Part shown: positions 1 to 62,097 of the stretch, piece after piece
Position numbering within the stretch: position 1 is the first letter of the stretch
How the letters are laid out: each line of letters opens with the position of its first letter
Assembly: GCA_026395685.1 (NCBI GenBank)
Contig: JAPLYG010000019.1
Location: 1 to 62,097 of the forward strand
Source of the DNA: Candidatus Parcubacteria bacterium
GTDB taxonomy: Bacteria; Patescibacteriota; Patescibacteriia; CAIXNZ01
Direction of reading: 5' to 3'
DNA: 62,097 bases
Notes under the pieces: generated by a model
Seen by the model: only the letters and a program-made list of their open reading frames with translations
Database searches by the model: none
What the model was told of the DNA's origin: nothing
Position numbers and translations under genes: made by a program

Positions 1-58
1 GAGGATCCCTTGATCCTCGCTTCATCCCAAGACGGAATAATTTCGAGTAAGTTATTTT
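1..58 (+). repeat. Structured direct repeat, copy 1 (may be cut by the window edge)
   Basis: Hairpin GAGGATC-CCTT-GATCCTC (1-18) and hairpin ATAATTT(37-43)/AAGTTAT(49-55). About 70% identical to 323-380, with compensatory stem changes. Confidence 0.5.
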
Positions 59-150
59 GCCTGCCCAGCACCGAGCCGCGCAGCGGATCTGGTGCTGAGG
101 TCTTGAGACGAGGAGAACAACATTTCAAAAATTCAAACCAAGGAGGCGAG

Positions 151-315
151 ATGGAAACCTGGAAAATGTTCAAGAAACTCTGGAGTGTGGTCCCGCGTGA
201 CTGCCGGTTCGCCTTGATTGAAGAGTTCATCTTCAACCCGAACGCGCTCAGACAGCGCTTCGAAAACGAAGTCGAGTTCCAGGAGGCCCTGGCCTCGCGC
301 TGGACAAATGTCTGA
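151..315 (+). CDS. Small hypothetical protein (54 aa, METWKMFKKLWSV...) between the two structured repeats
   Basis: ATG at 151 is preceded by AAGGAGG (141-147). It is in frame with track ORF 10..315. GC-rich codons, no recognisable domain. Confidence 0.3.
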   Translation: METWKMFKKLWSVVPRDCRFALIEEFIFNPNALRQRFENEVEFQEALASRWTNV

Positions 316-322
316 CATCAAG

Positions 323-380
323 GGGGATCCTCTGATCCCCACCTCATCTCAGGACGGGATAGTCTCGTGTAGATTATTTC
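323..380 (+). repeat. Structured direct repeat, copy 2
   Basis: Hairpin GGGGATC-CTCT-GATCCCC (323-340) and hairpin ATAGTCT(359-365)/AGATTAT(371-377). Same architecture as copy 1, with covarying pairs. Confidence 0.5.
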
Positions 381-513
381 GTTCTGGGACGAGGTACAGA
401 TATCACAAAGCCAAACCCGCTTGAAAAAACCACGTCACTCTCGAGTGACCGTGGCAAGTTTCGGCGGGTCTTTTATTTACAAAAATCGGTTTGTGTAGGG
501 ACATTAATCCAAA

Positions 514-1117
514 CGGACTGACACACTTCAGTGTGTTACCCCATTGTTTCAGATGGTGAAGTAAAATTTATTATCGGATAACTTTCAAATCTTTCATAAA
601 CAGCTAACTCACCAAATTTTTCAATATGTTCATTGAAATCTGACCATTTGTAATCTTTCATTTTTGCCACGTAGCCATGCTTTACCGGATTATGATGATT
701 ATAATTTACATGAGTCCAATAGGACTCGTCCGAATCTAAAATAGCATCCCAATACTGGTGCCATATCTTCCTACCCATACAATTTTCAAGCAAATTTAAA
801 AATCTAGAACTTGTACCGTTAATCAGCTGAATAAAATCTGACAAATTTTTAGCATTCTTAACATCGATAACTAATTGATAATGATTATCTAAAATAACCC
901 AAGAATCACAAATATAATCAAATTTTTCCAAGGAATCCATGATTGATTTATATAAAATTTGTTTTTTCTCGTCATTATCAAAAAAATGCTGTCCCTTTAA
1001 AGTTCTGGCAACAATAAAATACTTGTTATTATCCACAAAAACATGAGGCGGTCTATACAAATTTCTGTCTTTAGGATATTCCATATGTTATTTAACAGAC
1101 TAAAGTCTGTCAGTCCG
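514..1117 (-). mobile_element. Y1 (IS200/RAYT-like) transposase unit bounded by inverted hairpin repeats
   Basis: CGGACTGACACACTTCAGTGTGTTA (514-538) matches the reverse complement of 1093-1117 (CGGACTGACAGACTTTAGTCTGTTA). Each copy contains a hairpin, and the stem differences are compensatory. Confidence 0.6.
536..1084 (-). CDS. REP-associated tyrosine transposase / IS200-like Y1 transposase family protein
   Basis: 182 aa. The overall pattern (PHVFVD..YFIV.R, WVILDNHYQLVI, NYNHHNPVKHGYV) is typical of COG1943/Y1_Tnp RAYT proteins. Confidence 0.7.
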   Translation of the reverse strand: MEYPKDRNLYRPPHVFVDNNKYFIVARTLKGQHFFDNDEKKQILYKSIMDSLEKFDYICDSWVILDNHYQLVIDVKNAKNLSDFIQLINGTSSRFLNLLENCMGRKIWHQYWDAILDSDESYWTHVNYNHHNPVKHGYVAKMKDYKWSDFNEHIEKFGELAVYERFESYPIINFTSPSETMG

Positions 1118-1130
1118 AGACATAATTTAC

Positions 1131-2552
1131 TTATCTAACCCACCCCATTGTCTTGATAAACATGCCAAAGCAAAACCACCAGAGTATTACTCCGGAATAT
1201 TGAGTCCATAAATAATGATCAAACATCATCAGAACCAAAAGTGCAAAAAAAATCGAAGTATAAGCCAAAAACCAAAATAATTTTTGCCGGTAGAAGTCAA
1301 AAATTCCCCGAAACTTAAAAAGCTTTTGAACCCCCAGCAAAACTATATTATCGTCAATCTGATATTTATAAATTTTGCGCAAAGCTAAAATTATCAGCAA
1401 AGCGAAAAAGATAAAGCCGACAATACCAAGCTCTGTCGCCACCAGCATATAAACATTATGAACAGGCTGATAATTATAGGCTGGCAATTTTTCTTTTGAC
1501 TGGTCATACATGGCCTGAGTATAATTTCCCAGTCCGATTCCTGTCAGCCAGGAATCTTGCCATATTTCTTTAGCCTGAGTCCAATATTCAGTGCGCTCAG
1601 CCAAAGATTTTACTTCCAGCCGATTTTCCCCGTTAATTCTTGTTAATATCGGGTCTTTATATATAAGCGCCAAAATTCCCAGGGTTAAAAACATCGCAAA
1701 AATAATCCCGGCAAAAGTTTTTTTGGCCTTTTTATCTTTTGATAAATAAATAAATATGCCCAAGAAAATTAAGCCTATTGCCAGGGCTAAAAATCCGTTT
1801 TTGGAAAAAGTAAAAAATTGCGCGCATAAAATTATTGGCAGACAGGCCCACAGCAAGACTTTTTCCCATTTATGCCGGGCTATAATCAAAAGAACGATCA
1901 GCAGTAAAAAAGCTATTGCCAAATAACCTCCTAAAATATTGGGATGCGGAAAAGTGCCGTAAGCTCGCAGCCAGCGCATGGAATCAGATTCAATCACTGC
2001 TGTTCCGGCAGTTGAACTGTTTTGGGCGGCCATGCCCAACCATTTACTGGCCAATACCTGCTGAGTCATAAACTGGTAAATTGCCAGGACAGACTGGACT
2101 AAGGCGCCTAAGACAAAAGCTCCGGCAATATTTAAATAACTAAATTTAAAATTAATAATCAGCACCAAAAGACCGAAACCCTCCAATAAACGCAAAAGAT
2201 AAAGCAATGAAATTTGTTTGTCAGCGGAGAAGAAAAGGCTTATCGCGCCAATAATAATAAAGAGTAAAATCAGGATATAAAAATCCATTGATTTAAAATG
2301 TAAAAATGAAGTCTCCCAGTCATGGCTAAATAACCGATGAATCAGCCCCAAAAATAAGATAACAACCAATATAATTTCTGTTCCATAAAAACAAAAAGCC
2401 AGGTATTGGCTGGGCTCCGCACCAAGTAATCCCTTTTTCCAGATCCAACAGGTTTGGAGAGGCAGTAAAAACACAAAGAGATAAAAAAGATATTCGATAA
2501 TTTTGTCTAATTTAATCATGAATTTATTATAACAATTAAACCTTTTAAACAA
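1131..2552 (-). CDS. O-antigen ligase/polymerase (Wzy_C-like) family polytopic membrane protein
   Basis: 473 aa with about 10+ hydrophobic segments. A central loop RAYGTFPHPNILGGYL and HNVYMLVATELGIVG resemble the O-antigen ligase domain. Confidence 0.6.
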   Translation of the reverse strand: MFKRFNCYNKFMIKLDKIIEYLFYLFVFLLPLQTCWIWKKGLLGAEPSQYLAFCFYGTEIILVVILFLGLIHRLFSHDWETSFLHFKSMDFYILILLFIIIGAISLFFSADKQISLLYLLRLLEGFGLLVLIINFKFSYLNIAGAFVLGALVQSVLAIYQFMTQQVLASKWLGMAAQNSSTAGTAVIESDSMRWLRAYGTFPHPNILGGYLAIAFLLLIVLLIIARHKWEKVLLWACLPIILCAQFFTFSKNGFLALAIGLIFLGIFIYLSKDKKAKKTFAGIIFAMFLTLGILALIYKDPILTRINGENRLEVKSLAERTEYWTQAKEIWQDSWLTGIGLGNYTQAMYDQSKEKLPAYNYQPVHNVYMLVATELGIVGFIFFALLIILALRKIYKYQIDDNIVLLGVQKLFKFRGIFDFYRQKLFWFLAYTSIFFALLVLMMFDHYLWTQYSGVILWWFCFGMFIKTMGWVR

Positions 2553-2564
2553 AAGCTCACATGA

Positions 2565-2593
2565 TTGACAAACCAGTTAATCTATGCTACTCT
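2565..2593 (+). promoter_or_regulatory. Sigma70-type promoter with extended -10 (TTGACA-N17-TACTCT, TGC before the -10)
   Basis: TTGACA at 2565-2570, 17-nt spacer ending in TGC, TACTCT at 2588-2593. Located upstream of the GC-rich ORF. Confidence 0.5.
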
Positions 2594-2650
2594 TTATTCG
2601 ACTAACGTACGTTCGAAATTCCAACCTTTTTGATCAAAGGAGAGTATGTG

Positions 2651-3259
2651 ATGAAAAAAATTCTCTGGACAATCTGCTATCTGTGCTTTTGCGCCAGTCT
2701 GTCATGCGGTGACAGCGGCGGCGGTGGAGGCGGAGGAAGCGGTGGTGGCGGTAATAACAACAATGGCGATACCTACGATGTCATGATTCTTGTTACCGGC
2801 GACAACAATAATAACGGAGTCAATGACAACATCCTGGATGATTTGCTTGTGCCCTATGACGGCACCGAGGTTATCTACTTTGCCCATTCCGCCATGGCCA
2901 GCATTCCGACAACCCTGCCCCTGATGTCCTGGGACAGCAATTATCACGCTTACACGCAGACGATCAACAACCTGACTGCCAACCAGCTCCGCAACTTCTG
3001 GATCTCAATCGAAGAACCAGACCAGGGCGACCTTGCTGGACCAAATGACCTGAGTCCGGTGTTCGGAGTTTATATCCAGATTACCGATAATCTGGATGGC
3101 GGAATCTGCACTGACCTGCTGGTCCATTATTTGCCGATCGCTGAAGACGACCACCACAATATCCTTTATGCCGCAAAAATCGAAGGCGTCGATCCAGTGC
3201 TCGGCTGTATAAAACAGCTGGCAGACAACCGCACCGTGGTCTTTAACACGGGCAATTAA
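2651..3259 (+). CDS. Secreted/possible lipoprotein of unknown function, strongly GC-rich, with a Gly/Asn-rich linker
   Basis: ATG at 2651 follows AAAGGAGAG. Signal peptide MKKILWTICYLCFCASLSCG, then G9SG4N4. Codons are G/C-ending, unlike the neighbours. Start refined from the track TTG at 2630. Confidence 0.6.
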   Translation: MKKILWTICYLCFCASLSCGDSGGGGGGGSGGGGNNNNGDTYDVMILVTGDNNNNGVNDNILDDLLVPYDGTEVIYFAHSAMASIPTTLPLMSWDSNYHAYTQTINNLTANQLRNFWISIEEPDQGDLAGPNDLSPVFGVYIQITDNLDGGICTDLLVHYLPIAEDDHHNILYAAKIEGVDPVLGCIKQLADNRTVVFNTGN

Positions 3260-3271
3260 GTAAAAACAAAA

Positions 3272-3303
3272 CCGGCCATCCCTGTGGATGCGCCGGCTTT
3301 TTT
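3272..3303. terminator. Bidirectional intrinsic terminator between convergent genes
   Basis: CCGGCCATCC-CTGT-GGATGCGCCGG stem, followed by a T-run on the plus strand and preceded by an A-run. Confidence 0.6.
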
Positions 3304-4270
3304 AATATTGAGATAATAAAGAATCTCTTTTCTTTTCAAATTTTTCCAGATATTCCAGTCGCCTGTCAGTTTCATGGAACTTGAGCATAGAATCAGTGAT
3401 AATCACGCGCTTGTCGCCGATAACAGCCATATCTTTTTTGCGCTGAGACATTAATTTCCTTTGTATCTTCTTGACTTTATCTTCCAGCCAATTGCCGATT
3501 ACTCCCCGCAAAATATATTCTTTAGATTTATATATTGCCTTGCTAAATCCGGTATCTGAAACCCGAAGACGATCTCCCGGTTCTTGAGCCAAAAAATTGG
3601 GAAAATACTTTTGCAGCCAGGGATTAGCCCCGATTAATTTGGCATAACAATTTTCACGCTGGTAAATCGGCTGCAAAGTAGCCAGCCAAAAATCGAGATA
3701 AATATCATCCTTATCAATTTTAATCTCAGATAAATCCAGATTATCCTCAGCCGCGTAAAAACTTAAACAAATTTTATCTTTGGCTTTTTCTTTGGGCGGA
3801 CGCAAACCCAATAAAGTTATAATAATAATGAGTGCCAGGCGCGTAATCCATAATCTCCCCTTGCTGGTAATGATAAATAAATCAATATCGCTTTCTTCAC
3901 GCGCGTTATTAAATGACAAGCTGTTGCAAACGGCAATTAATTTAATAAAAGGCAAGAATTTGAAAATTCGCACCGCCCGCTTGGCTAACTTATATTTTAT
4001 TGCCGCCAGATTGTAGCGCTCCAATCTCAAATCGATAATATTGTTCCGACCATTTAAAATATAAAAACCGCGTTCCGCGGTCAATAATTTGCTCAAAACC
4101 GGACTATTTTTTAAGCTGTCCTCAATTTCCGCCAAACTAAAATTTCCGCCATACATGCCGCCACTGTATAAATACTGATGAATTTCCATACTGGTCAGCG
4201 GATAATCAAACAGATCAAAATAGATGACGGTATTGAGAATAAAAAATTCTATATAGTTGATGTTGTACAT
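3302..4270 (-). CDS. Hypothetical protein, possible nucleotidyltransferase-fold domain
   Basis: 322 aa. A central ...REESDIDLFIITSKGRLW... resembles a Pol-beta-type NTase acidic motif. Otherwise unrecognised. Confidence 0.4.
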   Translation of the reverse strand: MYNINYIEFFILNTVIYFDLFDYPLTSMEIHQYLYSGGMYGGNFSLAEIEDSLKNSPVLSKLLTAERGFYILNGRNNIIDLRLERYNLAAIKYKLAKRAVRIFKFLPFIKLIAVCNSLSFNNAREESDIDLFIITSKGRLWITRLALIIIITLLGLRPPKEKAKDKICLSFYAAEDNLDLSEIKIDKDDIYLDFWLATLQPIYQRENCYAKLIGANPWLQKYFPNFLAQEPGDRLRVSDTGFSKAIYKSKEYILRGVIGNWLEDKVKKIQRKLMSQRKKDMAVIGDKRVIITDSMLKFHETDRRLEYLEKFEKKRDSLLSQY

Positions 4271-4364
4271 AAATTTTGGTTGGTAATACGTTAATCGTTT
4301 TACGTTTAACGTTACGGAAAACGTATACCGATAATCGTAACGAACTTCGAAACCGAATAACGAA

Positions 4365-4682
4365 TTACGATTTTTCAGCAGAAATCACTGGCTCTGTGCT
4401 TTCCAGTTTACCGACCTTGGCTAATCTGTCTTTAAGCTCACTTTTTATTTTGATAACATTATCTTCAACTATCATTTTATCCTTATCCAAAAAAATAATC
4501 TGGCTGCGGCTAATAATCAAACCAGAATCCCAAATGCCAGCCAAGCCAATTCTTGTCTTAACTTCATATTTTTCAATTATGCCTGAATCTGTTTCCAGCT
4601 CAAAGCCTGAAACTCTGCCCAAATACTGTCCGCTTTGGGTTTCAACTCTGATTCTTTTAAGCTGTCCTGATGAAATTCGCAT
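4365..4682 (-). CDS. PRC-barrel-like small protein (YlmC/YmxH-like)
   Basis: 105 aa. An N-terminal GxxV.T.SGxxLGRV..FE.D..G.I pattern is typical of a PRC barrel. Sits directly downstream of yidC. Confidence 0.45.
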   Translation of the reverse strand: MRISSGQLKRIRVETQSGQYLGRVSGFELETDSGIIEKYEVKTRIGLAGIWDSGLIISRSQIIFLDKDKMIVEDNVIKIKSELKDRLAKVGKLESTEPVISAEKS

Positions 4683-4690
4683 AATGAATA

Positions 4691-5446
4691 TTATTCTAAA
4701 GTTTCAATTTCAGTATTTTTATGTTTGCTAAACATCCACAGCTGCTGTAAAGCCATAAGCAACGTGGTTAAAAACCAATATAAAGTAAGACCGGCCGGCA
4801 AATTAATACCAATAATTATGGTCATTATCGGAAAAAAATAAATCATTTGCTTATTCATAATCGCTGTCATTTTTTCATCGCCCGAACCCTCTATTTCTTT
4901 GCCTTTAATTAGAGGCGGCTTTCTGGTTAAAAGCATCTTGCTCTGCCAAAATTGCGCCGCCCCGGCTAAAAGCGCCAAAATCCACATTGGTTTTGATAAA
5001 TCAAAATAGCCTAAGGAAAAAGTATTGATTGTCCCGGGGTTGCTTATAAACGGATAAAGCAATTCCATGCTTTGAGATTTTAAGCCATGGATAAAGACCT
5101 GATATAGGGCAATTAAAAACGGCAGCTGGATTAAAAGCGGAAGGCAGGAAGATAAAGGATTGATTTTTTCATTTTTATAGAGAATCATTAATTCTTTGGC
5201 TAATTTTTCCTGATCATCTTTTAATTGTTTCCTCAAAGCATCCACCTTGGGCTGAATTTCCTGCAATGAACGCTGTGATTTAATTGACTGATAGTATAGA
5301 GGGAATAAAATCAAACGGATAACAATCGTTAAAATCACAATTGCTAAACCCACATCATGGCCCGGGATAATATTATACAGCCAGACTAAGGCGTTGAATA
5401 AAGGCTGATAAAAAATCAAATTATACGCGCTTATAAATAAATTCAT
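4691..5446 (-). CDS. yidC: YidC/Oxa1 family membrane protein insertase (short form)
   Basis: 251 aa. LYKNEKINPLSSCLPLLIQLPFLIALY and the C-terminal PAGLTLYW motifs are characteristic of YidC. Confidence 0.85.
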   Translation of the reverse strand: MNLFISAYNLIFYQPLFNALVWLYNIIPGHDVGLAIVILTIVIRLILFPLYYQSIKSQRSLQEIQPKVDALRKQLKDDQEKLAKELMILYKNEKINPLSSCLPLLIQLPFLIALYQVFIHGLKSQSMELLYPFISNPGTINTFSLGYFDLSKPMWILALLAGAAQFWQSKMLLTRKPPLIKGKEIEGSGDEKMTAIMNKQMIYFFPIMTIIIGINLPAGLTLYWFLTTLLMALQQLWMFSKHKNTEIETLE

Positions 5447-5507
5447 GAAAAAAATTATAAATATTTAGTAGCTGATTTAAAGCTAAGAAGCCTGAATGAT
5501 TCGGGAA

Positions 5508-6935
5508 TTATTCCTCTTTCTTTTTCTTTGCCTTTTTTTCTTTGACCGGCTTTTCTTTTTTCACTTCTTCAACTTCTTTTTTGTCTTCATTCTCAGGCAA
5601 AGCAACAGCCGGAGCCTCAGTGATTGCTTCAAGAGGCACTTCTTCTTTTTCACCGGTGCTTACTTCCTTTAAAATATTTATTTTCCAGCCGGTTAATTTT
5701 GCGGCCAAGCGGACATTCTGCCCCTCCTTGCCGATGGCTAAGGAAAGCTGGTCTTCTCTTACTGTCACGACAGCTGTCTTATCTTTTTCATTTAGTTCAA
5801 CGCTGATTACTTTAGCGGGCGACAAAGAATTGCCGATAAATTTGCTCTGCTCTTCATTCCATTCTATTATGTCTACTTTTTCTCCGCCTAATTCATTGAT
5901 AATCGTCTGAATTCTGGAGCCGCGCTGTCCGACGCAGGAGCCGATCGGATCAATATTCTCGCTATTAGATTTCACAGCCACTTTTGAGCGGGCACCTGCT
6001 TCACGGGCAATCGCCACGATCTCAATTGATTTATTGTTAATTTCAGGAATTTCATTTTCAAATAATTTGCGCAACAGATCAGAACTTGATCTGGAAACAA
6101 TAACCTCAGGCCCTTTAATTGACATTTCAACCCTGGCTACATAAAACTTCATTCTTTCCCCGGGATTATAACGTTCATTTTTTATTTGTTCTTCCAGCGG
6201 CATGATAGCGGTTACTTTGCCGAAATCAACCAAAGCCCCTCGGGCTTCGCGGCGCTGAATAACACCGGTAACTAATTCATGTTCTTTTTCTTTAAATTCC
6301 TTAAAGACTGATTCTCTCTCAGCCTCTCTGATTTTCTGGATGATTACCTGCTTGGCAGTCTGAGCTGCCATACGTCCAAAATCAGAAGGAATTTCCAACG
6401 GGATGATCAATTCCTCGCCGACTTCGGCTGATTTTTTAATTTTCTTGGCATCATCAAGTAAAATTTCGGTTTTAGGATTAAATTTAACAGCTGCATTTTG
6501 CTCAAGTTCATTAAAATCTTCTGTTTCCATAGATACTGGCTGCGGTATTTTTTCTTCAACTTTCTCCTCTTCTTTTTTGGCTTTTCTGCCTTTTTTCTTT
6601 GGAGCTGCTTTTTCCTGTTTTGCTTCTTCTTTTACTTCTTTGGCTGCCGCATCTTCCTCGGACAATTTAACATATTTTTTATCACGACCTAAAGCATCAA
6701 TTTCCGCAATTATTTCCGGAGGGAAATCAACAATAATTTTTTTATCATTCACTGCCATATTGCCGCTCTCTAAGTCAAAATTAAAAATAATATTTTGGTT
6801 TTTATGTCCAAAATCCTTGCGATAAGCAGCGGCTAAAGCTGAATCAATTGTTTCCATGATTGATGCTTCAGACAAGCCTTTTTCAGCTGCAATTTGTTTA
6901 ATAGCCTGTTGGATTGTTTTAAGGTCTAAATTCAT
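5508..6935 (-). CDS. nusA: Transcription termination/antitermination factor NusA with K/E-rich insertions
   Basis: 475 aa. NusA N-terminal domain, S1-like segment (VTGVIQRREARGALVDFGKV) and two KH regions (GSCVGQRGSRIQ, LAIGKEGQNVRLA). Confidence 0.85.
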   Translation of the reverse strand: MNLDLKTIQQAIKQIAAEKGLSEASIMETIDSALAAAYRKDFGHKNQNIIFNFDLESGNMAVNDKKIIVDFPPEIIAEIDALGRDKKYVKLSEEDAAAKEVKEEAKQEKAAPKKKGRKAKKEEEKVEEKIPQPVSMETEDFNELEQNAAVKFNPKTEILLDDAKKIKKSAEVGEELIIPLEIPSDFGRMAAQTAKQVIIQKIREAERESVFKEFKEKEHELVTGVIQRREARGALVDFGKVTAIMPLEEQIKNERYNPGERMKFYVARVEMSIKGPEVIVSRSSSDLLRKLFENEIPEINNKSIEIVAIAREAGARSKVAVKSNSENIDPIGSCVGQRGSRIQTIINELGGEKVDIIEWNEEQSKFIGNSLSPAKVISVELNEKDKTAVVTVREDQLSLAIGKEGQNVRLAAKLTGWKINILKEVSTGEKEEVPLEAITEAPAVALPENEDKKEVEEVKKEKPVKEKKAKKKKEE

Positions 6936-7082
6936 ATTTGTTACTAATCTACGAATTGACTGCGAATCTACTAATTATTCCTCAAATTTTAAGCAATAAT
7001 CTCGTATATTCTAAGCCGTTGTAGAATATTAATTAATATTTATTTTTAAGCATTTTTAAATAATTTCCTCAAATCCGTTGAT

Positions 7083-7159
7083 CTGCCTGCCGGCCGAAGC
7101 TGTCCACCGACCTGTCCACCGAAGCGTAAGCGTAGGTGGAAGCGTAAGCGTAGGCAGGT
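7083..7159. repeat. Compound GC-rich REP-like palindromic element
   Basis: Nested hairpins: CCTGCC...GGCAGG enclosing GTCCACC-GAAGCGTAAGCGTA-GGTGGA. Related copies lie at 9496-9556 and 44411-44483. Confidence 0.6.
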
Positions 7160-7269
7160 ATCATTCTTAAAAAATAAACTAGTTTAAAATACATTAAACT
7201 AGTCTGTTTATAGTATATAGCACTTAAAGCTAAAAGTCAAATTCATATAACCCTGCCCTTATCCTCTGT

Positions 7270-7629
7270 TTAAGCAATGCTCTTATAATGCCTGATAATT
7301 GCTTTTCTTTCTGCCTTATCAATTAAAACAGCGACCAGATCATAGCGATAATTATCGCTGTTAAACCCTTGTTTTGTCATATACTTGAAAGCCGCTTCCT
7401 GCATTTTGGCCAATTTTTTCTTATCAACTGCTTCTTCTGGCAGGCCGTACTTATTGCTTAAACGCGTTTTTACTTCAATAAAAATAAGCTGCCCGTCTTT
7501 GGCCGCAATCAAATCCAACTCGCCTTCCAAAATCCTAAAATTTTCCCCGTAAATCCGGTAACCTCTTTTTAATAAATAGTTCTTAGCCAAATCTTGCCCG
7601 AAACTGCCTATTTTTATTTTATCTGACAT
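7270..7629 (-). CDS. YraN family (UPF0102) endonuclease-like protein
   Basis: 119 aa. GELDLIA..G.LIFIEVKTR is the typical YraN PD-(D/E)xK motif. Confidence 0.75.
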   Translation of the reverse strand: MSDKIKIGSFGQDLAKNYLLKRGYRIYGENFRILEGELDLIAAKDGQLIFIEVKTRLSNKYGLPEEAVDKKKLAKMQEAAFKYMTKQGFNSDNYRYDLVAVLIDKAERKAIIRHYKSIA

Positions 7630-8054
7630 TATTTAACCAGATATTTTTTTAAACGTTGTTTTTGTTCTAATGATTTTTGCTGAACAGGCACTTCAACGAA
7701 ATAATAACGGACAATAAAGCCCAACCAGATAATGCCGGAAATTAACCAAACTAAAACCCAAAAACGGCCGCCTAAAACAGGGATGGCTTCATAACGGAAA
7801 AAGAAAATAAAAGTGAAACTGACAGCCATCGTAATGAAAAAGCTGCCAAGCTTGCGTAAAAATTTAACCATTATAAAATTACGCTGAGCTAAAAGTCTCT
7901 TTTCAGCCAAATATAAAAGGCCGAAAGCCCCATAACAGACTACCAAAACTACAAAAAAAAGCTTTTCAAAATAATCTGAAAGCTCGCCCGGATTTACATC
8001 CAGCCAAAAAGGTACTGATACAATTTTCCCCCAATCAATGCCTAGAAATACCAT
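7629..8054 (-). CDS. Hypothetical integral membrane protein
   Basis: 141 aa with four hydrophobic segments. Its stop overlaps the start of the downstream yraN-like gene by 1 nt. Confidence 0.5.
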   Translation of the reverse strand: MVFLGIDWGKIVSVPFWLDVNPGELSDYFEKLFFVVLVVCYGAFGLLYLAEKRLLAQRNFIMVKFLRKLGSFFITMAVSFTFIFFFRYEAIPVLGGRFWVLVWLISGIIWLGFIVRYYFVEVPVQQKSLEQKQRLKKYLVK

Positions 8055-8090
8055 AGTAATCTATAGTTAAGTATTAAGAATTTTAATTAA

Positions 8091-8654
8091 TTAAATTTTT
8101 TCAAAGATTAACCCCCAAAAATATTTACCAAACTCTGTCTGTAATTGCAGATTTAAACCCTCAGCTGTCGCATATTTAATTATAATCTGAGGATCAATTC
8201 TTTTTTCCACTGCCGGTCCAAAAGGCACTCCGATTTTTTTCCAGTCAATAATCACCAATTTACCTCCTTTTTTTACTAAGCGTGCTGCCTCTGTGACCAT
8301 ATTAGAGTGTTGGCTATTTTGGAACAAAACATTGATTAAAAAAACAACATCCAAGCTAGCTGCCGGAATCGGAGTAGATCCGACTATTTCCAGATTGCTG
8401 CGTACGGTATTCAAGTTGTTTAAGGCTTCACGCGCTGCCCGATGTTTAACCGAATCCAAAACAGAACTCTGAATATCAACGGCATATGCAAGGCCATCTT
8501 TACCTACAATTCTTGCAGCCGGAATTATAAAATGGCCCAAATTTCCGCAGCCTAAATCAGCAACCTTCATTCCTTGTATTAAACCGACCTTATCCAATAC
8601 TTCCTTTGGGTCTAAAAATTGTAAGCCTCCTGATTCTGACATATATTTTATCAT
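8091..8654 (-). CDS. Class I SAM-dependent methyltransferase
   Basis: 187 aa. Motif I is VADLGCGNLG, and post-I/II acidic residues are present. Confidence 0.7.
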   Translation of the reverse strand: MIKYMSESGGLQFLDPKEVLDKVGLIQGMKVADLGCGNLGHFIIPAARIVGKDGLAYAVDIQSSVLDSVKHRAAREALNNLNTVRSNLEIVGSTPIPAASLDVVFLINVLFQNSQHSNMVTEAARLVKKGGKLVIIDWKKIGVPFGPAVEKRIDPQIIIKYATAEGLNLQLQTEFGKYFWGLIFEKI

Positions 8655-8686
8655 TAAAAATTATAACTTATAATTAATGCCTATAT

Positions 8687-8932
8687 TTATTTTTTGGGCA
8701 AAATCGGTCCCAACATCCAAAGTATGAGCGGTCCGAAAAGATTAAAAATCATTAAAAGACCTAAAATAACAAAGCCTATGCCCAGCAATTTGAAAAAAAA
8801 ATAAGTTCCCCCCTGCAAATGCTGCTCAGCCCATTCAATTCTGCCCACATTTTCAACAAACCAATCAGTTTTGGCTACTAATATTGGGCCTAAGATAAAA
8901 AAAATTCCGCCAAAAATTTGTACATATATCAT
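8687..8932 (-). CDS. Small hypothetical membrane protein
   Basis: 81 aa with three hydrophobic helices. Confidence 0.45.
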   Translation of the reverse strand: MIYVQIFGGIFFILGPILVAKTDWFVENVGRIEWAEQHLQGGTYFFFKLLGIGFVILGLLMIFNLFGPLILWMLGPILPKK

Positions 8933-9025
8933 AAACTCGAATTTTTACGCATTAAAACTCCGAAATCAATGCCAAAAAATATCTATAAGTATAATAGCAA
9001 AATATTGGATAATTGACAATTTTTC

Positions 9026-9054
9026 TTGATATTTAACAAAATAATTGCTATTAT
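9026..9054 (+). promoter_or_regulatory. Sigma70-type promoter (TTGATA-N17-TATTAT, TGC extended -10)
   Basis: TTGATA at 9026-9031, spacer ending in TGC, TATTAT at 9049-9054. Located 40 nt upstream of the ferredoxin ATG. Confidence 0.5.
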
Positions 9055-9094
9055 TTAGATATGAATAATTGCGCTTAATTCTTAAAAATTATCT

Positions 9095-9283
9095 ATGAAA
9101 CCAATCATCAACCGCGAAATGTGCATTGGCTGCGGCATGTGCGAAAATATCTGCCCGGAAGTATTTAAGCTTAATGACGGTAAAAGTGAAGTAATAAATC
9201 TGCCTGATTATACAGTTTTTAAAGAAAAAATTGAGCAGGCAAAAGATTCTTGCCCTGTGCAGGCCATTGATATTGAGGAATAA
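9095..9283 (+). CDS. Small single-cluster ferredoxin
   Basis: 62 aa. CIGCGMCENICP plus a distal CP (DSCPVQAI). A hairpin plus T-run follows at 9290-9323. Confidence 0.75.
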   Translation: MKPIINREMCIGCGMCENICPEVFKLNDGKSEVINLPDYTVFKEKIEQAKDSCPVQAIDIEE

Positions 9284-9330
9284 AAATACACCAAAAAACA
9301 CTCCTAGTTATGGGGTGTTTTTTAGTTCTA

Positions 9331-9404
9331 TGGGCGCTGAAGGAGTCGAACCCTCGACCTACTCGGTGTAAACGAGTCGCTCTAACCAGCTGAGCTAAGC
9401 GCCC
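9331..9404 (-). tRNA. tRNA-Val (anticodon UAC)
   Basis: The reverse complement GGGCGCTTAGCTCAGCTGGTTAGAGCGACTCGTTTACACCGAGTAGGTCGAGGGTTCGACTCCTTCAGCGCCCA folds as a cloverleaf with anticodon loop TTTACAC. Confidence 0.9.
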
Positions 9405-9604
9405 TAAATAAGTCTAAAGTTTAAAGTCCAAAGTCTAAAGTGTGGAATGCGCTTAGCGAAGCTGGTTAACGTCCGTAAATATCTTTAAGTCTGTACTGCC
9501 TGCCCAGCTGCTCGCAAGCGGCTGGGCCTGTCCGCCGTAGCGTAGCGAAGGCGGAAGCTAAGCGCCCTAAATAAGTCTAAAGTTTAAAGTCCAAAGTCTA
9601 AAGT
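9393..9604. repeat. Perfect 49-bp direct repeat (9393-9441 and 9556-9604) flanking a 114-bp insert
   Basis: AGCTAAGCGCCCTAAATAAGTCTAAAGTTTAAAGTCCAAAGTCTAAAGT occurs twice. It covers the first 12 nt of tRNA-Val plus 37 nt upstream. The insert holds REP-like hairpins and an inverted tRNA-Val 5'-like fragment. Confidence 0.8.
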
Positions 9605-9628
9605 AAAGTATTCTACAATTTATTAAAA

Positions 9629-9712
9629 TGCCGAGGAGGAGACTCGAACTCCTATAGCCTTGCGGCTGCTACCACCTCAAGGTAGTGCGTCTACCAATTT
9701 CGCCACCTCGAC
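9629..9712 (-). tRNA. tRNA-Leu (anticodon GAG), long variable arm
   Basis: The reverse complement GTCGAGGTGGCGAAATTGGTAGACGCACTACCTTGAGGTGGTAG...GGAGTTCGAGTCTCCTCCTCGGCA folds as a type II tRNA with anticodon loop TTGAGGT. Confidence 0.9.
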
Positions 9713-9793
9713 TTATCTCCTCAATATTTAATAACAAATGCGATAAAAAAATAATATCACAAATAATGCATTAGAGCAAGACCTGAATCTATC

Positions 9794-9817
9794 AAAAAAA
9801 GGAAGGCAGTGCCTTCC
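9794..9817 (-). terminator. Intrinsic terminator
   Basis: GGAAGGC-ACU-GCCUUCC followed by U7 on the minus strand, just after the zinc-ribbon ORF. Confidence 0.6.
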
Positions 9818-9826
9818 TTGATACTT

Positions 9827-10150
9827 CTAGGTTGAACCAATTGCCTTGACCAGATATACATCAGCGTTAACAGGTAAACTTCCGCTGTAGCAGAAATCAC
9901 ATTTGGGCGAAACAATCAGAAGTTTTGTCCCGTTAGTTAGCTGAAATTTGCCGGCAATCATCGGATGATTTTCAGGTATTTCATGAAGACTTCGGCACTG
10001 GGTGCAAAATTGCGCAATCCTTGATTTCTCAAAAACTATATTATGGCAATCAGGGCATAAAAACTCCCTGGTGCTTATTCCTTCATCGCCACAAATCAAG
10101 CATTTTTTGCCTTCCCCTGTTTTTGCCTCATCCTTTACATTAAACTGCAT
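9827..10150 (-). CDS. Cys-rich zinc-ribbon protein of unknown function
   Basis: Start refined to MQFNVK (ATG at 10150, preceded by AAGGGGGTG). Three CxxC pairs plus CDFC. Confidence 0.5.
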   Translation of the reverse strand: MQFNVKDEAKTGEGKKCLICGDEGISTREFLCPDCHNIVFEKSRIAQFCTQCRSLHEIPENHPMIAGKFQLTNGTKLLIVSPKCDFCYSGSLPVNADVYLVKAIGST

Positions 10151-10204
10151 GACACACCCCCTTTTACTTGCCGACATTTAATCTTAGCAGAATATCGAAT
10201 TTTG

Positions 10205-11062
10205 TCAAGAGGGGCTATTTAATCTTTCAATTATCTGCTTGGCGATATTATCCACCCAGGCTTCATAGAGTTCGGGGTCTTTGTCTTTTTCCGGCACAGC
10301 GCCGGATACTATTATATAATTTTTTCTTGATTCTTTTGGATCTTGTTTTCCCTCCAGCCAGGAAGTGGCGTCAATTTCCGCAGTTTTCAATTCACCCAGA
10401 GCATCTTTATAATACACTAACATGTCAACGCCATGAAATCTATCCAGAGTAGTGCGGGTATCATTATAAAAATGCAGCCTATTTAATAAGACCGCCTTAG
10501 TTTTCGGGTCAAGGTCAGGGGAAATTGCAGGGTTTTTATAAGGTCGAAAACCCAAAAGATTTTCTGCCACCTTATTATAAACATCCCGCCACCAGGTTTT
10601 TTCCGGCAAAATGCGCAAATCAATTTTTTTCACCGTCCTTTTTCCATGTTCATCAACAAAAGTCAGATCATAAGATTGCTGTCTTTTGGGAAAATATTTT
10701 ACAATCGCCTCTCTGGCAATATTAAAAGGCCGGTGTTCCAGATAATTTCCCAAGCCATATTTTTCAAATTCAGCCTCCCCGATTTCTTTTTTCAAATCAT
10801 CATTATTCTTATACAAATCATCGCCCACCGCCACCTTGCCTAAAAGATAAAGCTCATATTCAGTTCCGGTCATTTCCATATTCTGATTGGCCAATAAAAT
10901 CAATTTCGCCCAGAGATAATCCTGTTTTTCTTTGGCCCGTTTTCTGGCTGCTTCTTCAGGCGAAATAGAGCCGGCTTTTCTCCGGATCACTCTGGTTACT
11001 TGTTTAGACGGGTCAATATTACCCGTACCGGTATTCATGCCTGTATTTGGTATTTCAAACAT
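10205..11062 (-). CDS. Hypothetical protein
   Basis: 285-aa uninterrupted ORF with no recognisable motif. Confidence 0.5.
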   Translation of the reverse strand: MFEIPNTGMNTGTGNIDPSKQVTRVIRRKAGSISPEEAARKRAKEKQDYLWAKLILLANQNMEMTGTEYELYLLGKVAVGDDLYKNNDDLKKEIGEAEFEKYGLGNYLEHRPFNIAREAIVKYFPKRQQSYDLTFVDEHGKRTVKKIDLRILPEKTWWRDVYNKVAENLLGFRPYKNPAISPDLDPKTKAVLLNRLHFYNDTRTTLDRFHGVDMLVYYKDALGELKTAEIDATSWLEGKQDPKESRKNYIIVSGAVPEKDKDPELYEAWVDNIAKQIIERLNSPS

Positions 11063-11091
11063 AAAAAAATTTCTAAATACTAATTTTTTAT

Positions 11092-12114
<1,023 letters not shown>

Positions 12115-12124
12115 TTATGCTTAT

Positions 12125-12153
12125 ATTATAAACAGTCGGACACTTAATGTCAA
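12125..12153 (-). promoter_or_regulatory. Consensus sigma70 promoter (TTGACA-N17-TATAAT) for trpS
   Basis: The minus strand reads TTGACATTAAGTGTCCGACTGTTTATAAT. The leader to the ATG is only about 20 nt, with no T-box. Confidence 0.6.
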
Positions 12154-12229
12154 TTAAATTTACCCTGATTTTATAAACAAAAAAAGGACAAATTGCCCTC
12201 AAATAAATATAATTTCGAGTTAAAATTTA

Positions 12230-12736
12230 TTATTTCTTTCTGATAATTTTTCCAAAGATGCAGAGATCTAAAAATCTGTTGCCGATTTTGCCGGCTTTTG
12301 ACAAAGTGCCTTCGCACAAAAAACCGCATTTATTTAAAACCGCTATTTCATTTGCATTCTGGGAAGCTGTTATGGCTTGGATTCGATCACACTTATATTT
12401 TTTTTCTAATAAACTGATTAACACCTGATGGCTGTGCAGTCCATACCCCTGCCCCCGCTGACTGGGAATAATTGTCGCGCCTATTTCAAAAGAATTGAAT
12501 CGGGGCTCAGGCGCCCAGTATGCATAACCTAATAATTCCCCGCTCATTTTATTTTTTACTAAATAATATTTAACTTTGGTTTTGCTGAATTTATGTTTAA
12601 AAGCCAAAAATGGACGGCCATAATGCGGCTGAAAATTACCAACGATTTTTTTATCACTGATTAAAAAATACAAATCCTTTAAATTGCGATTGGTAACAGA
12701 CACCAGCTTGATTTTTTTATTATTGACTTGTGACAT
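12230..12736 (-). CDS. GNAT family N-acetyltransferase (RimJ/RimL-like)
   Basis: 168 aa. Acetyl-CoA motif QRGQGYG, C-terminal N..A....K.GF..EG. Confidence 0.7.
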   Translation of the reverse strand: MSQVNNKKIKLVSVTNRNLKDLYFLISDKKIVGNFQPHYGRPFLAFKHKFSKTKVKYYLVKNKMSGELLGYAYWAPEPRFNSFEIGATIIPSQRGQGYGLHSHQVLISLLEKKYKCDRIQAITASQNANEIAVLNKCGFLCEGTLSKAGKIGNRFLDLCIFGKIIRKK

Positions 12737-12741
12737 ACATT

Positions 12742-14100
12742 TTATCTATTTTTTTCAACTTTCATTCTAATTTTTGCCAGGCTGCGCGAATGCAGGTCGC
12801 AGCCGGAAAATTTAGCGCTGTGAGTAAATTGGCCGGGACAGCCTCCCTGGCAATATTTAAAATTTTTGCATCTGCGACAGCATTCATTATCCCCGATTTT
12901 ATGATTAATTCTGGTTTGGGCGATGGAATTCCAGATTTGTTTAAGGTTGCTGGTTGTTGCCGCTGCCATATTATAATATTTTTTGCCGAATCTTTTGCCA
13001 AACAGGCTACAAAAAGATATGCCTTCCGGACCAAATGTTAATAAGCCTAAATCATGCAAACAAATCGGATCAGATAATTTTTTACTGACTTTTTTTATGG
13101 TTTTTGGCCAATCATAAATCTGATTAACGGAAAACTTCTTAAAAGTATTTTTTGAATTTTCGACCAGAGACTTAAATTTTCTAACTACTGCCAAAAGCTG
13201 ATCCTGAGTTAAACCGAGCTTTTGCTGATTATCTGTCCAGTTGCCGGTCAAGGTGGGTATTTCAATTAGCCATTCCTCAATCCCCAGTTCATTGACGATT
13301 TTAAAAATTTTCTTTTCTTTATTAATCCAGTCTTTGGAGACCATACTGACAACCTTCACCTTAATACCGGCCTTAATCAGTTTTTTTATATTGGAAATTG
13401 TTTTGGCAAAACATCCTTTTACGCCCCTGATTTTTTCATGAGCCGATTTATCACCGTCAATACTGACTTGCACATTTTCAGCATAATCGTACTTTTTGAA
13501 AATTTTCAATATTGGCCGGATGTTACTGGTGGCATTGGTATTGATGGTAAAAAAAATGCATTTCTCATCCAATTTGGAACACACATAATCCAAATCTTCA
13601 GGAAAAAGAAGCGGCTCTCCGCCGCTTAAAACAACACGCTCCAAACCCAACTTATGTAAATTATTAACAATCAAATCAACCTGCCCTTTGCTAAACTTAT
13701 GTTTTTGAGTTTCTTTTTTATTGATATAGTAGCAATGTTTGCAGAATAAATTGCAAATATTGGTCAAATGCCAGATTGCGCCGCGACAGGAAGCATTTAA
13801 ATTTTTCACTTCCACAATTTGATTTTTATTTATATATCCCGCACCGAGTTCAATAAAATTATTCAAAAGTGTATTTTTTGTTAGTTGTTTTAAAGTTAAT
13901 TTCTCCCGAAATAATTGGAAATAAGCCTTGGCTATTGCCTCAAAATTCTTATGACCGTCAAATTCCTTTAAAAAATCAAAAGTCTTTTTATCTACTACAA
14001 AAACTCCGTCATTTTTTATTCTGGCAATAATATCGGTTGGCTGCCAAAAGCTGCAGCTTCTTTTCCTAAGAATAACACCCTTCTTTAGCCTGAAATTCAT
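12742..14100 (-). CDS. Radical SAM/SPASM maturase with N-terminal PqqD-like (RRE) domain
   Basis: 452 aa. About 100 aa of RRE-like N-terminus, CNLFCKHC (CX3CX2C), and a C-terminal Cys-rich SPASM region (CCRRCKNFKYCQGGCPG). Confidence 0.75.
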   Translation of the reverse strand: MNFRLKKGVILRKRSCSFWQPTDIIARIKNDGVFVVDKKTFDFLKEFDGHKNFEAIAKAYFQLFREKLTLKQLTKNTLLNNFIELGAGYINKNQIVEVKNLNASCRGAIWHLTNICNLFCKHCYYINKKETQKHKFSKGQVDLIVNNLHKLGLERVVLSGGEPLLFPEDLDYVCSKLDEKCIFFTINTNATSNIRPILKIFKKYDYAENVQVSIDGDKSAHEKIRGVKGCFAKTISNIKKLIKAGIKVKVVSMVSKDWINKEKKIFKIVNELGIEEWLIEIPTLTGNWTDNQQKLGLTQDQLLAVVRKFKSLVENSKNTFKKFSVNQIYDWPKTIKKVSKKLSDPICLHDLGLLTFGPEGISFCSLFGKRFGKKYYNMAAATTSNLKQIWNSIAQTRINHKIGDNECCRRCKNFKYCQGGCPGQFTHSAKFSGCDLHSRSLAKIRMKVEKNR

Positions 14101-14309
14101 ATTTTAGAATTAAAAAATATGTTTAAATCAAAAATTCAAACATTTTTGCGATCTATATATCTCCGATTCTTAATCCGATGACCAGCCTCCCTGGCTTGTT
14201 TTTCGGATTGCTTTTGCTTTCTTGATTACTAATCTCATAAAATTCAACAATTAATTAAGTGTCTACTAATAGTATAAATAGTAACTAAACTGCTGTCAAA
14301 CACCCATTT

Positions 14310-16538
14310 TCAGATTGTATTGCTTGGCATTTCAACCTTAGGAATTTTTGCACCAATTTTAAACTCAATCATAAACCTGCTTCCCTTGCCTTCGCCGTCG
14401 CTTTCAGCCCAGATTTTGCCGTTATGCTTTTCAATAATATTTTTAGCTATATAAAGTCCCAATCCAGTGCCCTCGGTGTGTACTAACTGCACGCCCTTAA
14501 CACGGGAGAATTTCTGGAATAATAAAGTCATATCCTCAGCTGCGATACCGCGGCCGGTATCTTCTACTTTAAAGAGAACATGGTCATCAGTTTTTTCCAG
14601 AGACACAGTAACTTTGCCTTTGGGCGTATATTTAATTGCATTATCAATCAGATTCATTATCACTTCCCTGACCTTGCTCTGATCCAGAGATAACTTGGGA
14701 ATTTTCTTCTTGGGCTTAATATAAATAAGCTGTAAATCTTTCTTTTTTGCCTGAATCTGCAATTCTGAAAAAACATCCTCAACCATTGCCGCTAAATCAG
14801 TCAGTTTGAACTCGTATTCCAGGCGTCCGCTTTCAATACGGGAAATATTCAAAAGATCTTCTACCAGATGAATAATACGGTCCGTTGAAAGGAAGACGCG
14901 GTCGATCGGCTGTTCCATATAGGCAGGCACTTTGCCAAAATCGCCCTGTTTAATCATAGAGATATATCCGATAATTGCGGTTAAAGGCGTTCTTAATTGA
15001 TGAGAAGCGATGGAAATAAAATCTGACTTGGCTTCATCAAGCTTTTTAAGCTGTATATTGGCGGTACGCAACTCCTTTGTTGCCTTATCAACTTCATCTT
15101 TCAGATGCACGGCAAAAAGCTTTTGTTCCTCATATAACTGGGAGTTTTTTATGGCAATGGCCGCCTGGCTGGCAATAATCCCCAAAATTTTGATATCCTC
15201 ACTGCTATAAATATCGCCTGACTTTTTATCACCCATGAATAATATGCCGACCAGCTCATCTTTCACAAACATTGGAATTACCAGGCTGACGTCATTCCTA
15301 TCTAATTCTGCAATTAACAAACCCAGCACTTTATTATTCATTTGTTCATTGGATTTCTTTATTTCTTCACGCACAATAATATTTTTTTCTAAATTTTTCT
15401 TTTTTAAAAAACCAAAAACCTTGGCAAAAAGATCCTTGTTAATTTTCTTAACCGAACCTTCAACATCTTTACCGGCAATACTGATCTTCTCATACTCATC
15501 ACTGTCTTTTTGATAAAGAAAAAGTGAAGATACTGTAGTTTTAAAAATTTCATGAGTTTTTGCCACGATATATTTGCTAATCAGGTTTAAATCTAATGTC
15601 GCGGTCAATTGTTCAGAAAACTCAGCCAAAACTTCCTGGGGTTTATACTCGGCTTTAAAAAGAAACTTATCAGTTACCCGCGACAGCAGCTTTTTCAACG
15701 GTTCAAACCCGACAGCGACAAAGATAGCTGTAATTATAGCGTTTACAATCAAATTTTGGGTTCCGATAATATCCTGGAATAAGGCACTAACGACATATGT
15801 AAATAAAGCATATGCGCCTGTTATTATTACTACCAAAATGGTAAAAATTATTGAACGCTTGATAACAAATCTTATATCAATAAATCGGTATTTTAAAATT
15901 GAATAAGCAATAATTGAAAAACTTACTGGCAAAAGAAAATTGAGATATGGATATATATAAATATCCATAACCGGTAAAAAATCAAACAGTCCCCCGAATA
16001 TTGATAAAAAGACAGCAATAGAAAAATATTTCAGCTGAGCCCTATATAAACCAGATGATTTTCTTGCGATAATAATCGCTTTATATACACAATATATTAA
16101 AACCGAGCAGAACCAAACTAAGAATATTTTGTATAATAAAGTTGCCGGGTTAAGATAGTAAAATTGATTAAATAAGAATTTCACATCTACAATAAATAAA
16201 TCCGAAGTAAAGATTAAAGCCAAATAAAATAAGGAAAGAATATAATTGTACTTTATTATTCTATCCTTATTAAGAGTTAAAAAATTATTTGTAAAATGAA
16301 AAAGCAGTGATGGGATAAAAACAACTCCCACATAAGACAATCTCCAAAGTAACAGGGAAAATTCTCGATTTTGTGACGACCCGATAAAAATGACTCCTAA
16401 GCCCCAAATAAATAGTGACAATAAAAATAACGCCCATAATGACTGCAATATGGTGCGTTGTTTTTTTAATAATATAAACAATATTATAATTCCTGATGTT
16501 ATAACAATAAATATCCCGGAAAGTGAAAAAATGGTCAT
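14310..16538 (-). CDS. Sensor histidine kinase (multi-TM N-terminus, GAF-like, HisKA, HATPase_c)
   Basis: 742 aa. H-box SHQLRTPLT, N-box DNAIKYT, G-boxes DTGRGI and GTGLGL. No adjacent response regulator. Confidence 0.85.
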   Translation of the reverse strand: MTIFSLSGIFIVITSGIIILFILLKKQRTILQSLWALFLLSLFIWGLGVIFIGSSQNREFSLLLWRLSYVGVVFIPSLLFHFTNNFLTLNKDRIIKYNYILSLFYLALIFTSDLFIVDVKFLFNQFYYLNPATLLYKIFLVWFCSVLIYCVYKAIIIARKSSGLYRAQLKYFSIAVFLSIFGGLFDFLPVMDIYIYPYLNFLLPVSFSIIAYSILKYRFIDIRFVIKRSIIFTILVVIITGAYALFTYVVSALFQDIIGTQNLIVNAIITAIFVAVGFEPLKKLLSRVTDKFLFKAEYKPQEVLAEFSEQLTATLDLNLISKYIVAKTHEIFKTTVSSLFLYQKDSDEYEKISIAGKDVEGSVKKINKDLFAKVFGFLKKKNLEKNIIVREEIKKSNEQMNNKVLGLLIAELDRNDVSLVIPMFVKDELVGILFMGDKKSGDIYSSEDIKILGIIASQAAIAIKNSQLYEEQKLFAVHLKDEVDKATKELRTANIQLKKLDEAKSDFISIASHQLRTPLTAIIGYISMIKQGDFGKVPAYMEQPIDRVFLSTDRIIHLVEDLLNISRIESGRLEYEFKLTDLAAMVEDVFSELQIQAKKKDLQLIYIKPKKKIPKLSLDQSKVREVIMNLIDNAIKYTPKGKVTVSLEKTDDHVLFKVEDTGRGIAAEDMTLLFQKFSRVKGVQLVHTEGTGLGLYIAKNIIEKHNGKIWAESDGEGKGSRFMIEFKIGAKIPKVEMPSNTI

Positions 16539-16571
16539 AAAATTAATATTACCTCCATATATTATAACATA

Positions 16572-16605
16572 ATTAAAACGCCCGTGGAAACTTGTCCACG
16601 GGCGT
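16572..16605 (-). terminator. Strong intrinsic terminator closing the island
   Basis: ACGCCCGUGGA-CAAGUU-UCCACGGGCGU followed by UUUUAAUU on the minus strand. Confidence 0.7.
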
Positions 16606-16613
16606 CGGTGCTC

Positions 16614-17714
16614 CTATTTACCGAGCAGGCTTAGTATTTTCTGTCTCTTGTCGTGTTCCTCCTTGGTGATTTCGGTTTTCTCAACGATTAGCTTTGCATA
16701 GGGCATAAGCGTCATTGATAACCACCAGCGTAGGGACTCCTCCTCGAAAGAAAGAATTTTAAATCCCCAGAACTGATTTCCGTCTTGCCAGCTAACGAGG
16801 GGCAAGATGTAAAAATCAAGCGTGGTATCACGCCAGCCCCAAAGCTGATTCAGTACGATTGGTATTGTACCCTTCTCGTAGATGAAAACCTCAAACAAAG
16901 GCATTTCTACCCATTTGTTTATGATGGGGAGTTCACCAATCAGATTTGGAATCGGTCGGTGCATGTCTGCGAGAAAGAAATGACCACCGGGTTTCAAAAC
17001 CTTTAAAACCCCTTCAAAGACGCTCTTAGGGTCATTGATTCCGCCGATGCCGCACATTTGAGTCACGACATCAAAGGATTCAGCTTTGAAACGACTGTTC
17101 TCGCCGTCAGCGCTTTTACCGTCAGGCGAATACAAATCCATGGCGTTGCCTTTAACAAAGTCTGTCAGGATGTTGGCAAACAGATACGGTCGTTTTTCAG
17201 CCACGCCCAGCATGCTACGGTTGTAATCCAGCCCAGTAAGACAAACATTAAGACGCTTGGTGATGTTACGGCTGGCTAGAATCTTGCAGATTTCCAACAA
17301 GGTAAGACCAGTGCCGGTGCAAAGGTCCAGCACAGTGATCTCATTTGGCTGATTTTTCTGACAATAAGCCGCTACAGCTTCACCAGCCTTACGACGCCAG
17401 ATGGTATCCTGCCCTCTGGTTGTAAAATGATGTTTTCTGTCATACCCCAGGGCTTCTCGAGTATAAACTCTTTCGACTTCTTCGATATCCAGACTGCCAG
17501 GTTGATCTTTTCGAGGTAGTAAAAAAGTTTTCACTCCCATGGCTAAAAGGAATAGAACAAATTCCAGTAGCTTGAATTTCAGATAGCCTGACTTGAATTC
17601 CACATCTATCATAAGATGATCTGGGAAATAAAGCGCCAGATCCTCAGAAGTAATTCCAAGTTCTTTGGCCTTTTCTTCACTGATATCCAAAAGCTTCTTG
17701 TAAATATACTGCAT
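16614..17714 (-). CDS. Class I SAM-dependent methyltransferase with an N-terminal extension
   Basis: 366 aa. Motif I is VLDLCTGTGL, followed by LKPGGHFFLADM. RBS GGGAGGA. Confidence 0.7.
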   Translation of the reverse strand: MQYIYKKLLDISEEKAKELGITSEDLALYFPDHLMIDVEFKSGYLKFKLLEFVLFLLAMGVKTFLLPRKDQPGSLDIEEVERVYTREALGYDRKHHFTTRGQDTIWRRKAGEAVAAYCQKNQPNEITVLDLCTGTGLTLLEICKILASRNITKRLNVCLTGLDYNRSMLGVAEKRPYLFANILTDFVKGNAMDLYSPDGKSADGENSRFKAESFDVVTQMCGIGGINDPKSVFEGVLKVLKPGGHFFLADMHRPIPNLIGELPIINKWVEMPLFEVFIYEKGTIPIVLNQLWGWRDTTLDFYILPLVSWQDGNQFWGFKILSFEEESLRWWLSMTLMPYAKLIVEKTEITKEEHDKRQKILSLLGK

Positions 17715-17851
17715 CGTTTTGTCCTCCCTATCCAGAAAATTTCTTGACTTTGGTTTCTGTTGCGAACACCTATGAAAACCCGAGTGGGCAAGAAAAGATT
17801 ATTTAAAGGTACGGAAAAATACACCTAAAAACTGAACCTATGTTAGGTTGA

Positions 17852-17880
17852 ATCATAACATCGGTTTTATGGTCTGTCAA
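17852..17880 (-). promoter_or_regulatory. Sigma70-type promoter (TTGACA-N17-TATGAT)
   Basis: The minus strand reads TTGACAGACCATAAAACCGATGTTATGAT. A leader of about 130 nt precedes the methyltransferase ATG. Confidence 0.5.
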
Positions 17881-17985
17881 GGGGGGTGGCAATGGCCACT
17901 TGACAAGAACATAAAAATATTACTTAATATCATTTTTAATTGAAAAAGCGCAGAGAAACGGAGTTCCGCTTGTCTGCGCTGAAAG

Positions 17986-18267
17986 TTACTGCCACCTCAG
18001 AGTATCGCCTGTATAAAGTAAAAGGAGCCGAAGCTCGAGTTCTGACAATTTTTTCTGGGCACGCAATTTTTGGGTTTCAGATGAAAGATCATCAGGATCT
18101 ATTTCTTCTTCAGTTTCGACCAACATATCCAGACATTGGTCGGAAAAAAGGAAAGTAATCAACTGCAAATCTTTATCCGGCTCAACAGGCTGGAGATTAT
18201 ATTGCTTCATCAATGCCTGGCTGACCAGTACTATGCGGGTCTGATTAAACGCTTTAATGATTTGCAT
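17986..18267 (-). CDS. Small acidic hypothetical protein (93 aa)
   Basis: Strong RBS AAAGGAGGAAAATC-ATG, its own TTGACG-N17-TAAGGT promoter, and its own terminator (about 17940-17975). Confidence 0.55.
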   Translation of the reverse strand: MQIIKAFNQTRIVLVSQALMKQYNLQPVEPDKDLQLITFLFSDQCLDMLVETEEEIDPDDLSSETQKLRAQKKLSELELRLLLLYTGDTLRWQ

Positions 18268-18370
18268 GATTTTCCTCCTTTACCTGACTCAATCTTACTG
18301 ACTTCTTACCTTAACAAGAAATGATTATCTCGTCAAGAGGCTGTATTATCAATAACTAGCAGGAGGAATT

Positions 18371-18437
18371 AAAATAAAACACGTCGCTCGCGAGCGACGT
18401 GTTAAAAAAAAAGCGCTCCGACATAATCGAAACGCTT
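18371..18437 (-). terminator. Two tandem terminator hairpins
   Basis: AAGCGUUUCGA...UCGGAGCGCUU followed by U9, then the perfect palindrome ACACGTCGCTCGCGAGCGACGTGT followed by UUUAUUUU. Confidence 0.6.
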
Positions 18438-18452
18438 GCAATCAAGAATATT

Positions 18453-18659
18453 TTAAATTCGCGATAAATAATTTTCTAAAATCGCCGGATCACTCTGCAG
18501 CATGTCGCAAATCATGATTTTTACGACCTCTTTTTTGGTACTCTCCTGCAATGGCAATCGGTTTACTGTTTGAAAAAGCACCTCGATTAAACGAGGCAAT
18601 GTTTCAATCTTTTCGCTTTCAATAAGCAACGGTATGTGCAAAGTATCATCATCTGCCAT
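18453..18659 (-). CDS. Small hypothetical protein (68 aa), start overlaps the M20 gene stop
   Basis: The ATG at 18659 overlaps the end of the M20 ORF by 11 nt, which suggests translational coupling. No recognisable motif. Confidence 0.45.
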   Translation of the reverse strand: MADDDTLHIPLLIESEKIETLPRLIEVLFQTVNRLPLQESTKKEVVKIMICDMLQSDPAILENYLSRI

Positions 18660-19803
18660 TACTATCCTCCGTTTCTGCTGTCAGAACCTTGAGATAAAAA
18701 TCAGTCAACAATTCCAGATCTTTGATTTCCAGATATTCATCCAGGCAATGCGGATTTCGTCCCGGTGAACCAATGACAACGGCGTTAATGCCTCTTTCCA
18801 CTAAAATATTGGCGTCAGAACCGCCAAAAGTATGAACAAATTGAGAGGTTACGCCCTGTTCTCCGAATTTTTGCTGGAGAAATCTTATAAAAGGATCATC
18901 TTGATCATAGAAATAACCAGTTGCCTTTCTCTCTGACGAAAAGCTAATTTCAGCACCCGTTTCAAGAGCCAGTTCACTGAATATTGCCTTGATGCTCTCC
19001 AATAAACTGAGATCCACTTCTATTTTAGGACCCCTGACTTCGCCATGAATAATGGCAAAATCAGGTACTGTATTACGCAAGGTCAAATTTTCAGCAATCT
19101 CGACCAGCTCTTTATCAGCCAGGCCTTTCAAGCCCACCACTGCAAAAGAAAGGTTCAGCCTGGTAAACTCATCAACCTTGCCCAAAGTCAGGCTATTAGC
19201 TGCCTTCAATAACAGATTGAAAGCGTTAAGGCCCTCCTCGCACTTTGACACATGAGCGCGCCGCCCTTTTATTGTGATATCAAAATTATAGTTAAAGGGC
19301 GCACTTTGGATAATTGAACCGTGGGCAAAAGGCGCATCAGCGATAATGCATTTTTTACTGTGAATCAATGAAAGATCCAGATTCTTGGCGCCCAAAGAGA
19401 TTGCTTCTTCTTCGCGGGTAAAGACAATTTCTACTGTCCGCATTTTCAAACAATTCTCTTTAATTAAAGTCAGAGCTTCTAAAATTGCGGCAATGGAATC
19501 CTTGTTGTCAGCTCCCAAAATAGTAGTGCCATCAGATCGAATCCGTCCGCCTGATATTACAGGCGTAATTTTTTCGCCTGGTCCTTTTGGGACAGTATCC
19601 ATATGAGCGCATAACATAATCGGCTCACCATAACCTGAGCGTCTGGCAATCAAATTGCCATAGGCATCATTGGTCACCTGAAAATTCAGATACTGCAGAT
19701 AGTGTATCAGGGCTTCGCTGATAAGCTTTTCAGAGCCGGCAGGGCTTTCAATTTGCGCTAATTCGCAAAAAGTCCTTACCAGCCGATCCTTGTCAATATT
19801 CAT
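18649..19803 (-). CDS. M20 family metallopeptidase/amidohydrolase (PepT/ArgE-like)
   Basis: 384 aa. CAHMDTV, GADNKDSIAAILEA, and the REEE acidic pair are typical of M20. Confidence 0.75.
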   Translation of the reverse strand: MNIDKDRLVRTFCELAQIESPAGSEKLISEALIHYLQYLNFQVTNDAYGNLIARRSGYGEPIMLCAHMDTVPKGPGEKITPVISGGRIRSDGTTILGADNKDSIAAILEALTLIKENCLKMRTVEIVFTREEEAISLGAKNLDLSLIHSKKCIIADAPFAHGSIIQSAPFNYNFDITIKGRRAHVSKCEEGLNAFNLLLKAANSLTLGKVDEFTRLNLSFAVVGLKGLADKELVEIAENLTLRNTVPDFAIIHGEVRGPKIEVDLSLLESIKAIFSELALETGAEISFSSERKATGYFYDQDDPFIRFLQQKFGEQGVTSQFVHTFGGSDANILVERGINAVVIGSPGRNPHCLDEYLEIKDLELLTDFYLKVLTAETEDSNGR

Positions 19804-19868
19804 AGTTTTTACCCCCTTTTGAACTGCTATTTAAACAATTACAAGTTTTTCTTGTTTCTGTCAACCAG

Positions 19869-20717
19869 CTACTGCCATTTCACGCTTTTCACTTTATCCA
19901 TGAATTTTTTAACCCTGGCTGTTTGCAGAGGATATTCCCAGGGGAAAATATTATGATAATCTTTTTTCTTTGGATTTGGCTGGCCCTTGAAATAACTGCC
20001 GACAATAAAAGCATTTACCTGATACTTTTCCATATTTTCAGGGGTAATACCGCTGCCAAGAAGAACAGGGATTTTGCCGGCTGATTTTCTTGCATCCTGA
20101 ACATCTTTTTCAGTCGGAGCATCACCTGTCCATTTGCCGGTAATAATAATTGCATCGGCTTTTTCTTTAATTGCCGCCTGCACTGCTTTTGTTAAGGGTC
20201 GCTTAATCAGATGCTTTGCATGTTTAACCTGGACATCGGCAAAAATCATAATATCTTCTGCTTTTATTTTTTTTCTAAAAGCGATTGCCTCTTTTGCTTT
20301 GGCTGAAAAAATACCATAATCGGTCTGCACTTTGTCAACAAAAACAGGGGTGCGGATAAACTGAAAGTTCGCCAGTTTTGCGATGGATAAAGCCGCTTCA
20401 TAATCATTCCATAAAACACAAAGTCCTAATGGCTTTTTCGTTAATCCCCTGGCCTCCAGACAAAGCTTTGTTAACTGCGGGAGGGTAGATGTTTTTGCCT
20501 TTTCATAATGAGGAATGTCATAATTATTTTCAATCATAATGGCATCAACTCCCCCAGAAACTAAAGCCCTGAAATCTGCCAAAAACTTTTTTTCCACCTT
20601 TTCAAGCCCGGGAAAACCTTCGTAGCCCAAAAGAGGCGCGCAATGAACCATGCCGATTACCAGCGGATATTTTTTCTTGAATAATTTAAACTTTAAGTTT
20701 GTCATAATTTTTATCAA
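19869..20717 (-). CDS. BtpA/SgcQ family TIM-barrel protein
   Basis: 282 aa. The VIGMVHCAPLLGYEGFPG ... IMIENNYDIPH pattern is characteristic of the BtpA family. Confidence 0.65.
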   Translation of the reverse strand: MIKIMTNLKFKLFKKKYPLVIGMVHCAPLLGYEGFPGLEKVEKKFLADFRALVSGGVDAIMIENNYDIPHYEKAKTSTLPQLTKLCLEARGLTKKPLGLCVLWNDYEAALSIAKLANFQFIRTPVFVDKVQTDYGIFSAKAKEAIAFRKKIKAEDIMIFADVQVKHAKHLIKRPLTKAVQAAIKEKADAIIITGKWTGDAPTEKDVQDARKSAGKIPVLLGSGITPENMEKYQVNAFIVGSYFKGQPNPKKKDYHNIFPWEYPLQTARVKKFMDKVKSVKWQ

Positions 20718-21513
20718 TATATTTTAAAATTTCCATAACTCCCCGCGAATATTTTTCCTTAGCCACGTAATCAGCGATTTTCTTTACTTCTGGCTGGGCA
20801 TTGCCAACCGCATAAAAATAATCAATTTCCTTTAATGTTTTCAAATCAGCCAAATCATCGCCAATCATAATATAGTTATAATTTTTATAATATTTTTTTA
20901 TTCGCTGAAGAGCAATTCCCTTATTAATATTTCTGGGCCAAAAAACAAAATTGGAAAATGACTTGGGAATTTCAACATCAAGATTTAATTTATGCTGTAT
21001 AAAATAATCAGCCAGGAATTTCCCCAACTTTCGTATTAATTCCAAATCCCGCACGCCGTATCTGAAAACATGAATACTGCCGGTATATTTGCGAAACCTA
21101 TTAGCCATAATTATCAGCGGTATTTTTTTCAAATTACTGTCTTTTATCAGCTTAACAGTATCCCCAAAAACAAAGCGCCCGCTGATCTTTTTTTTCGCCA
21201 TAAAAAGCTTAACCAGCCGGGCAGTCAGCTTATTGACTGCCAGAGGATTTTTTTCCAAAAAAACTTTTTTAGCCTTAATATTTTTCTGGAAGAAAACTCC
21301 GTTTTCCAAAATAACCGGGCCATTTAATTTGAAATATTTATAAATAGCCTCGACGTCATGCGCGGAACGATTTGAATTTAAGCCAAATAAAAAACCTTTG
21401 TGCGACATATCTTTTATCACCGAAGGCAACAAAGCAGAATTCGGCTTCTGATTCGGCATGATCAGCGTACCGTCAATATCTAAAAAAATTATTGTTTTTT
21501 GCAGTTTTTTCAT
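20686..21513 (-). CDS. HAD-IIB (Cof-like) phosphatase
   Basis: Start refined to MKKLQKTIIFLDIDGTL (ATG at 21513). DxDGT motif and C-terminal GDDLAD. The longer track ORF runs through a terminator hairpin. Confidence 0.7.
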   Translation of the reverse strand: MKKLQKTIIFLDIDGTLIMPNQKPNSALLPSVIKDMSHKGFLFGLNSNRSAHDVEAIYKYFKLNGPVILENGVFFQKNIKAKKVFLEKNPLAVNKLTARLVKLFMAKKKISGRFVFGDTVKLIKDSNLKKIPLIIMANRFRKYTGSIHVFRYGVRDLELIRKLGKFLADYFIQHKLNLDVEIPKSFSNFVFWPRNINKGIALQRIKKYYKNYNYIMIGDDLADLKTLKEIDYFYAVGNAQPEVKKIADYVAKEKYSRGVMEILKYIDKNYDKLKV

Positions 21514-21550
21514 AAAAAAATAGGGAGATATAGACAATCCTATATCTCCC
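21514..21550 (-). terminator. Intrinsic terminator/attenuator
   Basis: GGGAGAUAUAG-GAUUGU-CUAUAUCUCCC followed by UAUUUUUUU on the minus strand, immediately before the HAD ATG. Confidence 0.6.
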
Positions 21551-21556
21551 ATACTA

Positions 21557-22462
21557 TCAAAATTTGAGAATATTTTCAAGATATTTTTGCGCTTCTTCAA
21601 ACGCCTGCTTAGCCTTCTTCGGATCAGATTGGATTCTGAAACGAGCTGATAAAAAGCACTGCAGTAACCTGCCCAGGGAAAAAATATTTTCCGCAACCTC
21701 TTGAGGCAAGGAAAGTAGCCCGGCCACATCAGTCACGGCATAGTTCCTGATTATTTCATAACCTTCCTGCCAACAAGGCAAGTCATATACCTTTGCCACT
21801 CCGGCAAAACATGCCAAGCCCATAATTGGAATACCCAAGACCTCGTCGTGGGGATCGGAATATTTAATTCCCTGCTCAGTAAGGTAGACATCGTCGGGAG
21901 TAAAATCCCAGTTTGAGAAACAGCAGGACGCAACTTTCGGCAAACCCATGGCTTTTTCCAGCTGGGTTATTTGTATCTGCCCCTGGGGATCAAACGCCGA
22001 ACCAATGTATTTATAATACTGCTCCTCAACTTTTTTAATCACTGACAGCACTGACTCTCTGCCCTCAGGACCCTGCTTTAAACTTTGCCCGTATACCCTG
22101 CTTAGATCCTGAATCAATTTCCGATACATCGAGATCGGATCTGACGACTTTTTTATCTTAGTGATAAAGTCTTGCCCGCAATACTCCATCAAAATCCAGG
22201 AAACTTTCGGATCCAAACGATAAGCAATCAATCCGGGAATAAACCAATTCAGCCCCAAGGCGATCAATTTATTATACCCCCGGATATTCATGGCAATTTC
22301 CTTGATTGATTTTTCCGTAGTGCCGAGCTTTAGCACCTGCAAAACACCCTGCGGATTTCTGGCCAGATAGACCGCATCGCAGACATTGCCGAATACAAAC
22401 TTGTTTACGACTTCAAGGTCATTTTCTTTACATACGCGTTGCAGCAAGGCTTTGGAATCCAT
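21557..22462 (-). CDS. Putative kinase-fold (APH/choline-kinase-like) phosphotransferase
   Basis: Start refined to MDSKALL (AAGGAG lies 10 nt upstream). VLKLG lysine region and a degenerate catalytic-loop-like NWDFTPDDV...YSDP. Weak assignment. Confidence 0.4.
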   Translation of the reverse strand: MDSKALLQRVCKENDLEVVNKFVFGNVCDAVYLARNPQGVLQVLKLGTTEKSIKEIAMNIRGYNKLIALGLNWFIPGLIAYRLDPKVSWILMEYCGQDFITKIKKSSDPISMYRKLIQDLSRVYGQSLKQGPEGRESVLSVIKKVEEQYYKYIGSAFDPQGQIQITQLEKAMGLPKVASCCFSNWDFTPDDVYLTEQGIKYSDPHDEVLGIPIMGLACFAGVAKVYDLPCWQEGYEIIRNYAVTDVAGLLSLPQEVAENIFSLGRLLQCFLSARFRIQSDPKKAKQAFEEAQKYLENILKF

Positions 22463-22466
22463 GGGA

Positions 22467-23063
22467 TTATTTCTCCTTCTCAACCAGCAGAGTCAGACAG
22501 CCCAACTTTTTGGCAGTCTCAAGGTTGGGAGCTTCATCATCAATAAATACAACTCTTTGTCCCAGATTTAACGCAGGCTGCAACACGTCAAAAGCTCTTT
22601 TATCAGGCTTTTGATGGTAACAGATTTCCCTCATCCCATAAATAGCTGAGAATAAATCCCTGATGCCCAGTGATCTTAAAATCAGATCAGCGTATTCAGA
22701 CGGATTATTGGTTAAGACAATTTTTTTGCCCACCAACGAAGAAATAATCCTTCTTAAATAAGGAGACTCTGTAATCCCATAATCCTGGGGGCAAATTCTC
22801 AGATAAGTTTCCCGGATAAAAATCTCAGGATCAATACCTTCTGCCTTAAGCGCAATCAGCGTGTATTTTGTGTTATGCAGGCTAAGAAGTTGTTTTCTGA
22901 TTTTTACAGCTTCTTGCAGGCTGACGCCATAGCAATCAGCAATAAAGCTGATCATCAAAGAAACAATCGCTGTTTCAATGCCTCTCATGGAATACAAAGT
23001 CCCGTCGTTATCAAAAACCCATAAATCAGCCTGCAATTCTTTAATGTTTTCCGGAATCATCAT
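22467..23063 (-). CDS. HAD superfamily hydrolase (pyrimidine 5'-nucleotidase-like subfamily IA)
   Basis: 198 aa. VFDNDGTLY (DxDxT), LTNN, FIDDEAPN. RBS AAGGAGG. Confidence 0.7.
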   Translation of the reverse strand: MMIPENIKELQADLWVFDNDGTLYSMRGIETAIVSLMISFIADCYGVSLQEAVKIRKQLLSLHNTKYTLIALKAEGIDPEIFIRETYLRICPQDYGITESPYLRRIISSLVGKKIVLTNNPSEYADLILRSLGIRDLFSAIYGMREICYHQKPDKRAFDVLQPALNLGQRVVFIDDEAPNLETAKKLGCLTLLVEKEK

Positions 23064-23091
23064 TACCTCCTTTGCTGTGGATTATCGGCTG

Positions 23092-23129
23092 AAAAAAAGT
23101 AAGGGTGATGATTTACAGTCACCACCCTT
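23092..23129 (-). terminator. Hairpin plus U-run between the TrpD-like and HAD genes
   Basis: AAGGGUGGUGA-CUGUAAA-UCAUCACCCUU followed by ACUUUUUUU on the minus strand. Confidence 0.5.
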
Positions 23130-23134
23130 AACGT

Positions 23135-24301
23135 TTAAGATTTCTTCGGCAGCATTTTACTGACTGCCAGGACTTTCTGGTAGGGTGCGCCGCTGAGGTA
23201 AACCTCTTTAGCACGGTTATAGCAACTTCTCATATCTCGCGAAAAGTCAGCCAGATAGAAAAGCAGAGCCGCATTGGCAAGGACCATCTCAACTGCCGGT
23301 CCTGAAACTTCTTGCTTCAAAATTGCCAGGGAAAATTCCCCTTTGGAAATACCACTGGGCGGAGAAATCAAGGCTGCATCGACTGGCTTAATGCCAAAGT
23401 CTTCCGCAAAAATGGTGTAGTTTTTGATTTCACCGTCAATGATCTCTGCAACTTGAGTGCCACCCGGACAAATTGAAACTTCATCCATGCCACGGCAACT
23501 CTCACGATCAGCAAAGCCTCTGACAAAAAGACCATGTTCCAGCTGGGTAACGCCTCTACTGTTTAATATCAGGTAGGCTTGGGCAACCACATTTACTGGA
23601 ATCAAATGGTTTACTCCGACAATTCGGCGAGTAAGAAGGTGCGGCGCCAACGGATTGGTGATCGGGCCGATAATATCGTTCATGTGCGGCAGCCTGGCTA
23701 CCTCGTGAGTCTGCAGATGAATGCGTTTGTAACGCACATCCAAAGCTTCAGTATAGCCAAAGCCTTCAGTTTCAACACAGCGTTCAGTGTCATTCTTATG
23801 GGCAAAGAGATCAATGCCCAGCATAGAAATGAAATCTGAACTGCCGTGCTTGCCCGCATCAGCATTTGCCGGAGAGCCATGTTTGCAGATGGGAATCCCG
23901 GCGGCCGCTGCAATAAATGCGGAAATCGTGCTGACATTGGCAGTGACGATAAGATCACCGCCCATTCCGCAATTATCCATGGCATACGGTACCCGCGGAT
24001 TCAAAAATCCAAATTCCGAGAGAGCAATATCATGCTCAAAAATCGCCGCGCAAATTCCGGCAATCTGCTCAGCTGCTGTTTTTGGCAAACTATGGCTATG
24101 CCATGACGAAGCATGGTCAAACTCTTGCCATTCATAAGTTGCTTTGCCATGAAGCGCACAGAGAGCAGCAATGCTTTGAATCTGAGCAAGGCTATTGCCC
24201 TTACAACCTTCTAAGGCATAAACGCCTAACTCGAAGGCCTCATAATAGGTCAAAGGTATATTTTGATACGCATGATCCTTGAGTATGTGCCTGATATCCA
24301 T
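23135..24301 (-). CDS. Anthranilate phosphoribosyltransferase (TrpD) family paralog, atypical
   Basis: Start refined to MDIRHIL (GGAGGG RBS). GMGGD..TANVST, KHG with an insertion then GSSD, and IIGPITNP all match TrpD/GT-family-3 motifs, with deviations. Confidence 0.75.
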   Translation of the reverse strand: MDIRHILKDHAYQNIPLTYYEAFELGVYALEGCKGNSLAQIQSIAALCALHGKATYEWQEFDHASSWHSHSLPKTAAEQIAGICAAIFEHDIALSEFGFLNPRVPYAMDNCGMGGDLIVTANVSTISAFIAAAAGIPICKHGSPANADAGKHGSSDFISMLGIDLFAHKNDTERCVETEGFGYTEALDVRYKRIHLQTHEVARLPHMNDIIGPITNPLAPHLLTRRIVGVNHLIPVNVVAQAYLILNSRGVTQLEHGLFVRGFADRESCRGMDEVSICPGGTQVAEIIDGEIKNYTIFAEDFGIKPVDAALISPPSGISKGEFSLAILKQEVSGPAVEMVLANAALLFYLADFSRDMRSCYNRAKEVYLSGAPYQKVLAVSKMLPKKS

Positions 24302-24552
24302 CTTCTTTCCCTCCTTTGAGAAAGTGTTAAACAAAAATTTTGAGAACCTTTATCACTAAGGGATAGTCTTTCAAATCCCGAAAAAAGCCGTCGCTACTGC
24401 CCGAAAACAGGCCCGTAGCTTCAAGCGTTATTATTTTTTAAGGTACTTTTAAGGTCTTCTGACCTTAAGAATTTTGTCTTAAAACAATCATCTTAAAGTC
24501 ACAAGCGCTAATGACTCTTAAATTTATGCTATTTATCTGGCTTTGTCAACTA

Positions 24553-24835
24553 AATAAAAAACTCGTCCTTTTAGCACAATTAAAACATTGTGTTATAAGG
24601 ACGAGATTCTTAATCCCGCGATACCACCTTGATTGTCTGATAATTATCAGACCGCTTTTACTGACTCAGTTTCCCTTGCTCTAGCAAGGAACGACATCAG
24701 TTATCCTATGATTACGGAGGAAGCCGGGTTCGCACTTTTGCACAAACCACCTTTTACGGGTAAACGTAAGTACTTAGCCCCAACCCTCCGCTATGCGGAG
24801 GAACTAAGCGTAGGTTTTATAATTGTAAAGATATA
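24553..24835 (-). promoter_or_regulatory. T-box riboswitch leader (short Stem I, T-box sequence, antiterminator/terminator)
   Basis: The minus strand AAUCAAGGUGGUAUCGCG (24615-24636 region) matches 15 of 18 positions of the T-box consensus. Terminator CUCGUCCUU...AAGGACGAG plus U6 lies at 24553-24605, with alternative antiterminator pairings. A Stem I-like hairpin at 24773-24808 carries a UUGGG bulge. Confidence 0.8.
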
Positions 24836-24839
24836 TTTA

Positions 24840-24868
24840 TATAATATCATATTATTGAATACTGTCAA
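24840..24868 (-). promoter_or_regulatory. Sigma70-type promoter of the T-box leader
   Basis: The minus strand reads TTGACA (24868-24863)-N16-TATTAT. Confidence 0.5.
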
Positions 24869-24879
24869 ATTTTCCGGGT

Positions 24880-24909
24880 AAAAAAGGGACAAGCAAAGTT
24901 GCTTATCCC
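24880..24909 (-). terminator. Intrinsic terminator after the radical SAM gene
   Basis: GGGAUAAGCA-ACUU-UGCUUGUCCC followed by U6 on the minus strand. Confidence 0.65.
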
Positions 24910-24919
24910 AAAAGGTCAG

Positions 24920-26026
24920 TTAGACCTTGATAGAACATTTTCTGTACGGCTGTAATACGCACCCATGGCAGGATTTTGGAACCATTGCGCTCATTGGCGT
25001 GCCAGCCGGAATATTGAAACAATAAGGATCACTTGCCCGCGGACAGCCAGTGGCAAAGAAAGCCTCTCCCCGGCAACCCCCATGGCATTTTTCAAACTGG
25101 CGGCATTTACTGCAGGGGCCAACGATCCACTGTTTATAGCTCCGGATTGCGTGCAAAACAGGATGGGAAAGGATGTTAACAACATCATCGCAATAGATAT
25201 TGCCGACATCTATTCCGGCATGTCCCACGCAAGGCAGGACCTTGCCATCGACATTGATGTGCACTCCGGTTTCCACCAAAGTGCAGGTGTGATTGTAACT
25301 GGGCGGTGACATAGTCTGGGTCAGATATGACCTTTTTTTAGGAAAATTCTTTTGGTCATATGCCCGCAGCTGCTGATAAAGTTCCTTAACTTCATCTAGC
25401 GGCGTATCATTCTCACAGCCGCGTAAAAAGGTTTTACTTGATTTGGCCATCTCAATAACCGGAGTAAAACCATGCTCACGGGCAAACTTGAAAACTTCAA
25501 AGATGCAACCGGCTGAAACCAACGGCCTCAGGATATTGACCTGAACATTCTGCTCGGCGCTTTTGGGCCAATACTTCAGCACATTCTTCCAGGCTTTACG
25601 TTGCTTTTTGAAAACACCGTCAACCCCGGCCAAGCTGTCCACCAGTTTTTCATGGCGGCTGGAAGTAGCCCTTAACTGCATTGCCAAGCTCACTTTGTGA
25701 TGCGCTAACGCCCGGCAAAAATCAGCATCAGCCAACTTTACGCCATTGGTTACCAAAATCACCTGGTGAAATTTCTTGGCAGCATAGCGGGTAATCGCAA
25801 CAATATCATGATGGATGGTTGGTTCCCCGCCCAACAAATAAATCTCCCCGAAATAAGGGGCAGTCTTATCAATCATCATTTTCATCTGCTCCAGGCTGAT
25901 GAAACGCTGAGAGTTTGATCCCTTTTCATAAAAGCACTGAGTGCATTTGATATTGCAGTAATCAATGATGTCAAATCCAACGCCGTAAAATATACGGTCA
26001 TGATATTTTTTTTCGCGGAATGGCAT
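24920..26026 (-). CDS. Radical SAM enzyme with C-terminal SPASM/twitch Cys-rich domain (no RRE)
   Basis: Start refined to MPFREKK (GGAGGG lies 7 nt upstream). CNIKCTQC cluster motif, GGEPT, and C-terminal CSKCRQFEKCHGGCRGEAF. Confidence 0.8.
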   Translation of the reverse strand: MPFREKKYHDRIFYGVGFDIIDYCNIKCTQCFYEKGSNSQRFISLEQMKMMIDKTAPYFGEIYLLGGEPTIHHDIVAITRYAAKKFHQVILVTNGVKLADADFCRALAHHKVSLAMQLRATSSRHEKLVDSLAGVDGVFKKQRKAWKNVLKYWPKSAEQNVQVNILRPLVSAGCIFEVFKFAREHGFTPVIEMAKSSKTFLRGCENDTPLDEVKELYQQLRAYDQKNFPKKRSYLTQTMSPPSYNHTCTLVETGVHINVDGKVLPCVGHAGIDVGNIYCDDVVNILSHPVLHAIRSYKQWIVGPCSKCRQFEKCHGGCRGEAFFATGCPRASDPYCFNIPAGTPMSAMVPKSCHGCVLQPYRKCSIKV

Positions 26027-26606
26027 GTTTTTTCCCTCCGGAATTACTGGTGCAGATTTTGTGTGCCTTGCCCAAAGACTGCGCGACAATACGATAATCA
26101 TAATTGGTGGTTGCCAACTGATTATTTTTTTCCAAGCGATAGCCCATATCTCTGACAGCATTTACAACCTGGCCGATGTAAAAATAATGGCTCGATTTTT
26201 TAGCGGCAAATTTAATGATTTGCTGCAAGCGGCATTCAAAAACAATCGGAGATTTTGCCAAACCAGGAACAGAGATGATCCTGGAAGGAAAAACATCCAA
26301 TTGCAATCGAGCTGCCTTATCAATTTTTCTGCCAGAATAAGTCCCGCAATAATCAATTGCTGCCAATAATTCCGGCGTCGGCAAATTGACAGTGAATTCT
26401 GCAGTTTCCGCAATTAGCTTTGCGGAATAACGACTCGGCCGAATGGACAAGCCAATAAGGGGCGGATTTTCGTTTACAACTCCTAGATAGCTTACAACGC
26501 AGATGTTGATGCCGCTGCCCGCTTGCTTATCAGCCGTCACGACCAGATAGGGACAAAGCACTAAGCCTTGCATTGTGGCTAATTTCAGACTAATTTCCTG
26601 CTTCAT
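25998..26606 (-). CDS. Flavin reductase-like (FMN-binding split barrel) protein
   Basis: 202 aa. The pattern ...VVSYLGVVNENPPLIGLSIRPSRYS...EFTVNLP... is typical of flavin reductase-like domains. Overlaps the radical SAM start by 29 nt. Confidence 0.65.
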   Translation of the reverse strand: MKQEISLKLATMQGLVLCPYLVVTADKQAGSGINICVVSYLGVVNENPPLIGLSIRPSRYSAKLIAETAEFTVNLPTPELLAAIDYCGTYSGRKIDKAARLQLDVFPSRIISVPGLAKSPIVFECRLQQIIKFAAKKSSHYFYIGQVVNAVRDMGYRLEKNNQLATTNYDYRIVAQSLGKAHKICTSNSGGKKHAIPRKKIS

Positions 26607-26656
26607 GGACTCTCCTTTTTGAGGCTAGATTATTATTGTCAAATTACCAATATTTC

Positions 26657-26686
26657 AGTATAGCACCTTAAAAAAAAATTTGTCAA
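26657..26686 (-). promoter_or_regulatory. Sigma70-type promoter (TTGACA-N18-TATACT, TGC extended -10)
   Basis: The minus strand reads TTGACAAATTTTTTTTTAAGGTGCTATACT, upstream of the flavin reductase gene. Confidence 0.45.
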
Positions 26687-26755
26687 TATTGATTGTCAAG
26701 GATCGGCTCTTGACATCTTTATATAAATACTGTAAGGTCATTATATCTGAAGTGC

Positions 26756-26830
26756 GGGCGCGTCGGTTAGCGGCCAAACCAACGGTCTCCAAAACCGTCA
26801 CCGTGGGTTCGAGTCCCACCGCGCCCGCCA
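26756..26830 (+). tRNA. tRNA-Trp (anticodon CCA), GC-rich, CCA end encoded, G73
   Basis: GGGCGCG TC GGTT AGCGGCCA AACC A ACGGT CTCCAAA ACCGT CACC GTGGG TTCGAGT CCCAC CGCGCCC G CCA folds as a canonical cloverleaf. Confidence 0.85.
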
Positions 26831-26886
26831 TTTCAAACCTGGTACCTTAATTTAAAAAACACCCTGCTCAATGAGCACAATTTCAA

Positions 26887-26915
26887 AAGAGACCACTCGG
26901 TCTCTTCTTTTTTTT
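26887..26915 (+). terminator. Intrinsic terminator for the tRNA-Trp unit
   Basis: AAGAGACC-ACTC-GGTCTCTT followed by CTTTTTTTT. Confidence 0.65.
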
Positions 26916-26949
26916 AAAAAAAAATAGGGATTCCTTTTGGAGAATCCCT
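26916..26949 (-). terminator. Intrinsic terminator after the CM-methyltransferase gene
   Basis: AGGGAUUC-UCCAAAAG-GAAUCCCU followed by AUUUUUUUUU on the minus strand. Confidence 0.6.
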
Positions 26950-26958
26950 AGCAATACT

Positions 26959-28092
26959 TTAAAAAGTTTTCGTGACTAGTACGGTAATATAAGAGCCGTA
27001 TGGCGAGTTTTCCAAACTTGTATCAATCTTGCCCATGTGAGCTTTAAGCTGGTCATTCAGAGTGTATTCTGGCAGTAAACCAGAAACAGTAGGAAAAGTA
27101 TTTATCCTGCTGATCACAAATTTTGGGGAAAATAAGTCTGTTACTTCATCCTGAGAATATGCTCTGGCATAAACCAAATAGCTCCTAGCGCCGTTTAATT
27201 TAACTTCCAGGCAATTTTTTGGCCGGTTAATAACAGCGTTTAAGCTGACTGGCCAGGGAATGAAAGGAAAATCATAGATCAAAGCTTCAGAATTATAAAA
27301 GGATAAAAAAGCTCCGCCATGGGGCTGCAAAACCCTTTCAATTTCCCGAATAACTCCCTTGATATCCCTGAAATCACTGGCTGTGCCAAGATTACAGACT
27401 ACCAAAGAAACTGATTCGTCTTTGAGCGGAATGCCATTTTCGAAATCAACAACTTCAAAGGAAATATTATGATTTTTACGATCCTCAGCATTCATCTGGG
27501 CAACTTCAATCATGGTCGGGCTAAGGTCATAGGCCTTAACCTGTTTAAAGCGCTTTGCCAAGAAAAAACTCATCAAGCCGGTAGCGCAACCAAGGTCAAC
27601 TGCCAGCTGATTTGGCAAATGATTAAAGCTTTCAAGCAAACATTTTTGCTCATAGGCCTGATAGGACCTCAAAGCAAAACCTGCTTTATCATGATAGCGT
27701 TCATCATAGTTAAGAGCGAACGCGGCAGTCAGCTCCAGCAAGGTTTGCTTTTTGGCAGCATACCAGGCATCATCCATTTCTTCAGATCTTTTCGGTTTTG
27801 GCCTGGTTTCATCCTGAAGCTGCTGCAATTGTATTTTGCAGGATTCATCAATAATAAAATAGAGCAAGGAAGCTGCAAAATTGGCATTAATACCATATTT
27901 TTCAGCTAACTCCATTATTTTATTTACCCGATCGCTTTCAGTAGAAAGACGAACTATCTTAACAGCATCAATTTCTTTGCTTTCCGCAACTTGCCGTACC
28001 AATGAAAATCTGCGTTCCAAGACAGCCAATAACATTTCATCAACTTGGGCAATCAAAGGTCCCAATTCCGAAAGAGTTAGCGATCTCGGCAT
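26959..28092 (-). CDS. Chorismate mutase (AroQ-like) domain fused to a class I SAM methyltransferase
   Basis: Start refined to MPRSLTL (GGGGAG lies 7 nt upstream). The N-terminus L..LI..VDEMLL.VLERRF.L...V...K resembles AroQ CM. The MT motif I is AVDLGCATGL. Confidence 0.65.
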   Translation of the reverse strand: MPRSLTLSELGPLIAQVDEMLLAVLERRFSLVRQVAESKEIDAVKIVRLSTESDRVNKIMELAEKYGINANFAASLLYFIIDESCKIQLQQLQDETRPKPKRSEEMDDAWYAAKKQTLLELTAAFALNYDERYHDKAGFALRSYQAYEQKCLLESFNHLPNQLAVDLGCATGLMSFFLAKRFKQVKAYDLSPTMIEVAQMNAEDRKNHNISFEVVDFENGIPLKDESVSLVVCNLGTASDFRDIKGVIREIERVLQPHGGAFLSFYNSEALIYDFPFIPWPVSLNAVINRPKNCLEVKLNGARSYLVYARAYSQDEVTDLFSPKFVISRINTFPTVSGLLPEYTLNDQLKAHMGKIDTSLENSPYGSYITVLVTKTF

Positions 28093-28108
28093 GTCCATAC
28101 TCCCCTCA

Positions 28109-28134
28109 ATAAAAAGGGGCTCTAATCGAGCCCC
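28109..28134 (-). terminator. Hairpin plus U-run enclosing the trpS2 stop codon
   Basis: GGGGCUC-GAUUA-GAGCCCC followed by UUUUU on the minus strand. The TAG stop of TrpRS2 lies in the loop. Confidence 0.55.
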
Positions 28135-29108
28135 ATTGCTTGTCTGACCTGATGCAAGGTCGGCCGGGCGCTGACTTTTGCCCTTTTGGCGCACTCGACC
28201 AACACGTCCCGAACATAGTCGTCGTTATAGCTGTAGTATTTTTCCTGAATCGGCGCCAGCAAAGCGACCACTTTTTCAGCGGCCATCTGCTTGCATTCCA
28301 CGCAAGACAAAGTTCCGGCTTTACATCCCTGCATAATGGCAATGATCTCCTGATCAGTGCACAACAGGTTATGCAAGGGGTAGATGCTGCCGCAGTTATT
28401 GAGCGGGTCACCCGGATCATTGCGGTGGATTCTGTTGGTGTCGGTTAAACCGCTTTTCACTTTTTCCCTGATGGTCGTTGCATCATCCAGCAAATCAATG
28501 CCGTTGTTATGCGACTTTCCCATCTTGCTTCCATCCAGACCGGGTAAACGAACTGCTTCGTTTTCCAGCGTCTTGGGAATGGCGAAAATGTTTTCATAAA
28601 GATGATTGAAGCGGTGGGCAAACGCGCGAGCCATTTCCACATGCGGAATCTGGTCGCTGCCCACGGGCACAATCGTAGCCCTGTGGATGAGAATATCCGA
28701 GGCCATCAAAACCGGATAAGTCAGCAGTCCGTGATTAACATTATCCGGATTTTCACGAACCTTTTCTTTGAAAGTCGTGCAGCGTTCCAATTCACCAAGC
28801 TGGACAACCATGCCCAAAAGCAGGGTCAATTCCGCCACTTCGGGCAAAGACGACTGATAATAAACCACGGACCGATTAGGGTCAATACCAGTGGCCAAGA
28901 ATGTTTTCACAATCGGCAACCGATTTTGCCTTAATACATCCGGGTCAGGGTGCGTAGTTAAAGTGTGATAATCAGCGACAAAGAAAAAGCACTGATGCTT
29001 TTCCTGCAGCGGGAAAAAATTCCGAATTGCTCCGAAATAGTTGCCCAAATGCAGTTTTCCCGTCGCGCGGATTCCCGACACTACAACCGGCAAACCTTCA
29101 TCGTTCAT
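28122..29108 (-). CDS. trpS: Tryptophanyl-tRNA synthetase, second divergent copy with a C-x22-C-x6-C-x2-C motif
   Basis: 328 aa. HIGH-type motif KLHLGN, KMGKS, and the TrpRS core (VGSDQIPH). NNC-x22-C-x6-C-x2-C in the C-terminal domain. More GC-rich than trpS at 11092. RBS AAGGAG. Confidence 0.85.
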   Translation of the reverse strand: MNDEGLPVVVSGIRATGKLHLGNYFGAIRNFFPLQEKHQCFFFVADYHTLTTHPDPDVLRQNRLPIVKTFLATGIDPNRSVVYYQSSLPEVAELTLLLGMVVQLGELERCTTFKEKVRENPDNVNHGLLTYPVLMASDILIHRATIVPVGSDQIPHVEMARAFAHRFNHLYENIFAIPKTLENEAVRLPGLDGSKMGKSHNNGIDLLDDATTIREKVKSGLTDTNRIHRNDPGDPLNNCGSIYPLHNLLCTDQEIIAIMQGCKAGTLSCVECKQMAAEKVVALLAPIQEKYYSYNDDYVRDVLVECAKRAKVSARPTLHQVRQAMGLD

Positions 29109-29370
29109 ATCCTAACTCCTTTTGTGGGGGGCTGAAAAAAACAAATATCCCTATAATCTATATAAAACTCCGACAATCAGTAAAAGCCGAAGATTTTTCA
29201 AGGTACTGATATTACAACTTATCATAAACATTATATATATGTCAAACTATTATCTAGTTGCCCAAGATGCCTCAAAATCCATTCTTTTATGCCCGTATTA
29301 AGTGTTTGATTTTTTTGGCAAAATAATCTATACTAACCATATAATTTTTTATTACATTTATTCTATATTT

Positions 29371-30672
29371 ATGGCTCACTTTATTATCAATGGCGGTAAA
29401 AAGCTTACAGGCACTATCTCAACCAACTCCGCTAAAAATTCTGCAGTTGCTATTTTATGCGCCACTGTCATGATCAACGGCAAAACGACTTTAAGCAATG
29501 TTCCGGTCATTGAAGAGGTAAAAAGAATTATTGAAATCCTGACGTCCATTGGATTAAAAATTACCTGGACAGCCGATCATCAGCTGGAAATAATAAATGA
29601 CAATAAAATAAATCTGCGGGATTTAAATACTGGCTCATTCTGTAAAACCAGATCAGCCTTACTTTTAATGGGTGCCCTTTGCGGCAGACTGGAAAATTTC
29701 TCATTGCCTCAGCCGGGCGGATGCAAACTGGGCATCAGGACTGTTAATCCCTATCTCATTGCATTTGAACATTTAAATATCGAAGTCAAAGAAAGCGAGA
29801 CAGAATATAAAATTAATTCTAAGCATAAAAAAGCCGGCAACTTTACCATGTATGAATCAGGAGATACTGCAACTGAAAATACAATCATGGCTGCTATTTT
29901 GACTCCGGGACTGTCTGAAATAAATTTTGCGTCATCCAATTATATGGTTCAGGACCTATGCCACTTTTTAGTTGCAGCCGGCGCTAAAATTGAAGGCATC
30001 GGTACGAAAAAACTAACCATTAATGGGGTTGAAGAATTAAAGCCGGTTACAAACTATCCAATCATGCCTGATCCGATTGAAGCCATGGCTTTTATTTCCA
30101 TTGCTATTACTACCAAATCTCAATTTACAATAACTCATTGCCCTCTTGATTTTTTAAGTCTGGAATTGGAAAAACTCAGAGTAATGGGACAAAAATTTAA
30201 GCTTAGTCCGGTTTACAAATCAGCCAATGGCTATTTTGACTTAGTTGATATTGAATTATTTCCTTCTGAGCTGAAAGCGCTGCCTGATAAAATCCATCCC
30301 CAGCCCTATCCCGGCTTAAATATTGACAACCTGCCTATTTTTATTCCAATTTTGACTCAGGCTAATGGCTCAACCTTGGTTCACGATTGGGTTTATGAAG
30401 ACCGGTTGATTTATGCCATTGAATTAAAGCGCATGGGTGCTAATATTACTCTTTATGACCCGCATCGAATTTTGGTAACCGGTCCGACTGAATTACAACC
30501 GGCAGAAATCATTTGCCCCCCGGCTTTACGGCCTTCAATCAACCTACTTATCTGCATGCTGGCAGCCAACGGCAAATCTACACTCCGTAACTCCTACCCT
30601 ATTGATCGCGGCTATGAAAATATTGCTGAAAGGCTAAAAACCTTAGGCGCGGATATTGAGAGAGTCGAATAA
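29371..30672 (+). CDS. murA: UDP-N-acetylglucosamine 1-carboxyvinyltransferase
   Basis: Start refined to MAHFIINGG. EPSP-synthase/MurA fold pattern, with active-site region PGGCKLGIRTVNP. Confidence 0.85.
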   Translation: MAHFIINGGKKLTGTISTNSAKNSAVAILCATVMINGKTTLSNVPVIEEVKRIIEILTSIGLKITWTADHQLEIINDNKINLRDLNTGSFCKTRSALLLMGALCGRLENFSLPQPGGCKLGIRTVNPYLIAFEHLNIEVKESETEYKINSKHKKAGNFTMYESGDTATENTIMAAILTPGLSEINFASSNYMVQDLCHFLVAAGAKIEGIGTKKLTINGVEELKPVTNYPIMPDPIEAMAFISIAITTKSQFTITHCPLDFLSLELEKLRVMGQKFKLSPVYKSANGYFDLVDIELFPSELKALPDKIHPQPYPGLNIDNLPIFIPILTQANGSTLVHDWVYEDRLIYAIELKRMGANITLYDPHRILVTGPTELQPAEIICPPALRPSINLLICMLAANGKSTLRNSYPIDRGYENIAERLKTLGADIERVE

Positions 30673-30729
30673 TATCTAATTAGATATTGTTTGGTGATTG
30701 ATCATTGTTTATTGATTATTAAATAAAAA

Positions 30730-30760
30730 GAGGACGCTCCCAAGAGCGTCCTCTTTGTTG
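30730..30760 (+). terminator. Intrinsic terminator (palindromic stem, between convergent genes)
   Basis: GAGGACGCTC-CCAA-GAGCGTCCTC followed by TTTGTTG. Confidence 0.65.
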
Positions 30761-30843
30761 TTTGTTAATCGATATGGATAATCGTTACGTTAATCGTATT
30801 TCGGTTAAAGTAACTTTAAACGACACCTATAAACAAGAAACTA

Positions 30844-32565
30844 TTATTTAAACCAATTCAGTAATTTATCCAGCTCCCAAGAATTAATAATATCATTTTT
30901 GGTTGCCCAGCCTCTCCTGGCCGTGGCAATACCATATTTAATTAGATCCAAATGATCCAAGTGATGTGCATCAGAATCAATGCAAAACTTACAGCCATAA
31001 CTCAAAGCATCTTTGACTAAAGTATCTTTCAGATCCAAACGTTCAGGAAAAGAATTAACTTCCAGAGCAACCCTATATTTGGCGCAGGCTTTGAAAATTT
31101 CAATCCAATCCACATCATAACCGTTTCTGTGGCCGATTAAGCGACCAGATGGATGGCCAAAAATTTTAATGCCTGATTTTATGCCTGATAAAATTCTTTT
31201 CGTCATAGCGGCCTCGTCCTGATTAAAGGCGGAATGAACCGAACCAATGCTGTAATCCAATTTCTTCAAAGTAGCTGAGGAAATATCAAGCTTACCGTCA
31301 GCCTTAATATTTATTTCTGCGCCAGCCAAAAGTCTAAAGCCTTTAAATTTTTTGTTTACTTTATAAATCTCTGCTTTATGCGCCAAAAGCTTTTGATCGG
31401 ATAAGCCAGAAGCCACGCCCAAACCGACTGTATGGTCGGAAATGCCCAGATAATTATATTTCAGTTTTAATGCCTTTTGCGCTAATTCAGTAATAGTATT
31501 ATGACCGTCGCTTTTATTGGTATGGCAATGCAAATCGCCCAAAATCTCATGATAGCCTATTACTTTAGGTAATTTATGAGCCAAAGCCGCTTCAATTTCC
31601 CCTCTGTCTTCCCTTAATTCAGGCTCGATATAGTCCATACCCAAAAAATTGTATAAACTTATCTCGTCTTTGAAATGATAAATTTTAGAACCTTTTTCAA
31701 TCCCGTATTCTGAAATTTTCAAACCTTTGGCGCTGGCCCAGGTGCGCAAGGCCACATTATGTTCCTTAGATCCGGTAAAATGCTGAAGCAAAGAACCATA
31801 AGTCTCTGCTGGCAATATTTCCAGATCAACCCTGATGTTTTTACGATGGGTAATGGAAATTTTGGTATTACCTTTGGCTAAAATATTTTTTACAAACGGC
31901 GCTTTGGCAAATTTATCAATAATATTTTTTGGCGCCGCAGTGGCCACCACAATATCAATGTCGCCGATAGTCTCTTTCATGCGGCGCAAAGAGCCGACAG
32001 CATCGCATTTTTTTACCGACTTATCCTTGTTTAAAAAATCTAAAATTTCTTCCGCAATCGGTCCGGCTGTTGTCAAAACCATACGGTTTCTTTCCTTGGT
32101 GCGATTCTGAAATTGCTCAATCCCCCGCAAAATATTTAGTTCAGACTGTTTTTTGAAACGCGACAATTTTTCAATCACCCCTGATCTGGCTGCTTTAGCT
32201 AATTTATCAATGCTGTCAATTTTTAATTTTTTATACAAGACTTCCGCAGTTTTCGGCCCGATACCCGGTACTTCAGTTAAAATTAACATCTTTTCGGGAA
32301 ATTCCTTAGTCAATTGGGTATAAGCTTGCAATTTGCCGGTCTTTAAAAGTTCCACAATCTTTTCCGCAATACTGACCCCCACGCCGGGAACATCTTCCAA
32401 TGCCTTGATGCCTCCTTCCTTATAAATATCCTCCAAATCCTTGGTTAAATTAGAAATCACATCAGCCACCCGCTCATAAGCAAGCACACGAAAACGACTA
32501 TCGTTTTTCAATTCCAATATTATGGAAATGTTTTTAAAAATTTTAGCAATCTGCTGATTATTCAT
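30844..32565 (-). CDS. polX: Family X DNA polymerase with C-terminal PHP domain (PolX)
   Basis: 573 aa. N-terminal HhH/Pol-beta-like region, GSLRR..ETIGDIDIV nucleotidyltransferase motif, and PHP HCHTNKSDG. Confidence 0.85.
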   Translation of the reverse strand: MNNQQIAKIFKNISIILELKNDSRFRVLAYERVADVISNLTKDLEDIYKEGGIKALEDVPGVGVSIAEKIVELLKTGKLQAYTQLTKEFPEKMLILTEVPGIGPKTAEVLYKKLKIDSIDKLAKAARSGVIEKLSRFKKQSELNILRGIEQFQNRTKERNRMVLTTAGPIAEEILDFLNKDKSVKKCDAVGSLRRMKETIGDIDIVVATAAPKNIIDKFAKAPFVKNILAKGNTKISITHRKNIRVDLEILPAETYGSLLQHFTGSKEHNVALRTWASAKGLKISEYGIEKGSKIYHFKDEISLYNFLGMDYIEPELREDRGEIEAALAHKLPKVIGYHEILGDLHCHTNKSDGHNTITELAQKALKLKYNYLGISDHTVGLGVASGLSDQKLLAHKAEIYKVNKKFKGFRLLAGAEINIKADGKLDISSATLKKLDYSIGSVHSAFNQDEAAMTKRILSGIKSGIKIFGHPSGRLIGHRNGYDVDWIEIFKACAKYRVALEVNSFPERLDLKDTLVKDALSYGCKFCIDSDAHHLDHLDLIKYGIATARRGWATKNDIINSWELDKLLNWFK

Positions 32566-32598
32566 TTGAGATTTAAAAATTTATTTGATATTTTACTG

Positions 32599-32835
32599 CT
32601 ATAAACCCAACTCTTTATCAATCGCCGCCTTATCAAACCCAATAATAATCTTGCCCTCAATATCCAGAACAGGCACACCCATCTGGCCGGACTTATCAAT
32701 CATCTTTTGGGCATTTTTCGGGTCTGATACGTCAAAATTTATGTAAGTAATCTTTTTAGAATCCAAATACTCCTTCGCCTGATGGCAAAAGGGACAAGTG
32801 GGCGTAGTATAAATAGCAATTTTTTTAAGTTTCAT
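32599..32835 (-). CDS. Glutaredoxin/NrdH-like thiol-disulfide protein
   Basis: 78 aa. CPFC active site and GVPVL motif. Confidence 0.75.
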   Translation of the reverse strand: MKLKKIAIYTTPTCPFCHQAKEYLDSKKITYINFDVSDPKNAQKMIDKSGQMGVPVLDIEGKIIIGFDKAAIDKELGL

Positions 32836-32856
32836 AATATTGCCTTATCTAATTAA

Positions 32857-33345
32857 TTAAAAATCTCTAATTTGAGCGCTTAATTTGGCCAGCCAATCTT
32901 CAATCTGTATTTTGCTGGCTTCCTTGTTGCTATTTACTTTATTAAAAAATTTTTCTGACAAAATTTCAGCCCCTTTAGTCAACAGTCGTAAGTTATTAAA
33001 AACTCGTTCAGCGCCCATACTTTCCTGAGTGCAAAAAAATATAACTTTTTTATCCTGCCAATAATGCCGCTCTAAAAAGGTACGCATTGCCGGCGGTATA
33101 TTTGCCGCCCAGTTCGGACAGCCTAAAAAAATCAAATCAAAATTATTAATATCAAAATTAATCTCCTCCAGTTTCGTCCTTTTTTTCATAATAGCATCAA
33201 AGCCGGACCAGATATAATTCCAGGCACCCTGACGATTTTTTTTATCCCGTAAAGGTAATAAACCACTGCCCAACTTATTGACTAAAACCTCAGCGACATA
33301 CTGCGTATTACCGGTGCGGGAATAATAAATGACTATGCTCTTCAT
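32857..33345 (-). CDS. Flavodoxin family protein
   Basis: 162 aa. N-terminal IVIYYSRTGNT FMN-phosphate loop. Confidence 0.7.
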   Translation of the reverse strand: MKSIVIYYSRTGNTQYVAEVLVNKLGSGLLPLRDKKNRQGAWNYIWSGFDAIMKKRTKLEEINFDINNFDLIFLGCPNWAANIPPAMRTFLERHYWQDKKVIFFCTQESMGAERVFNNLRLLTKGAEILSEKFFNKVNSNKEASKIQIEDWLAKLSAQIRDF

Positions 33346-33503
33346 AAAAATTATTTTTTTGCCTTTTCTGCGGATAAAATAAAATAGCCATCGCCAAAAT
33401 AAAGAAAAGTAAACCCACTATAATCATATGCCAGACAATGCCTCCTAATTTGGCACTGATTGATTTTAAGATGTCCCCGGTGATCATAATATAAAATTAA
33501 GTA

Positions 33504-33914
33504 TTAAAATCCGCGAAGTTCTTTTTCCTTAGCTCGTGCTTCTTTAATCTCTTTTTCAAATAATGGTGCGCTATTTATCTCGCGGTCTTGCTGTATTCTA
33601 TCCGCCCTAACAAAAGGATCCTCATATGGTTCTTTCTTCTTTTTAATTTGTTCTAAATGCTTTCCGATAGGTACTTCCACAGATTGTTTTTTCCATCTGC
33701 GCCAATCAGCATTATCTTTTCTATATTTACCGATTCTACTCATCCAAATGCCCACTTCATCAAAATCTGTAATGTCGTGATCAGCTAAGACAATTCTCAT
33801 TGCTTCTATTGTAGTCATACCCCGTCCTTCGTCGGAACGCATCAAATCTCTAACTTCACTGCTATAGACAACCACAGGATCGGGTTGCTTAATTATAGTT
33901 TCTTTAAATTCCAT
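33504..33914 (-). CDS. Hypothetical protein
   Basis: 136-aa ORF with a basic C-terminal half. No recognised motif. Confidence 0.45.
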   Translation of the reverse strand: MEFKETIIKQPDPVVVYSSEVRDLMRSDEGRGMTTIEAMRIVLADHDITDFDEVGIWMSRIGKYRKDNADWRRWKKQSVEVPIGKHLEQIKKKKEPYEDPFVRADRIQQDREINSAPLFEKEIKEARAKEKELRGF

Positions 33915-33934
33915 AAAGTTTTATAAATAAATTT

Positions 33935-35518
33935 TTATTCTAAATCTTCTTTTTTCTCCTTGAAAAAAGCCAGCCATTCTTCAATGCCCTGCAAAACAAT
34001 CTTTAATGGCGCCTCAATTAGAAAATCCAAAAAATATACAAAAATATTCACTTTGGAAAAATTTAAAGCTAAGAATCTGCCTAGGCGTATAAAAGGCAGG
34101 GTGAAAAAATCGAAAATCTCTCCCGGAATATTTTCTTTTTTCTTAAGTACATTCAATTCACGCGCCAAGCGGCGGATACGGACGCCAAAAAAGCTGACAA
34201 TGCTGAAAAAAATAATAAACAAACAAATGCTTAGAATTGAAAACTGTAAATAATTCAAAGCGTAAATGATAAGAGCGAACGGCACTAAATAAGAAATCAA
34301 ATAAACAAAATTTAAAAGCGACCAGATAAACCAGTTTCTGCGTTTAGGCTCTCTAATATACTGAACATCTTTGTGCTCACCCTCCAAAAGATCAAAGATC
34401 CCCTTGACCATGGCATTAGTATTTTTTTCTCCGGGAATTCTGATGGTAACTGCAATCAAAATCATCAAAATCGGAGGAAAAATTATATTAACCGCTAATG
34501 CAATGATATTAAAGGTATGCAACAAATACATATCAAAAGGTATTTCTACTATTAAAGCCAAAAGCATTTTAGTTAAAAAAACATAAACAATCGCCCGCCA
34601 AATCTGGGTTTTTAGACGTTTTTTTGTTTCAATATACTTGCTTTGGCATTTTTCCCTGATTTTTATTTCTAAAAGGTCGGGGTTGTCAATCAGCAGTGAA
34701 GCCTTCTGGAAATCCGCATAAATAACATCACGCAGAATCAGGGTCATCATGGCATAACGGCGGCAAAACTGCAGCAGCTTATTGGCCAAGCGATGATTAA
34801 TCTGCTGATTAATCTCATTCTTAATTTCAAATATCTGCTCGATAAACTGAGATAAAACCAGCTGATAATTATTCTTCCAGTCAGCATGCCATAATTTGAT
34901 AATCAAATATTCCAGCATTGGTTTATCAGATTTAACTAAGCTGCGGTTAACAGCTAAAAATATCTGCAAATTCTTTTCTTCTTCACTTAAAGTCCGAAGG
35001 CTGACTACCTCAATCCGCTCCCGCACTTCGTCATACATAAAGCGAACCAAAACTTTTGTTTTACTGGCCGGCACGATTACTTCTTCAATTTCACAGGCTG
35101 CAATATTTAAAATCCAGTCATATAGGCTCAAAGCTGCTTTTATGCCATGGCGGTTCTCAACACCCGTATAAAGCAAATCGTATTTTTCAATCACCTGGGC
35201 AACATCAACAATTAAAGATTCAGGCAGCTTATTATTTTCTAAATAACGCGCACTGATTAATTCCTTAATCACGTTTTCACCCATTTTATAATAATCTCCG
35301 CCGCCTAAAAATCTCCGCTTGAGAATGCGAAAAACTGCGCTTTTGCGCAATAAATGTTCCTCATTATAATCAACAATAGTCCTGATCTTTTCATACATAA
35401 AAGCAATGGCGCTGGTCATGATACTGACTTTTATCAATTCCTCGCCTTCTTGCTTTATCCGTTTATCTTTAAAATCGCTTTGTGCTAAATTTTCTAACAA
35501 TATGGCTAATTTTTGCAT
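33935..35518 (-). CDS. Hypothetical membrane protein (soluble N-terminal half, 4-5 C-terminal TM helices)
   Basis: 527-aa ORF with hydrophobic segments from about residue 300 onward. Confidence 0.5.
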   Translation of the reverse strand: MQKLAILLENLAQSDFKDKRIKQEGEELIKVSIMTSAIAFMYEKIRTIVDYNEEHLLRKSAVFRILKRRFLGGGDYYKMGENVIKELISARYLENNKLPESLIVDVAQVIEKYDLLYTGVENRHGIKAALSLYDWILNIAACEIEEVIVPASKTKVLVRFMYDEVRERIEVVSLRTLSEEEKNLQIFLAVNRSLVKSDKPMLEYLIIKLWHADWKNNYQLVLSQFIEQIFEIKNEINQQINHRLANKLLQFCRRYAMMTLILRDVIYADFQKASLLIDNPDLLEIKIREKCQSKYIETKKRLKTQIWRAIVYVFLTKMLLALIVEIPFDMYLLHTFNIIALAVNIIFPPILMILIAVTIRIPGEKNTNAMVKGIFDLLEGEHKDVQYIREPKRRNWFIWSLLNFVYLISYLVPFALIIYALNYLQFSILSICLFIIFFSIVSFFGVRIRRLARELNVLKKKENIPGEIFDFFTLPFIRLGRFLALNFSKVNIFVYFLDFLIEAPLKIVLQGIEEWLAFFKEKKEDLE

Positions 35519-35700
35519 ATTTTACAAAAATATAAATCAATAATGAAAGAGTCCCGTAGGGGACGCTAATTAGTACAAATTTATAATAAAATACTAATAT
35601 TTTATGCCTTAATTAATTACCAACCGTACTATAATCTTAGCAAAAATAGACAAAAAATAAAAGAGTGCGCTTAAAAACACCCCTTTATTATTAATAAATA

Positions 35701-37047
35701 TTAATATTGCAAAACAGTCTTCATTCTTCTGGTTTCGCCGTATTTATGAGCAATTATTTTCTGGATATTAAATGTTCCGAATTTTGGCGCCTCCATAAAT
35801 CCTTCCATGGCTGCTTCAGCAAACCAGCCTGAGTCAAGCCAGTCAAAGAGCCACTGGTCAGTATATTTTACATCTTCCTGATCTATGCCTGAAGCAATCG
35901 TCAAAAGCCATTTGCGGTTAAAATTTTCCTGAGAGCCAATCGGGGGAGTCATAATGAGAGGTATACCTAACCCTGTATAAAAAGACAATTCGCTTGGTTT
36001 TGTCCATAAAATATCAGTTGTCTTCAGTATGCGGTTGAATTTTTTAAAATAATCTTCTTTATTATTGGCAAATATAATCTTTATATTTCTGTCCAGGCAC
36101 TGACTCATTCCCAAGGCCTTAATATTATCTTTAAAATACTTATTGACATCATTGCGAATGCCCGCCACTAAAATCACATTCATTGTTTGCTTTAATAATC
36201 TGCGCCTTAAACTTCTGACAATATCAATTCCCAGTTCTCTTTGTGCGCCCGCGCCGCCGACTGCAAATGTCAGAGTTAAAGGATGAGAACGGCTATGTGG
36301 AAAACAAGATTTACCCAGCTGTTCACGAATTGTATCTTTATACACATTTATATATTTTCTTTTCGGATCCAGATTAAAAAGGCGATGGCCTAAATCGGAT
36401 TTTAAAACACCCAAATTTTCTCCGCCTAGATTTTCCGTCGGCAAGGGAAACCCTGTTAAAAATATTTTCTCCGGCCTGACTCCGTATAATTTCAACCTTT
36501 GTTCCACCCGATAATTTGGAGCAAAATAATTGATGCGGCTTTGAGAAGGATTTAAGCCAGCCCAGGTTCTGCTGATATCGGTATCAGTCGCTAAACAATA
36601 TATTTCCTGGCTGTAATTATAGTATTCAGCCATAAACGCCACAACGAAGAAGGTGGTAATAATCGGTAAAGGCTTTTTTTCCAGACGAGCTATCAGATCC
36701 TTGCCCCAATCCTGATTTTTTATCAACTTCATGAAATATTTCAGCTGATTGTTTGGCTTGGATAAATCGCGCTTGGGATAAAAATTGGGAATTGTTTGAA
36801 ATTTATCAAAAATATTCCAGGCAAATTCCCCGATAAACGGAACTTTTTTAAACTTGGAAATCCATTCGTAAAATTCCCTGCTTTCATTCCAGATTAAACG
36901 ATCTCTTTTGGTAATGCCCGGGTAATTATTGGCATTAATTACCTTCCCCTTGTAAGCCATTACTCTTAGCGGGTCAGCCGCACGCTGATGACCATAACCC
37001 ATATCAACCGCAATCACATAGGCCTTTTGTCCATTTAATTTATTCAT
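35701..37047 (-). CDS. GT-B glycosyltransferase, MurG/MGDG-synthase (GT28)-like
   Basis: 448 aa. N-terminal DMGYGHQRAA and C-terminal GGAGAQ ... KPSELSFYTGLGIPLI..PPIGSQE..N pattern. Confidence 0.55.
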   Translation of the reverse strand: MNKLNGQKAYVIAVDMGYGHQRAADPLRVMAYKGKVINANNYPGITKRDRLIWNESREFYEWISKFKKVPFIGEFAWNIFDKFQTIPNFYPKRDLSKPNNQLKYFMKLIKNQDWGKDLIARLEKKPLPIITTFFVVAFMAEYYNYSQEIYCLATDTDISRTWAGLNPSQSRINYFAPNYRVEQRLKLYGVRPEKIFLTGFPLPTENLGGENLGVLKSDLGHRLFNLDPKRKYINVYKDTIREQLGKSCFPHSRSHPLTLTFAVGGAGAQRELGIDIVRSLRRRLLKQTMNVILVAGIRNDVNKYFKDNIKALGMSQCLDRNIKIIFANNKEDYFKKFNRILKTTDILWTKPSELSFYTGLGIPLIMTPPIGSQENFNRKWLLTIASGIDQEDVKYTDQWLFDWLDSGWFAEAAMEGFMEAPKFGTFNIQKIIAHKYGETRRMKTVLQY

Positions 37048-37061
37048 AAATTATTTATAAA

Positions 37062-39068
37062 TTATTGAAAGCTACCGATCGGAATTTTTGCTAAATCACT
37101 ATTTTTTATACCCAGGCTTAAAAATCTCATTATTTCATAAGCGCTGGCGCCGTCTTTCATATAATAACGCTTGCCGTCTTTAGGATTGACATACCAGGCT
37201 TCGCCATGAGCTTCTACCTGAAGCAATATTTTACCTTTTTGGTTGGCTGCAAAAGTTAAATCATAAACCAGTTTTTTACCTGAACCTGCCAGCGGATCAT
37301 AACCGCTTTTTATTTCAACTCCGTCATCAAAACCATCCTCATCTGTGTCTTTAATTAAACGGTCAGTGCCCAAACCGTCTTCCAGTTTGTCAAATAAACC
37401 GTCACCGTCAGTATCTATTTCTTGAAGCCGGTCATCTAAGCCAATGGGGATTTTTTGCAAATCATTAGTGCTAATGCCAACCCCAAATTTTCTCATTGCC
37501 TCATAAGCTACTTCGCCATTTCTCATATAATAGCGTTTCTCAGTTTTTGGATCGACATACCAGGCCTCGCCATTAGCTTCTACCTGCAGTAAAATATAGC
37601 CTTTTAACCTGGAAACTAAAGCTTTATCAACGACATTGCTCGTTGCTCCTCCAGGTCTGTCTGCCGGCGGTATTTCCATACTGAAGCGCTGCATGGGCAG
37701 AACTTCATAAAGCTTGTCATTCTTGATTAAAATTTCCTGAAACTTGTCATTATCTGCATAAAAAGCATTGCCATATTCTTTGGTTCCTAAAATAATGGTA
37801 AATAAATAAGGTGCGGGCTTTAACTGCATATCCAGATATTGTCCTCCCTGAGGAAAATTAAAAGTAGTTAATTTGGTGCCGCGGTACTGAAAGCCGTTTA
37901 CATCAGTATTAAGGGCATATATATTTAATACCGGTTTAATGGCGCCAAATCCCTCGATCAGTGCTCTGGTATTATTTACTTTTAATGAATATCTGGAACG
38001 GTGCTGCTCAGGGATATTTATCCCCCAAAAAGGACTGTCACTTTTTAAGCTATCCTGCAAAGATAAAGCATAAGATCCGGTCGGATACTCAAAAAGAACT
38101 AACCCGTTATTATCGGTTTTTGCGGTGGTTAATTTCTTACCTAAAATATATTCTCCTTTGAGATTTAAATCTGTTGAATATAAATCAATGTCCTTTTGCA
38201 TTAATCTAGTCCCGTTGGCGTTTATAAATTCTGCAATCAGATCGCTAAAATTATAATTAACAATTGTAGTTTTGTTTAAATTTACTTTGACTCCCCAATG
38301 CTTGAATGAATTCCCCGGAATTTCAGATTCCATCATATAATAGCTGACCCCTTTGCCATCAACACTTCTGGTCTTTTCTGAAACATAGATTATTGCATTG
38401 CCTTCGCTGGAAGTATCAAACTCTCCGACCAAATCCTCTTTTTCCCTGATAGGATTGCCATCCACATCTTGACGCTGAGTATATACCTTGAATTTAGTAT
38501 CCTTCTTAAGATTGCCTTCGCCGTCACGCAAGATAAAATTTATACCGCTTAAACTTTCCGATAATTCTCTGCTTTCTCCGCAAATTATATTTAACTCATT
38601 ATAAAACCAAAAAACGCCGACAGCTGAATTTTTATGGAAAATCTTTAAGGCAAAGGGCCCTGATTTTTTTAAGGTAACCTGTCCTTTCCCGGTATATGGA
38701 CTGACTTTGGCAGTAGCTAAAAGAATATCGGGTTTGGGATTACCATAAACATCTGCTACCTGGGTATAAATTGAAAATGACACATCGGGAATAAACTCCC
38801 CCTTTTCATTACGCGCACTAACAGTTATCTTTGTGTCATATTTTCTGCAGGGATCTTCTTCGGCCATGAGTACGGTATGATTAATAACAAAAAAACCAAC
38901 AATTATTACAACCAAGGCCACTACTAATAAAATCCTGGCATTTTTATCTAACATACTTTTATATTTTAAATTAATATCTGTTATTGAGATCCTATCTAAA
39001 ATAGCCGAAATACGCTTAAATTTATTATACCAAAAAATACCCCTCTTTGGAAATAGTTTAAAATTCAA
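37062..39068 (-). CDS. Large secreted/anchored protein with two C-terminal ~55-aa repeat modules and TSP3-like Asp-rich Ca-binding repeats
   Basis: 668 aa. The start may instead be MLDKNARI at 38954. TM/signal anchor, DTDGDGLFD/DTDEDGFDDG, and two LLQVExxGEAWYVxPxxxKRYYMxxG modules. Confidence 0.6.
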   Translation of the reverse strand: MNFKLFPKRGIFWYNKFKRISAILDRISITDINLKYKSMLDKNARILLVVALVVIIVGFFVINHTVLMAEEDPCRKYDTKITVSARNEKGEFIPDVSFSIYTQVADVYGNPKPDILLATAKVSPYTGKGQVTLKKSGPFALKIFHKNSAVGVFWFYNELNIICGESRELSESLSGINFILRDGEGNLKKDTKFKVYTQRQDVDGNPIREKEDLVGEFDTSSEGNAIIYVSEKTRSVDGKGVSYYMMESEIPGNSFKHWGVKVNLNKTTIVNYNFSDLIAEFINANGTRLMQKDIDLYSTDLNLKGEYILGKKLTTAKTDNNGLVLFEYPTGSYALSLQDSLKSDSPFWGINIPEQHRSRYSLKVNNTRALIEGFGAIKPVLNIYALNTDVNGFQYRGTKLTTFNFPQGGQYLDMQLKPAPYLFTIILGTKEYGNAFYADNDKFQEILIKNDKLYEVLPMQRFSMEIPPADRPGGATSNVVDKALVSRLKGYILLQVEANGEAWYVDPKTEKRYYMRNGEVAYEAMRKFGVGISTNDLQKIPIGLDDRLQEIDTDGDGLFDKLEDGLGTDRLIKDTDEDGFDDGVEIKSGYDPLAGSGKKLVYDLTFAANQKGKILLQVEAHGEAWYVNPKDGKRYYMKDGASAYEIMRFLSLGIKNSDLAKIPIGSFQ

Positions 39069-39247
39069 AATTTAAAATGCAAAGTTATATTTTAAAGTTA
39101 ATAATATATGAAAATTAATTATAAAAACTCCATAATTATAAACTAATAATTGTAATTTTGAACTTTTAACTTTGAACTTTAAACTTCGTATTTCGGACCT
39201 CGGCCTTTCCCGCGTAGCAAGAAGCCGCTCCGCGGGTCGGACTTAAA

Positions 39248-40747
39248 TTACCATGTTTTATCAATAATCCCCACATTCCCATTCAGCCCGCCATAATGCA
39301 AGACAGTATATAAATTCCCCGAGTCGTTTGTGCCGTCAAAATAGTAGCCGACTCCGACATGAGTTAAATGATCATGCATAATAGTCTGATAATGAATGCC
39401 GTTAGTTGCTTCCTCGCTCATATAAAAATCAAACAAGTCATCCATCGAAGCCATTACGCTTTCATTGATTCCGGAAGATCTGCGATAGCTGCCACCGCCG
39501 ATATTTTCATAAAGCCAGCCCCAGCTTTCCCGAAAGCCGATTTTGAAATTCTGCCAGACCCATTCGCGGGCAATCATATTGACTGGCACGCGCGTATGCG
39601 TCATAGCGCCCTGTAAATACATTTGCTCCGCCCAGACTGCTGCTGTATCAGCCATTCTCTGATCAGAGACAATTGCCGGCTTGCCGCGTTTGGTTCTTTC
39701 ATAATTAATACGATCCAAAATATGCTGAGTTACAATTTTGTAATTAAATCCGCCGGGCACACTACCTTTTTGAAACAAGCCAGTGCCGGCTATCTGGGAA
39801 CCGTTGGAAATATATCCGGCGTTTACAAAAGTCTGGTCAATCGTATCACTACCAGTTACAGTCACAGCCGGTTCAGTTGCTTTTGGTACTGTTGCTTCAT
39901 TTGTAGTTGTATAAGGTTTTTCTACCAAAGTATCAGCAGTTAATTTGCTTAAATCATTATTGGTAATGCCTAAGCCCAGATAGCGCATAATTTCATAAGC
40001 GCTAGCGCCGTCTTTCATATATATGCGTCGGCAAGTTTTGGGATAAATGTACCAGGCTTCCCCGTGCTGCTGAACCTGCAAAGCAATTTTGCCTTTGAGG
40101 CGGTTGGCCAAGGAATTTGAGGCGCAAATACTGGTGGAGTTTTTCATTTCAGTAGTATCGGCTATGGATGGAATCTTTGACAGATCCGCGTCAGTAATGC
40201 CTAAGCCAAAAGAGCGCATCATTTCATAAGCGATTGCGCCATCTTTCATATAATATCTTTTGAAGCTAACTGGATCCACATACCAGGCTTCGCCATTATC
40301 CTGCACCTGAAGTAAAATATAGCCTTTTAACCAAGCTAAAGATGAAAAACTATAAGTCGGGTTTGTAACAGGACTAGTCGTTGCAGGCTCTGTCGGCGTC
40401 GTGGTTTTCGGAGTTGTGGTCGTTGAACCGCTTAAAGGCTTGTCAGTAATAGAAAAAAATTGTTCGCCTGACCAGCCGACTTCGCCCCGCGGACTGATTA
40501 CTTTATACCAGCCATCGGTTCTGTCTGTAATTTTAACGACTTCACCTGCTTTTAAAGTATCAATAATCGCACCTGTGGTCACGCAAGCCTGATCACGCAC
40601 CCAGACAGCGGAAAGAACTTCACCCTTGGCATCATAAGAATAAACCGGATCACAGCCGCAACAGCCAGCCTGGCAAGATTTAACATTCATAACAGCTGCT
40701 GACAATATTAAGGTTAAAACAAATAATATAACAAGATACCTCCCCAT
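39248..40747 (-). CDS. Secreted protein: SH3b-like domain, two ~55-aa repeat modules, C-terminal CAP/SCP (YkwD-like) domain
   Basis: 499 aa. Signal peptide, GEVVKITDRTDGWYKV (SH3b-like), the same repeat module as the neighbouring gene, and an SCP-like C-terminus. Confidence 0.6.
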   Translation of the reverse strand: MGRYLVILFVLTLILSAAVMNVKSCQAGCCGCDPVYSYDAKGEVLSAVWVRDQACVTTGAIIDTLKAGEVVKITDRTDGWYKVISPRGEVGWSGEQFFSITDKPLSGSTTTTPKTTTPTEPATTSPVTNPTYSFSSLAWLKGYILLQVQDNGEAWYVDPVSFKRYYMKDGAIAYEMMRSFGLGITDADLSKIPSIADTTEMKNSTSICASNSLANRLKGKIALQVQQHGEAWYIYPKTCRRIYMKDGASAYEIMRYLGLGITNNDLSKLTADTLVEKPYTTTNEATVPKATEPAVTVTGSDTIDQTFVNAGYISNGSQIAGTGLFQKGSVPGGFNYKIVTQHILDRINYERTKRGKPAIVSDQRMADTAAVWAEQMYLQGAMTHTRVPVNMIAREWVWQNFKIGFRESWGWLYENIGGGSYRRSSGINESVMASMDDLFDFYMSEEATNGIHYQTIMHDHLTHVGVGYYFDGTNDSGNLYTVLHYGGLNGNVGIIDKTW

Positions 40748-40752
40748 AGAAT

Positions 40753-41322
40753 TTACTTAATAATAATTGTTGGTAAAACTTTATCTAAAATATTTGATTG
40801 TGTTATTCCAATACCCGTTATTGAAAACACGTAATAACCGCCATTTGATTGAATATATATCGTATCCAAGCTTTCACCGCTACTTTCAGGTATCACTTCT
40901 ACTCCCGTACGATAAGCCGTCCGACCATTTACATTCATTGCTTTTAGTTTATTAATTTCTATCCCGTATTCATAATTACAATATGCCTGCCCAAAATCCG
41001 GATCAATCGGCGTGGTTTTTTTACATTCATCTAGTTTCTGATCAAAATATTGCTGTAAAGTTTGATTTTCGCCTAATGTAATTTTGCCAACTTCCATGAC
41101 TCTGCTTTTTTCGCGATCAACACCAGCTTCAGCAAAACTAGAAAAACCATACGGTGCCCAATTGGCAGGATATTTAAAGGTTAAATCAGACAAATATGAA
41201 TCTGAAAAACTCATCCATTTTTTTTCTAAAGGCGGATGCAATAGAGTATTACCCCAAAATCCCAAAACTGCCCCGAGTGCTAAAAACAATAAAGCACCCA
41301 GCAAAATAGTCACATTCTTCAT
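40753..41322 (-). CDS. Hypothetical membrane-anchored protein
   Basis: 189 aa with an N-terminal TM helix. Confidence 0.5.
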   Translation of the reverse strand: MKNVTILLGALLFLALGAVLGFWGNTLLHPPLEKKWMSFSDSYLSDLTFKYPANWAPYGFSSFAEAGVDREKSRVMEVGKITLGENQTLQQYFDQKLDECKKTTPIDPDFGQAYCNYEYGIEINKLKAMNVNGRTAYRTGVEVIPESSGESLDTIYIQSNGGYYVFSITGIGITQSNILDKVLPTIIIK

Positions 41323-41537
41323 AACTTTATGTTAATAATTATACTTTTATCTTACCAAATTTACGCATTTACCACAAACAAGCACTGCCCTTGATTTATT
41401 TACGAATTCAGGATAAAATGTTTATATATTTGTAAAAAATAATTTTTCGTTGATAGGTATGGGAGTTTGTTACGTTATACGCTAAAAGATTAACGAAACG
41501 ATTGTCGATACCGAAAAACGATTAACGAAATTACCAC

Positions 41538-41661
41538 GGGGGCGTGGTGAATCCAGCCTCTCGCGAGAGGCTGGATGAAGTGGTCCAGCTGCTCACGAGC
41601 AGCTGGATAAATATCACAGAGGTCTCCACCCAGCCTTTCGCGAAGGGCTGGGTCCAAAACC
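41538..41661 (+). pseudogene. Duplicated tRNA-Trp 5' half (about nt 1-39) interrupted by three GC-rich palindromic mini-elements
   Basis: After removing three 22-28-nt inserts, the sequence equals 41934-41972 of the intact tRNA: GGGGGCGTGGTGAA|..|GTGGT|..|ATCACAGAGGTCTCCA|..|AAACC. Confidence 0.75.
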
Positions 41662-41683
41662 GCATACTATTAAATTAAACATT

Positions 41684-41929
41684 ATGTATTATGTTTATTT
41701 GCTAAAAGATGAGGCTAATAAATTATATGCGGGTTATAGTGGAGATTTAAGAAGAAGGTTAAAAGAACATTTACAGAATAAAGTTTACACAACGAAAAGA
41801 ATGAAAAATCCAAAATTATTTTATTATGAAGCATATTTCGATGATGATCTGGCCAAAGAACGCGAAAAAAAGTTAAAACAATATGGATCAAGTTATCATG
41901 GATTATTAAAAAGATTAGGAATAAAATAA
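41684..41929 (+). CDS. Small GIY-YIG nuclease family protein (YhbQ/UPF0213-like)
   Basis: 81 aa. YYVYLL...LYAGYSGDLRRRLKEH...E.....A..REK.LK matches the GIY-YIG pattern. The stop lies 4 nt before tRNA-Trp. Confidence 0.75.
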   Translation: MYYVYLLKDEANKLYAGYSGDLRRRLKEHLQNKVYTTKRMKNPKLFYYEAYFDDDLAKEREKKLKQYGSSYHGLLKRLGIK

Positions 41930-41933
41930 TTCT

Positions 41934-42004
41934 GGGGGCGTGGTGAAGTGGTATCACAGAGGTCTCCAAAACCTTTATCGTGGGTTCAATTCCTACCGCC
42001 CCTG
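41934..42004 (+). tRNA. tRNA-Trp (anticodon CCA), G73, CCA end not encoded
   Basis: GGGGGCGTGGTGAAGTGGTATCACAGAGGTCTCCAAAACCTTTATCGTGGGTTCAATTCCTACCGCCCCTG folds as a cloverleaf with anticodon loop CTCCAAA. Confidence 0.9.
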
Positions 42005-42100
42005 CTCGTAAAAAAAAGACTGTTTAATTATTGGCTTGTTTTCGTTAGACTAACCCTTCCGGATTGATTAATTAGGCATTTTATGATATGTTGTTAATAT

Positions 42101-42271
42101 ATGAAAAAAATACTACTAGCCAAGTTATCCGGAGTAAGAAAGTTTATAACCGGAGAGTCTAGATATTGCCAGCATTGCGGAAAAGAATCTTATGCTTTAT
42201 TTGAAGTTATTCAAGATGATAAAGTGAAAAACAAATTGCAATACTGTAAAGAATGTTATGACAATAAATAA
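42101..42271 (+). CDS. Small zinc-ribbon protein (56 aa), below the ORF-track cutoff
   Basis: ATG at 42101. Translation MKKILLAKLSGVRKFITGESRYCQHCGKESYALFEVIQDDKVKNKLQYCKECYDNK has two CxxC pairs. Confidence 0.4.
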   Translation: MKKILLAKLSGVRKFITGESRYCQHCGKESYALFEVIQDDKVKNKLQYCKECYDNK

Positions 42272-42364
42272 AATGGACTCGAGCTTACGTTTACAATACA
42301 AGCAGGTTTAATTACCGGCTTGTTTTTGTTATACTAACAATAAGCTACTAATTATTTTACAAAT

Positions 42365-42643
42365 ATGGGAATTGAATCATTTGAACAACCAGACAAAGAA
42401 AAAGAACAAACACAAGAAGAAATAGAATCAGTCTTAAAACAGGCACTAGAAAAAGGGCTGCATGTTAATTTGGTAATAACTGATTTATCCGGCGCACCGG
42501 TATTTACTCCTGATTTGATTGTAGAAGAATTTGAAGGCGATGATTTAAGGATGACTTATTTAGCCGAGGATGATGATGTAGGCGAATCCATCCCGCTTGA
42601 TTTGAAACGCATCAAAAAAGCCGAACTGATTAATAAGCAGTAG
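42365..42643 (+). CDS. Hypothetical acidic protein
   Basis: 92-aa ORF with no recognised motif. Confidence 0.45.
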   Translation: MGIESFEQPDKEKEQTQEEIESVLKQALEKGLHVNLVITDLSGAPVFTPDLIVEEFEGDDLRMTYLAEDDDVGESIPLDLKRIKKAELINKQ

Positions 42644-42665
42644 AAAAAATTAACTACAAGGTTTT

Positions 42666-43181
42666 ATGGAACAGCCCAAAACATACGAAAACTATCCCTG
42701 TTGGATAATGATAATCTCAAATTTTGTTTCAATTGCCATATATTTAATTGGGGCGTTTATTATCTCCCGAATTGGTTTTATTTGGCTGGGCATTTATGTT
42801 CTATACATATTAGGTTTTGAAATCAGACTTATGAAGCACCACTGTGTTAATTGTTATTATTACGGAAAATACTGCGCTTTTGGCAAAGGCAAGCTAAGCT
42901 CGCTTCTTTTTAAAAAAGGAGGTTCTGATAAATTTCTAAAAAAAGAAATTACCTGGAAAAGTATGCTGCCTGATTTTTTGATTTCTTTAGTTCCGCTGAT
43001 AGCAGGTGTGATTTTATTAATATTAAACTTCAGCTGGTTACTTTTGATATTAATTGTTATATTGGTAATATTAACTTCAGTTGGAAACGGCTTTATTCGC
43101 GGGTCTTTAGCCTGCAAATACTGCAAACAGAGAGAGATTGGTTGTCCCGCAGAACAGTTATTTAATAAAAATAAGAAATAA
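42666..43181 (+). CDS. Hypothetical membrane protein with CxxC motifs
   Basis: 171 aa with four TM helices. HHCVNCYYYGKYC and CKYCKQREIGC. Confidence 0.5.
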   Translation: MEQPKTYENYPCWIMIISNFVSIAIYLIGAFIISRIGFIWLGIYVLYILGFEIRLMKHHCVNCYYYGKYCAFGKGKLSSLLFKKGGSDKFLKKEITWKSMLPDFLISLVPLIAGVILLILNFSWLLLILIVILVILTSVGNGFIRGSLACKYCKQREIGCPAEQLFNKNKK

Positions 43182-43190
43182 ATTTTAGTT

Positions 43191-43604
43191 ATGAAAAAAT
43201 TATATTGTTTATTGTTGGTTTGTCTGATTTTAATAATTTCCGGTTGCGCTATAAAAAATCAGACACCCAATATCAGCAACGAACCCCAAGCCTGCACTCA
43301 GGAAGCTAAGCTCTGTCCTGACGGCAGTTATGTCGGTCGAACCGGCCCTAATTGTGAATTTGCGGAATGCGGAACAGACTTTACGCAATGCAATACAAAT
43401 AGTGATTGCGAAAACGCATTTGAATTAAAGAGATCTGCCTGCCATAATAATATTTGTACCAGTCCGATTGCCAGAGAATGTACCGGCGAAAATGACAATA
43501 CCTGTCCGGATGGTTATCGCTGCGCCCAATATTGCTTTGGCGAAGGACCATTCCCCTTTTACTGCCAGCTCAATGAAATTGTGACCCAAACAACCTGCAA
43601 CTAA
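43191..43604 (+). CDS. Cys-rich lipoprotein of unknown function
   Basis: 137 aa. Lipobox LIISGC and many paired cysteines. Confidence 0.55.
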   Translation: MKKLYCLLLVCLILIISGCAIKNQTPNISNEPQACTQEAKLCPDGSYVGRTGPNCEFAECGTDFTQCNTNSDCENAFELKRSACHNNICTSPIARECTGENDNTCPDGYRCAQYCFGEGPFPFYCQLNEIVTQTTCN

Positions 43605-43630
43605 AAATATAATTTATTCTGCCAAATTAT

Positions 43631-43975
43631 ATGCCATTTGAATCTAATAAACCCGAAAAAAATGAAGTATTAACAAAAAGAGACCGCCTATATAATGAAT
43701 TGCAAAAAATCGGCGAATTGCTAAAAAAATCAGGAATGACTCTCTGGCAGTCACTTGATAACCAGACTGTTTTCAATGAACAATGGGAACAAATGCAGGG
43801 TGCAATTTATTCCTACCCGCTGGTAATGGATGGCGCCAATGGCATCCGGGCCAATATTGGTAAGCGTGAAAACAATTGGACTATTACCTTTACCAACGGT
43901 TTTGAAGAACTAACTAATCCGAAACGCCAAGAAGTAACAAAGCTTTTACGTGATAATGGCTTTAATGCCATTTAA
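43631..43975 (+). CDS. Hypothetical protein
   Basis: 114-aa ORF in a same-strand gene run. Confidence 0.45.
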   Translation: MPFESNKPEKNEVLTKRDRLYNELQKIGELLKKSGMTLWQSLDNQTVFNEQWEQMQGAIYSYPLVMDGANGIRANIGKRENNWTITFTNGFEELTNPKRQEVTKLLRDNGFNAI

Positions 43976-43993
43976 CGGTCTACTGCAAATATT

Positions 43994-44203
43994 ATGCCTA
44001 TCAAAATTAATTACACAAAATGCTGCTGGCAAGACGGCAAATCCCAAAGCTGTAATTGTGGCAAAGCCTGTGTTGGGTGCGTAGAAGCCTGCCCGGTTCA
44101 GGCAATCACCAGGGCAAGACTAGTAAAGATTGACCAAGGAATATGTATTGAATGTGGAGCCTGCATTACAGCCTGTAAACACCAAGCCTTATCGCTTATT
44201 TAA
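43994..44203 (+). CDS. 4Fe-4S dicluster-type ferredoxin-like protein
   Basis: 69 aa. CVGCVEACP and CIECGACITAC motifs. Confidence 0.65.
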   Translation: MPIKINYTKCCWQDGKSQSCNCGKACVGCVEACPVQAITRARLVKIDQGICIECGACITACKHQALSLI

Positions 44204-44410
44204 TAAACCACCTCCGGCAAAATAGCCGGCAATATTTTTCTTGCGGGCTACGCCCGCGATAGCGGCTTAATTAAAATTAATAATACTTAACGGTTTTCAT
44301 CCCTCCCTGGGGGCTTGGGGGTGCGAACTAACCGTCAGGTTCAATGCTACGCACAAACCATATGCACTAGCGCATTGAGCACCCCCAAAACTTTTTTGCT
44401 TACTTTTTTA

Positions 44411-44483
44411 GCCTGCCTGCCGAAGCTTTAGCGTAGGCAGGTTATAAAAAAGTAAGATGCCGACCTACGTCGGCCGAAGGCAG
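44411..44483. repeat. REP-like GC-rich hairpin pair
   Basis: CCTGCCTGCC-GAAGCTTTAGCGTA-GGCAGG and TGCCGACC-TACG-TCGGCCGAAGGCA. Shares the CTGCCTGCC...AGCGTAGGCAGG ends with 7083-7159. Confidence 0.6.
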
Positions 44484-44619
44484 AATTTACTTGTTTTTTG
44501 TCTAAAAGCTATTTTTTTCTTAAAATGTTTTTACATATTCAACATATTATAATGTGCTGATCCAAAAGCTTCGCTTCAAACGCACATGCCCAGCAACCTC
44601 GTCAATTTTTCTTATAACT

Positions 44620-44653
44620 AAAAAATCGCTCCGAGATATGGAACGATTTTTTT
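44620..44653. terminator. Bidirectional intrinsic terminator
   Basis: ATCGCTCC-GAGATAT-GGAACGAT flanked by A5 and T7. Confidence 0.6.
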
Positions 44654-44666
44654 ATTTGAACTATTC

Positions 44667-45731
44667 TTATTTTTTTTCTAGATAATTTGAATACTGCATT
44701 TCATAAATATGCAAAATGGTAATTGTTAAGGCGACTATTAATGGACCGAAAATCACGCCCCAGAAACCCATCATGCTGATGCCGCCGAAAATGGCGAAAA
44801 AAATTATCATGGGATGAACCTGGGCTTTGTTTTTAATCAAAATCGGCCTGATTACATTATCAATTAAACTGATAACCAATGCGCCCCAAATAAACATAAA
44901 AGCACCCTGCCAAATATGCCCGATAGCCAGCAGATAAATACAAGCCGGCAGCCACACAATAACAGTTCCGATATATGGCACGAATGAAAAGATAAAAATC
45001 AAGACAGCGGCAAGCAAGGGCGGCAGGCCTACAATCAAAAAGCCGACAGCGCCGACGGCAGCCTGGGCAAAAGCCGTGGCAAATGAGGCGACAATTGTGG
45101 TATAGCTGACATCATGAAATTTAATCCAAATCAACTTGTCATATTTATTGCTTAGCGGAGTCAGCTGCATAATGCGTCGCAATAAAGTACGTCCTTCGAT
45201 AAATAAGAAAAACATGGTAAAGAAAACGACAATTAAACTAATAATAAAATTTGTTAAGCCGGTAATCAAAGCTGAGGCGCCGCTGAGAACATAGCTTTTG
45301 GAAAAAGAGACTATATCAATCAAAAACTTTTGCATATCCACCAAAGCTGAGGTTTTAAAATTAATTTCCTGCCACAGCTTAGAATTGAAAAACTGGTTAA
45401 TTGCTTCACCGGCCCCATTTGTCGTCAAGGAAGAATATAAATTCAAAGCCTCGTAGGAAAGATAATACAAAAAGAAAGAAAACGGAATAATTAAAATTAA
45501 AAAAATCAGCAGACAAATAATGAATGATGATAATATAAGCTGACCCCTGGTCCAAAATACAATTTTCAGATATGCCTGATAAAAAATAGTAACTAGCACG
45601 CCGGCGATAATAATCTCATATAAAAAGGGCCTCAAGAGCAAATAGCATAAATACAAAATCCCCCCCAGGATAACAAGCAAGAAAATATTGGAAAAACTTT
45701 CTTTAGAAATAGCTGCTTTACCGTTAAGCAT
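44667..45731 (-). CDS. AI-2E family transporter (PerM/UPF0118)
   Basis: 354 aa with about 8 TM helices. The C-terminal LIDNVIRPIL...HP..IFFAI.GG motif is typical of the family. Confidence 0.75.
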   Translation of the reverse strand: MLNGKAAISKESFSNIFLLVILGGILYLCYLLLRPFLYEIIIAGVLVTIFYQAYLKIVFWTRGQLILSSFIICLLIFLILIIPFSFFLYYLSYEALNLYSSLTTNGAGEAINQFFNSKLWQEINFKTSALVDMQKFLIDIVSFSKSYVLSGASALITGLTNFIISLIVVFFTMFFLFIEGRTLLRRIMQLTPLSNKYDKLIWIKFHDVSYTTIVASFATAFAQAAVGAVGFLIVGLPPLLAAVLIFIFSFVPYIGTVIVWLPACIYLLAIGHIWQGAFMFIWGALVISLIDNVIRPILIKNKAQVHPMIIFFAIFGGISMMGFWGVIFGPLIVALTITILHIYEMQYSNYLEKK

Positions 45732-45866
45732 ATATTTTTTTATTAATGGTTATACTGTGTTAATTATAGCAAAATCTGGTAAATTTACCAAAAAAGGGAA
45801 CGCGTACTAACGTTCCCTACTTCAATATTGTATTTTACCGATAAGCTATAATAATTCTCTGAGCCC

Positions 45867-46622
45867 TTATTTAGTGATATCTACAATTCTCACCTCATTC
45901 ACTTTTTCCAATGTTTCCGGCGAATTCTTCTGATAATTTTTTACTGATTCTTCATAAACAGTATATTGAATCTTTTGATTATCAAGCCATTTAATATCAA
46001 AATGATTAGAAAGCGCGCCATAACCGCCGTTTAAGGTCTCTTTTTCACCTAGCGTTATAAGGGTTCTGGCCTGATCTTCAATCAGATTTAACAATTTTAA
46101 TTCTTTGGCTTCATTTGTTTCCAGGGCGACTGCCAACTTAGTCTGATCTGGCGATAAGATAAATGCGCCGAAATCAGTCAGCTCCTTGGAAACATCAAGT
46201 TTCTTACAGGTTTTATCCTGCAGATACAATAAATATAAACTGCTTATCGGCTTATCAGAACCCGGGTTTAATTTTGTTAAAATTACCTTCATTGAATTTT
46301 CCGGATGAGCATAAATCATAACTTCTGCACCGCAAAGCCGGGTTATGTCGTCAATATATATCTCCCCTGTGCTTTTCAGTAAAACCTTATTGATCATATT
46401 TTCCGGAGTCAAATCAAAAGTAAAATCAACCTGCTGATTGGAACCGGGCAAGCCATTTACAGCTGCGGGGACTTCATTGATTTTATTTACATTCTCATTA
46501 TCCCCCGGCTCTACCTGGACAGAACTCTGATTTAAATTGCTGTTTAAATTTACTTTGAGATTGCAACCCATTATCAGCATGCTTACCGCCAACAGCATAA
46601 ACGCAAATTTGATTTTTAACAT
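45867..46622 (-). CDS. Lipoprotein of unknown function
   Basis: 251 aa with lipobox LIMGC. Confidence 0.55.
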   Translation of the reverse strand: MLKIKFAFMLLAVSMLIMGCNLKVNLNSNLNQSSVQVEPGDNENVNKINEVPAAVNGLPGSNQQVDFTFDLTPENMINKVLLKSTGEIYIDDITRLCGAEVMIYAHPENSMKVILTKLNPGSDKPISSLYLLYLQDKTCKKLDVSKELTDFGAFILSPDQTKLAVALETNEAKELKLLNLIEDQARTLITLGEKETLNGGYGALSNHFDIKWLDNQKIQYTVYEESVKNYQKNSPETLEKVNEVRIVDITK

Positions 46623-46723
46623 AGTATTGTTTATTAATTATTCAGTTATTTATTAAAATATGGTATATAAGGTTTGGGTTTGGAAGCTAGCAGGTTACTA
46701 GTAAGTGGGTTGAGTGCTGAAAA

Positions 46724-47110
46724 TTATTTTTTCATACTGTGCCAGCCGATACCAAGACAGTATATCTGCCTACTTATTCTATCATATTCTAGGATTAAAT
46801 AATTTACAAGATCCATCTTGATATTATAAATGTCCCTAACTTGTTCCAAACTAACAAGTGTTTCATTTGATTCTGCTAACGCGTCGTCCAGATATTTCTG
46901 AAATCCTCTTTTCTGATGACGTTTGCTATAGCCCTCCGCAATAAGACGAGGAATAGCCTTACAAGATCTGCTAAGCTGTAATTTCAAATCGTATCTTTCA
47001 TCTTCGGGAAAACCCATTAATAAATCTTTCATTATTAAAAGCATTGCATTATATGAAGAATTGTAAACAATAAGATCTCTAAATGATTTTATACTATTCT
47101 TATTAATCAT
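46724..47110 (-). CDS. Four-helix-bundle protein (23S rRNA intervening-sequence protein family)
   Basis: 128 aa. FRDLIVY..S......I......P..E.Y.L..QL.RS..AI...IAEGY is the typical signature. Confidence 0.7.
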   Translation of the reverse strand: MINKNSIKSFRDLIVYNSSYNAMLLIMKDLLMGFPEDERYDLKLQLSRSCKAIPRLIAEGYSKRHQKRGFQKYLDDALAESNETLVSLEQVRDIYNIKMDLVNYLILEYDRISRQIYCLGIGWHSMKK

Positions 47111-47211
47111 AATATTTATTAATAATTATTCCAGCATCATTACCCCTACACTATACACTTTTTTAAAAAGCCTCCATCTAATTACAGACAGAGGCTTTAT
47201 TTATTTTTCAT

Positions 47212-49896
47212 TCAATATAGTCGCTTTTTAAGCCGTCTAGTAATTTGGCTCAACCCCATTAAAAGGCCGGGCGATAAAATAATGAGGTAATTGATACTGG
47301 CAGTCGGCCGATCCATTGCCTCATCAGATACGCGGCAGCCCAATCCAGATACATCGCCTTTGACATTAACGTCAATCGTGAAGCGACGTCCGTCAGATGT
47401 GTCTCCATCATCAATAGGCGGGATAATTGTATCACCGCTATTGGGATCAACAATCAGATTGAAAACCAGATTGGTTCCTCCCTGATGGTTATCCAGAGCC
47501 GTAGTAATTTCTACGCCGTCAACAAACAAATGCTGGTCGGGCATTATTCCGTACCAAGCGCCAATCCACTGGCCGTCTTCAAATTCCACATTGCAGTATA
47601 CACTGCCGGAATCAATGACGCCCACGGTGGCTTCTACAATTCCATTATCAAATATGGGGTTTTTCTTCTCCAGATCCAAACCATAACAAATCAAACGCGG
47701 AGAAGAGTATGTTCCCTGATACTCGAAAGTCAAACTGCCATTGCAGGTAAGAGTTTGCAAAGAAGCAGCAGTATTGCCGTCTTCAGGCGGCAATGCCGGT
47801 CCGCCACCGATACCTAACTCCCCTTCATAAGCCAGGATCAAGGAATCCAGCGCAACTTTTTCCACCGGATAATCAGTGGGCAAAATTTTCTGTCCGATTG
47901 AATATGTGGGTCCGGCCTTGAATTCAAAACTGCCCAAGTAAACCTTTTGGTTTAAATCATTGTTTGTTTGATCCAGTGTTATTGCATAAGGATTATCGTA
48001 GTTTGGACTGCTATGCCAGATTTCGTAATGAATGCCTTTGGCCTGGCCATAGTTGCGCGGCAACATGACATAAACAGCATAAGTGCCGTCAACTGGCAAT
48101 TTAAAATCCCAGGATGACAAAGTATAATTGTCAGAATCAGTAGTCCAAATGTAATTGGACCAACCAACAGCTGCTAAAGGCAAACCCTCATAAAGCCTGG
48201 CCTGACGCTGCCATAAAGACGGATTAAAATTCAGGTAGACACTGCGCGAGCTTATTCGGTCATAACTATGAACAATAATATTAAATGGAGCATCCATTGT
48301 CATATTATTGTCAATAAATTCCAGCGGATCGACAAAATGTGTCAAAAAGCTTGAGTCATCAAGCAGCGTATAGCCATGTCCGAGCTGGTCATAGCCATTG
48401 ATGCGAATTTCAAAGTGCAGATGGGGAGAATAAATTCCGCCGCCATCACCGACTGTGCCGATTTGCCAGCCTTTTTTTAACCAGGTCTGACGTTTGACCA
48501 GATTATTCTTTTCAATCGTACTGCCGTCATCTTTTTTGATCACCCTGATTTCATCAAGATGGGCATAAAGCACAAAAATTTCTGACACCGTAGTGCCGTC
48601 ACTCAATATAAAAGTATGATCCGGGCCTGACTGGATGCGCAAGATAAGGAAATTACCCCAACCGTCTACCCAGCCAAAATCCCAGAGCAAGGCATTGCCA
48701 ATGGCATAAAGCGGAGCACCCAAATCATTGACTGCGCGCAAATTCAAATCACTGCCATTATGGCATTTGGCGGGATAAGCGAAGATTGAACCAAATGGCT
48801 GATAGTCATAACAAGCGCCTGTAGGAATTTTCGTATCCTGTTCCCAGCGATAAATTTTATCGCAAGCCAAGGGATACATAAAACTCGCAGCGTAACGATA
48901 ATCTTCAACCGATAATTCTGTAAGAGTAATGGAAACTTCCTGTGCTTCACTGTTCAGCTGCCCTTTATAGGCAAAAAGACGATAGGTGTAAACTTTGCCA
49001 TACTCCAGGTTCAAGTCACTGTAAGAAAGAGCCTCAGCAGCTAGTGAAGCTAAAAATTGCTCATTGCGGTACAGTTTAAATCCATCTTCAGCCGTGGCAT
49101 TATATTGCCACGATAAATTCACATTCTTGTTATTTGCCACTGCCTTGAAGTTGCTGGGGCTGGCCGGCGGAAGAATCTCCGGAGGCGGCGCCGGCAAATC
49201 AAGAGCAATGGTAATTGGTCCGTGAGGTTCGTAGGCAATATTCCCGGCCTTATCTCTGGCCCATAATGTCAGAGTATACAAACCTTCGCAGGGCGCAGTA
49301 AGATTGTAATCAATGCTAGTTGCTGAAAATTCCTTGTAATACTGGTTATTAATGCCTGAGGGCAGCCAGCCGGAAAGCGCACAATTATCAGCGGGGGTAA
49401 CCGCATAAATCCGCAAAGAGTCAACGCCGCTTAAATTATCACCTGAAGCGACTTTAATGCTAATCGGATTCTGGTAATAAACCGTAGCGTCAGACACATT
49501 AACAAATTGGGCGTCAGGCAACAGATCATCTGCAGTCACTTCCACCTGAGGACCATAGTCCCAGGTATTATCACTGCGAAAGACCCAGTAGGTAATCATA
49601 AATTTCTGATTACTAAGTCCATCCAGCCTCCACATCACCCGCTGGTTTATTGAGGTCAAGTCATAATACCACCAGCCATTGCCGGCATCTTTCCAGCCGG
49701 TGTTTTGGCCCTGCAAATTATTGCTTAAGCCTTTGGCATATGCCCGCCAGCGCACGAAACCCGATGCGTTATTGACACCGAATTCAATGCCGCTTTCGTT
49801 CGTTGGATTTTTCTTGACATACATGTCATGCGCCATTGCCGCGTTTGTGGTTAGAAGCAGACCAAGCACTAAAACCGCCAGAAAAACTTTCTTCAT
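47212..49896 (-). CDS. Large secreted M23 metallopeptidase-domain protein with an FN3 domain and a C-terminal hydrophobic/basic tail
   Basis: 894 aa. Signal peptide, FN3-like segment, M23 motifs HNGSD and HLHFE, and C-terminal ...INYLIILSPGLLMGLSQITRRLKKRLY. More GC-rich than its neighbours. Confidence 0.75.
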   Translation of the reverse strand: MKKVFLAVLVLGLLLTTNAAMAHDMYVKKNPTNESGIEFGVNNASGFVRWRAYAKGLSNNLQGQNTGWKDAGNGWWYYDLTSINQRVMWRLDGLSNQKFMITYWVFRSDNTWDYGPQVEVTADDLLPDAQFVNVSDATVYYQNPISIKVASGDNLSGVDSLRIYAVTPADNCALSGWLPSGINNQYYKEFSATSIDYNLTAPCEGLYTLTLWARDKAGNIAYEPHGPITIALDLPAPPPEILPPASPSNFKAVANNKNVNLSWQYNATAEDGFKLYRNEQFLASLAAEALSYSDLNLEYGKVYTYRLFAYKGQLNSEAQEVSITLTELSVEDYRYAASFMYPLACDKIYRWEQDTKIPTGACYDYQPFGSIFAYPAKCHNGSDLNLRAVNDLGAPLYAIGNALLWDFGWVDGWGNFLILRIQSGPDHTFILSDGTTVSEIFVLYAHLDEIRVIKKDDGSTIEKNNLVKRQTWLKKGWQIGTVGDGGGIYSPHLHFEIRINGYDQLGHGYTLLDDSSFLTHFVDPLEFIDNNMTMDAPFNIIVHSYDRISSRSVYLNFNPSLWQRQARLYEGLPLAAVGWSNYIWTTDSDNYTLSSWDFKLPVDGTYAVYVMLPRNYGQAKGIHYEIWHSSPNYDNPYAITLDQTNNDLNQKVYLGSFEFKAGPTYSIGQKILPTDYPVEKVALDSLILAYEGELGIGGGPALPPEDGNTAASLQTLTCNGSLTFEYQGTYSSPRLICYGLDLEKKNPIFDNGIVEATVGVIDSGSVYCNVEFEDGQWIGAWYGIMPDQHLFVDGVEITTALDNHQGGTNLVFNLIVDPNSGDTIIPPIDDGDTSDGRRFTIDVNVKGDVSGLGCRVSDEAMDRPTASINYLIILSPGLLMGLSQITRRLKKRLY

Positions 49897-50276
49897 CGCA
49901 GTACCCCTTTTAGAGTTTGCCGGGGAAATTTACCGGTACTAAGTTATCCAGACACAATACCGGCTTTCCCTTAAATTTTGTTTCTGAGTTAAACAGTTAC
50001 GCGCCTTTGCCAATAATTTTAATCCTCCCTTTAAAAATAGATTGCTTAAAAGTAACATATTATATTTTCAAAGTCCCCCTTTTTCTTAAGTATTTATTCC
50101 TACTGTTACCATATCAAATCTAAAATTGCGAACAATATTTTTTTTATAATAATTTTGTTAACTGACATTAACATAAAAAAAGCCCTACTGATATTGCCTT
50201 AAAATCATTGAATAATCAAAACAAAAAGGCTGTTAACTTTCATTAACAGCCTCATGTGGATAAATATCTTATTATT

Positions 50277-51980
50277 TTACATTTCCTCCAAAACCGGCAA
50301 ACCCAGCAGCTCCATTCCGTTATTTATTACCTGATTAATGCTTTTAAGCAAAAGCAATCGGCTCGAACGAATTTCAGGCTCGGCTTTTAAAACAGGCAGC
50401 TCATGATAAAAAGCATTAAAATCCTGAGCAAGCTTATAAAGATACTGGGATAAGGCGGCGGGATCATTGCTGGAGATTACAGCTGCTAATATTTCGGGGT
50501 AAGCCAGCAAATCTTTAATTAAAGTTTTTTCAGCATTAGCCTGCAACTTCTTGTAATCAGCTTTGATCTTTTGTTTACCGGCTTTCTTTAAAACAGAATT
50601 CATTCGAGCCACAGTATACTGTAAATATGGACCGGAAAATCCGGCCGTATCTAGCGCTGATTCCAGATCAAAAGTTAAAATTTTATCATTGCTGTTTTTG
50701 AGCATGCCAAATCTCAAAGCAGCCATTACAATTTTCAAACTGACTTCCTTAATTTTTATATCCGACCAGAGCGGATGGCGCTTTTGTGTTTCTTCAATTG
50801 CCTTATTTAAAGCTGCTTCTTTAACTTCCTCGTAAGTGATGACATTGCCGGAACGGGAAGAAATAATGCCTGATTTTAATTGCACAAATTCATAAGGGAC
50901 ATGAATCATTTCCTTATTAAAGCCCATTAACTGTAAAATTTTAAAAATCTGTTTCAGATATTGAGACTGGCGGATATCAATCAGGTAGATGCTACGGCTG
51001 ATTTTATATTTCTTGAATTTTTTAATGGCCAAGGGCAGATCCTTAATACCGTAAAGCGCAGTTCCGTCTTTTCTTAGGAGCACCAATACGCCTAAATTAT
51101 ATTCATTTAAATCAGCAATCAAAGCGCCCTGGCTTTTTTTAATAAAAGGATATTTTAAAAGCAAAGCAGACATTTTCGAGCTTTGTTTTTCTTCTTCGCT
51201 TTCATAAAAAACAACATCGAACTCAACTCCTAATTCCTGATAAACCTCATTAAATAAGTCCAGGCTCCATTGTCGTGTTTGCTGCCATAATTTTGTCAGC
51301 TCTGGATCTCCTGATTCTAATTTTTTTAATAACTCCTGTGCCTGTTCCTGATATGCTTCATTTTCTTTTATCTTTTTAACAGCCGCAGTATATGACTGGC
51401 CTAGAAATTCGCCTAATTCCCGCCTGCCCGCAGGATAATCAGTCTGGTTCACGTAATTTTGCAGATACCATAAAGTTTTGGCCACATGAGCGCCCGTATC
51501 GCCGATATAATTTGCGGCGATAACTTTATATCCGCTCGCCCGATAAAGATTAACTAAAGCTGCGCCAATACAAATATTACGCAGATGCCCGATATGCAAT
51601 TCCTTATGGGTATTGGGCTGGGAAAATTCAATCATTACTCTTTGGGCTTTACCGGCCTTGCTTTGGCCATACTTATTCTTTTGCTTCAAAATTTCAGCAA
51701 TGGTAAGCTGGGCAGCTTTTTCATAATCAATAGTAAAATTTACATACGGGCCAACTGCCTTTACCTGAGCAATTAATTCGCCGACGGTTAATTTGGCCGC
51801 GATTTCTTTGGCCACTGTGGCCGGAGACTTTTTTAGTTCTTTGGACAAATTAAAAAGAGGCAAGCCAAAATCACCCATTTCCTCTGATGGCGGGATTTCT
51901 AAATCATCGGCTTTGATCTTAATCTGCTCTTTCTTCAGAATAGCGACGATTTGCTCTTTAATCTTGGCATTTAGATTCAT
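50277..51980 (-). CDS. argS: Arginyl-tRNA synthetase
   Basis: 567 aa. HIGHLRN motif, ArgRS N-terminal domain, and DALR anticodon-binding C-terminus. Confidence 0.9.
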   Translation of the reverse strand: MNLNAKIKEQIVAILKKEQIKIKADDLEIPPSEEMGDFGLPLFNLSKELKKSPATVAKEIAAKLTVGELIAQVKAVGPYVNFTIDYEKAAQLTIAEILKQKNKYGQSKAGKAQRVMIEFSQPNTHKELHIGHLRNICIGAALVNLYRASGYKVIAANYIGDTGAHVAKTLWYLQNYVNQTDYPAGRRELGEFLGQSYTAAVKKIKENEAYQEQAQELLKKLESGDPELTKLWQQTRQWSLDLFNEVYQELGVEFDVVFYESEEEKQSSKMSALLLKYPFIKKSQGALIADLNEYNLGVLVLLRKDGTALYGIKDLPLAIKKFKKYKISRSIYLIDIRQSQYLKQIFKILQLMGFNKEMIHVPYEFVQLKSGIISSRSGNVITYEEVKEAALNKAIEETQKRHPLWSDIKIKEVSLKIVMAALRFGMLKNSNDKILTFDLESALDTAGFSGPYLQYTVARMNSVLKKAGKQKIKADYKKLQANAEKTLIKDLLAYPEILAAVISSNDPAALSQYLYKLAQDFNAFYHELPVLKAEPEIRSSRLLLLKSINQVINNGMELLGLPVLEEM

Positions 51981-52059
51981 AAGCTTCTATCTTAATTTTA
52001 CTCAATAATTAGCCTTTAGTCAAAACTATTACTAATTAATAATATATAGGTTCTCAATA

Positions 52060-52088
52060 TTGACAAAAGATACAATCTATGCTACTAT
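52060..52088 (+). promoter_or_regulatory. Sigma70-type promoter (TTGACA-N17-TACTAT, TGC extended -10)
   Basis: TTGACA at 52060-52065 and TACTAT at 52083-52088. About 160 nt of leader precedes the ORF. Confidence 0.5.
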
Positions 52089-52248
52089 TATATAACCGGA
52101 TTTATCTAGTTGTTATTTCAAAATATAGTGTCATTGGCTTGATGCTTTTGAGCACTTGGTTAATACTTTGGATTGAATCAACAACCAAATGAATTTGTTC
52201 CTGCCCCATTCATGAAGGCAGGCGGAGACTCATTGAAGGAGGAAAAAA

Positions 52249-53049
52249 ATGACTGCCAACAATCAACTGACATGGGGACAAAAACTGGCGTTGTTTGCGC
52301 ATAAAGTTCAAAATCTCGATGGCTCTTATGCGCCTTGGGTTCATCTGGGGATATTCCTTGGCCCCATGGCAATTTGCTTTATCTTATGCCTTATCCATTT
52401 TGAACATTCGGATATTGGCGAGTGGAAGAGGCTGAAAATGCTTGGTGTCCCTATTCTAGGTTGGGTATTCATCGTGTTCATCGCCGTAGCGTACTGCGAA
52501 AAGTTATTCATGAGATATTTTGTGGACAGCGGGGACAGCATCGGGCGGAAGGTGATTTTGGAGGTCGATTCTACAACCGACAAAGTAGTTGCCAGTACTC
52601 AAGGCCAGATTTTGACTAAGGCGCAGAAAACCGGCAACTACGTTTATTATATTGGGGATTTGAGCTGGTATAATAAGGACGGACTTCAAAAAATGGCTGA
52701 AATTGTCGGCGCCGACTTTCGTCTTTCGCTGGCCATTAATCTTAACTTCAAGGTTAATAGTCAGTTCATTACCCAAGAGGTTTACGACCTTTTGGCCAAG
52801 CCGGAAATTAGCCTGATAAACTATTTCAATAAACAATTTGAACAGGCTATTTCCAAACAGCAGGCAGACCTGGTCACGCTGGCGAGAACCTATCTTCGGG
52901 AGGAAATTACTAAATTCACCTTCCTTACGGAAGTTTTGAGATTGATCGAAGTTGACCATGACTTTTCAAATTTGGAGGTTCTCCTGTCATGCGCAGAGAA
53001 TCCCATTCAGGTGAATTTCTACCCTAAGGTAAAGATTGCCGCCGCCTAA
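52249..53049 (+). CDS. Hypothetical membrane protein (2 TM helices plus a soluble C-terminal domain)
   Basis: 266 aa. RBS GAAGGAGG. Terminator GGGACGCG...CGCGTCC plus T6 at about 53065-53098. Confidence 0.55.
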   Translation: MTANNQLTWGQKLALFAHKVQNLDGSYAPWVHLGIFLGPMAICFILCLIHFEHSDIGEWKRLKMLGVPILGWVFIVFIAVAYCEKLFMRYFVDSGDSIGRKVILEVDSTTDKVVASTQGQILTKAQKTGNYVYYIGDLSWYNKDGLQKMAEIVGADFRLSLAINLNFKVNSQFITQEVYDLLAKPEISLINYFNKQFEQAISKQQADLVTLARTYLREEITKFTFLTEVLRLIEVDHDFSNLEVLLSCAENPIQVNFYPKVKIAAA

Positions 53050-53228
53050 ACGGCGACTTCAATGGAACGGGACGCGAAAACAACATCGCGTCCTTTTTTA
53101 TTAATGCGAATATAATTAGATTATCTGCGAATTTACGAATTATATATAGAAGATAACACTTTTTAGCTATCTTTAGCATAAATTCTAATTGTTTTACTGT
53201 CCAAAGTTGTTAAAGAACCTTACTGGTA

Positions 53229-53257
53229 TTGACTTTATTGCGATTATATGCTATGAT
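53229..53257 (+). promoter_or_regulatory. Sigma70-type promoter (TTGACT-N17-TATGAT, TGC extended -10)
   Basis: TTGACT at 53229-53234 and TATGAT at 53252-53257. Confidence 0.5.
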
Positions 53258-53335
53258 ATAATCATCTTTAAATACAATCTTTGTACATTTATATCATTCA
53301 CAGCACAACCAACCCAAGCAGAGTAGGAGAAAAAA

Positions 53336-53824
53336 ATGAAAAAAGCGATTTTGGTCATCGGTTTCGTGACGATGGTTCTGACTTTCAACGGCTGCAACAA
53401 ACCACAGGAAGTCAACATCATGGGCATTCGACCCGGCATCGACGACTACGAAGTCGTCAACAATACCCTGGCCAAACCAATGGCGACGGTCGAAGAAGAA
53501 AATCTCAAACAAACTATCCACCCTGTCGCCCAAAACAAAGCCGCCTTCGTCACGGTCAACTATAACCAAGACTACCAAGTCAAGTCTGTCAGCTACTGGA
53601 GCTCCAATGGACTCTCCGAATCCAGAAACTGGGAAGAAGCGGCTAATTTTGCCCGCTTCATGCTCAAGCTACGAGCCCAGAACTTCAGATTGGAGTTCTG
53701 CAACTGCGAGACGACGGACAACACCGCCTCTCGCACCCTGACCTGCACCGATGACGGAAATATTTACCGCTTCAGCTACACCTACAACTTGGAGTACAGT
53801 GAAAGCAAGATCGAAAAGATCTGA
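53336..53824 (+). CDS. GC-rich lipoprotein of unknown function
   Basis: 162 aa. RBS GGAGAA. Signal peptide ending in LTFNGC. G/C-ending codons. Terminator AGGCTCGCG-CAATGT-CGCGAGCCT plus T8. Confidence 0.6.
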   Translation: MKKAILVIGFVTMVLTFNGCNKPQEVNIMGIRPGIDDYEVVNNTLAKPMATVEEENLKQTIHPVAQNKAAFVTVNYNQDYQVKSVSYWSSNGLSESRNWEEAANFARFMLKLRAQNFRLEFCNCETTDNTASRTLTCTDDGNIYRFSYTYNLEYSESKIEKI

Positions 53825-53907
53825 AAGATCTACCAACACCCAACCAGGCTCGCGCAATGTCGCGAGCCTTTTTTTTATTATTGCTATTATTATTTTATAC
53901 CGATTTG

Positions 53908-54426
53908 CTATTTAACTTTCGCCAATAAATATTCGTCAATAAACTTCCCTTTCTTTTTGGCGGCTTTTTTCAGTATGCCTTCAAGCTTAAAGCCATTTTT
54001 TTCCAAAACAATTTTTGAACCGGGATTATAAATGAATACTTTAGCGTAGATCCTTTTTAATTTAAACTTTTTAAATCCGTAGGCGGTAGTCTTTTTTACA
54101 ACATTAGTCATTATGCCATTTCCCCAATAAACCGGAGCCAGCCAGTAGCCGATTTCCGCCTGATGGCCGGGCTCAATTTTATGCAACCCGACACTTCCCG
54201 CGATTTTCCCGTCAATTTCAATGCCCAAAACCAAAGACCCGGGATTCTTAATTTTATAATTAGGCAAAGTCTTTTTAAGAAAAATAAGTGCGTCACTTTT
54301 TTTATAAGGAAAAATCTGCAAAGCAAGATTTCGGATAATTCTCCAGTCATTTATCTTTTTCGCCAAGTCATCCGCATCTGACATTCTATATGGACGCAAG
54401 ACAAATTGTTTAGTTTTAATAATCAT
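53908..54426 (-). CDS. GNAT family N-acetyltransferase (RimJ-like)
   Basis: 172 aa with the WGNGIMT ... KNGFKLEG pattern. Confidence 0.7.
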   Translation of the reverse strand: MIIKTKQFVLRPYRMSDADDLAKKINDWRIIRNLALQIFPYKKSDALIFLKKTLPNYKIKNPGSLVLGIEIDGKIAGSVGLHKIEPGHQAEIGYWLAPVYWGNGIMTNVVKKTTAYGFKKFKLKRIYAKVFIYNPGSKIVLEKNGFKLEGILKKAAKKKGKFIDEYLLAKVK

Positions 54427-54500
54427 AAAATATTTTTAATAATTAATCATCTTCTAAAATTAACATAATCTGATTTAACATGCTATACTTTTAATATATC

Positions 54501-55010
54501 ATGACTTTTATGCAAATACCTAAAAGAAGATCCGAACAAAACAGCCAAAATGCTGTTGATCCCTATATCACAGCGCAAAAAGCAGCTGAGCTCAAAAAAG
54601 AGCTGGAGCGTTTAATTAAAATTGTACGGCCGAGGCTCAGTGAAGAAGTCGCTGAACATGCCAAGCTGGGTGACTTTTCCGAAAATGCCGCCTATCAGAT
54701 TGCCAAGGGCAAATTGCGAGGTATCAACCACCGCATTATGGTACTGGAAGACATGTTAAATAACGCTGAAATTATTGACCAATCTGCCACAGGCAACTGT
54801 GTGCGCATCGGCAGCAAAGTTACGGTGCAAATCAATGGCGCAAAAAAAATCTTCCAAATTCTAGGTTCTCAGGAAACAGACCCGAGCCGCGGCATCATTT
54901 CTTACCTCTCGCCTATCGGCTTTGCTTTGCTTGGCCATAAAGTAAATGATGAAGTTAAAATTGAGATCAATGACAGAATCGTGATTTATAAAATAATTGA
55001 GATTAAATAA
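54501..55010 (+). CDS. greA: Transcription elongation factor GreA
   Basis: 169 aa. Coiled-coil N-terminus with GDFSENAAY and a C-terminal FKBP-like domain (VRIGSKV...ISYLSPIG.ALLG). Confidence 0.85.
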   Translation: MTFMQIPKRRSEQNSQNAVDPYITAQKAAELKKELERLIKIVRPRLSEEVAEHAKLGDFSENAAYQIAKGKLRGINHRIMVLEDMLNNAEIIDQSATGNCVRIGSKVTVQINGAKKIFQILGSQETDPSRGIISYLSPIGFALLGHKVNDEVKIEINDRIVIYKIIEIK

Positions 55011-55069
55011 GATTTAATTAAAAAAGAGGCATCCTCAGACAGTCTCTTTTTTTTATATTTTTCCAATTT

Positions 55070-55630
55070 CTAATTCCTCCCCCATTTCCTCAATTTCTTT
55101 CTCAGCTGCGCATAATCAGGGATGGTCTTACCGACTAAATTCCAAAATTTGGCGGCATGATTAAATTCCTGCAAATGGCAAATTTCATGCGCTACAATAT
55201 ATTCAGCCAATTCACGGGGCATAAAAGCAATTTTATAGCTAAAATTCAAATTTCCTTTTTTGGAACAGCTGCCCCAGCGTGTTTTCTGATTTTTTATTTT
55301 AAGCGCATTATACTTAAAGCCATAAATGCTGTTATAGTTTGCTACTAATTCACGAACTAAAATCAAGGCTGCTTTTTTATTTTGGCGATACTCTTTTGGA
55401 TCAGCAACAGCCCTTAGTCTGCCAAATTTTTTAAAATATTCAATTTTACTTAAAATCCAATTTGCCCGTTCTCTTAAAAAATTATTCACGAAAAAAGAGC
55501 CTAAATACTGAGGACGAGTCACCACTAAAGAGCCGTCACAATAAATAGCCAGGCGTAAATTTTTTGCCCGGCTACTGGTTTTTAAGGTATATTGCACTAT
55601 CTGATTATTTAATTGAATTTCATTGATCAT
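55070..55630 (-). CDS. YgjP-like (DUF45/M48 superfamily) metal-dependent hydrolase
   Basis: 186 aa. RWGSC and HEICHL zinc motif. Confidence 0.7.
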   Translation of the reverse strand: MINEIQLNNQIVQYTLKTSSRAKNLRLAIYCDGSLVVTRPQYLGSFFVNNFLRERANWILSKIEYFKKFGRLRAVADPKEYRQNKKAALILVRELVANYNSIYGFKYNALKIKNQKTRWGSCSKKGNLNFSYKIAFMPRELAEYIVAHEICHLQEFNHAAKFWNLVGKTIPDYAQLRKKLRKWGRN

Positions 55631-55726
55631 AAAAATATATCAATATTACTTGAATTATAGCATATAGTTACTGATAAAGTCGCCCTAAAAATGGCTTTTA
55701 TTATAATTAAGATTAGTCAATTATCC

Positions 55727-55755
55727 TTGACAAAGCCCATTATTTATGCTAATAT
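55727..55755 (+). promoter_or_regulatory. Sigma70-type promoter (TTGACA-N17-TAATAT, TGC extended -10)
   Basis: TTGACA at 55727-55732 and TAATAT at 55750-55755. Confidence 0.5.
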
Positions 55756-55866
55756 TATATATTCCTAAACCTGATACCCGCTATTGGGTTTTGGTTTTTG
55801 TAATAATAATACTGGTTCGTTAAAATCAACTTTTCAACCAACACAAAACAAGAAAAGGAGTCAGCG

Positions 55867-57093
55867 ATGAAAAAGCTTACGATTGCGGCCATTATCGTCA
55901 TTTCCCTGCTTCTCTCCCTTACCACCGGTTGCGACTCGCCGGAGCAGACGGTGATCTACAAGAACGCTCCGAGCAACAACAACGGCGTCAAGGACAACGA
56001 CTTGACCTGGCAGGACATCTACATGGACAACATCCTGTCGGTCGCCAAAGTCCACGTCTACCAGTGCACCTGGATCGTGTTCGAACCCAGCGAATTCTGC
56101 ATCGAAATCATGACCGGGAGCGGATTCGTGGTGGCGGACAATGTCCTTGCCACCAACTGGCACATTGGGGAATACTACTCCGAGGTCGACCTGTACAACC
56201 TGCCTGACAGCGTGACCTACTATCGGCTCTACGTGCAGTACCCGGCGTACCAGACCCTGGATAACAACGAGTTCCTCCAGGACAGGTACGAGGTCGAGGG
56301 ATCGTATTCCTCCCTGAAGCAGCATGATCTGGCCCTGCTCAAGGTCAACACCCTTGGCCGGACCCCGGTCAAACTGAGCCAGGACCGCTGGGAAGATCTG
56401 GAAATGCTCACCGAGGTCATGGCCATGGGGTATCCCCTCTACTTTGAATTCGTGGCAACCACCGGCACCGTGGGCGACATCTTCACGAACGAAGACATCT
56501 ACAACGACGTCTACTGGATCACTCCGGACACGAAGCTGATCAAGCACGATGCCCAGATCGACGGCGGAAACTCCGGCGGTCCGCTCTTCAACAAGAAGGG
56601 CGAAGTCATCGGCATCAACTTCGCTTCGCTTCTTTCCCAGCAGACCGCCCACTCCTTCGCGCTGACCGCCGATTACCTGAGACTCGTGGACCTGGACAAC
56701 ATCAACTTCGATATCCGGGTGATCCGCCGGCCCGAAGATTTCACCGCGACTCGGCTGTTCTACAACAAAGGCGAATTGAACCCTGTCTGGGAAAGCGAAA
56801 CCTACGGCTTCACGGTAAAAGCCGGATGCATGTACAAGTTCCACTCCTCGGGTGACGATTTCGCCGACGACAATACGCCGCAGCAGCCAGCCTTTACCAA
56901 CCTGGACCTCTGGATCGATAACGGCACCTGGATTATTGCTTCGCCCGACTGGAACAGCCCGATCCAGACATTCCTGAACTACCAGGCCGGCGTCGACGGA
57001 AACGCCTACCTCTCGATCTACATCAACCAGTACTACCTTACGGATCCTGGCTGGTATGAACTCTCCGGCTGGGAATTCTGCCCGGCAAATTAA
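55867..57093 (+). CDS. GC-rich trypsin-like (S1/HtrA-type chymotrypsin fold) serine protease lipoprotein with an extra C-terminal beta-rich domain
   Basis: 408 aa. Lipobox LTTGC. Triad candidates NWH, HDLALLK and GGNSGGPLF. RBS AAGGAG. Terminator CGGGAAC-GAAAG-TTCCCG plus T-run. Strong G/C third-position bias. Confidence 0.75.
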   Translation: MKKLTIAAIIVISLLLSLTTGCDSPEQTVIYKNAPSNNNGVKDNDLTWQDIYMDNILSVAKVHVYQCTWIVFEPSEFCIEIMTGSGFVVADNVLATNWHIGEYYSEVDLYNLPDSVTYYRLYVQYPAYQTLDNNEFLQDRYEVEGSYSSLKQHDLALLKVNTLGRTPVKLSQDRWEDLEMLTEVMAMGYPLYFEFVATTGTVGDIFTNEDIYNDVYWITPDTKLIKHDAQIDGGNSGGPLFNKKGEVIGINFASLLSQQTAHSFALTADYLRLVDLDNINFDIRVIRRPEDFTATRLFYNKGELNPVWESETYGFTVKAGCMYKFHSSGDDFADDNTPQQPAFTNLDLWIDNGTWIIASPDWNSPIQTFLNYQAGVDGNAYLSIYINQYYLTDPGWYELSGWEFCPAN

Positions 57094-57225
57094 CGACTAC
57101 GGCGGGAACGAAAGTTCCCGCCTTTTTTTATCTAAATTTAATAGCAGCACCGTATTTTTCTTACCAGCTGTACCTATGTAAAAATAAAAGCGCCTAGCCG
57201 AGTGAATCAGCTACGCGCTTATTTT

Positions 57226-57495
57226 TTACTTTAGTTCCACCCAAAGGGAAAACCCCGGAATCTGTTTCCATTTCGAAACATTTCGCTGGTGAGATATTAT
57301 TAAAGGCTTAACTGCAAAATCTTTCTTGATATAAACCTGCTCAGGATTATTTCTCGAAAAATCCTCCAGAACCACTTCGATATCCTCTTGATGTTCTGAT
57401 GTTACAAGCAACTTTTGGCTTTCAACAACCAGAATAAAATTCGCCAGCCTAAAGGCTCTTTTCGGATGTTTATCCTTTTTAATCTTCCTCCTCAC
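57226..57495 (-). CDS. Hypothetical basic small protein
   Basis: 89 aa. Its start overlaps the upstream gene end by 17 nt. Confidence 0.4.
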   Translation of the reverse strand: MRRKIKKDKHPKRAFRLANFILVVESQKLLVTSEHQEDIEVVLEDFSRNNPEQVYIKKDFAVKPLIISHQRNVSKWKQIPGFSLWVELK

Positions 57496-58282
57496 CTACA
57501 CCTCCTTTAAAATAGTACTCCAATTTTTCATCCAGCAGTAAGGCCTGATAAAACTTTGCCGGAAAAAGCCGATTGAAGCGTACTTCCCCCAAAATTCTTT
57601 TAAGCTTGAATTTGGTATCTGTGCCGATTTGAATAAAAGACATCAAATCAGAAACGGGATAATTATAAATCGGCACATAGCCGTTGGCGTAACCCTGATA
57701 CTCAGCCAAGCCTTCCTTGAGCCTGGTCAAAACATTGCAGCACATATTTCTGGCTTCCCGTCGTTTTTCCAAAAGTGCCAGATAGATCACGATCACAGCC
57801 CGATCAAAATCCGGGATTTCACGTTGAAAAACTACCCGGCATTTGAAACAGATGATGTGCTTTTGCAAAAACTCATCTGCCCTAATTAATTCGACCAGCC
57901 GACTTACCACTGTTGGGATATAATCTTCGTTTACCTGCAGATGAATTTTATATTCCCGGGACATGGCAATCATGCTTTGCTGTATAAATTCCCAGGCAGG
58001 AGAAGGAAATTTGATATTGGTCGGCAAAGCATCAATTTTATGTAAAATATTGTCCTGGTAATTGCTCAAATCATCCAAGCCGTCTTCATTTACAATAAAC
58101 AGATCAGAAGTATCATCATGATAACCGCCGGGATGCAGAGCAGAAGAAGACCGGATCTGGCTATCAGACAAGGATCTGATATAACGTCTCAAATAAAAAC
58201 AGCGATCTGTTAATGTAGTTAATTCACCCCAATTATTCTTGGCCTGAAAGCCGGACAAAACCGTATGTTCAGAACTACCCAT
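57479..58282 (-). CDS. Hypothetical protein
   Basis: 267 aa. RBS AAAGGAGAAGAAA and promoter TTGACA-N17-TAGATT upstream. No motif confidently recognised. Confidence 0.55.
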   Translation of the reverse strand: MGSSEHTVLSGFQAKNNWGELTTLTDRCFYLRRYIRSLSDSQIRSSSALHPGGYHDDTSDLFIVNEDGLDDLSNYQDNILHKIDALPTNIKFPSPAWEFIQQSMIAMSREYKIHLQVNEDYIPTVVSRLVELIRADEFLQKHIICFKCRVVFQREIPDFDRAVIVIYLALLEKRREARNMCCNVLTRLKEGLAEYQGYANGYVPIYNYPVSDLMSFIQIGTDTKFKLKRILGEVRFNRLFPAKFYQALLLDEKLEYYFKGGVGEEED

Positions 58283-58440
58283 TTTCTTCTCCTTTGATTA
58301 TATAGGGATTAGATTGTTTTAAGGTACTGATAGTTTAATCTATATTATTTTAGGGCAAATGTCAATAAGATTTGCGGTATTGTGCAAATAAAAAGCGTTC
58401 CCACTGGCGAGAACGCATTTTTATATAAAAAAATCAAAGT

Positions 58441-59085
58441 TTACTTATAATTCTTTATCTCCTGACCCAACCTGGATGCAAACTGTAAGACTTCATCGCC
58501 CTCCAGCACCTTGGAGCTTGAGCGTTCAATGCTGATAAATTTTTCCGGACCCAAGACCAGATAAACCGTATTTATTATGCCGTTCTCCTGAACCGCATAA
58601 AAATTTTCCATGGGAATGCGGTCATCAGTTTTGATCGTATGGCCGATATATTCCCTGCCTTTTTTCTGATCAGCTACACTTAAATAATCCATAACCAGCA
58701 TGACATATTGCTTATCATCCAGATAATAAGAACAATTATATAAGCTGGCAATGGGAGAGGGCACGATTTTCGCCAGTTTGTTGCCCAAGATATTTTCCAT
58801 GAATTCTTTAGTAAACTGGCCGCAAATATCTTCTACAATATAATATGATTTATCCTGGCGAGACGGTTCACCCGGAAATTCTATAAAACAGTTAGCTAGC
58901 CTTTTACCCTTGTCGCCATAGCCTGCAACGTCAACTGCACCGGGAGTACAATTTCCTACAGTATTATTTATTGAACCGACATTGCCGGAATTCTGTATTG
59001 GCTGGTTTATTTGAGTTTCATTTTTTTTGGGCGCACAACCCGCTATGAGCAAACAAAATAAAACGAGAATAGTGAATTTTTTCAT
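58441..59085 (-). CDS. Lipoprotein of unknown function
   Basis: 214 aa with lipobox LLIAGC. Confidence 0.55.
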   Translation of the reverse strand: MKKFTILVLFCLLIAGCAPKKNETQINQPIQNSGNVGSINNTVGNCTPGAVDVAGYGDKGKRLANCFIEFPGEPSRQDKSYYIVEDICGQFTKEFMENILGNKLAKIVPSPIASLYNCSYYLDDKQYVMLVMDYLSVADQKKGREYIGHTIKTDDRIPMENFYAVQENGIINTVYLVLGPEKFISIERSSSKVLEGDEVLQFASRLGQEIKNYK

Positions 59086-59097
59086 ATTATTGAATTA

Positions 59098-59757
59098 TTA
59101 TTTACAGCCAAGCTGCTGGCGGCACATTGACTTGCTGGAGGCGTCAGAAATATTATCACAAGTTGCGCACATTGTCTTAGTATCAACATTTTGCATAGCC
59201 GGATTATTGCCGCTATTTAAATTATTTAAAGTCTTTTGCGCATTTTCCATCAATGTCGTGTAATCAACAAAATTAACATCTGCAGGAACGCTAAATAGCG
59301 CCTCGTCCTTTAACCACGCATAACAATCGTAATCAAATTTTTCCTGATAATTATCCAAGCCGGCCTCATCTGCCTGAGTTTGAGCTGTCCCTGATTTCAA
59401 GGCATCGCTTGCCAATGTTTCTAATTTCATTTTAATAGCCATCTCGGGATTTTCGTCTGTCCAGCTATAAAGCCAAGTACCGTCATTAATCATGTGAGTG
59501 CTTACTGCTGTTTTATCGTCAACTTTATTTTTGTAATCTGTACGCGCTCTTGTACCGGAAATAAAAGTAGTGCCCGAAACAATACTTTCACCTTCTTTGG
59601 CGACCAAGTTGCACTTTATATCCTTGCCTTTAGCCATCAAATCATCGATTGATCCGGATAATTTTTCTGACTTTGGTTGTTGGACTGATGATGTTTTTGA
59701 GCCACATCCAGAAACAACTAAAACAGCCAGCAATAAAACAAAAATAAATTTCTTCAT
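59098..59757 (-). CDS. Lipoprotein of unknown function
   Basis: 219 aa with lipobox LVVSGC and a C-terminal CATCD...C...C. Confidence 0.55.
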   Translation of the reverse strand: MKKFIFVLLLAVLVVSGCGSKTSSVQQPKSEKLSGSIDDLMAKGKDIKCNLVAKEGESIVSGTTFISGTRARTDYKNKVDDKTAVSTHMINDGTWLYSWTDENPEMAIKMKLETLASDALKSGTAQTQADEAGLDNYQEKFDYDCYAWLKDEALFSVPADVNFVDYTTLMENAQKTLNNLNSGNNPAMQNVDTKTMCATCDNISDASSKSMCRQQLGCK

Positions 59758-59920
59758 GAATTTTAATTTAATATTTAATATTTACTTAACTAATATAGGT
59801 TTTGAGGATCATATTATTACACCTTTATAATAACGGTAATTTAAAAAAATATCAACAATAAAAGGAATCCCGCAGTGCGGAATTCCTTTTAGGGAAATTA
59901 TGAACTCTATTTAATTTTTA

Positions 59921-60424
59921 CTACTTTGACTGGACAGTAGCATTTTGGCTGCCGTCACTTGGAGCTTGTTCCAGCTTTAAGCCTCTTACAGGTCCGCGAC
60001 CTTTGTGTGGGCCAAACTTTTTACCTGACTCAGGACCGGTTAAACCTAAATTTTCTCGGATTTGTTTGGCCTGATCAAATTTAGCTTTGGCTTCCTGTTC
60101 AAGGTTATATGCTTGAATTAAAAGAGAAAATTTGTCTGCAGTGACTTTCTTGGCTTCGTCACTATCAGCGCCGACTGCTGTGACCCAAGCATTATAATCA
60201 TTGGCTGCCAAAGCGCTTTCAATGGCTTTCATTTTAGTTTCCATCTCAGCACGCTTAGCATCCATTTCTTTTTTGCTTGAGCGCATTTCGTCAGTTATAG
60301 CGGCCTTAACAACAGTATTATCCTGACTAACAGCCGAAGCTGCATAAGAAGCTCCTGCCATGCCTATAACGGCAATTAAAGCGATTGCTACTGCGCCTAA
60401 AGAAATGATTTTATTTTGCTTCAT
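59921..60424 (-). CDS. Secreted/anchored helical protein downstream of the sigma/anti-sigma pair
   Basis: Start refined to MKQNKIISLG. Signal anchor followed by an Ala/Lys/Glu-rich helical region. Confidence 0.5.
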   Translation of the reverse strand: MKQNKIISLGAVAIALIAVIGMAGASYAASAVSQDNTVVKAAITDEMRSSKKEMDAKRAEMETKMKAIESALAANDYNAWVTAVGADSDEAKKVTADKFSLLIQAYNLEQEAKAKFDQAKQIRENLGLTGPESGKKFGPHKGRGPVRGLKLEQAPSDGSQNATVQSK

Positions 60425-60502
60425 TAATTGTAATTTAATAATTAAGAAATAAAGGCTGCCTTTGCCTAGTAATACGGAGCTGAAAATTTTTCCTTTCATT
60501 TT

Positions 60503-61255
60503 CTACCTGGGCTGAAGAATCCGTAATTCAAAATATTGATGCAGCTGATGCGGAGGCACAAAATGAGGCCTTAATTCCCTAATTTCAACTGCCTTAAAAA
60601 TATAATTATTCTCTTCTTCTCCCACCGCAATGATATGATTGCCGAGGGAACAAGGACAGTTAATAATTTCTGGTGATATCAATACTTTCCAATTTTCATT
60701 TTTAATGTCTGTCAGTATTAATTCATTTGGGCTGACTACTTGGATAATTTGGCCGGGCAAGACTCCGAATTCGGGACGGTTGAATATTTTTTGCCTGGGA
60801 TTAAGCCACTCAGTATAAAAAGGCATTCTTCTATTAAAAACCTCATCAATAGCATGGGCCAGACCGCTATTATAAAAAATCAAGCCCAAAAATATGCTTA
60901 AAATAAAACTGCCTAAAATAACAGCATAAGCATGGTACTTGTAGCCATTTTTTGTTTTAAAAAAATAATAATAGATGGCTGCTAAAAAAAGGCCTAAAAG
61001 CACTAGCCAAAAATAGGGCAAACTTGCCAAAATGAAAGCAAATAAATTATGCCTGGCCTTTTCATACAAATCCCATTGATTCGTATCAATCATAAAAATA
61101 ATCACTGAACTGGCTAAACTGCCGACAATCAGCAATACTGCTAGAAATAGCCACAGAGCTGTATTTTTGAGCACAAACTCCCACTTGGGCTTGGGACTGA
61201 TATGCTTTTCTTTTAATTGCTCGATAATTTTCGAGCTAATAGTGTTATTTTCCAT
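60503..61255 (-). CDS. Membrane protein, possible anti-sigma factor
   Basis: 250 aa with four TM helices, immediately downstream of the ECF sigma gene. The assignment rests on position only. Confidence 0.4.
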   Translation of the reverse strand: MENNTISSKIIEQLKEKHISPKPKWEFVLKNTALWLFLAVLLIVGSLASSVIIFMIDTNQWDLYEKARHNLFAFILASLPYFWLVLLGLFLAAIYYYFFKTKNGYKYHAYAVILGSFILSIFLGLIFYNSGLAHAIDEVFNRRMPFYTEWLNPRQKIFNRPEFGVLPGQIIQVVSPNELILTDIKNENWKVLISPEIINCPCSLGNHIIAVGEEENNYIFKAVEIRELRPHFVPPHQLHQYFELRILQPR

Positions 61256-61265
61256 ATAAATATAA

Positions 61266-61853
61266 CTAATTTATTTCCAGGTTTGTTTGCTTTATCTTTT
61301 CTTTAAACTGTTTTTTCGCCCTGCTAATCCAGGTAGCAATTGTATTTTCCGGTTTTTGTAAGATATCTGAAATCTCCTTATAGCTTTTATTTTCTAAAAA
61401 TTTTAGTTCCAGTACCTGGGCGTATTTATAATCCATATCTTTAAAGATTTTGCGTATTTGGATAGCCAAACTTTCCTGATCTAATCTTCTTTTGATATCA
61501 AAATCAGACTGTATCTTATCTATAATTTTATTATCAATATCCCAGCTGATTACTTTACTTTTATTTTTATTGCGGCGAAAACTAGTAATTACTTCATTAT
61601 GGACAATACGATAAATCCAAGAAGAAAATTTTAATCTGGGATCAAATGAATTTAAATTCTGGTAAACTTTAATAAAAACATCCTGAAGTATATCCTCAGC
61701 TTCTTCACGGGAAAAACTGGACAAACGCAAAATATAACGCTTTAGCTGAGCCTCATAGCGCTTGATTATATAAACGTAATTCTCCTGTTTTGCCAGACTT
61801 AAAGCCACCAACTCAGCATCGCTTTTTTGTTCAATTTCCCCAATATTGTTCAT
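61266..61853 (-). CDS. ECF-type sigma-70 family RNA polymerase sigma factor
   Basis: 195 aa. Region 2 (AEDILQDVFIKVY...FSSWIYRIVHN) and region 4 HTH (SYKEISDILQKPENTIATWISRAKK). Confidence 0.8.
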   Translation of the reverse strand: MNNIGEIEQKSDAELVALSLAKQENYVYIIKRYEAQLKRYILRLSSFSREEAEDILQDVFIKVYQNLNSFDPRLKFSSWIYRIVHNEVITSFRRNKNKSKVISWDIDNKIIDKIQSDFDIKRRLDQESLAIQIRKIFKDMDYKYAQVLELKFLENKSYKEISDILQKPENTIATWISRAKKQFKEKIKQTNLEIN

Positions 61854-62097
61854 GCATTTATTATAATCTTATACATTATATTACGCAAAAAAGGGCTTTA
61901 TTATTTCAATAAAAAAACAGTCAGCTGACCGCCTTAAGGAACAATTTTATAAATTTAATGACGTCCTCCCCGCACTCAAAAAACCGCCCCTAACGGGTCG
62001 GTTTTTTTCATACGGGGTTTCCTTTGCTCCGCTACTCATGAGAATTCAGCGACGATATTTCAGCCGTAACATCAACACCTCTGTCATAATTCCCTTG

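Follow-up and report, generated by a model that had tools for sequence, protein, structure and literature searches.

In solved anthranilate phosphoribosyltransferases (AnPRTs), the Asn of the KHGN motif and the Arg preceding the xFNxLGPLTNP motif are ligands of anthranilate. The window analysed here, a stretch of 62,097 nucleotides from a Candidatus Parcubacteria bacterium, encodes a TrpD-like phosphoribosyltransferase (23135-24301, minus strand; PF00591, 116 bits; TIGR01245, 150 bits, below the trpD cutoff of 199) that has the AnPRT fold (TM 0.8-0.89). It shares the PRPP/Mg motifs of these enzymes (GxGGD, NxST, KHG, GSxD and DE), whereas motif comparison with the solved AnPRTs showed that both anthranilate-binding residues are replaced. 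The same block contains a TIM barrel of the BtpA/SgcQ family (19869-20705, minus strand; PF03437, 176 bits), whose AF2 model (pLDDT 90) was closest in fold to TrpA, KGPDC, HisF, ThiE and TrpF. TrpA was the best structural match but a remote one (TM about 0.6, 13% identity), and the likeness is common to many phosphate-binding barrels. Matches of BtpA to Trp_syntA and PcrB were weak, and Trp_syntA was likewise matched weakly by 9 of 39 family members. In line with the initial annotation, no described system of comparable composition was found in the literature searched.

Related loci were gathered by similarity to the TrpD-like protein, and all linkage counts therefore hold for loci bearing this gene. 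Homologs at 62-70% identity number in the hundreds; most of the sampled CPR lineages show 57-70% identity and most DPANN homologs 43-53%, with a low of 35% for the two archaea that diverge most. About 70 species-level genomes, from Patescibacteria (CPR) and DPANN archaea, carry the neighbourhood. At its core stands the adjacent pair of TrpD-like phosphoribosyltransferase and BtpA barrel, which lie next to or near each other in 60 of 68 loci. Of 69 loci, 32 have a TrpRS gene no more than 10 kb away, and a tRNA-Trp gene is nearby in 17 of 60 as well as in L077 and L078. Tight operons of the order TrpD-like-BtpA-TrpRS (L075) and, in an archaeon, tRNA-Trp>TrpRS>TrpD-like>BtpA (L058) were found. 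In bacteria and archaea alike, the pair is physically linked to trpS and tRNA-Trp genes. The gene order of the window recurs almost exactly in the CPR contig L078 and again in L077, with synteny extending to L014. The block is a mosaic of this widespread CPR/DPANN neighbourhood. Conservation in relatives, which had been named as a sign of an ordinary locus, was indeed observed; the block is nevertheless not ordinary, because its conserved core has no known function. In L051, the pair adjoins a canonical-looking TrpD (judged by eye from the N-terminal sequence), so it is not a simple substitute for that enzyme.

In bacteria, the pair lies behind either a T-box leader with a UGG specifier or a gene for a TrpR-like repressor. 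In the window, promoter and leader together span 24552-24868 on the minus strand (nhmmer E = 5e-52), with a predicted promoter (TTGACA-16-TATTAT, 24868-24841). Direct reading of the sequence identified the specifier UGG followed by G (24782-24780), the T-box core GGUGGUAUCGCG (24628-24617) and the terminator arms (24606-24597 and 24570-24562) with a T-run after them. The Rfam match (RF00230, 24594-24820, E = 3.7e-9) scores 52 bits, short of the gathering score of 93. Despite this score, the T-box is real, on the evidence of homologous leaders in 30 distinct loci, window included, and of covariation in a 25-sequence alignment, with compensatory changes in 31 of 41 consensus pairs. These leaders form one atypical class, located on the same strand upstream of the TrpD-like operon; three loci tested gave Rfam matches with E values of 5e-7 to 2e-10. 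The UGG (Trp) specifier and the following G are invariant, the preceding base varies (U, C or G), and the antiterminator bulge reads UGGU or UGGC, matching G73 of the tRNA-Trp genes. Six loci without a T-box carry a Trp_repressor-family gene directly upstream (PF01371, 60 bits; TIGR01321, 49 bits).

The block genes downstream of the leader are on the minus strand. Profile searches confirmed the two HAD phosphatases, namely a pyrimidine 5'-nucleotidase-like HAD-IA protein (22467-23063), which directly follows the TrpD-like gene in a position kept in 11 loci, and a Cof-type HAD-IIB protein (20686-21513), whose homologs are found in loci including L011, L026 and L049. The BtpA gene and a PepT-like M20 peptidase/deacylase (18649-19803) were confirmed as well; M20 genes follow or flank BtpA in L013, L016, L028 and L029. 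For the proposed kinase-fold protein (21557-22462), only weak hints were obtained (Fructosamin_kin, E 0.03; kinase N-lobe, E about 0.4), with no Pfam, NCBIfam or PDB match; homologs are found at the corresponding place in L011, L026 and L062, and one lies elsewhere in the locus in L036. ORFs of 68 and 93 aa and a UbiE-like methyltransferase (16614-17714) form separate transcription units at 16614-18659, up to the predicted block-end terminator (16577-16606). These genes are present as described, but they are not conserved members of the neighbourhood: among 78 related loci, the two tiny acidic ORFs have zero homologs and the methyltransferase has one (L034).

Both TrpRS genes were recovered (TIGR00233): TrpRS2, of clade B (28122-29108, minus strand; 309 bits; HLGN, YPVLMASDIL, KMGKS), and TrpRS1, of clade A (11092-12111, minus strand; 266 bits). 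TrpRS2 is a second copy, but the more canonical rather than a divergent one, given its higher trpS score and YPVLMAxDIL pocket motif. TrpRS1 lies 4.5 kb beyond the block, yet its clade adjoins the TrpD-like/BtpA pair elsewhere, with 66-67% identity to the cluster-adjacent TrpRS of L011, L026 and L037. The second TrpRS had suggested a cluster for an antibiotic or secondary metabolite, in which this enzyme would confer self-resistance. This reading is not supported, since about 70 CPR and DPANN species share this neighbourhood, the adjacent TrpRS is often the sole copy seen in a locus and belongs to either clade depending on the locus, and TrpRS2 has a canonical Trp pocket and, as its nearest relatives, CPR enzymes without exception. 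A hairpin with a T-run (28116-28134, minus strand), predicted to be terminator-like or attenuating, separates TrpRS2 from the gene that follows it here and in L077, L078, L010 and L039. The latter encodes the expected fusion of a chorismate-mutase-like domain (CM_2, 45 bits) to a class-I SAM methyltransferase (Methyltransf_25/11/31; 26959-28098, minus strand); the chorismate mutase core residues are partly retained, and the family was found in 12 loci, mostly beside TrpRS.

Downstream of the fusion gene and antisense to it, as in L077 and L078, lies a GC-rich tRNA-Trp(CCA) with G73 and an encoded CCA end (26756-26830, plus strand), followed by its own terminator (26887-26906, plus strand). It had been described as private; GC-rich it is, but the same type is conserved beside the cluster in other genomes (76-80% identity in L013, L014, L028, L029 and L032). 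The second tRNA-Trp(CCA) of the window (41934-42005, plus strand) has G73 but lacks an encoded CCA, and it falls outside the cluster-linked subtype. The flavin reductase-like protein (PF01613; 25998-26606, minus strand; promoter-like site, 26686-26657) and the radical SAM/SPASM enzyme (24920-26026, minus strand; terminator, 24909-24886) were verified as a pair, which recurs in L013 and L078. In L078 (62% identity), L013, L037 and L014, a homolog of the radical-SAM gene precedes the TrpD-like operon.

A horizontally acquired module had been one proposal for a block that appeared visibly GC-richer than its flanks. The direction of this difference was reproduced but not its strength: block genes average 42.4% GC and 44.3% GC3, compared with 38.9% (sd 5.1) and 40.5% (sd 10.4) for the other genes of the window, and far stronger outliers lie outside the block. 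Composition within 1 sd of the host and synteny with L078, L077 and L014 leave a recently acquired foreign island unsupported, as does the finding that in 40 of 49 other loci, too, the TrpD-like gene exceeds its surroundings in GC content. Chemistry dependent on Trp-tRNA is a possible reading with no positive evidence; the block has no PEARL, CDPS or Fem-type enzyme, and the tRNA has an ordinary CCA anticodon.

Nearly all features of the initial annotation, including its block-closing terminator, were thus recovered, and its view of a block centred on tryptophan was strengthened. As it had stated, trp biosynthesis genes are missing from the window (no such Pfam family in 47 scanned ORFs, a set leaving aside 10-12 smaller ORFs). 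The block appears to be turned on by tryptophan shortage. We consider it fairly probable that it is this Patescibacterium's copy of a tryptophan-responsive neighbourhood common to CPR and DPANN, a Trp-starvation regulon whose centre is a non-canonical, PRPP-dependent route for making or recovering tryptophan or one of its precursors. Uncharged tRNA-Trp would pair through its anticodon with UGG in a truncated Stem I and through its free G73-CCA end with the antiterminator bulge, UGGU; the terminator (24562-24606) would then fail to form, permitting read-through into TrpD-like > HAD-IA > kinase-like > HAD-IIB > BtpA > M20. With PRPP as donor, the TrpD-like enzyme may ribosylate an acceptor other than anthranilate, either aromatic or heterocyclic, or it may catalyse the reverse reaction, and BtpA would act next on the ribose-phosphate part, like the related TrpF, TrpA and HisA/F barrels. 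The net effect would be a greater supply of tryptophan or its immediate precursor to the adjacent TrpRS, with TrpRS2 and the CM-methyltransferase, the tRNA-Trp, and the flavin reductase and radical SAM enzyme as probable optional modules.

Additional genes of T-box operons elsewhere also point to tryptophan supply: in L069, a ScyB-like tryptophan dehydrogenase (318 bits) together with an aminotransferase, and further EamA transporters and deacylases of M20 and AstE type; in L028, a HisC-like aminotransferase lies beside TrpRS. Against this Trp-starvation regulon count the replaced anthranilate ligands and sub-cutoff score of the TrpD-like protein, the canonical-looking TrpD beside the pair in L051, the remoteness of BtpA from TrpA, the T-box score short of the Rfam threshold and the many accessory genes typical of ribose/nucleoside salvage (HAD nucleotidase, PfkB kinase, IU-nucleoside hydrolase). 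The block is not a single operon but comprises at least six predicted transcription units, and the placement of TrpRS2, the CM-methyltransferase, the tRNA and the radical-SAM genes beyond the T-box unit counts against the regulon too. We also know of no chemistry by which a phosphoribosyltransferase and one TIM barrel yield tryptophan, a further point against it.

The gene set is widespread, apparently undescribed, and common to ultra-small Patescibacteria and tiny DPANN archaea. With the two enzymes of its core, these host-dependent microbes may possess an undescribed route to tryptophan.

Scans with ARAGORN, Rfam, Pfam and NCBIfam recovered nearly all features listed in the initial annotation where it had placed them. 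On its minus strand, the block encodes TrpRS2 (28122-29108), a fusion of a chorismate-mutase-like CM_2 domain with a methyltransferase (CM-MT, 26959-28098), a flavin reductase (25998-26606), a radical SAM/SPASM enzyme (24920-26026), a TrpD-family protein (TrpD-like, 23135-24301) preceded by a T-box (24594-24820), a HAD-IA protein (22467-23063), a kinase-like protein (21557-22462) that belongs to no Pfam or NCBIfam family and gave a faint fructosamine-kinase match, a HAD-IIB protein (20686-21513), the TIM-barrel protein BtpA (19869-20705), an M20 protein (18649-19803) and a UbiE-like methyltransferase (16614-17714), and it is closed by a terminator (16577-16606). A GC-rich tRNA-Trp(CCA) gene lies antisense within it (26756-26830, plus strand). 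The window also carries the TrpRS1 gene (11092-12111, minus strand) and a second tRNA-Trp(CCA) copy without encoded CCA (41934-42005, plus strand); both tRNAs were called by ARAGORN and Rfam. Promoter- and terminator-like sites divide the block into at least six transcription units. None of the 47 window ORFs scanned (10-12 smaller ones lay outside the scan) falls into a trp biosynthesis family, which bears out the earlier statement that trpE/G/C/F/B/A are absent, and these six genes are likewise missing among the recurrent neighbours of TrpD-like in about 70 loci from other genomes (L001-L078, loci carrying relatives of block genes).

A PDB sequence search with the kinase-like protein returned no significant match. 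The CM-like domain of CM-MT retains equivalents of R28, K39, E52, S84 and Q88 of what we take to be the E. coli chorismate mutase sequence and lacks those of R11', D48 and R51; a combination of chorismate mutase with a CmoA-like carboxy-SAM synthase was rejected, as the fusion showed no CmoA match and only a weak CmoM match. The two tiny acidic ORFs have no homologs in the 78 loci and were thus ruled out as RiPP precursors or scaffold peptides. A 7TM-HisKA/GAF histidine kinase gene (14310-16538, minus strand) adjoins the block and may be a further regulatory link; homologs lie within 10 kb of TrpD-like in eight other loci (L006, L021, L023, L031, L034, L037, L038 and L046), some of which also contain a response regulator. 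Between this gene and TrpRS1 lie genes for a second radical SAM/SPASM enzyme (12742-14100, minus strand) and a GNAT protein (12230-12736, minus strand). A PolX-family polymerase with a PHP domain is encoded near the block (30844-32565, minus strand), and its homologs adjoin TrpD-like in L001-L003 and L018; L021, L056 and L060 contain partial matches in the vicinity. Cumulative GC skew turns at 41000-43000, at the second tRNA-Trp copy, which may mark a replication landmark or a site of rearrangement.

The core of the neighbourhood is the pair of TrpD-like and BtpA. TrpD-like has hundreds of homologs at 62-70% identity, and those with a taxon name come from Patescibacteria (CPR), for example Paceibacteria, Nomurabacteria and Nealsonbacteria. 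A scan of one genome per species yielded 69 loci, spread over numerous CPR lineages and the DPANN archaea (Woesearchaeota, Nanoarchaeota, Aenigmatarchaeota, Nanohaloarchaeota, Micrarchaeota and Parvarchaeota). TrpD-like matches served to collect these loci, and 10 kb of sequence was covered on either side of each. Many source genomes are metagenome bins, so that the non-CPR labels on L012, L017, L028, L029, L034, L044 and L051 may be wrong. By tblastn of the window proteins and clustering of locus ORFs, TrpD-like and BtpA are adjacent or close together in 60 of 68 loci, and the pair is therefore conserved across two domains of life. A contig of 55% GC labelled Bdellovibrionales carries the pair (L051, 3888-8607) 2.6 kb from an ORF whose N-terminus, judged by eye, resembles canonical TrpD, with a LexA-like ORF beyond, and the pair is also present in L044, labelled Micavibrio; it may extend to predatory bacteria, or these bins may be mislabelled.

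The other block genes are optional add-ons, each recurring in a subset of loci: CM-MT in 12, HAD-IA in 11, HAD-IIB in 7, M20 in 5, the kinase-like gene in 4-5 and the radical-SAM gene in 4-5, two of which also have the flavin reductase. Locus L078 repeats the window order almost gene for gene (TrpRS2, CM-MT, antisense tRNA-Trp, flavin reductase, radical SAM, T-box, TrpD-like and, further on, BtpA), and L077 shows the same order without the radical-SAM unit. In L078, a gene for an LCM-family methyltransferase (12442-13389, plus strand) separates the antisense tRNA-Trp from the flavin reductase; the matching site in the window contains only intergenic DNA. Several neighbours recur elsewhere and are absent from the window, namely a PfkB kinase (14 loci), a second M20 protein (8), an IU-nucleoside hydrolase (7), which sometimes occupies the place of BtpA, a HisC-like aminotransferase (4), an AstE/AspA-type deacylase and a GNAT protein. 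The first gene of the T-box operon elsewhere encodes an EamA transporter (5 loci) or an LMW phosphatase (5 loci), and in L069 the T-box is directly followed by genes for a ScyB-like tryptophan dehydrogenase (318 bits) and an aminotransferase. A class-I glutamine amidotransferase is encoded in the T-box operons of L039 and L045; it was rejected as TrpG, with 34-48 bits for TrpG models versus 155 bits for a generic amidotransferase model. A gene of the group-II PLP decarboxylase family (MfnA/HDC-like, about 135 bits), absent from the window, shares an operon with TrpRS and tRNA-Trp in 12 loci (L013, L016, L024, L027-L030, L032, L035, L036, L045 and L048).

The called TrpD-like gene begins with the ATG at 24301; its ORF with a TTG start gave no match when looked up by exact sequence. 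The AlphaFold model of the protein (pLDDT 84) retrieved exclusively AnPRTs among its best 50 PDB matches in Foldseek, with TM scores of 0.8-0.89 on the target at 18-24% identity, and the protein missed the TIGR01245 trpD cutoff of 199 bits, scoring 150.4 bits. As in canonical TrpD, all PRPP/Mg2+ motifs are kept (GxGGD, NxST, KHG, GSxD and the DE pair), and in the TrpD-like alignment they are invariant as CGMGGD, NVST, KHG, GSSD and MDEVS. KHGN(R/K) of AnPRT is replaced by KHGSP, and R-T-x-F-N-x-LGPLTNP by LPHMNDIIGPITNP (L-P-H-M-N-D-I-I-GPITNP), both invariant in 20 sequences. In solved AnPRTs, such as the Sulfolobus and M. tuberculosis structures, the Asn and Arg exchanged here for Ser and for Pro/His-Met-Asn-Asp bind anthranilate. 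Because the AnPRT fold and the PRPP motifs are retained, the anthranilate ligands are replaced and the score falls below the family cutoff, TrpD-like is likely, judging from sequence and model, to carry out PRPP chemistry, and we conclude that its predicted acceptor is not anthranilate. A role as a nucleic-acid binder of the TrpD2/YbiB type was rejected, since the protein is acidic (median pI about 6) and its best 50 Foldseek matches comprise only AnPRTs.

BtpA scored 176 bits, compared with cutoffs of 30 (PF03437) and 153 (TIGR00259); to our knowledge, the BtpA/SgcQ family has no established enzymatic function. A PDB sequence search found no significant match and thus no sequence relative of known structure. 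With an AF2 model (pLDDT 90), Foldseek returned phosphate-binding (beta/alpha)8 barrels, headed by tryptophan synthase alpha (E = 3e-9, TM about 0.6) and followed by KGPDC, HisF, TenI/ThiE, PcrB, TrpF and RPE; among 39 family members, 9 match Trp_syntA weakly and 14 match PcrB. The pair thus resembles the canonical trp enzymes in combining a phosphoribosyltransferase with a phosphate-binding barrel whose best match is TrpA, but BtpA lies outside the TrpA, TrpC and TrpF families, and in L051 the pair coexists with the apparent canonical TrpD.

The pair is physically coupled to trpS and tRNA-Trp. Of 69 loci, 32 have a TrpRS gene no more than 10 kb from TrpD-like, and a tRNA-Trp gene lies within the same distance in 17 of 60 loci and additionally in L077 and L078, whereas no other tRNA approached this frequency; for a genome of about 1 Mb, chance would be expected to produce roughly one such locus in fifty. 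TrpD-like, BtpA and TrpRS form an overlapping operon in L075 and L076, tRNA-Trp, TrpD-like and BtpA form a tight operon in L053 and L068, and the archaeal locus L058 contains another in the order tRNA-Trp, TrpRS, TrpD-like and BtpA. The TrpRS genes fall into two bacterial clades, with TrpRS1 in one and TrpRS2 in the other, and which of them supplies the TrpRS next to the cluster differs from genome to genome; L028, L029 and L031 likewise have two copies within one locus. Both window proteins pass the TIGR00233 cutoff of 177 bits (TrpRS2 with 309, TrpRS1 with 266) and contain the predicted catalytic motifs and indole-binding Asp (HLGN/KMGKS/LMASD in TrpRS2, HLGH/KMSKS/SQAAD in TrpRS1). TrpRS2 had been described as a second, divergent enzyme; it is indeed a second copy, but its pocket motif, YPVLMASDIL, is presumably of the canonical bacterial type, and its closest relatives with a taxon name are all CPR, most matches being unnamed.

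The GC-rich tRNA-Trp, previously viewed as private to the block, instead represents a conserved cluster-linked type: it is 76-80% identical to the cluster-linked tRNA-Trp of L013, L014, L028, L029 and L032, and its counterparts in L077 and L078 are likewise placed antisense at the same site, so that the copy at 41934 is the odd one. Pyl-like recoding was ruled out by the CCA anticodon. Wyosine-like hypermodification of the tRNA, considered in view of the radical-SAM enzyme, the flavoprotein and the LCM methyltransferase of L078, was rejected because the tRNA has A at position 37 and the matches listed include no radical-SAM family of the wyosine type. ARAGORN also reported a tRNA with a four-base anticodon (tacg) in L029 (15109-15187, minus strand).

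The leader upstream of TrpD-like retained its assignment as a T-box on the basis of its E-value (3.7e-9), conserved core and covariation, but its Rfam score stays below the RF00230 gathering score of 93 bits, with 52.1 bits for the window leader, 51.9 for that of L004 and 38.4 for that of L022 (E-values of 5e-7 to 2e-10 across these three leaders). Its core with the UGGN bulge, AAGGUGGUAUCGCGGGA, is located at 24630-24614 and is followed by terminator arms at 24606-24597 and 24570-24562 and a run of seven U residues, terminator and antiterminator helices being mutually exclusive. A motif search found the core and U-run upstream of TrpD-like in about 25 CPR loci, and a profile built from 25 aligned leaders matches 30 distinct loci, always upstream of the TrpD-like operon and on the same strand. 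In RNAalifold, 31 of 41 consensus pairs show compensatory changes, distributed over Stem II, the IIA/B region, Stem III and the terminator helix. Stem II and the IIA/B region are conserved, whereas the Stem I insert comprises 44 nt versus 70 model positions, its upper stem is a hairpin of 6-9 bp, and the model alignment contains no full-length Stem I with a distal platform for the tRNA elbow; the short Stem I probably accounts for the low Rfam score.

The predicted specifier is UGG. In 24 of 25 aligned leaders, UGGG follows the hairpin of 6-9 bp and directly precedes the 3' strand of the lower Stem I helix, the remaining row being cut at its 5' end. NUG codons are excluded, as the preceding base varies (U, C or G), and reading GGG would put a variable base after the codon, whereas UGG followed by a purine fits the rule for T-boxes, in which the specifier codon is followed by a purine. 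The antiterminator bulge is UGGU or UGGC, which fits G73 of the tRNA-Trp genes, and the trpS, tRNA-Trp and TrpR genes of the loci supply a Trp context. Approximately 250 nt (24302-24552, minus strand) separate the terminator from the TrpD-like start codon, and the distance from T-box core to start codon is 327 nt in the window as opposed to 112-170 nt in related loci. Two hairpins and a second promoter-like site (24549-24521) in this stretch may add a further layer of regulation.

The leaders share the UGG specifier, the T-box sequence, the UGGN bulge and the competing terminator and antiterminator helices with the Trp T-box operons of Firmicutes (trpS, the trp operon and B. subtilis rtpA-ycbK), where these elements precede genes raising Trp supply. 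The EamA-family transporter encoded first in several CPR T-box operons adds to this likeness, as the EamA gene ycbK follows rtpA in Bacillus subtilis. The leaders differ in the short Stem I hairpin without distal platform, in the scores of 38-52 bits and in their host phylum, Patescibacteria, and TrpD-like, BtpA, HAD and M20 proteins are not among the regulated enzymes of described Trp regulons. The literature searched contained no mention of T-box riboswitches together with the Candidate Phyla Radiation.

Six loci without a T-box carry a 94-aa gene of the Trp_repressor family (60 bits for PF01371, 49 bits for the TrpR model) directly upstream of TrpD-like. With a UGG T-box in some loci and a TrpR-like gene in others, two unrelated Trp-sensing devices are attached to the same pair, so that control elements of two Trp-specific kinds accompany it. 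We infer that uncharged tRNA-Trp or a shortage of Trp turns on expression of the pair; by analogy with known T-box and TrpR regulons, which serve Trp supply, it would itself serve this purpose. We rate the system as a putative Trp-supply regulon around this two-enzyme core, and consider it probable that the core contributes to a non-canonical, PRPP-dependent supply of Trp or a precursor. No description of such a system was found in the literature searched.

In the version that we prefer, TrpD-like would ribosylate a non-anthranilate aromatic acceptor in a PRPP-dependent manner or release such a compound from its ribotide, BtpA would then process the ribose-phosphate part, and, where the respective genes occur, a transaminase and a dehydrogenase would complete the path to Trp. 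Peptidases, deacylases and the transporter could be parallel means of obtaining Trp, and ribose for PRPP could come from the nucleotidase, nucleoside hydrolase and PfkB kinase. It is a realistic possibility that the core constitutes a new pathway. Its most specific formulation is speculative and on balance rather doubtful: CPR and DPANN organisms would combine PRPP with a scavenged aniline- or indole-type acceptor other than anthranilate, the TrpA-like BtpA barrel, with the radical-SAM enzyme, phosphatase and kinase as optional helpers, would convert the ribosyl adduct to an indole-3-pyruvate-type intermediate, and the products of the Trp-dehydrogenase and aminotransferase genes in the same T-box operons would aminate it to Trp, bypassing TrpE, G, F, C, A and B.

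Alternatively, the nucleotidase, nucleoside hydrolase and PfkB genes may mark a module for the salvage or repair of ribose, nucleosides or ribosylamines, with a merely regulatory or positional link to Trp. In this main rival, TrpD-like would be a nucleotide or base phosphoribosyltransferase or a pyrophosphorylase, and BtpA, the HAD proteins, kinases and nucleoside hydrolases would recycle ribose-phosphate in a route similar to the pentose-bisphosphate pathway or to ribulosamine deglycation. The recurrence of the HAD-IA protein, which is 5'-nucleotidase-like, of PfkB (14 loci), the IU-nucleoside hydrolase (7) and the LMW phosphatase (5) is consistent with it, as are the faint fructosamine-kinase match of the block protein and the remodelled acceptor pocket, whose His, Asn and Asp would suit a heterocyclic base; moreover, LMW-PTP and FN3K-related enzymes act on ribulosamine phosphates, and CPR and DPANN organisms rely on nucleotide salvage. 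A general ribose salvage is, however, hard to square with the control of the pair by two unrelated Trp-specific regulators and its operons with trpS and tRNA-Trp in both domains of life, and a Trp dehydrogenase-like gene and aminotransferases lie within the same T-box operon. We therefore regard it as unlikely.

Still less probable is that the neighbourhood is a mobile, self-contained module for charging and sensing Trp that spread horizontally, the second TrpRS and tRNA-Trp having been gained with it. TrpD-like is 57-70% identical between loci, compared with 31-67% for the adjoining TrpRS, and crosses the boundary between bacteria and archaea; the neighbourhood is mosaic between genomes, L028, L029 and L031 have two TrpRS genes as well, and GC3 is somewhat raised in the genes for TrpRS2 (0.58), the radical-SAM enzyme (0.52) and the kinase-like protein (0.50). 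The block as a whole, however, did not prove to be the GC-rich island or recent acquisition that had been proposed. Its genes have a mean GC of 42.4% and GC3 of 44.3%, less than one standard deviation from the other window genes (GC 38.9%, sd 5.1; GC3 40.5%, sd 10.4), and TrpD-like is GC-richer than its own locus in 40 of 49 other loci, so that the bias belongs to the gene family. Pfam scans of the block revealed no integrase or transposase families, no repeats or tRNA-flanked boundaries were seen in it, and its gene order is syntenic with other CPR contigs. The named closest relatives of TrpD-like, BtpA and TrpRS2 are all CPR (most database matches being unnamed), and a history of transfer would in any case leave the function of the genes unexplained. 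A much stronger composition outlier than the block is a trypsin-like peptidase gene (55867-57093, plus strand; GC 56%, GC3 0.81, in a genome of about 38% GC), which is probably foreign; other ORFs with high GC3 are located at 53336-53824 (0.69) and 2630-3259 (0.61), both on the plus strand.

We consider it very unlikely that one TrpRS/tRNA-Trp pair acts as a substrate carrier in tRNA-dependent chemistry, in which Trp would be built or modified on the tRNA, much as Cys-tRNA arises from Sep-tRNA, or be passed from Trp-tRNA to a product. The cluster is indeed repeatedly accompanied by a dedicated tRNA-Trp subtype and by duplicated TrpRS genes, the fold-type-I PLP enzyme shares an operon with TrpRS and tRNA-Trp in its 12 loci, and the grouping of a tRNA gene, a synthetase and a radical-SAM enzyme superficially parallels pylTSBCD. 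Unlike that cluster, however, the block has an ordinary CCA anticodon rather than a stop-codon reader, ordinary TrpRS enzymes with catalytic motifs and indole-binding Asp intact, and no PylC or PylD homologs; TrpD-like is acidic, with AnPRTs and no DNA-binding TrpD2 among its best 50 structural matches; the window encodes no PEARL, CDPS, Fem or SepCysS-type enzyme, nor the PLP enzyme; and most loci show a single TrpRS. The decarboxylase-family gene recalls the decarboxylase loci with a synthetase paralog in lactic acid bacteria (tyrS-tdcA-tyrP and hisS-hdcA), but it is missing from the window and no antiporter was seen.

Finally, a biosynthetic cluster for a Trp- or anthranilate-derived or TrpRS-targeting metabolite with TrpRS2 as self-resistance enzyme, the reading first offered for the block, appears highly improbable: although a second TrpRS gene stands beside tailoring-type enzymes (radical SAM, methyltransferases, kinase-like protein and hydrolase) as in the indolmycin and chuangxinmycin clusters, and inhibition of TrpRS would likewise trigger T-box induction, the system is found in genome-reduced symbionts of two domains, in about 70 species, and often consists of no more than the pair and the only TrpRS seen in the locus; either TrpRS clade can take the position, that of TrpRS2 being the ordinary cluster-adjacent TrpRS of many CPR with a canonical Trp pocket; no scaffold-forming enzyme (NRPS, PKS) and no homologs of indolmycin or chuangxinmycin pathway enzymes were detected; and the operons are controlled by Trp-responsive elements, of which the TrpR type answers to Trp and not to an inhibitor.

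Patescibacteria and DPANN archaea, which account for much of microbial diversity, are regarded as host-dependent amino-acid auxotrophs. They have in common a two-enzyme core that is better conserved than the neighbouring tRNA synthetase and is wired both to two independent Trp sensors and to trpS and tRNA-Trp, which points to a specific, selectable Trp-related capability absent from current metabolic reconstructions. The leaders document that Patescibacteria possess a T-box subclass whose Stem I is truncated. If the proposed function is correct, it would give the BtpA/SgcQ family, and likewise a new branch of the TrpD fold, a first biochemical role. Should the pair produce or recover Trp, the view of what these organisms require from their hosts would change, and the finding could help cultivation by suggesting feeds.

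Follow-up and report, generated by a model that had tools for sequence, protein, structure and literature searches.

A Probable tRNA-Trp-Specific T-Box Riboswitch with a Truncated Stem I and an Intrinsic Terminator in the Leader of a TrpD-like Operon of a Candidatus Parcubacteria Bacterium

Described T-Box Riboswitches and the Present Locus

T-box riboswitches reach their greatest abundance in Firmicutes, and the transcriptional T-boxes of that phylum represented by the Rfam family RF00230, including the Trp-specific ones of trpS and trp operons, are built around a common T-box sequence with a 7-nt UGGN bulge and an antiterminator/terminator switch. On the 3′ side of their Stem I lies the specifier codon, followed by a purine, and further downstream come a Stem II, a Stem IIA/B pseudoknot with an F-box, and a Stem III with flanking purines. 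The distal platform of Stem I has been described as essential for transcriptional T-boxes (PMC7583486). T-boxes with a shorter Stem I, of an intermediate or an ultrashort type, are those of the actinobacterial ileS genes (Sherwood, Grundy and Henkin 2015; Mycobacterium and Nocardia structures, summarised in PMC7583486), and reviews link the platform-less type of Stem I to these translational elements (PMC7583486). A different kind of reduction is seen in the glyQS-type T-boxes, which are minimalised but still transcriptional, having a long Stem I with a platform and neither Stem II nor the pseudoknot.

The minus-strand region 24553–24868 of the window (the whole 62,097-nt stretch of DNA analysed here, from a Candidatus Parcubacteria bacterium) is very probably an operon leader in which a tRNA-Trp-specific T-box controls transcription termination, the first gene of the operon being TrpD-like. 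The T-box sequence with its bulge, the switch, the specifier arrangement, and the downstream stems and pseudoknot listed above for Firmicutes are all found in this leader, and with the Trp members of that group it also has in common the U:G73 wobble and the control of Trp-related genes. It differs from the Firmicutes elements in that the AG bulge, the distal loop, and the interdigitated T-loop platform are missing, in place of a clear K-turn there is a three-way junction that includes one more small hairpin, and an additional helix stands between the pseudoknot and Stem III. Furthermore, the codon is followed by the purine G, whereas A occupies this place in the characterised T-boxes cited by the review, the apex of Stem II reads UGCR/AGUG and does not match the canonical GAA/AGUA S-turn, and the host belongs to the Patescibacteria.

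With the actinobacterial ileS elements the locus shares the truncated Stem I lacking an elbow-binding platform, the placement of the specifier in a side bulge under a short cap, as in the intermediate type (five relatives, L010, L029, L032, L073, and L098, carry it in an apical loop, as in the ultrashort type), and the retention of Stem II and the IIA/B pseudoknot, which are presumably essential for tRNA binding. The actinobacterial elements, however, come from a different phylum, are translational, acting by sequestration of the Shine–Dalgarno (SD) sequence, and are Ile-specific at ileS, whereas the present type is Trp-specific at a TrpD-like operon (in relatives also at TrpA/B and TrpRS genes), has an intrinsic terminator with the SD sequence 250 nt downstream, and adds the small hairpin and the extra helix. 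Compared with the glyQS type, it is reduced in the reverse way. The unusual feature of the locus is the platform-less truncated Stem I together with an intrinsic terminator.

The Leader, Its Promoter, and the Presumed Operon

The elements that had been listed by a sequence-only reading, i.e., a TTGACA-N16-TATTAT promoter, a first hairpin with a UUGGG bulge, a Stem III, and a T-box sequence, were all found in place on the minus strand of the window (Table 1). The promoter comes after an intrinsic terminator (24909–24886) closing the upstream rSAM gene. The start codon of the first regulated gene is backed by a conserved 5′ end. Its product scores 150 bits against TIGR01245, under the cutoff of 199, and every one of its matches among PDB sequences is an anthranilate phosphoribosyltransferase (PRTase). 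Of 46 loci, 40 have the BtpA gene next to the TrpD-like one; the BtpA protein had no match among PDB sequences, and a literature search returned nothing connecting BtpA with anthranilate phosphoribosyltransferase. A tRNA-Trp gene lies close to the cluster in 10 related loci.

The spacer between terminator and start codon is 250 nt long in the window, compared with 50–60 nt in relatives, and is only moderately structured. It matched no Rfam family. The idea that it is a remnant of the genes found elsewhere between T-box and TrpD-like gene (LMW phosphatase, EamA transporter, GATase) was rejected, as no significant similarity to any of them was detected.

Table 1. Coordinates of the leader elements, the presumed operon, and the candidate tRNA ligands in the window
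Feature	Position	Strand	Remarks
Leader promoter	TTGACA 24868-24863; TATTAT 24846-24841	-	N16 spacing; 11/12 consensus match; TG upstream of -10
P1 base helix, 5′ strand ACCU	24812..24815	-	Pairs with AGGU 24749-24752; in the MFE fold of the whole leader
P1 base helix, 3′ strand AGGU	24749..24752	-	
Specifier arm (truncated Stem I)	24773..24808	-	Outer helix, inner hairpin, 5-nt 3′-side bulge
Specifier arm, outer helix CUUAGU/GCUAAG	24808-24803 / 24778-24773	-	
Specifier arm, inner hairpin UCCUCCGC-AUA-GCGGAGGG	24802-24784	-	
Specifier bulge UUGGG	24779..24783	-	Codon UGG 24782-24780, then conserved purine G 24779
Small hairpin UUACG-UUUACC-CGUAA	24754..24769	-	Between specifier arm and P1 return strand
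Stem II (GGUUUG...CGAACC)	24727..24748	-	Aligned to RF00230 Stem II; conserved apical UGCR...AGUG
Stem IIA/B pseudoknot	24704..24726	-	IIA CGG/CCG; loop UCCU pairs with AGGA 24707-24704
Extra helix CUGA/UCAG	24661..24700	-	Conserved internal loop AUGUCG / GAG; cap hairpin UUCCUUGC-UAGA-GCAAGGGAA
Stem III GUCUGAUAAUUAUCAGAC	24652-24635	-	Region 24635..24657 with AAGCG before and AA after
T-box sequence AAUCAAGGUGGUAUCGCG	24617..24634	-	Matches consensus at 15/18 positions
7-nt T-box bulge UGGUAUC	24626-24620	-	
Antiterminator	24597..24630	-	Helix A1 AAGG/CCUU, bulge, helix A2 GCGGGAUU/AAUCUCGU
Terminator hairpin + U6	24605-24562 + 24561-24556	-	Shares CUCGUCCUU with antiterminator
SD of TrpD-like gene, AAGGAGG	24316-24310	-	
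TrpD-like phosphoribosyltransferase (first regulated gene)	23135..24301	-	388 aa; ATG 24301; PF00591
Rest of presumed operon	18649..23063	-	HAD-IA phosphatase, unknown 308-aa protein, Cof-type HAD, BtpA, M20 peptidase
Cluster-linked tRNA-Trp(CCA)	26756..26830	+	G73, encoded CCA end; likely ligand
Second tRNA-Trp	41934-42005		Other likely ligand

Relatives and Covariation

In a permissive local scan of an 801-nt region, RF00230 aligned to the leader over its full length with 52.1 bits (E 2e-10) and with high posterior probability in the 3′ half. The significant full-length hit bears out the expectation of the sequence-only reading, although the Rfam gathering score of 93 is not reached, and at that score RF00230 gave no match in the window nor in 16 related leaders; the shortfall is attributable to the Stem I lacking a distal platform.

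In 24 related loci of Patescibacteria the TrpD-like gene is preceded by the same leader, giving a genome set of 25 elements; the leader also occurs on 45 metagenomic contigs, which form a separate metagenomic set, so that the window element is one of at least 70 related elements of the ultrasmall Patescibacteria (CPR) missed by standard Rfam annotation. Among 17 leaders aligned with MAFFT (A2), the 5′ domain, comprising P1, specifier arm, Stem II, IIA, and the IIB pseudoknot, is 94.6% paired with compensatory changes at 22 of 30 pairs, and in the alignment of the 45 independent metagenomic elements (A4) it is 96.3% paired with 19 of 25. Overall, the helices are 93–96% paired, compared with 59% or less in slid controls. 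Against a model of the family the window leader scores 105 bits, which is mid-range for the family, the window being itself a seed sequence of that model. The comparative analysis settles the predicted identity of the leader as a T-box.

T-boxes of Patescibacteria appear to be undescribed in the searchable literature: no paper was retrieved in which a T-box riboswitch is mentioned together with Patescibacteria, nor one in which T-box, tRNA, and riboswitch all occur alongside the candidate phyla radiation, and the papers mentioning both riboswitch and Patescibacteria are few and do so in passing only.

Architecture of the Leader

The base of the 5′ domain is formed by helix P1 (pairing 95.6% and compensatory changes at 3 of 4 pairs in A2; 90.4% and 4 of 4 in A4), from which the specifier arm extends as a truncated Stem I. 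Compensatory changes affect all 6 pairs of the outer helix of the arm and 4 of 6 pairs of its inner one, and this pattern was replicated in the metagenomic set. Above the specifier the arm consists of 8 uninterrupted base pairs capped by a triloop, with length and sequence varying among relatives, so that the short Stem I lacking an AG bulge and a distal platform, which the sequence-only reading had described, is upheld: distal platform, distal loop, and AG bulge are all absent from the window element, and no conserved arm motif was found among the relatives.

Beside the specifier arm, the small hairpin makes the region a three-way junction. Of 41 distinct relatives with 12 nt or more in the corresponding segment, 39 likewise form one hairpin there, unrelated in sequence, with a median z of −4.1; a second subtype of the leader is without it. 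The Stem I base helix UACG/CGUA suggested by the RF00230 alignment was rejected, as covariation and per-sequence folding give the three-way junction with ACCU/AGGU at its base. In the window the base of Stem I reads ACC-UAC-GC... / ...AA-GGU, with the hairpin inserted on the nonbulged strand, and a canonical K-turn is not evident. Two relatives devoid of the small hairpin (L023 and L031) have the canonical UGA...GA arrangement at this position.

In Stem II pairing amounts to 97.1% in A2, where 5 of 6 pairs are compensatory, and to 98% in A4, with 6 of 6. In the pseudoknot that follows, the IIA helix is invariant, 4 of 5 pairs of IIB show compensatory changes (A2), and an F-box-like CCGUAA at 24717–24712 stands in place of the consensus CCGUUA. 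The extra helix, which is an insertion in the RF00230 alignment, is 90.8% paired with compensatory changes at all 4 pairs. The purines on both sides of Stem III correspond to the RRRxG-Stem III-AA motif described for T-boxes (PMC7583486).

The core of the T-box sequence, GGTGGNAYCRCG, occurs once in the 62 kb, with 0.03 occurrences expected. Folded in full, the expression platform adopts the terminator (−35.5 kcal/mol, z −6.3), and without the 3′ half of the terminator it takes the form of a canonical antiterminator with its 7-nt bulge. Both alternatives, which the sequence-only reading had drawn by pairing, are conserved in 20 leaders, each with compensatory changes, the antiterminator being 96.1% paired and the terminator about 92.9–93.6% with 7 of 12 pairs compensatory, and in each of the 20 the hairpin is followed by a U-run. 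In these folding models the two structures are mutually exclusive.

Specifier and tRNA Specificity

The specifier bulge reads N-UGG-G in 25 of 25 elements of the genome set and in approximately 40 of the 45 metagenomic ones, the base before UGG being variable (U, C, G, or A), which leaves the UUG and GUU registers, considered possible in the sequence-only reading, unconserved. The base of UGGN that pairs with the discriminator is C in 12 and U in 13 of the 25 elements and never A or G, and the metagenomic elements likewise have UGGC or UGGU only. Since G73 is present in 12 of 12 cluster-linked tRNA-Trp genes, C or U at this position points to pairing with the G73 of tRNA-Trp, with C excluding A73 tRNAs. 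The earlier concern that UGGU pairs best with A73, so that the G73 of tRNA-Trp requires a wobble, is correct as to the wobble, but such a wobble is typical of Trp T-boxes: according to TBDB, 46% of the known ones read UGGU against a G73 tRNA (PMC7778990).

In a natural variant, L094, the geometry is unchanged, the specifier bulge reads U-UCG-G, the T-box bulge has UGGC, and the gene downstream encodes a SerA-family dehydrogenase; the UCG (Ser) of this variant ties the codon register to bulge positions 2–4. Other members with UGG lie upstream of TrpA plus a TrpB-like PLP enzyme, of TrpB-like enzymes alone, or of TrpRS. A candidate Tyr (UAC) variant, L111, was rejected, since on folding its bulge proved to be an ordinary G-UGG-G, accompanied by a nested hairpin. 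The specifier is thus read as Trp from comparison of the relatives, and this assignment, which had been said to depend mostly on gene context, now draws on the conserved UGG, the C/U discriminator match, the Ser variant, and the Trp genes of the relatives, beyond the context in the window alone.

Alternative Explanations

A T-box reading another tRNA by a shifted register of UUGGG, namely, Leu (UUG), Val (GUU), or Gly (GGG), is suggested by the GUUGGGG of the window bulge, in which all three triplets can be found by eye, and by the perfect pairing of UGGU with A73, the discriminator of both tRNA-Leu and tRNA-Val in the window. Such a reading is nevertheless most improbable given the variable base before UGG, the half of the family with UGGC, which cannot pair with the A73 of Leu or Val, the register set by the Ser variant, and the Trp genes (TrpA, TrpB-like, TrpRS, TrpD-like) that accompany the relatives; as for Gly, bacterial tRNA-Gly has U73, which would pair with neither C nor U. 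Translational control by SD sequestration, as in the actinobacterial short-Stem-I elements, would be in keeping with the mostly translational nature of the truncated Stem I T-boxes described so far (PMC7583486), but the alternative to the antiterminator is here a 19-bp hairpin followed by U6, i.e., a classical intrinsic terminator, hairpin and U-run are kept in 20/20 aligned leaders with compensatory changes in the hairpin, and the SD sequence lies outside the switch, all of which renders this mode extremely unlikely.

The leader could also be a decayed or bypassed relic, with the operon driven from a site downstream of the terminator. A promoter-like TTGACA, N17, TAAATT (10/12) does occur at 24549–24521, directly 3′ of the U-run, where it could bypass the switch, and the 250-nt spacer has no counterpart elsewhere. 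On the other hand, all conserved positions and helices of the family are intact in the window, where terminator and antiterminator are well formed, and the 105-bit score is not that of an outlier (though obtained by a seed sequence), while hexamers resembling promoters turn up often in AT-rich DNA (6 found versus 1.8 expected in the stretch) and a second promoter would add basal expression without abolishing T-box control of transcripts from the first; the relic is thus very unlikely. A horizontal origin had been favored by the sequence-only reading from the unusual genomic background; in its explicit form, with T-box and cluster recently gained from Firmicutes or some comparable lineage, it accords with the abundance of T-boxes in Firmicutes and with the GC content of the cluster (0.42–0.43), slightly higher than in some neighboring segments. 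The same GC is, however, found in other parts of the window (range 0.36–0.43), the nearest relatives of the TrpD-like protein are all from Patescibacteria or DPANN and share no more than 70% identity with it, and the gene neighborhood is syntenic with many Patescibacteria MAGs, such as L008, which shares TrpRS, flavin reductase, rSAM, T-box, TrpD-like, BtpA, M20, and tRNA-Trp. Together with the distinctive leader architecture in 24 such loci, unlike the Firmicutes type (52 bits against a gathering score of 93), this makes a recent transfer highly improbable. The T-box looks native and lineage-wide, in a cluster (TrpD-like, BtpA, TrpRS, tRNA-Trp) that is conserved across CPR lineages.

Proposed Mechanism

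In the model proposed here for a tRNA-Trp-specific transcriptional T-box, transcription would begin at the TTGACA/TATTAT promoter, and the nascent RNA would fold into the three-way junction, with its long arm showing UGG and the 3′ purine in the 5-nt bulge, and further into Stem II, the IIA/B pseudoknot, the extra helix, and Stem III. The CCA anticodon of tRNA-Trp would then pair with the UGG specifier, following which the 3′ end of an uncharged tRNA, G73-C-C-A, would pair with the UGGU of the 7-nt bulge (with a G73-U wobble), stabilizing the antiterminator and allowing RNA polymerase to read through into the TrpD-like/BtpA operon. With charged tRNA, the stronger terminator hairpin with U6 would form instead and transcription would stop. 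The elbow of the tRNA presumably remains uncontacted, since Stem I is without a distal platform, and Stem II and the pseudoknot may, by analogy with the actinobacterial short-Stem-I T-boxes, supply the missing affinity. We infer in this way that the leader binds tRNA, discriminates between its charged and uncharged forms, and is read through, and the TrpD-like operon marked by the T-box is predicted to be switched on under tryptophan starvation.

Implications

The broadest reading of these results is that Patescibacteria at large possess co-transcriptional tRNA-Trp T-boxes operating without elbow contact, the regulon of which reveals a tryptophan acquisition or salvage module of CPR and DPANN; this is put forward tentatively, as a possibility on the less likely side. 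If true, elbow-free sensing would contradict the view of the Stem I platform as essential for transcriptional T-boxes, and the module, made up of the TrpD-like phosphoribosyltransferase and BtpA and common to CPR bacteria and DPANN archaea, would be an undescribed one, with a TrpG-like amidotransferase, a chorismate-mutase–methyltransferase fusion, extra TrpRS paralogs, and a dedicated tRNA-Trp as frequent companions. The combination of a platform-less Stem I with a terminator makes it possible to test directly whether kinetic, co-transcriptional tRNA sensing requires elbow docking.

Gene regulation in CPR has been called virtually unknown (PMC11665869), and the present class has gone unannotated in CPR genomes because its scores fall below the Rfam threshold. 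The Trp T-box serves as a functional label, by which the TrpD-like/BtpA pair and several unknown genes are predicted to be induced by deacylation of tRNA-Trp. CPR organisms are thought unable to make amino acids, and for the TrpD-like/BtpA pair, widespread and uncharacterised, this label is a lead to its biochemistry. As a compact, native, ligand-defined switch, the element could also become a genetic tool in Patescibacteria.

Tryptophan T-box leader upstream of the TrpD-like gene

The leader on the minus strand 5′ of the TrpD-like gene is well supported as a genuine tryptophan T-box and as a member of a large, unannotated class from the Patescibacteria (CPR). All the elements listed by the sequence-only reading were recovered on inspection, including the promoter, a hairpin with a UUGGG bulge on its 3′ side, further helices beyond it, Stem III (GUCUGAUAAUUAUCAGAC), the T-box sequence (AAUCAAGGUGGUAUCGCG) and an antiterminator overlapping a long terminator that is followed by U6. 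The promoter is positioned just behind the intrinsic terminator that ends the radical-SAM gene upstream. A single copy of the T-box core is present in the 62-kb window, versus 0.03 occurrences expected. Stem III is flanked by the purine motif AAGCG and by AA, an arrangement described in a T-box review as RRRxG-Stem III-AA (PMC7583486).

The Rfam T-box model, proposed as a check by the sequence-only reading, gave no match reaching its gathering score (93 bits) when the whole window was scanned; a permissive scan confined to the leader region yielded a full-length alignment at 52.1 bits (E 2e-10). This alignment has a high posterior probability in its 3′ half and collapses the 70-nt core of Stem I.

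Coordinates of the leader, of neighboring features in the window and of selected elements in related loci
Feature	Location	Strand	Remarks
T-box leader, all listed elements	24868-24553	minus	sequence inspection
Promoter TTGACA, N16, TATTAT	upstream end of leader	minus	11/12 matches, TG before -10; strong
Spacer between U-run and start codon	24302-24552	minus	250 nt
Promoter-like TTGACA, N17, TAAATT	24549-24521		spacer start; 10/12
Spacer hairpin GCUACGGGCCUG-UUUU-CGGGCAGUAGC	24419-24393		followed by U-run
TrpD-like gene and genes after it	18649-24301	minus	two HAD phosphatases, uncharacterised protein, BtpA, M20 peptidase
Upstream genes			radical SAM/SPASM, flavin reductase, tRNA-Trp, chorismate-mutase-methyltransferase fusion, TrpRS
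Type II chorismate mutase domain fused to class I SAM methyltransferase	26959-28194	minus	directly 3′ of cluster TrpRS, overlaps its end
TrpRS paralogs	11092-12111; 28122-29108	minus	33% identical; both above trpS equivalog cutoff
tRNA-Trp(CCA) genes	26756-26830; 41934-42005	plus	different; encoded CCA end in one only
IS200/Y1-type transposase-like ORF	536-1084	minus	near window start
Second T-box-like leader of a genome-set locus	L005:8830-9080	plus	with terminator
Related leader with insertion	L027:115-290	plus	~160 nt inside IIA/B pseudoknot region; 5′ and 3′ halves otherwise intact
Ser-type T-box, metagenomic	L094:1057-1390	plus	U-UCG-G bulge, UGGC in T-box bulge
Degenerate copy of the L094-type UCG (Ser) element	L119:336-600	plus	5′ arm looks degenerate

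Expression platform and comparative structure

The terminator and antiterminator, which had been put forward as mutually exclusive, are both predicted by folding: the complete expression platform adopts the terminator (-35.5 kcal/mol, z -6.3), and the platform lacking the 3′ half of the terminator folds exactly into the canonical antiterminator, consisting of the helix AAGG/CCUU, the 7-nt bulge UGGUAUC and the helix GCGGGAUU/AAUCUCGU. In a full-length alignment of 20 related leaders (A1), the antiterminator is 96.1% and the terminator 92.9% paired. The alignment also shows an extra helix lying between the pseudoknot and Stem III, 90.8% paired and with covariation at 4/4 pairs.

A T-box core is located on the coding strand 5′ of the TrpD-like gene in 20 of 46 loci. 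A hand-drawn structure of the 5′ domain was scored on a MAFFT alignment of 17 leaders (A2), where 94.6% of cells are paired and 22/30 pairs are compensatory, versus at most 58% pairing for control structures slid by 1 to 3 columns. This structure comprises a base helix of 4 bp, which in the window reads ACCU/AGGU, a specifier arm with an outer and an inner helix, Stem II, an invariant Stem IIA and a IIB pseudoknot in which 4/5 pairs are compensatory. The covariance model built on the 5′ domain (R1) recognizes a single element in the window and one apiece in 24 loci (8/24 outside the seed), all 5′ of the gene on the coding strand; in the DPANN loci its search returned no element, the archaeal loci with a TrpD-like gene being L041, L044 and L045.

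In 39/41 distinct sequences with at least 12 nt separating the specifier arm from the base helix, this segment forms a single small hairpin, with a median z of -4.1 and with sequences unrelated among the relatives. Stem I of the window leader is therefore a three-way junction, and the hairpin pairing drawn there by the Rfam alignment was rejected as incorrect. In a second subtype, a 2-nt joint replaces the segment, and two of its members (L023 and L031) have a K-turn-like UGA...GA arrangement.

The unusual spacer behind the terminator is peculiar to the window; the relatives have approximately 50-60 nt or a whole extra gene in its place. It is moderately structured (z -2.7), has neither an ORF nor an Rfam match, and shows no homology to other loci, including the genes that occupy this position there. 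The promoter-like site at its start could provide basal expression independent of the T-box.

Specifier and tRNA match

The 5-nt bulge reads N-UGG-G in 25/25 genome-set elements, with a variable first base and invariant UGG and G; in 3/25 the inner hairpin is missing and UGGG is in the apical loop. At the discriminator-pairing position, the T-box bulge has C in 12 of these elements, U in 13, and A or G in none, and all 12 tRNA-Trp genes examined have G73. The sequence-only reading had been concerned that UGGU pairs best with an A73 tRNA, but the T-box database TBDB lists UGGU opposite a G73 tRNA for 46% of known Trp T-boxes (PMC7778990), which makes this a known trait of the Trp class, and half of the family has C at this position, which rules out A73 tRNAs, those for Leu and Val among them.

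Metagenomic contigs were scanned with a pattern that omits the specifier (Stem II AGUG, Stem IIA CGG and F-box), yielding 80 loci in which R1 recognizes 45 elements. These replicate the pairing (96.3% paired, 19/25 pairs compensatory, slid controls at most 57%), and UGGG is present at the bulge in about 40 of the 45. The apparent specifier exception in L111 was dismissed, as its fold has a nested hairpin and keeps the normal G-UGG-G bulge.

Bacterial tRNA-Ser normally carries G73. The Ser-type element in L094, the real exception, shares the geometry of the class, and the gene behind it encodes a SerA-family D-2-hydroxyacid dehydrogenase (PF02826, E 7e-28). The Ser codon, the discriminator and the serine-pathway gene agree, and this variant fixes the register of the codon at positions 2-4 of the bulge. 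Elements with UGG precede TrpD-like genes in L047, L053, L100, L104 and L114, TrpRS in L062 and L124, TrpA (PF00290, E 3e-63) with a TrpB-like PLP enzyme in L049, TrpB-like enzymes in L065 and L090, and an amino-acid dehydrogenase with an aminotransferase in L086; several others precede uncharacterized genes. The Trp assignment, which had leaned mostly on gene context, is thus independent of the window context, being carried by UGG conservation, the discriminator match, the natural swap to Ser and the classical Trp genes behind relatives.

Directly behind the UGG T-box, the metagenomic contigs L093 and L111 encode a conserved protein of 282-285 aa with no Pfam match, followed in L111 by an Asp/Glu racemase and then a 404-aa class-I Trp/Tyr-type synthetase.

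Gene context

The TrpD-like protein has the family-3 glycosyltransferase fold (PF00591) and, at 150 bits, falls short of the trpD equivalog cutoff of 199. All its PDB sequence matches are anthranilate phosphoribosyltransferases (best E 1.8e-24); its PRPP-loop motif is GMGGD versus GTGGD in TrpD, and there is an insertion in the KHGN region. A scan with one genome per species found relatives of at most 70% identity in 46 loci, nearly all from CPR MAGs and a few from DPANN archaea, organisms not expected to make tryptophan. BtpA, a TIM-barrel family protein, adjoins the TrpD-like gene in 40/46 loci across CPR and DPANN; TrpRS is nearby in 21/46, tRNA-Trp(CCA) within a few kb in 10/46 and the chorismate-mutase-methyltransferase fusion in 9/46, and L008 has almost the entire gene order in common with the window. 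By this synteny, the window is best interpreted as a stretch of a Patescibacteria-type genome.

The T-box cluster of the window contains one TrpRS and one tRNA-Trp; two TrpRS genes are found within 9 kb in L022, L023, L025 and L039. The gene directly behind the T-box varies, being a low-molecular-weight phosphatase-like ORF (L009, L023, L039), an EamA/DMT transporter (L010, L015, L029; fragmented in L029) or a class-I glutamine amidotransferase resembling TrpG (L032, L038, L042; frameshifted in L042). Contigs L007, L011, L022, L023, L028 and L037 encode a CPR-type TrpD-like gene and are labelled 'uncultured archaeon', 'uncultured Gammaproteobacteria' or 'Micavibrio sp.'; most have BtpA or TrpRS alongside, L022, L023 and L037 have the T-box leader, and the labels may reflect mis-binning or generic MAG naming.

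Relation to known T-boxes and proposed mechanism

The window-type class differs from Firmicutes T-boxes in lacking the Stem I distal platform, in a small hairpin inserted at the base of Stem I, in an extra helix before Stem III, in having G as the post-codon purine and in the Stem II apex motif UGCR/AGUG. The sequence-only reading was right that Stem I is short and platform-less; its intermediate or ultrashort length resembles that of the actinobacterial ileS T-boxes, which are, however, translational and Ile-specific, whereas every aligned member of the window-type class has an intrinsic terminator. Transcriptional T-boxes generally require a long, platform-bearing Stem I, its dispensability being a translational trait (PMC7583486), and the class therefore combines features usually kept apart. 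The searchable literature showed no link between T-boxes and Patescibacteria. The horizontal origin suggested earlier is not supported, since leader and cluster are common to many CPR lineages, the architecture is unlike the Firmicutes type and the GC content of the cluster (0.42-0.43) is within the range of the window.

In L005, the second, different leader has a very short first hairpin (CCGGA-GUCGCGA-UCCGG, with a possible apical-loop specifier) and the core GGGUGGUACCGCG, and stands ahead of an ORF beginning MKKINKLWGTAF, which suggests that CPR genomes also contain T-boxes specific for other amino acids.

The best-supported reading of the window leader is that of a classical T-box transcription attenuator for tRNA-Trp. 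The anticodon CCA of tRNA-Trp would pair with UGG and the 3′ end G-C-C-A of the uncharged tRNA with UGGU, stabilizing the antiterminator and allowing the polymerase to read into the TrpD-like/BtpA operon; otherwise the terminator would form. The bacterial TrpD-like/BtpA pair would, on sequence grounds, be under the control of a Trp T-box.
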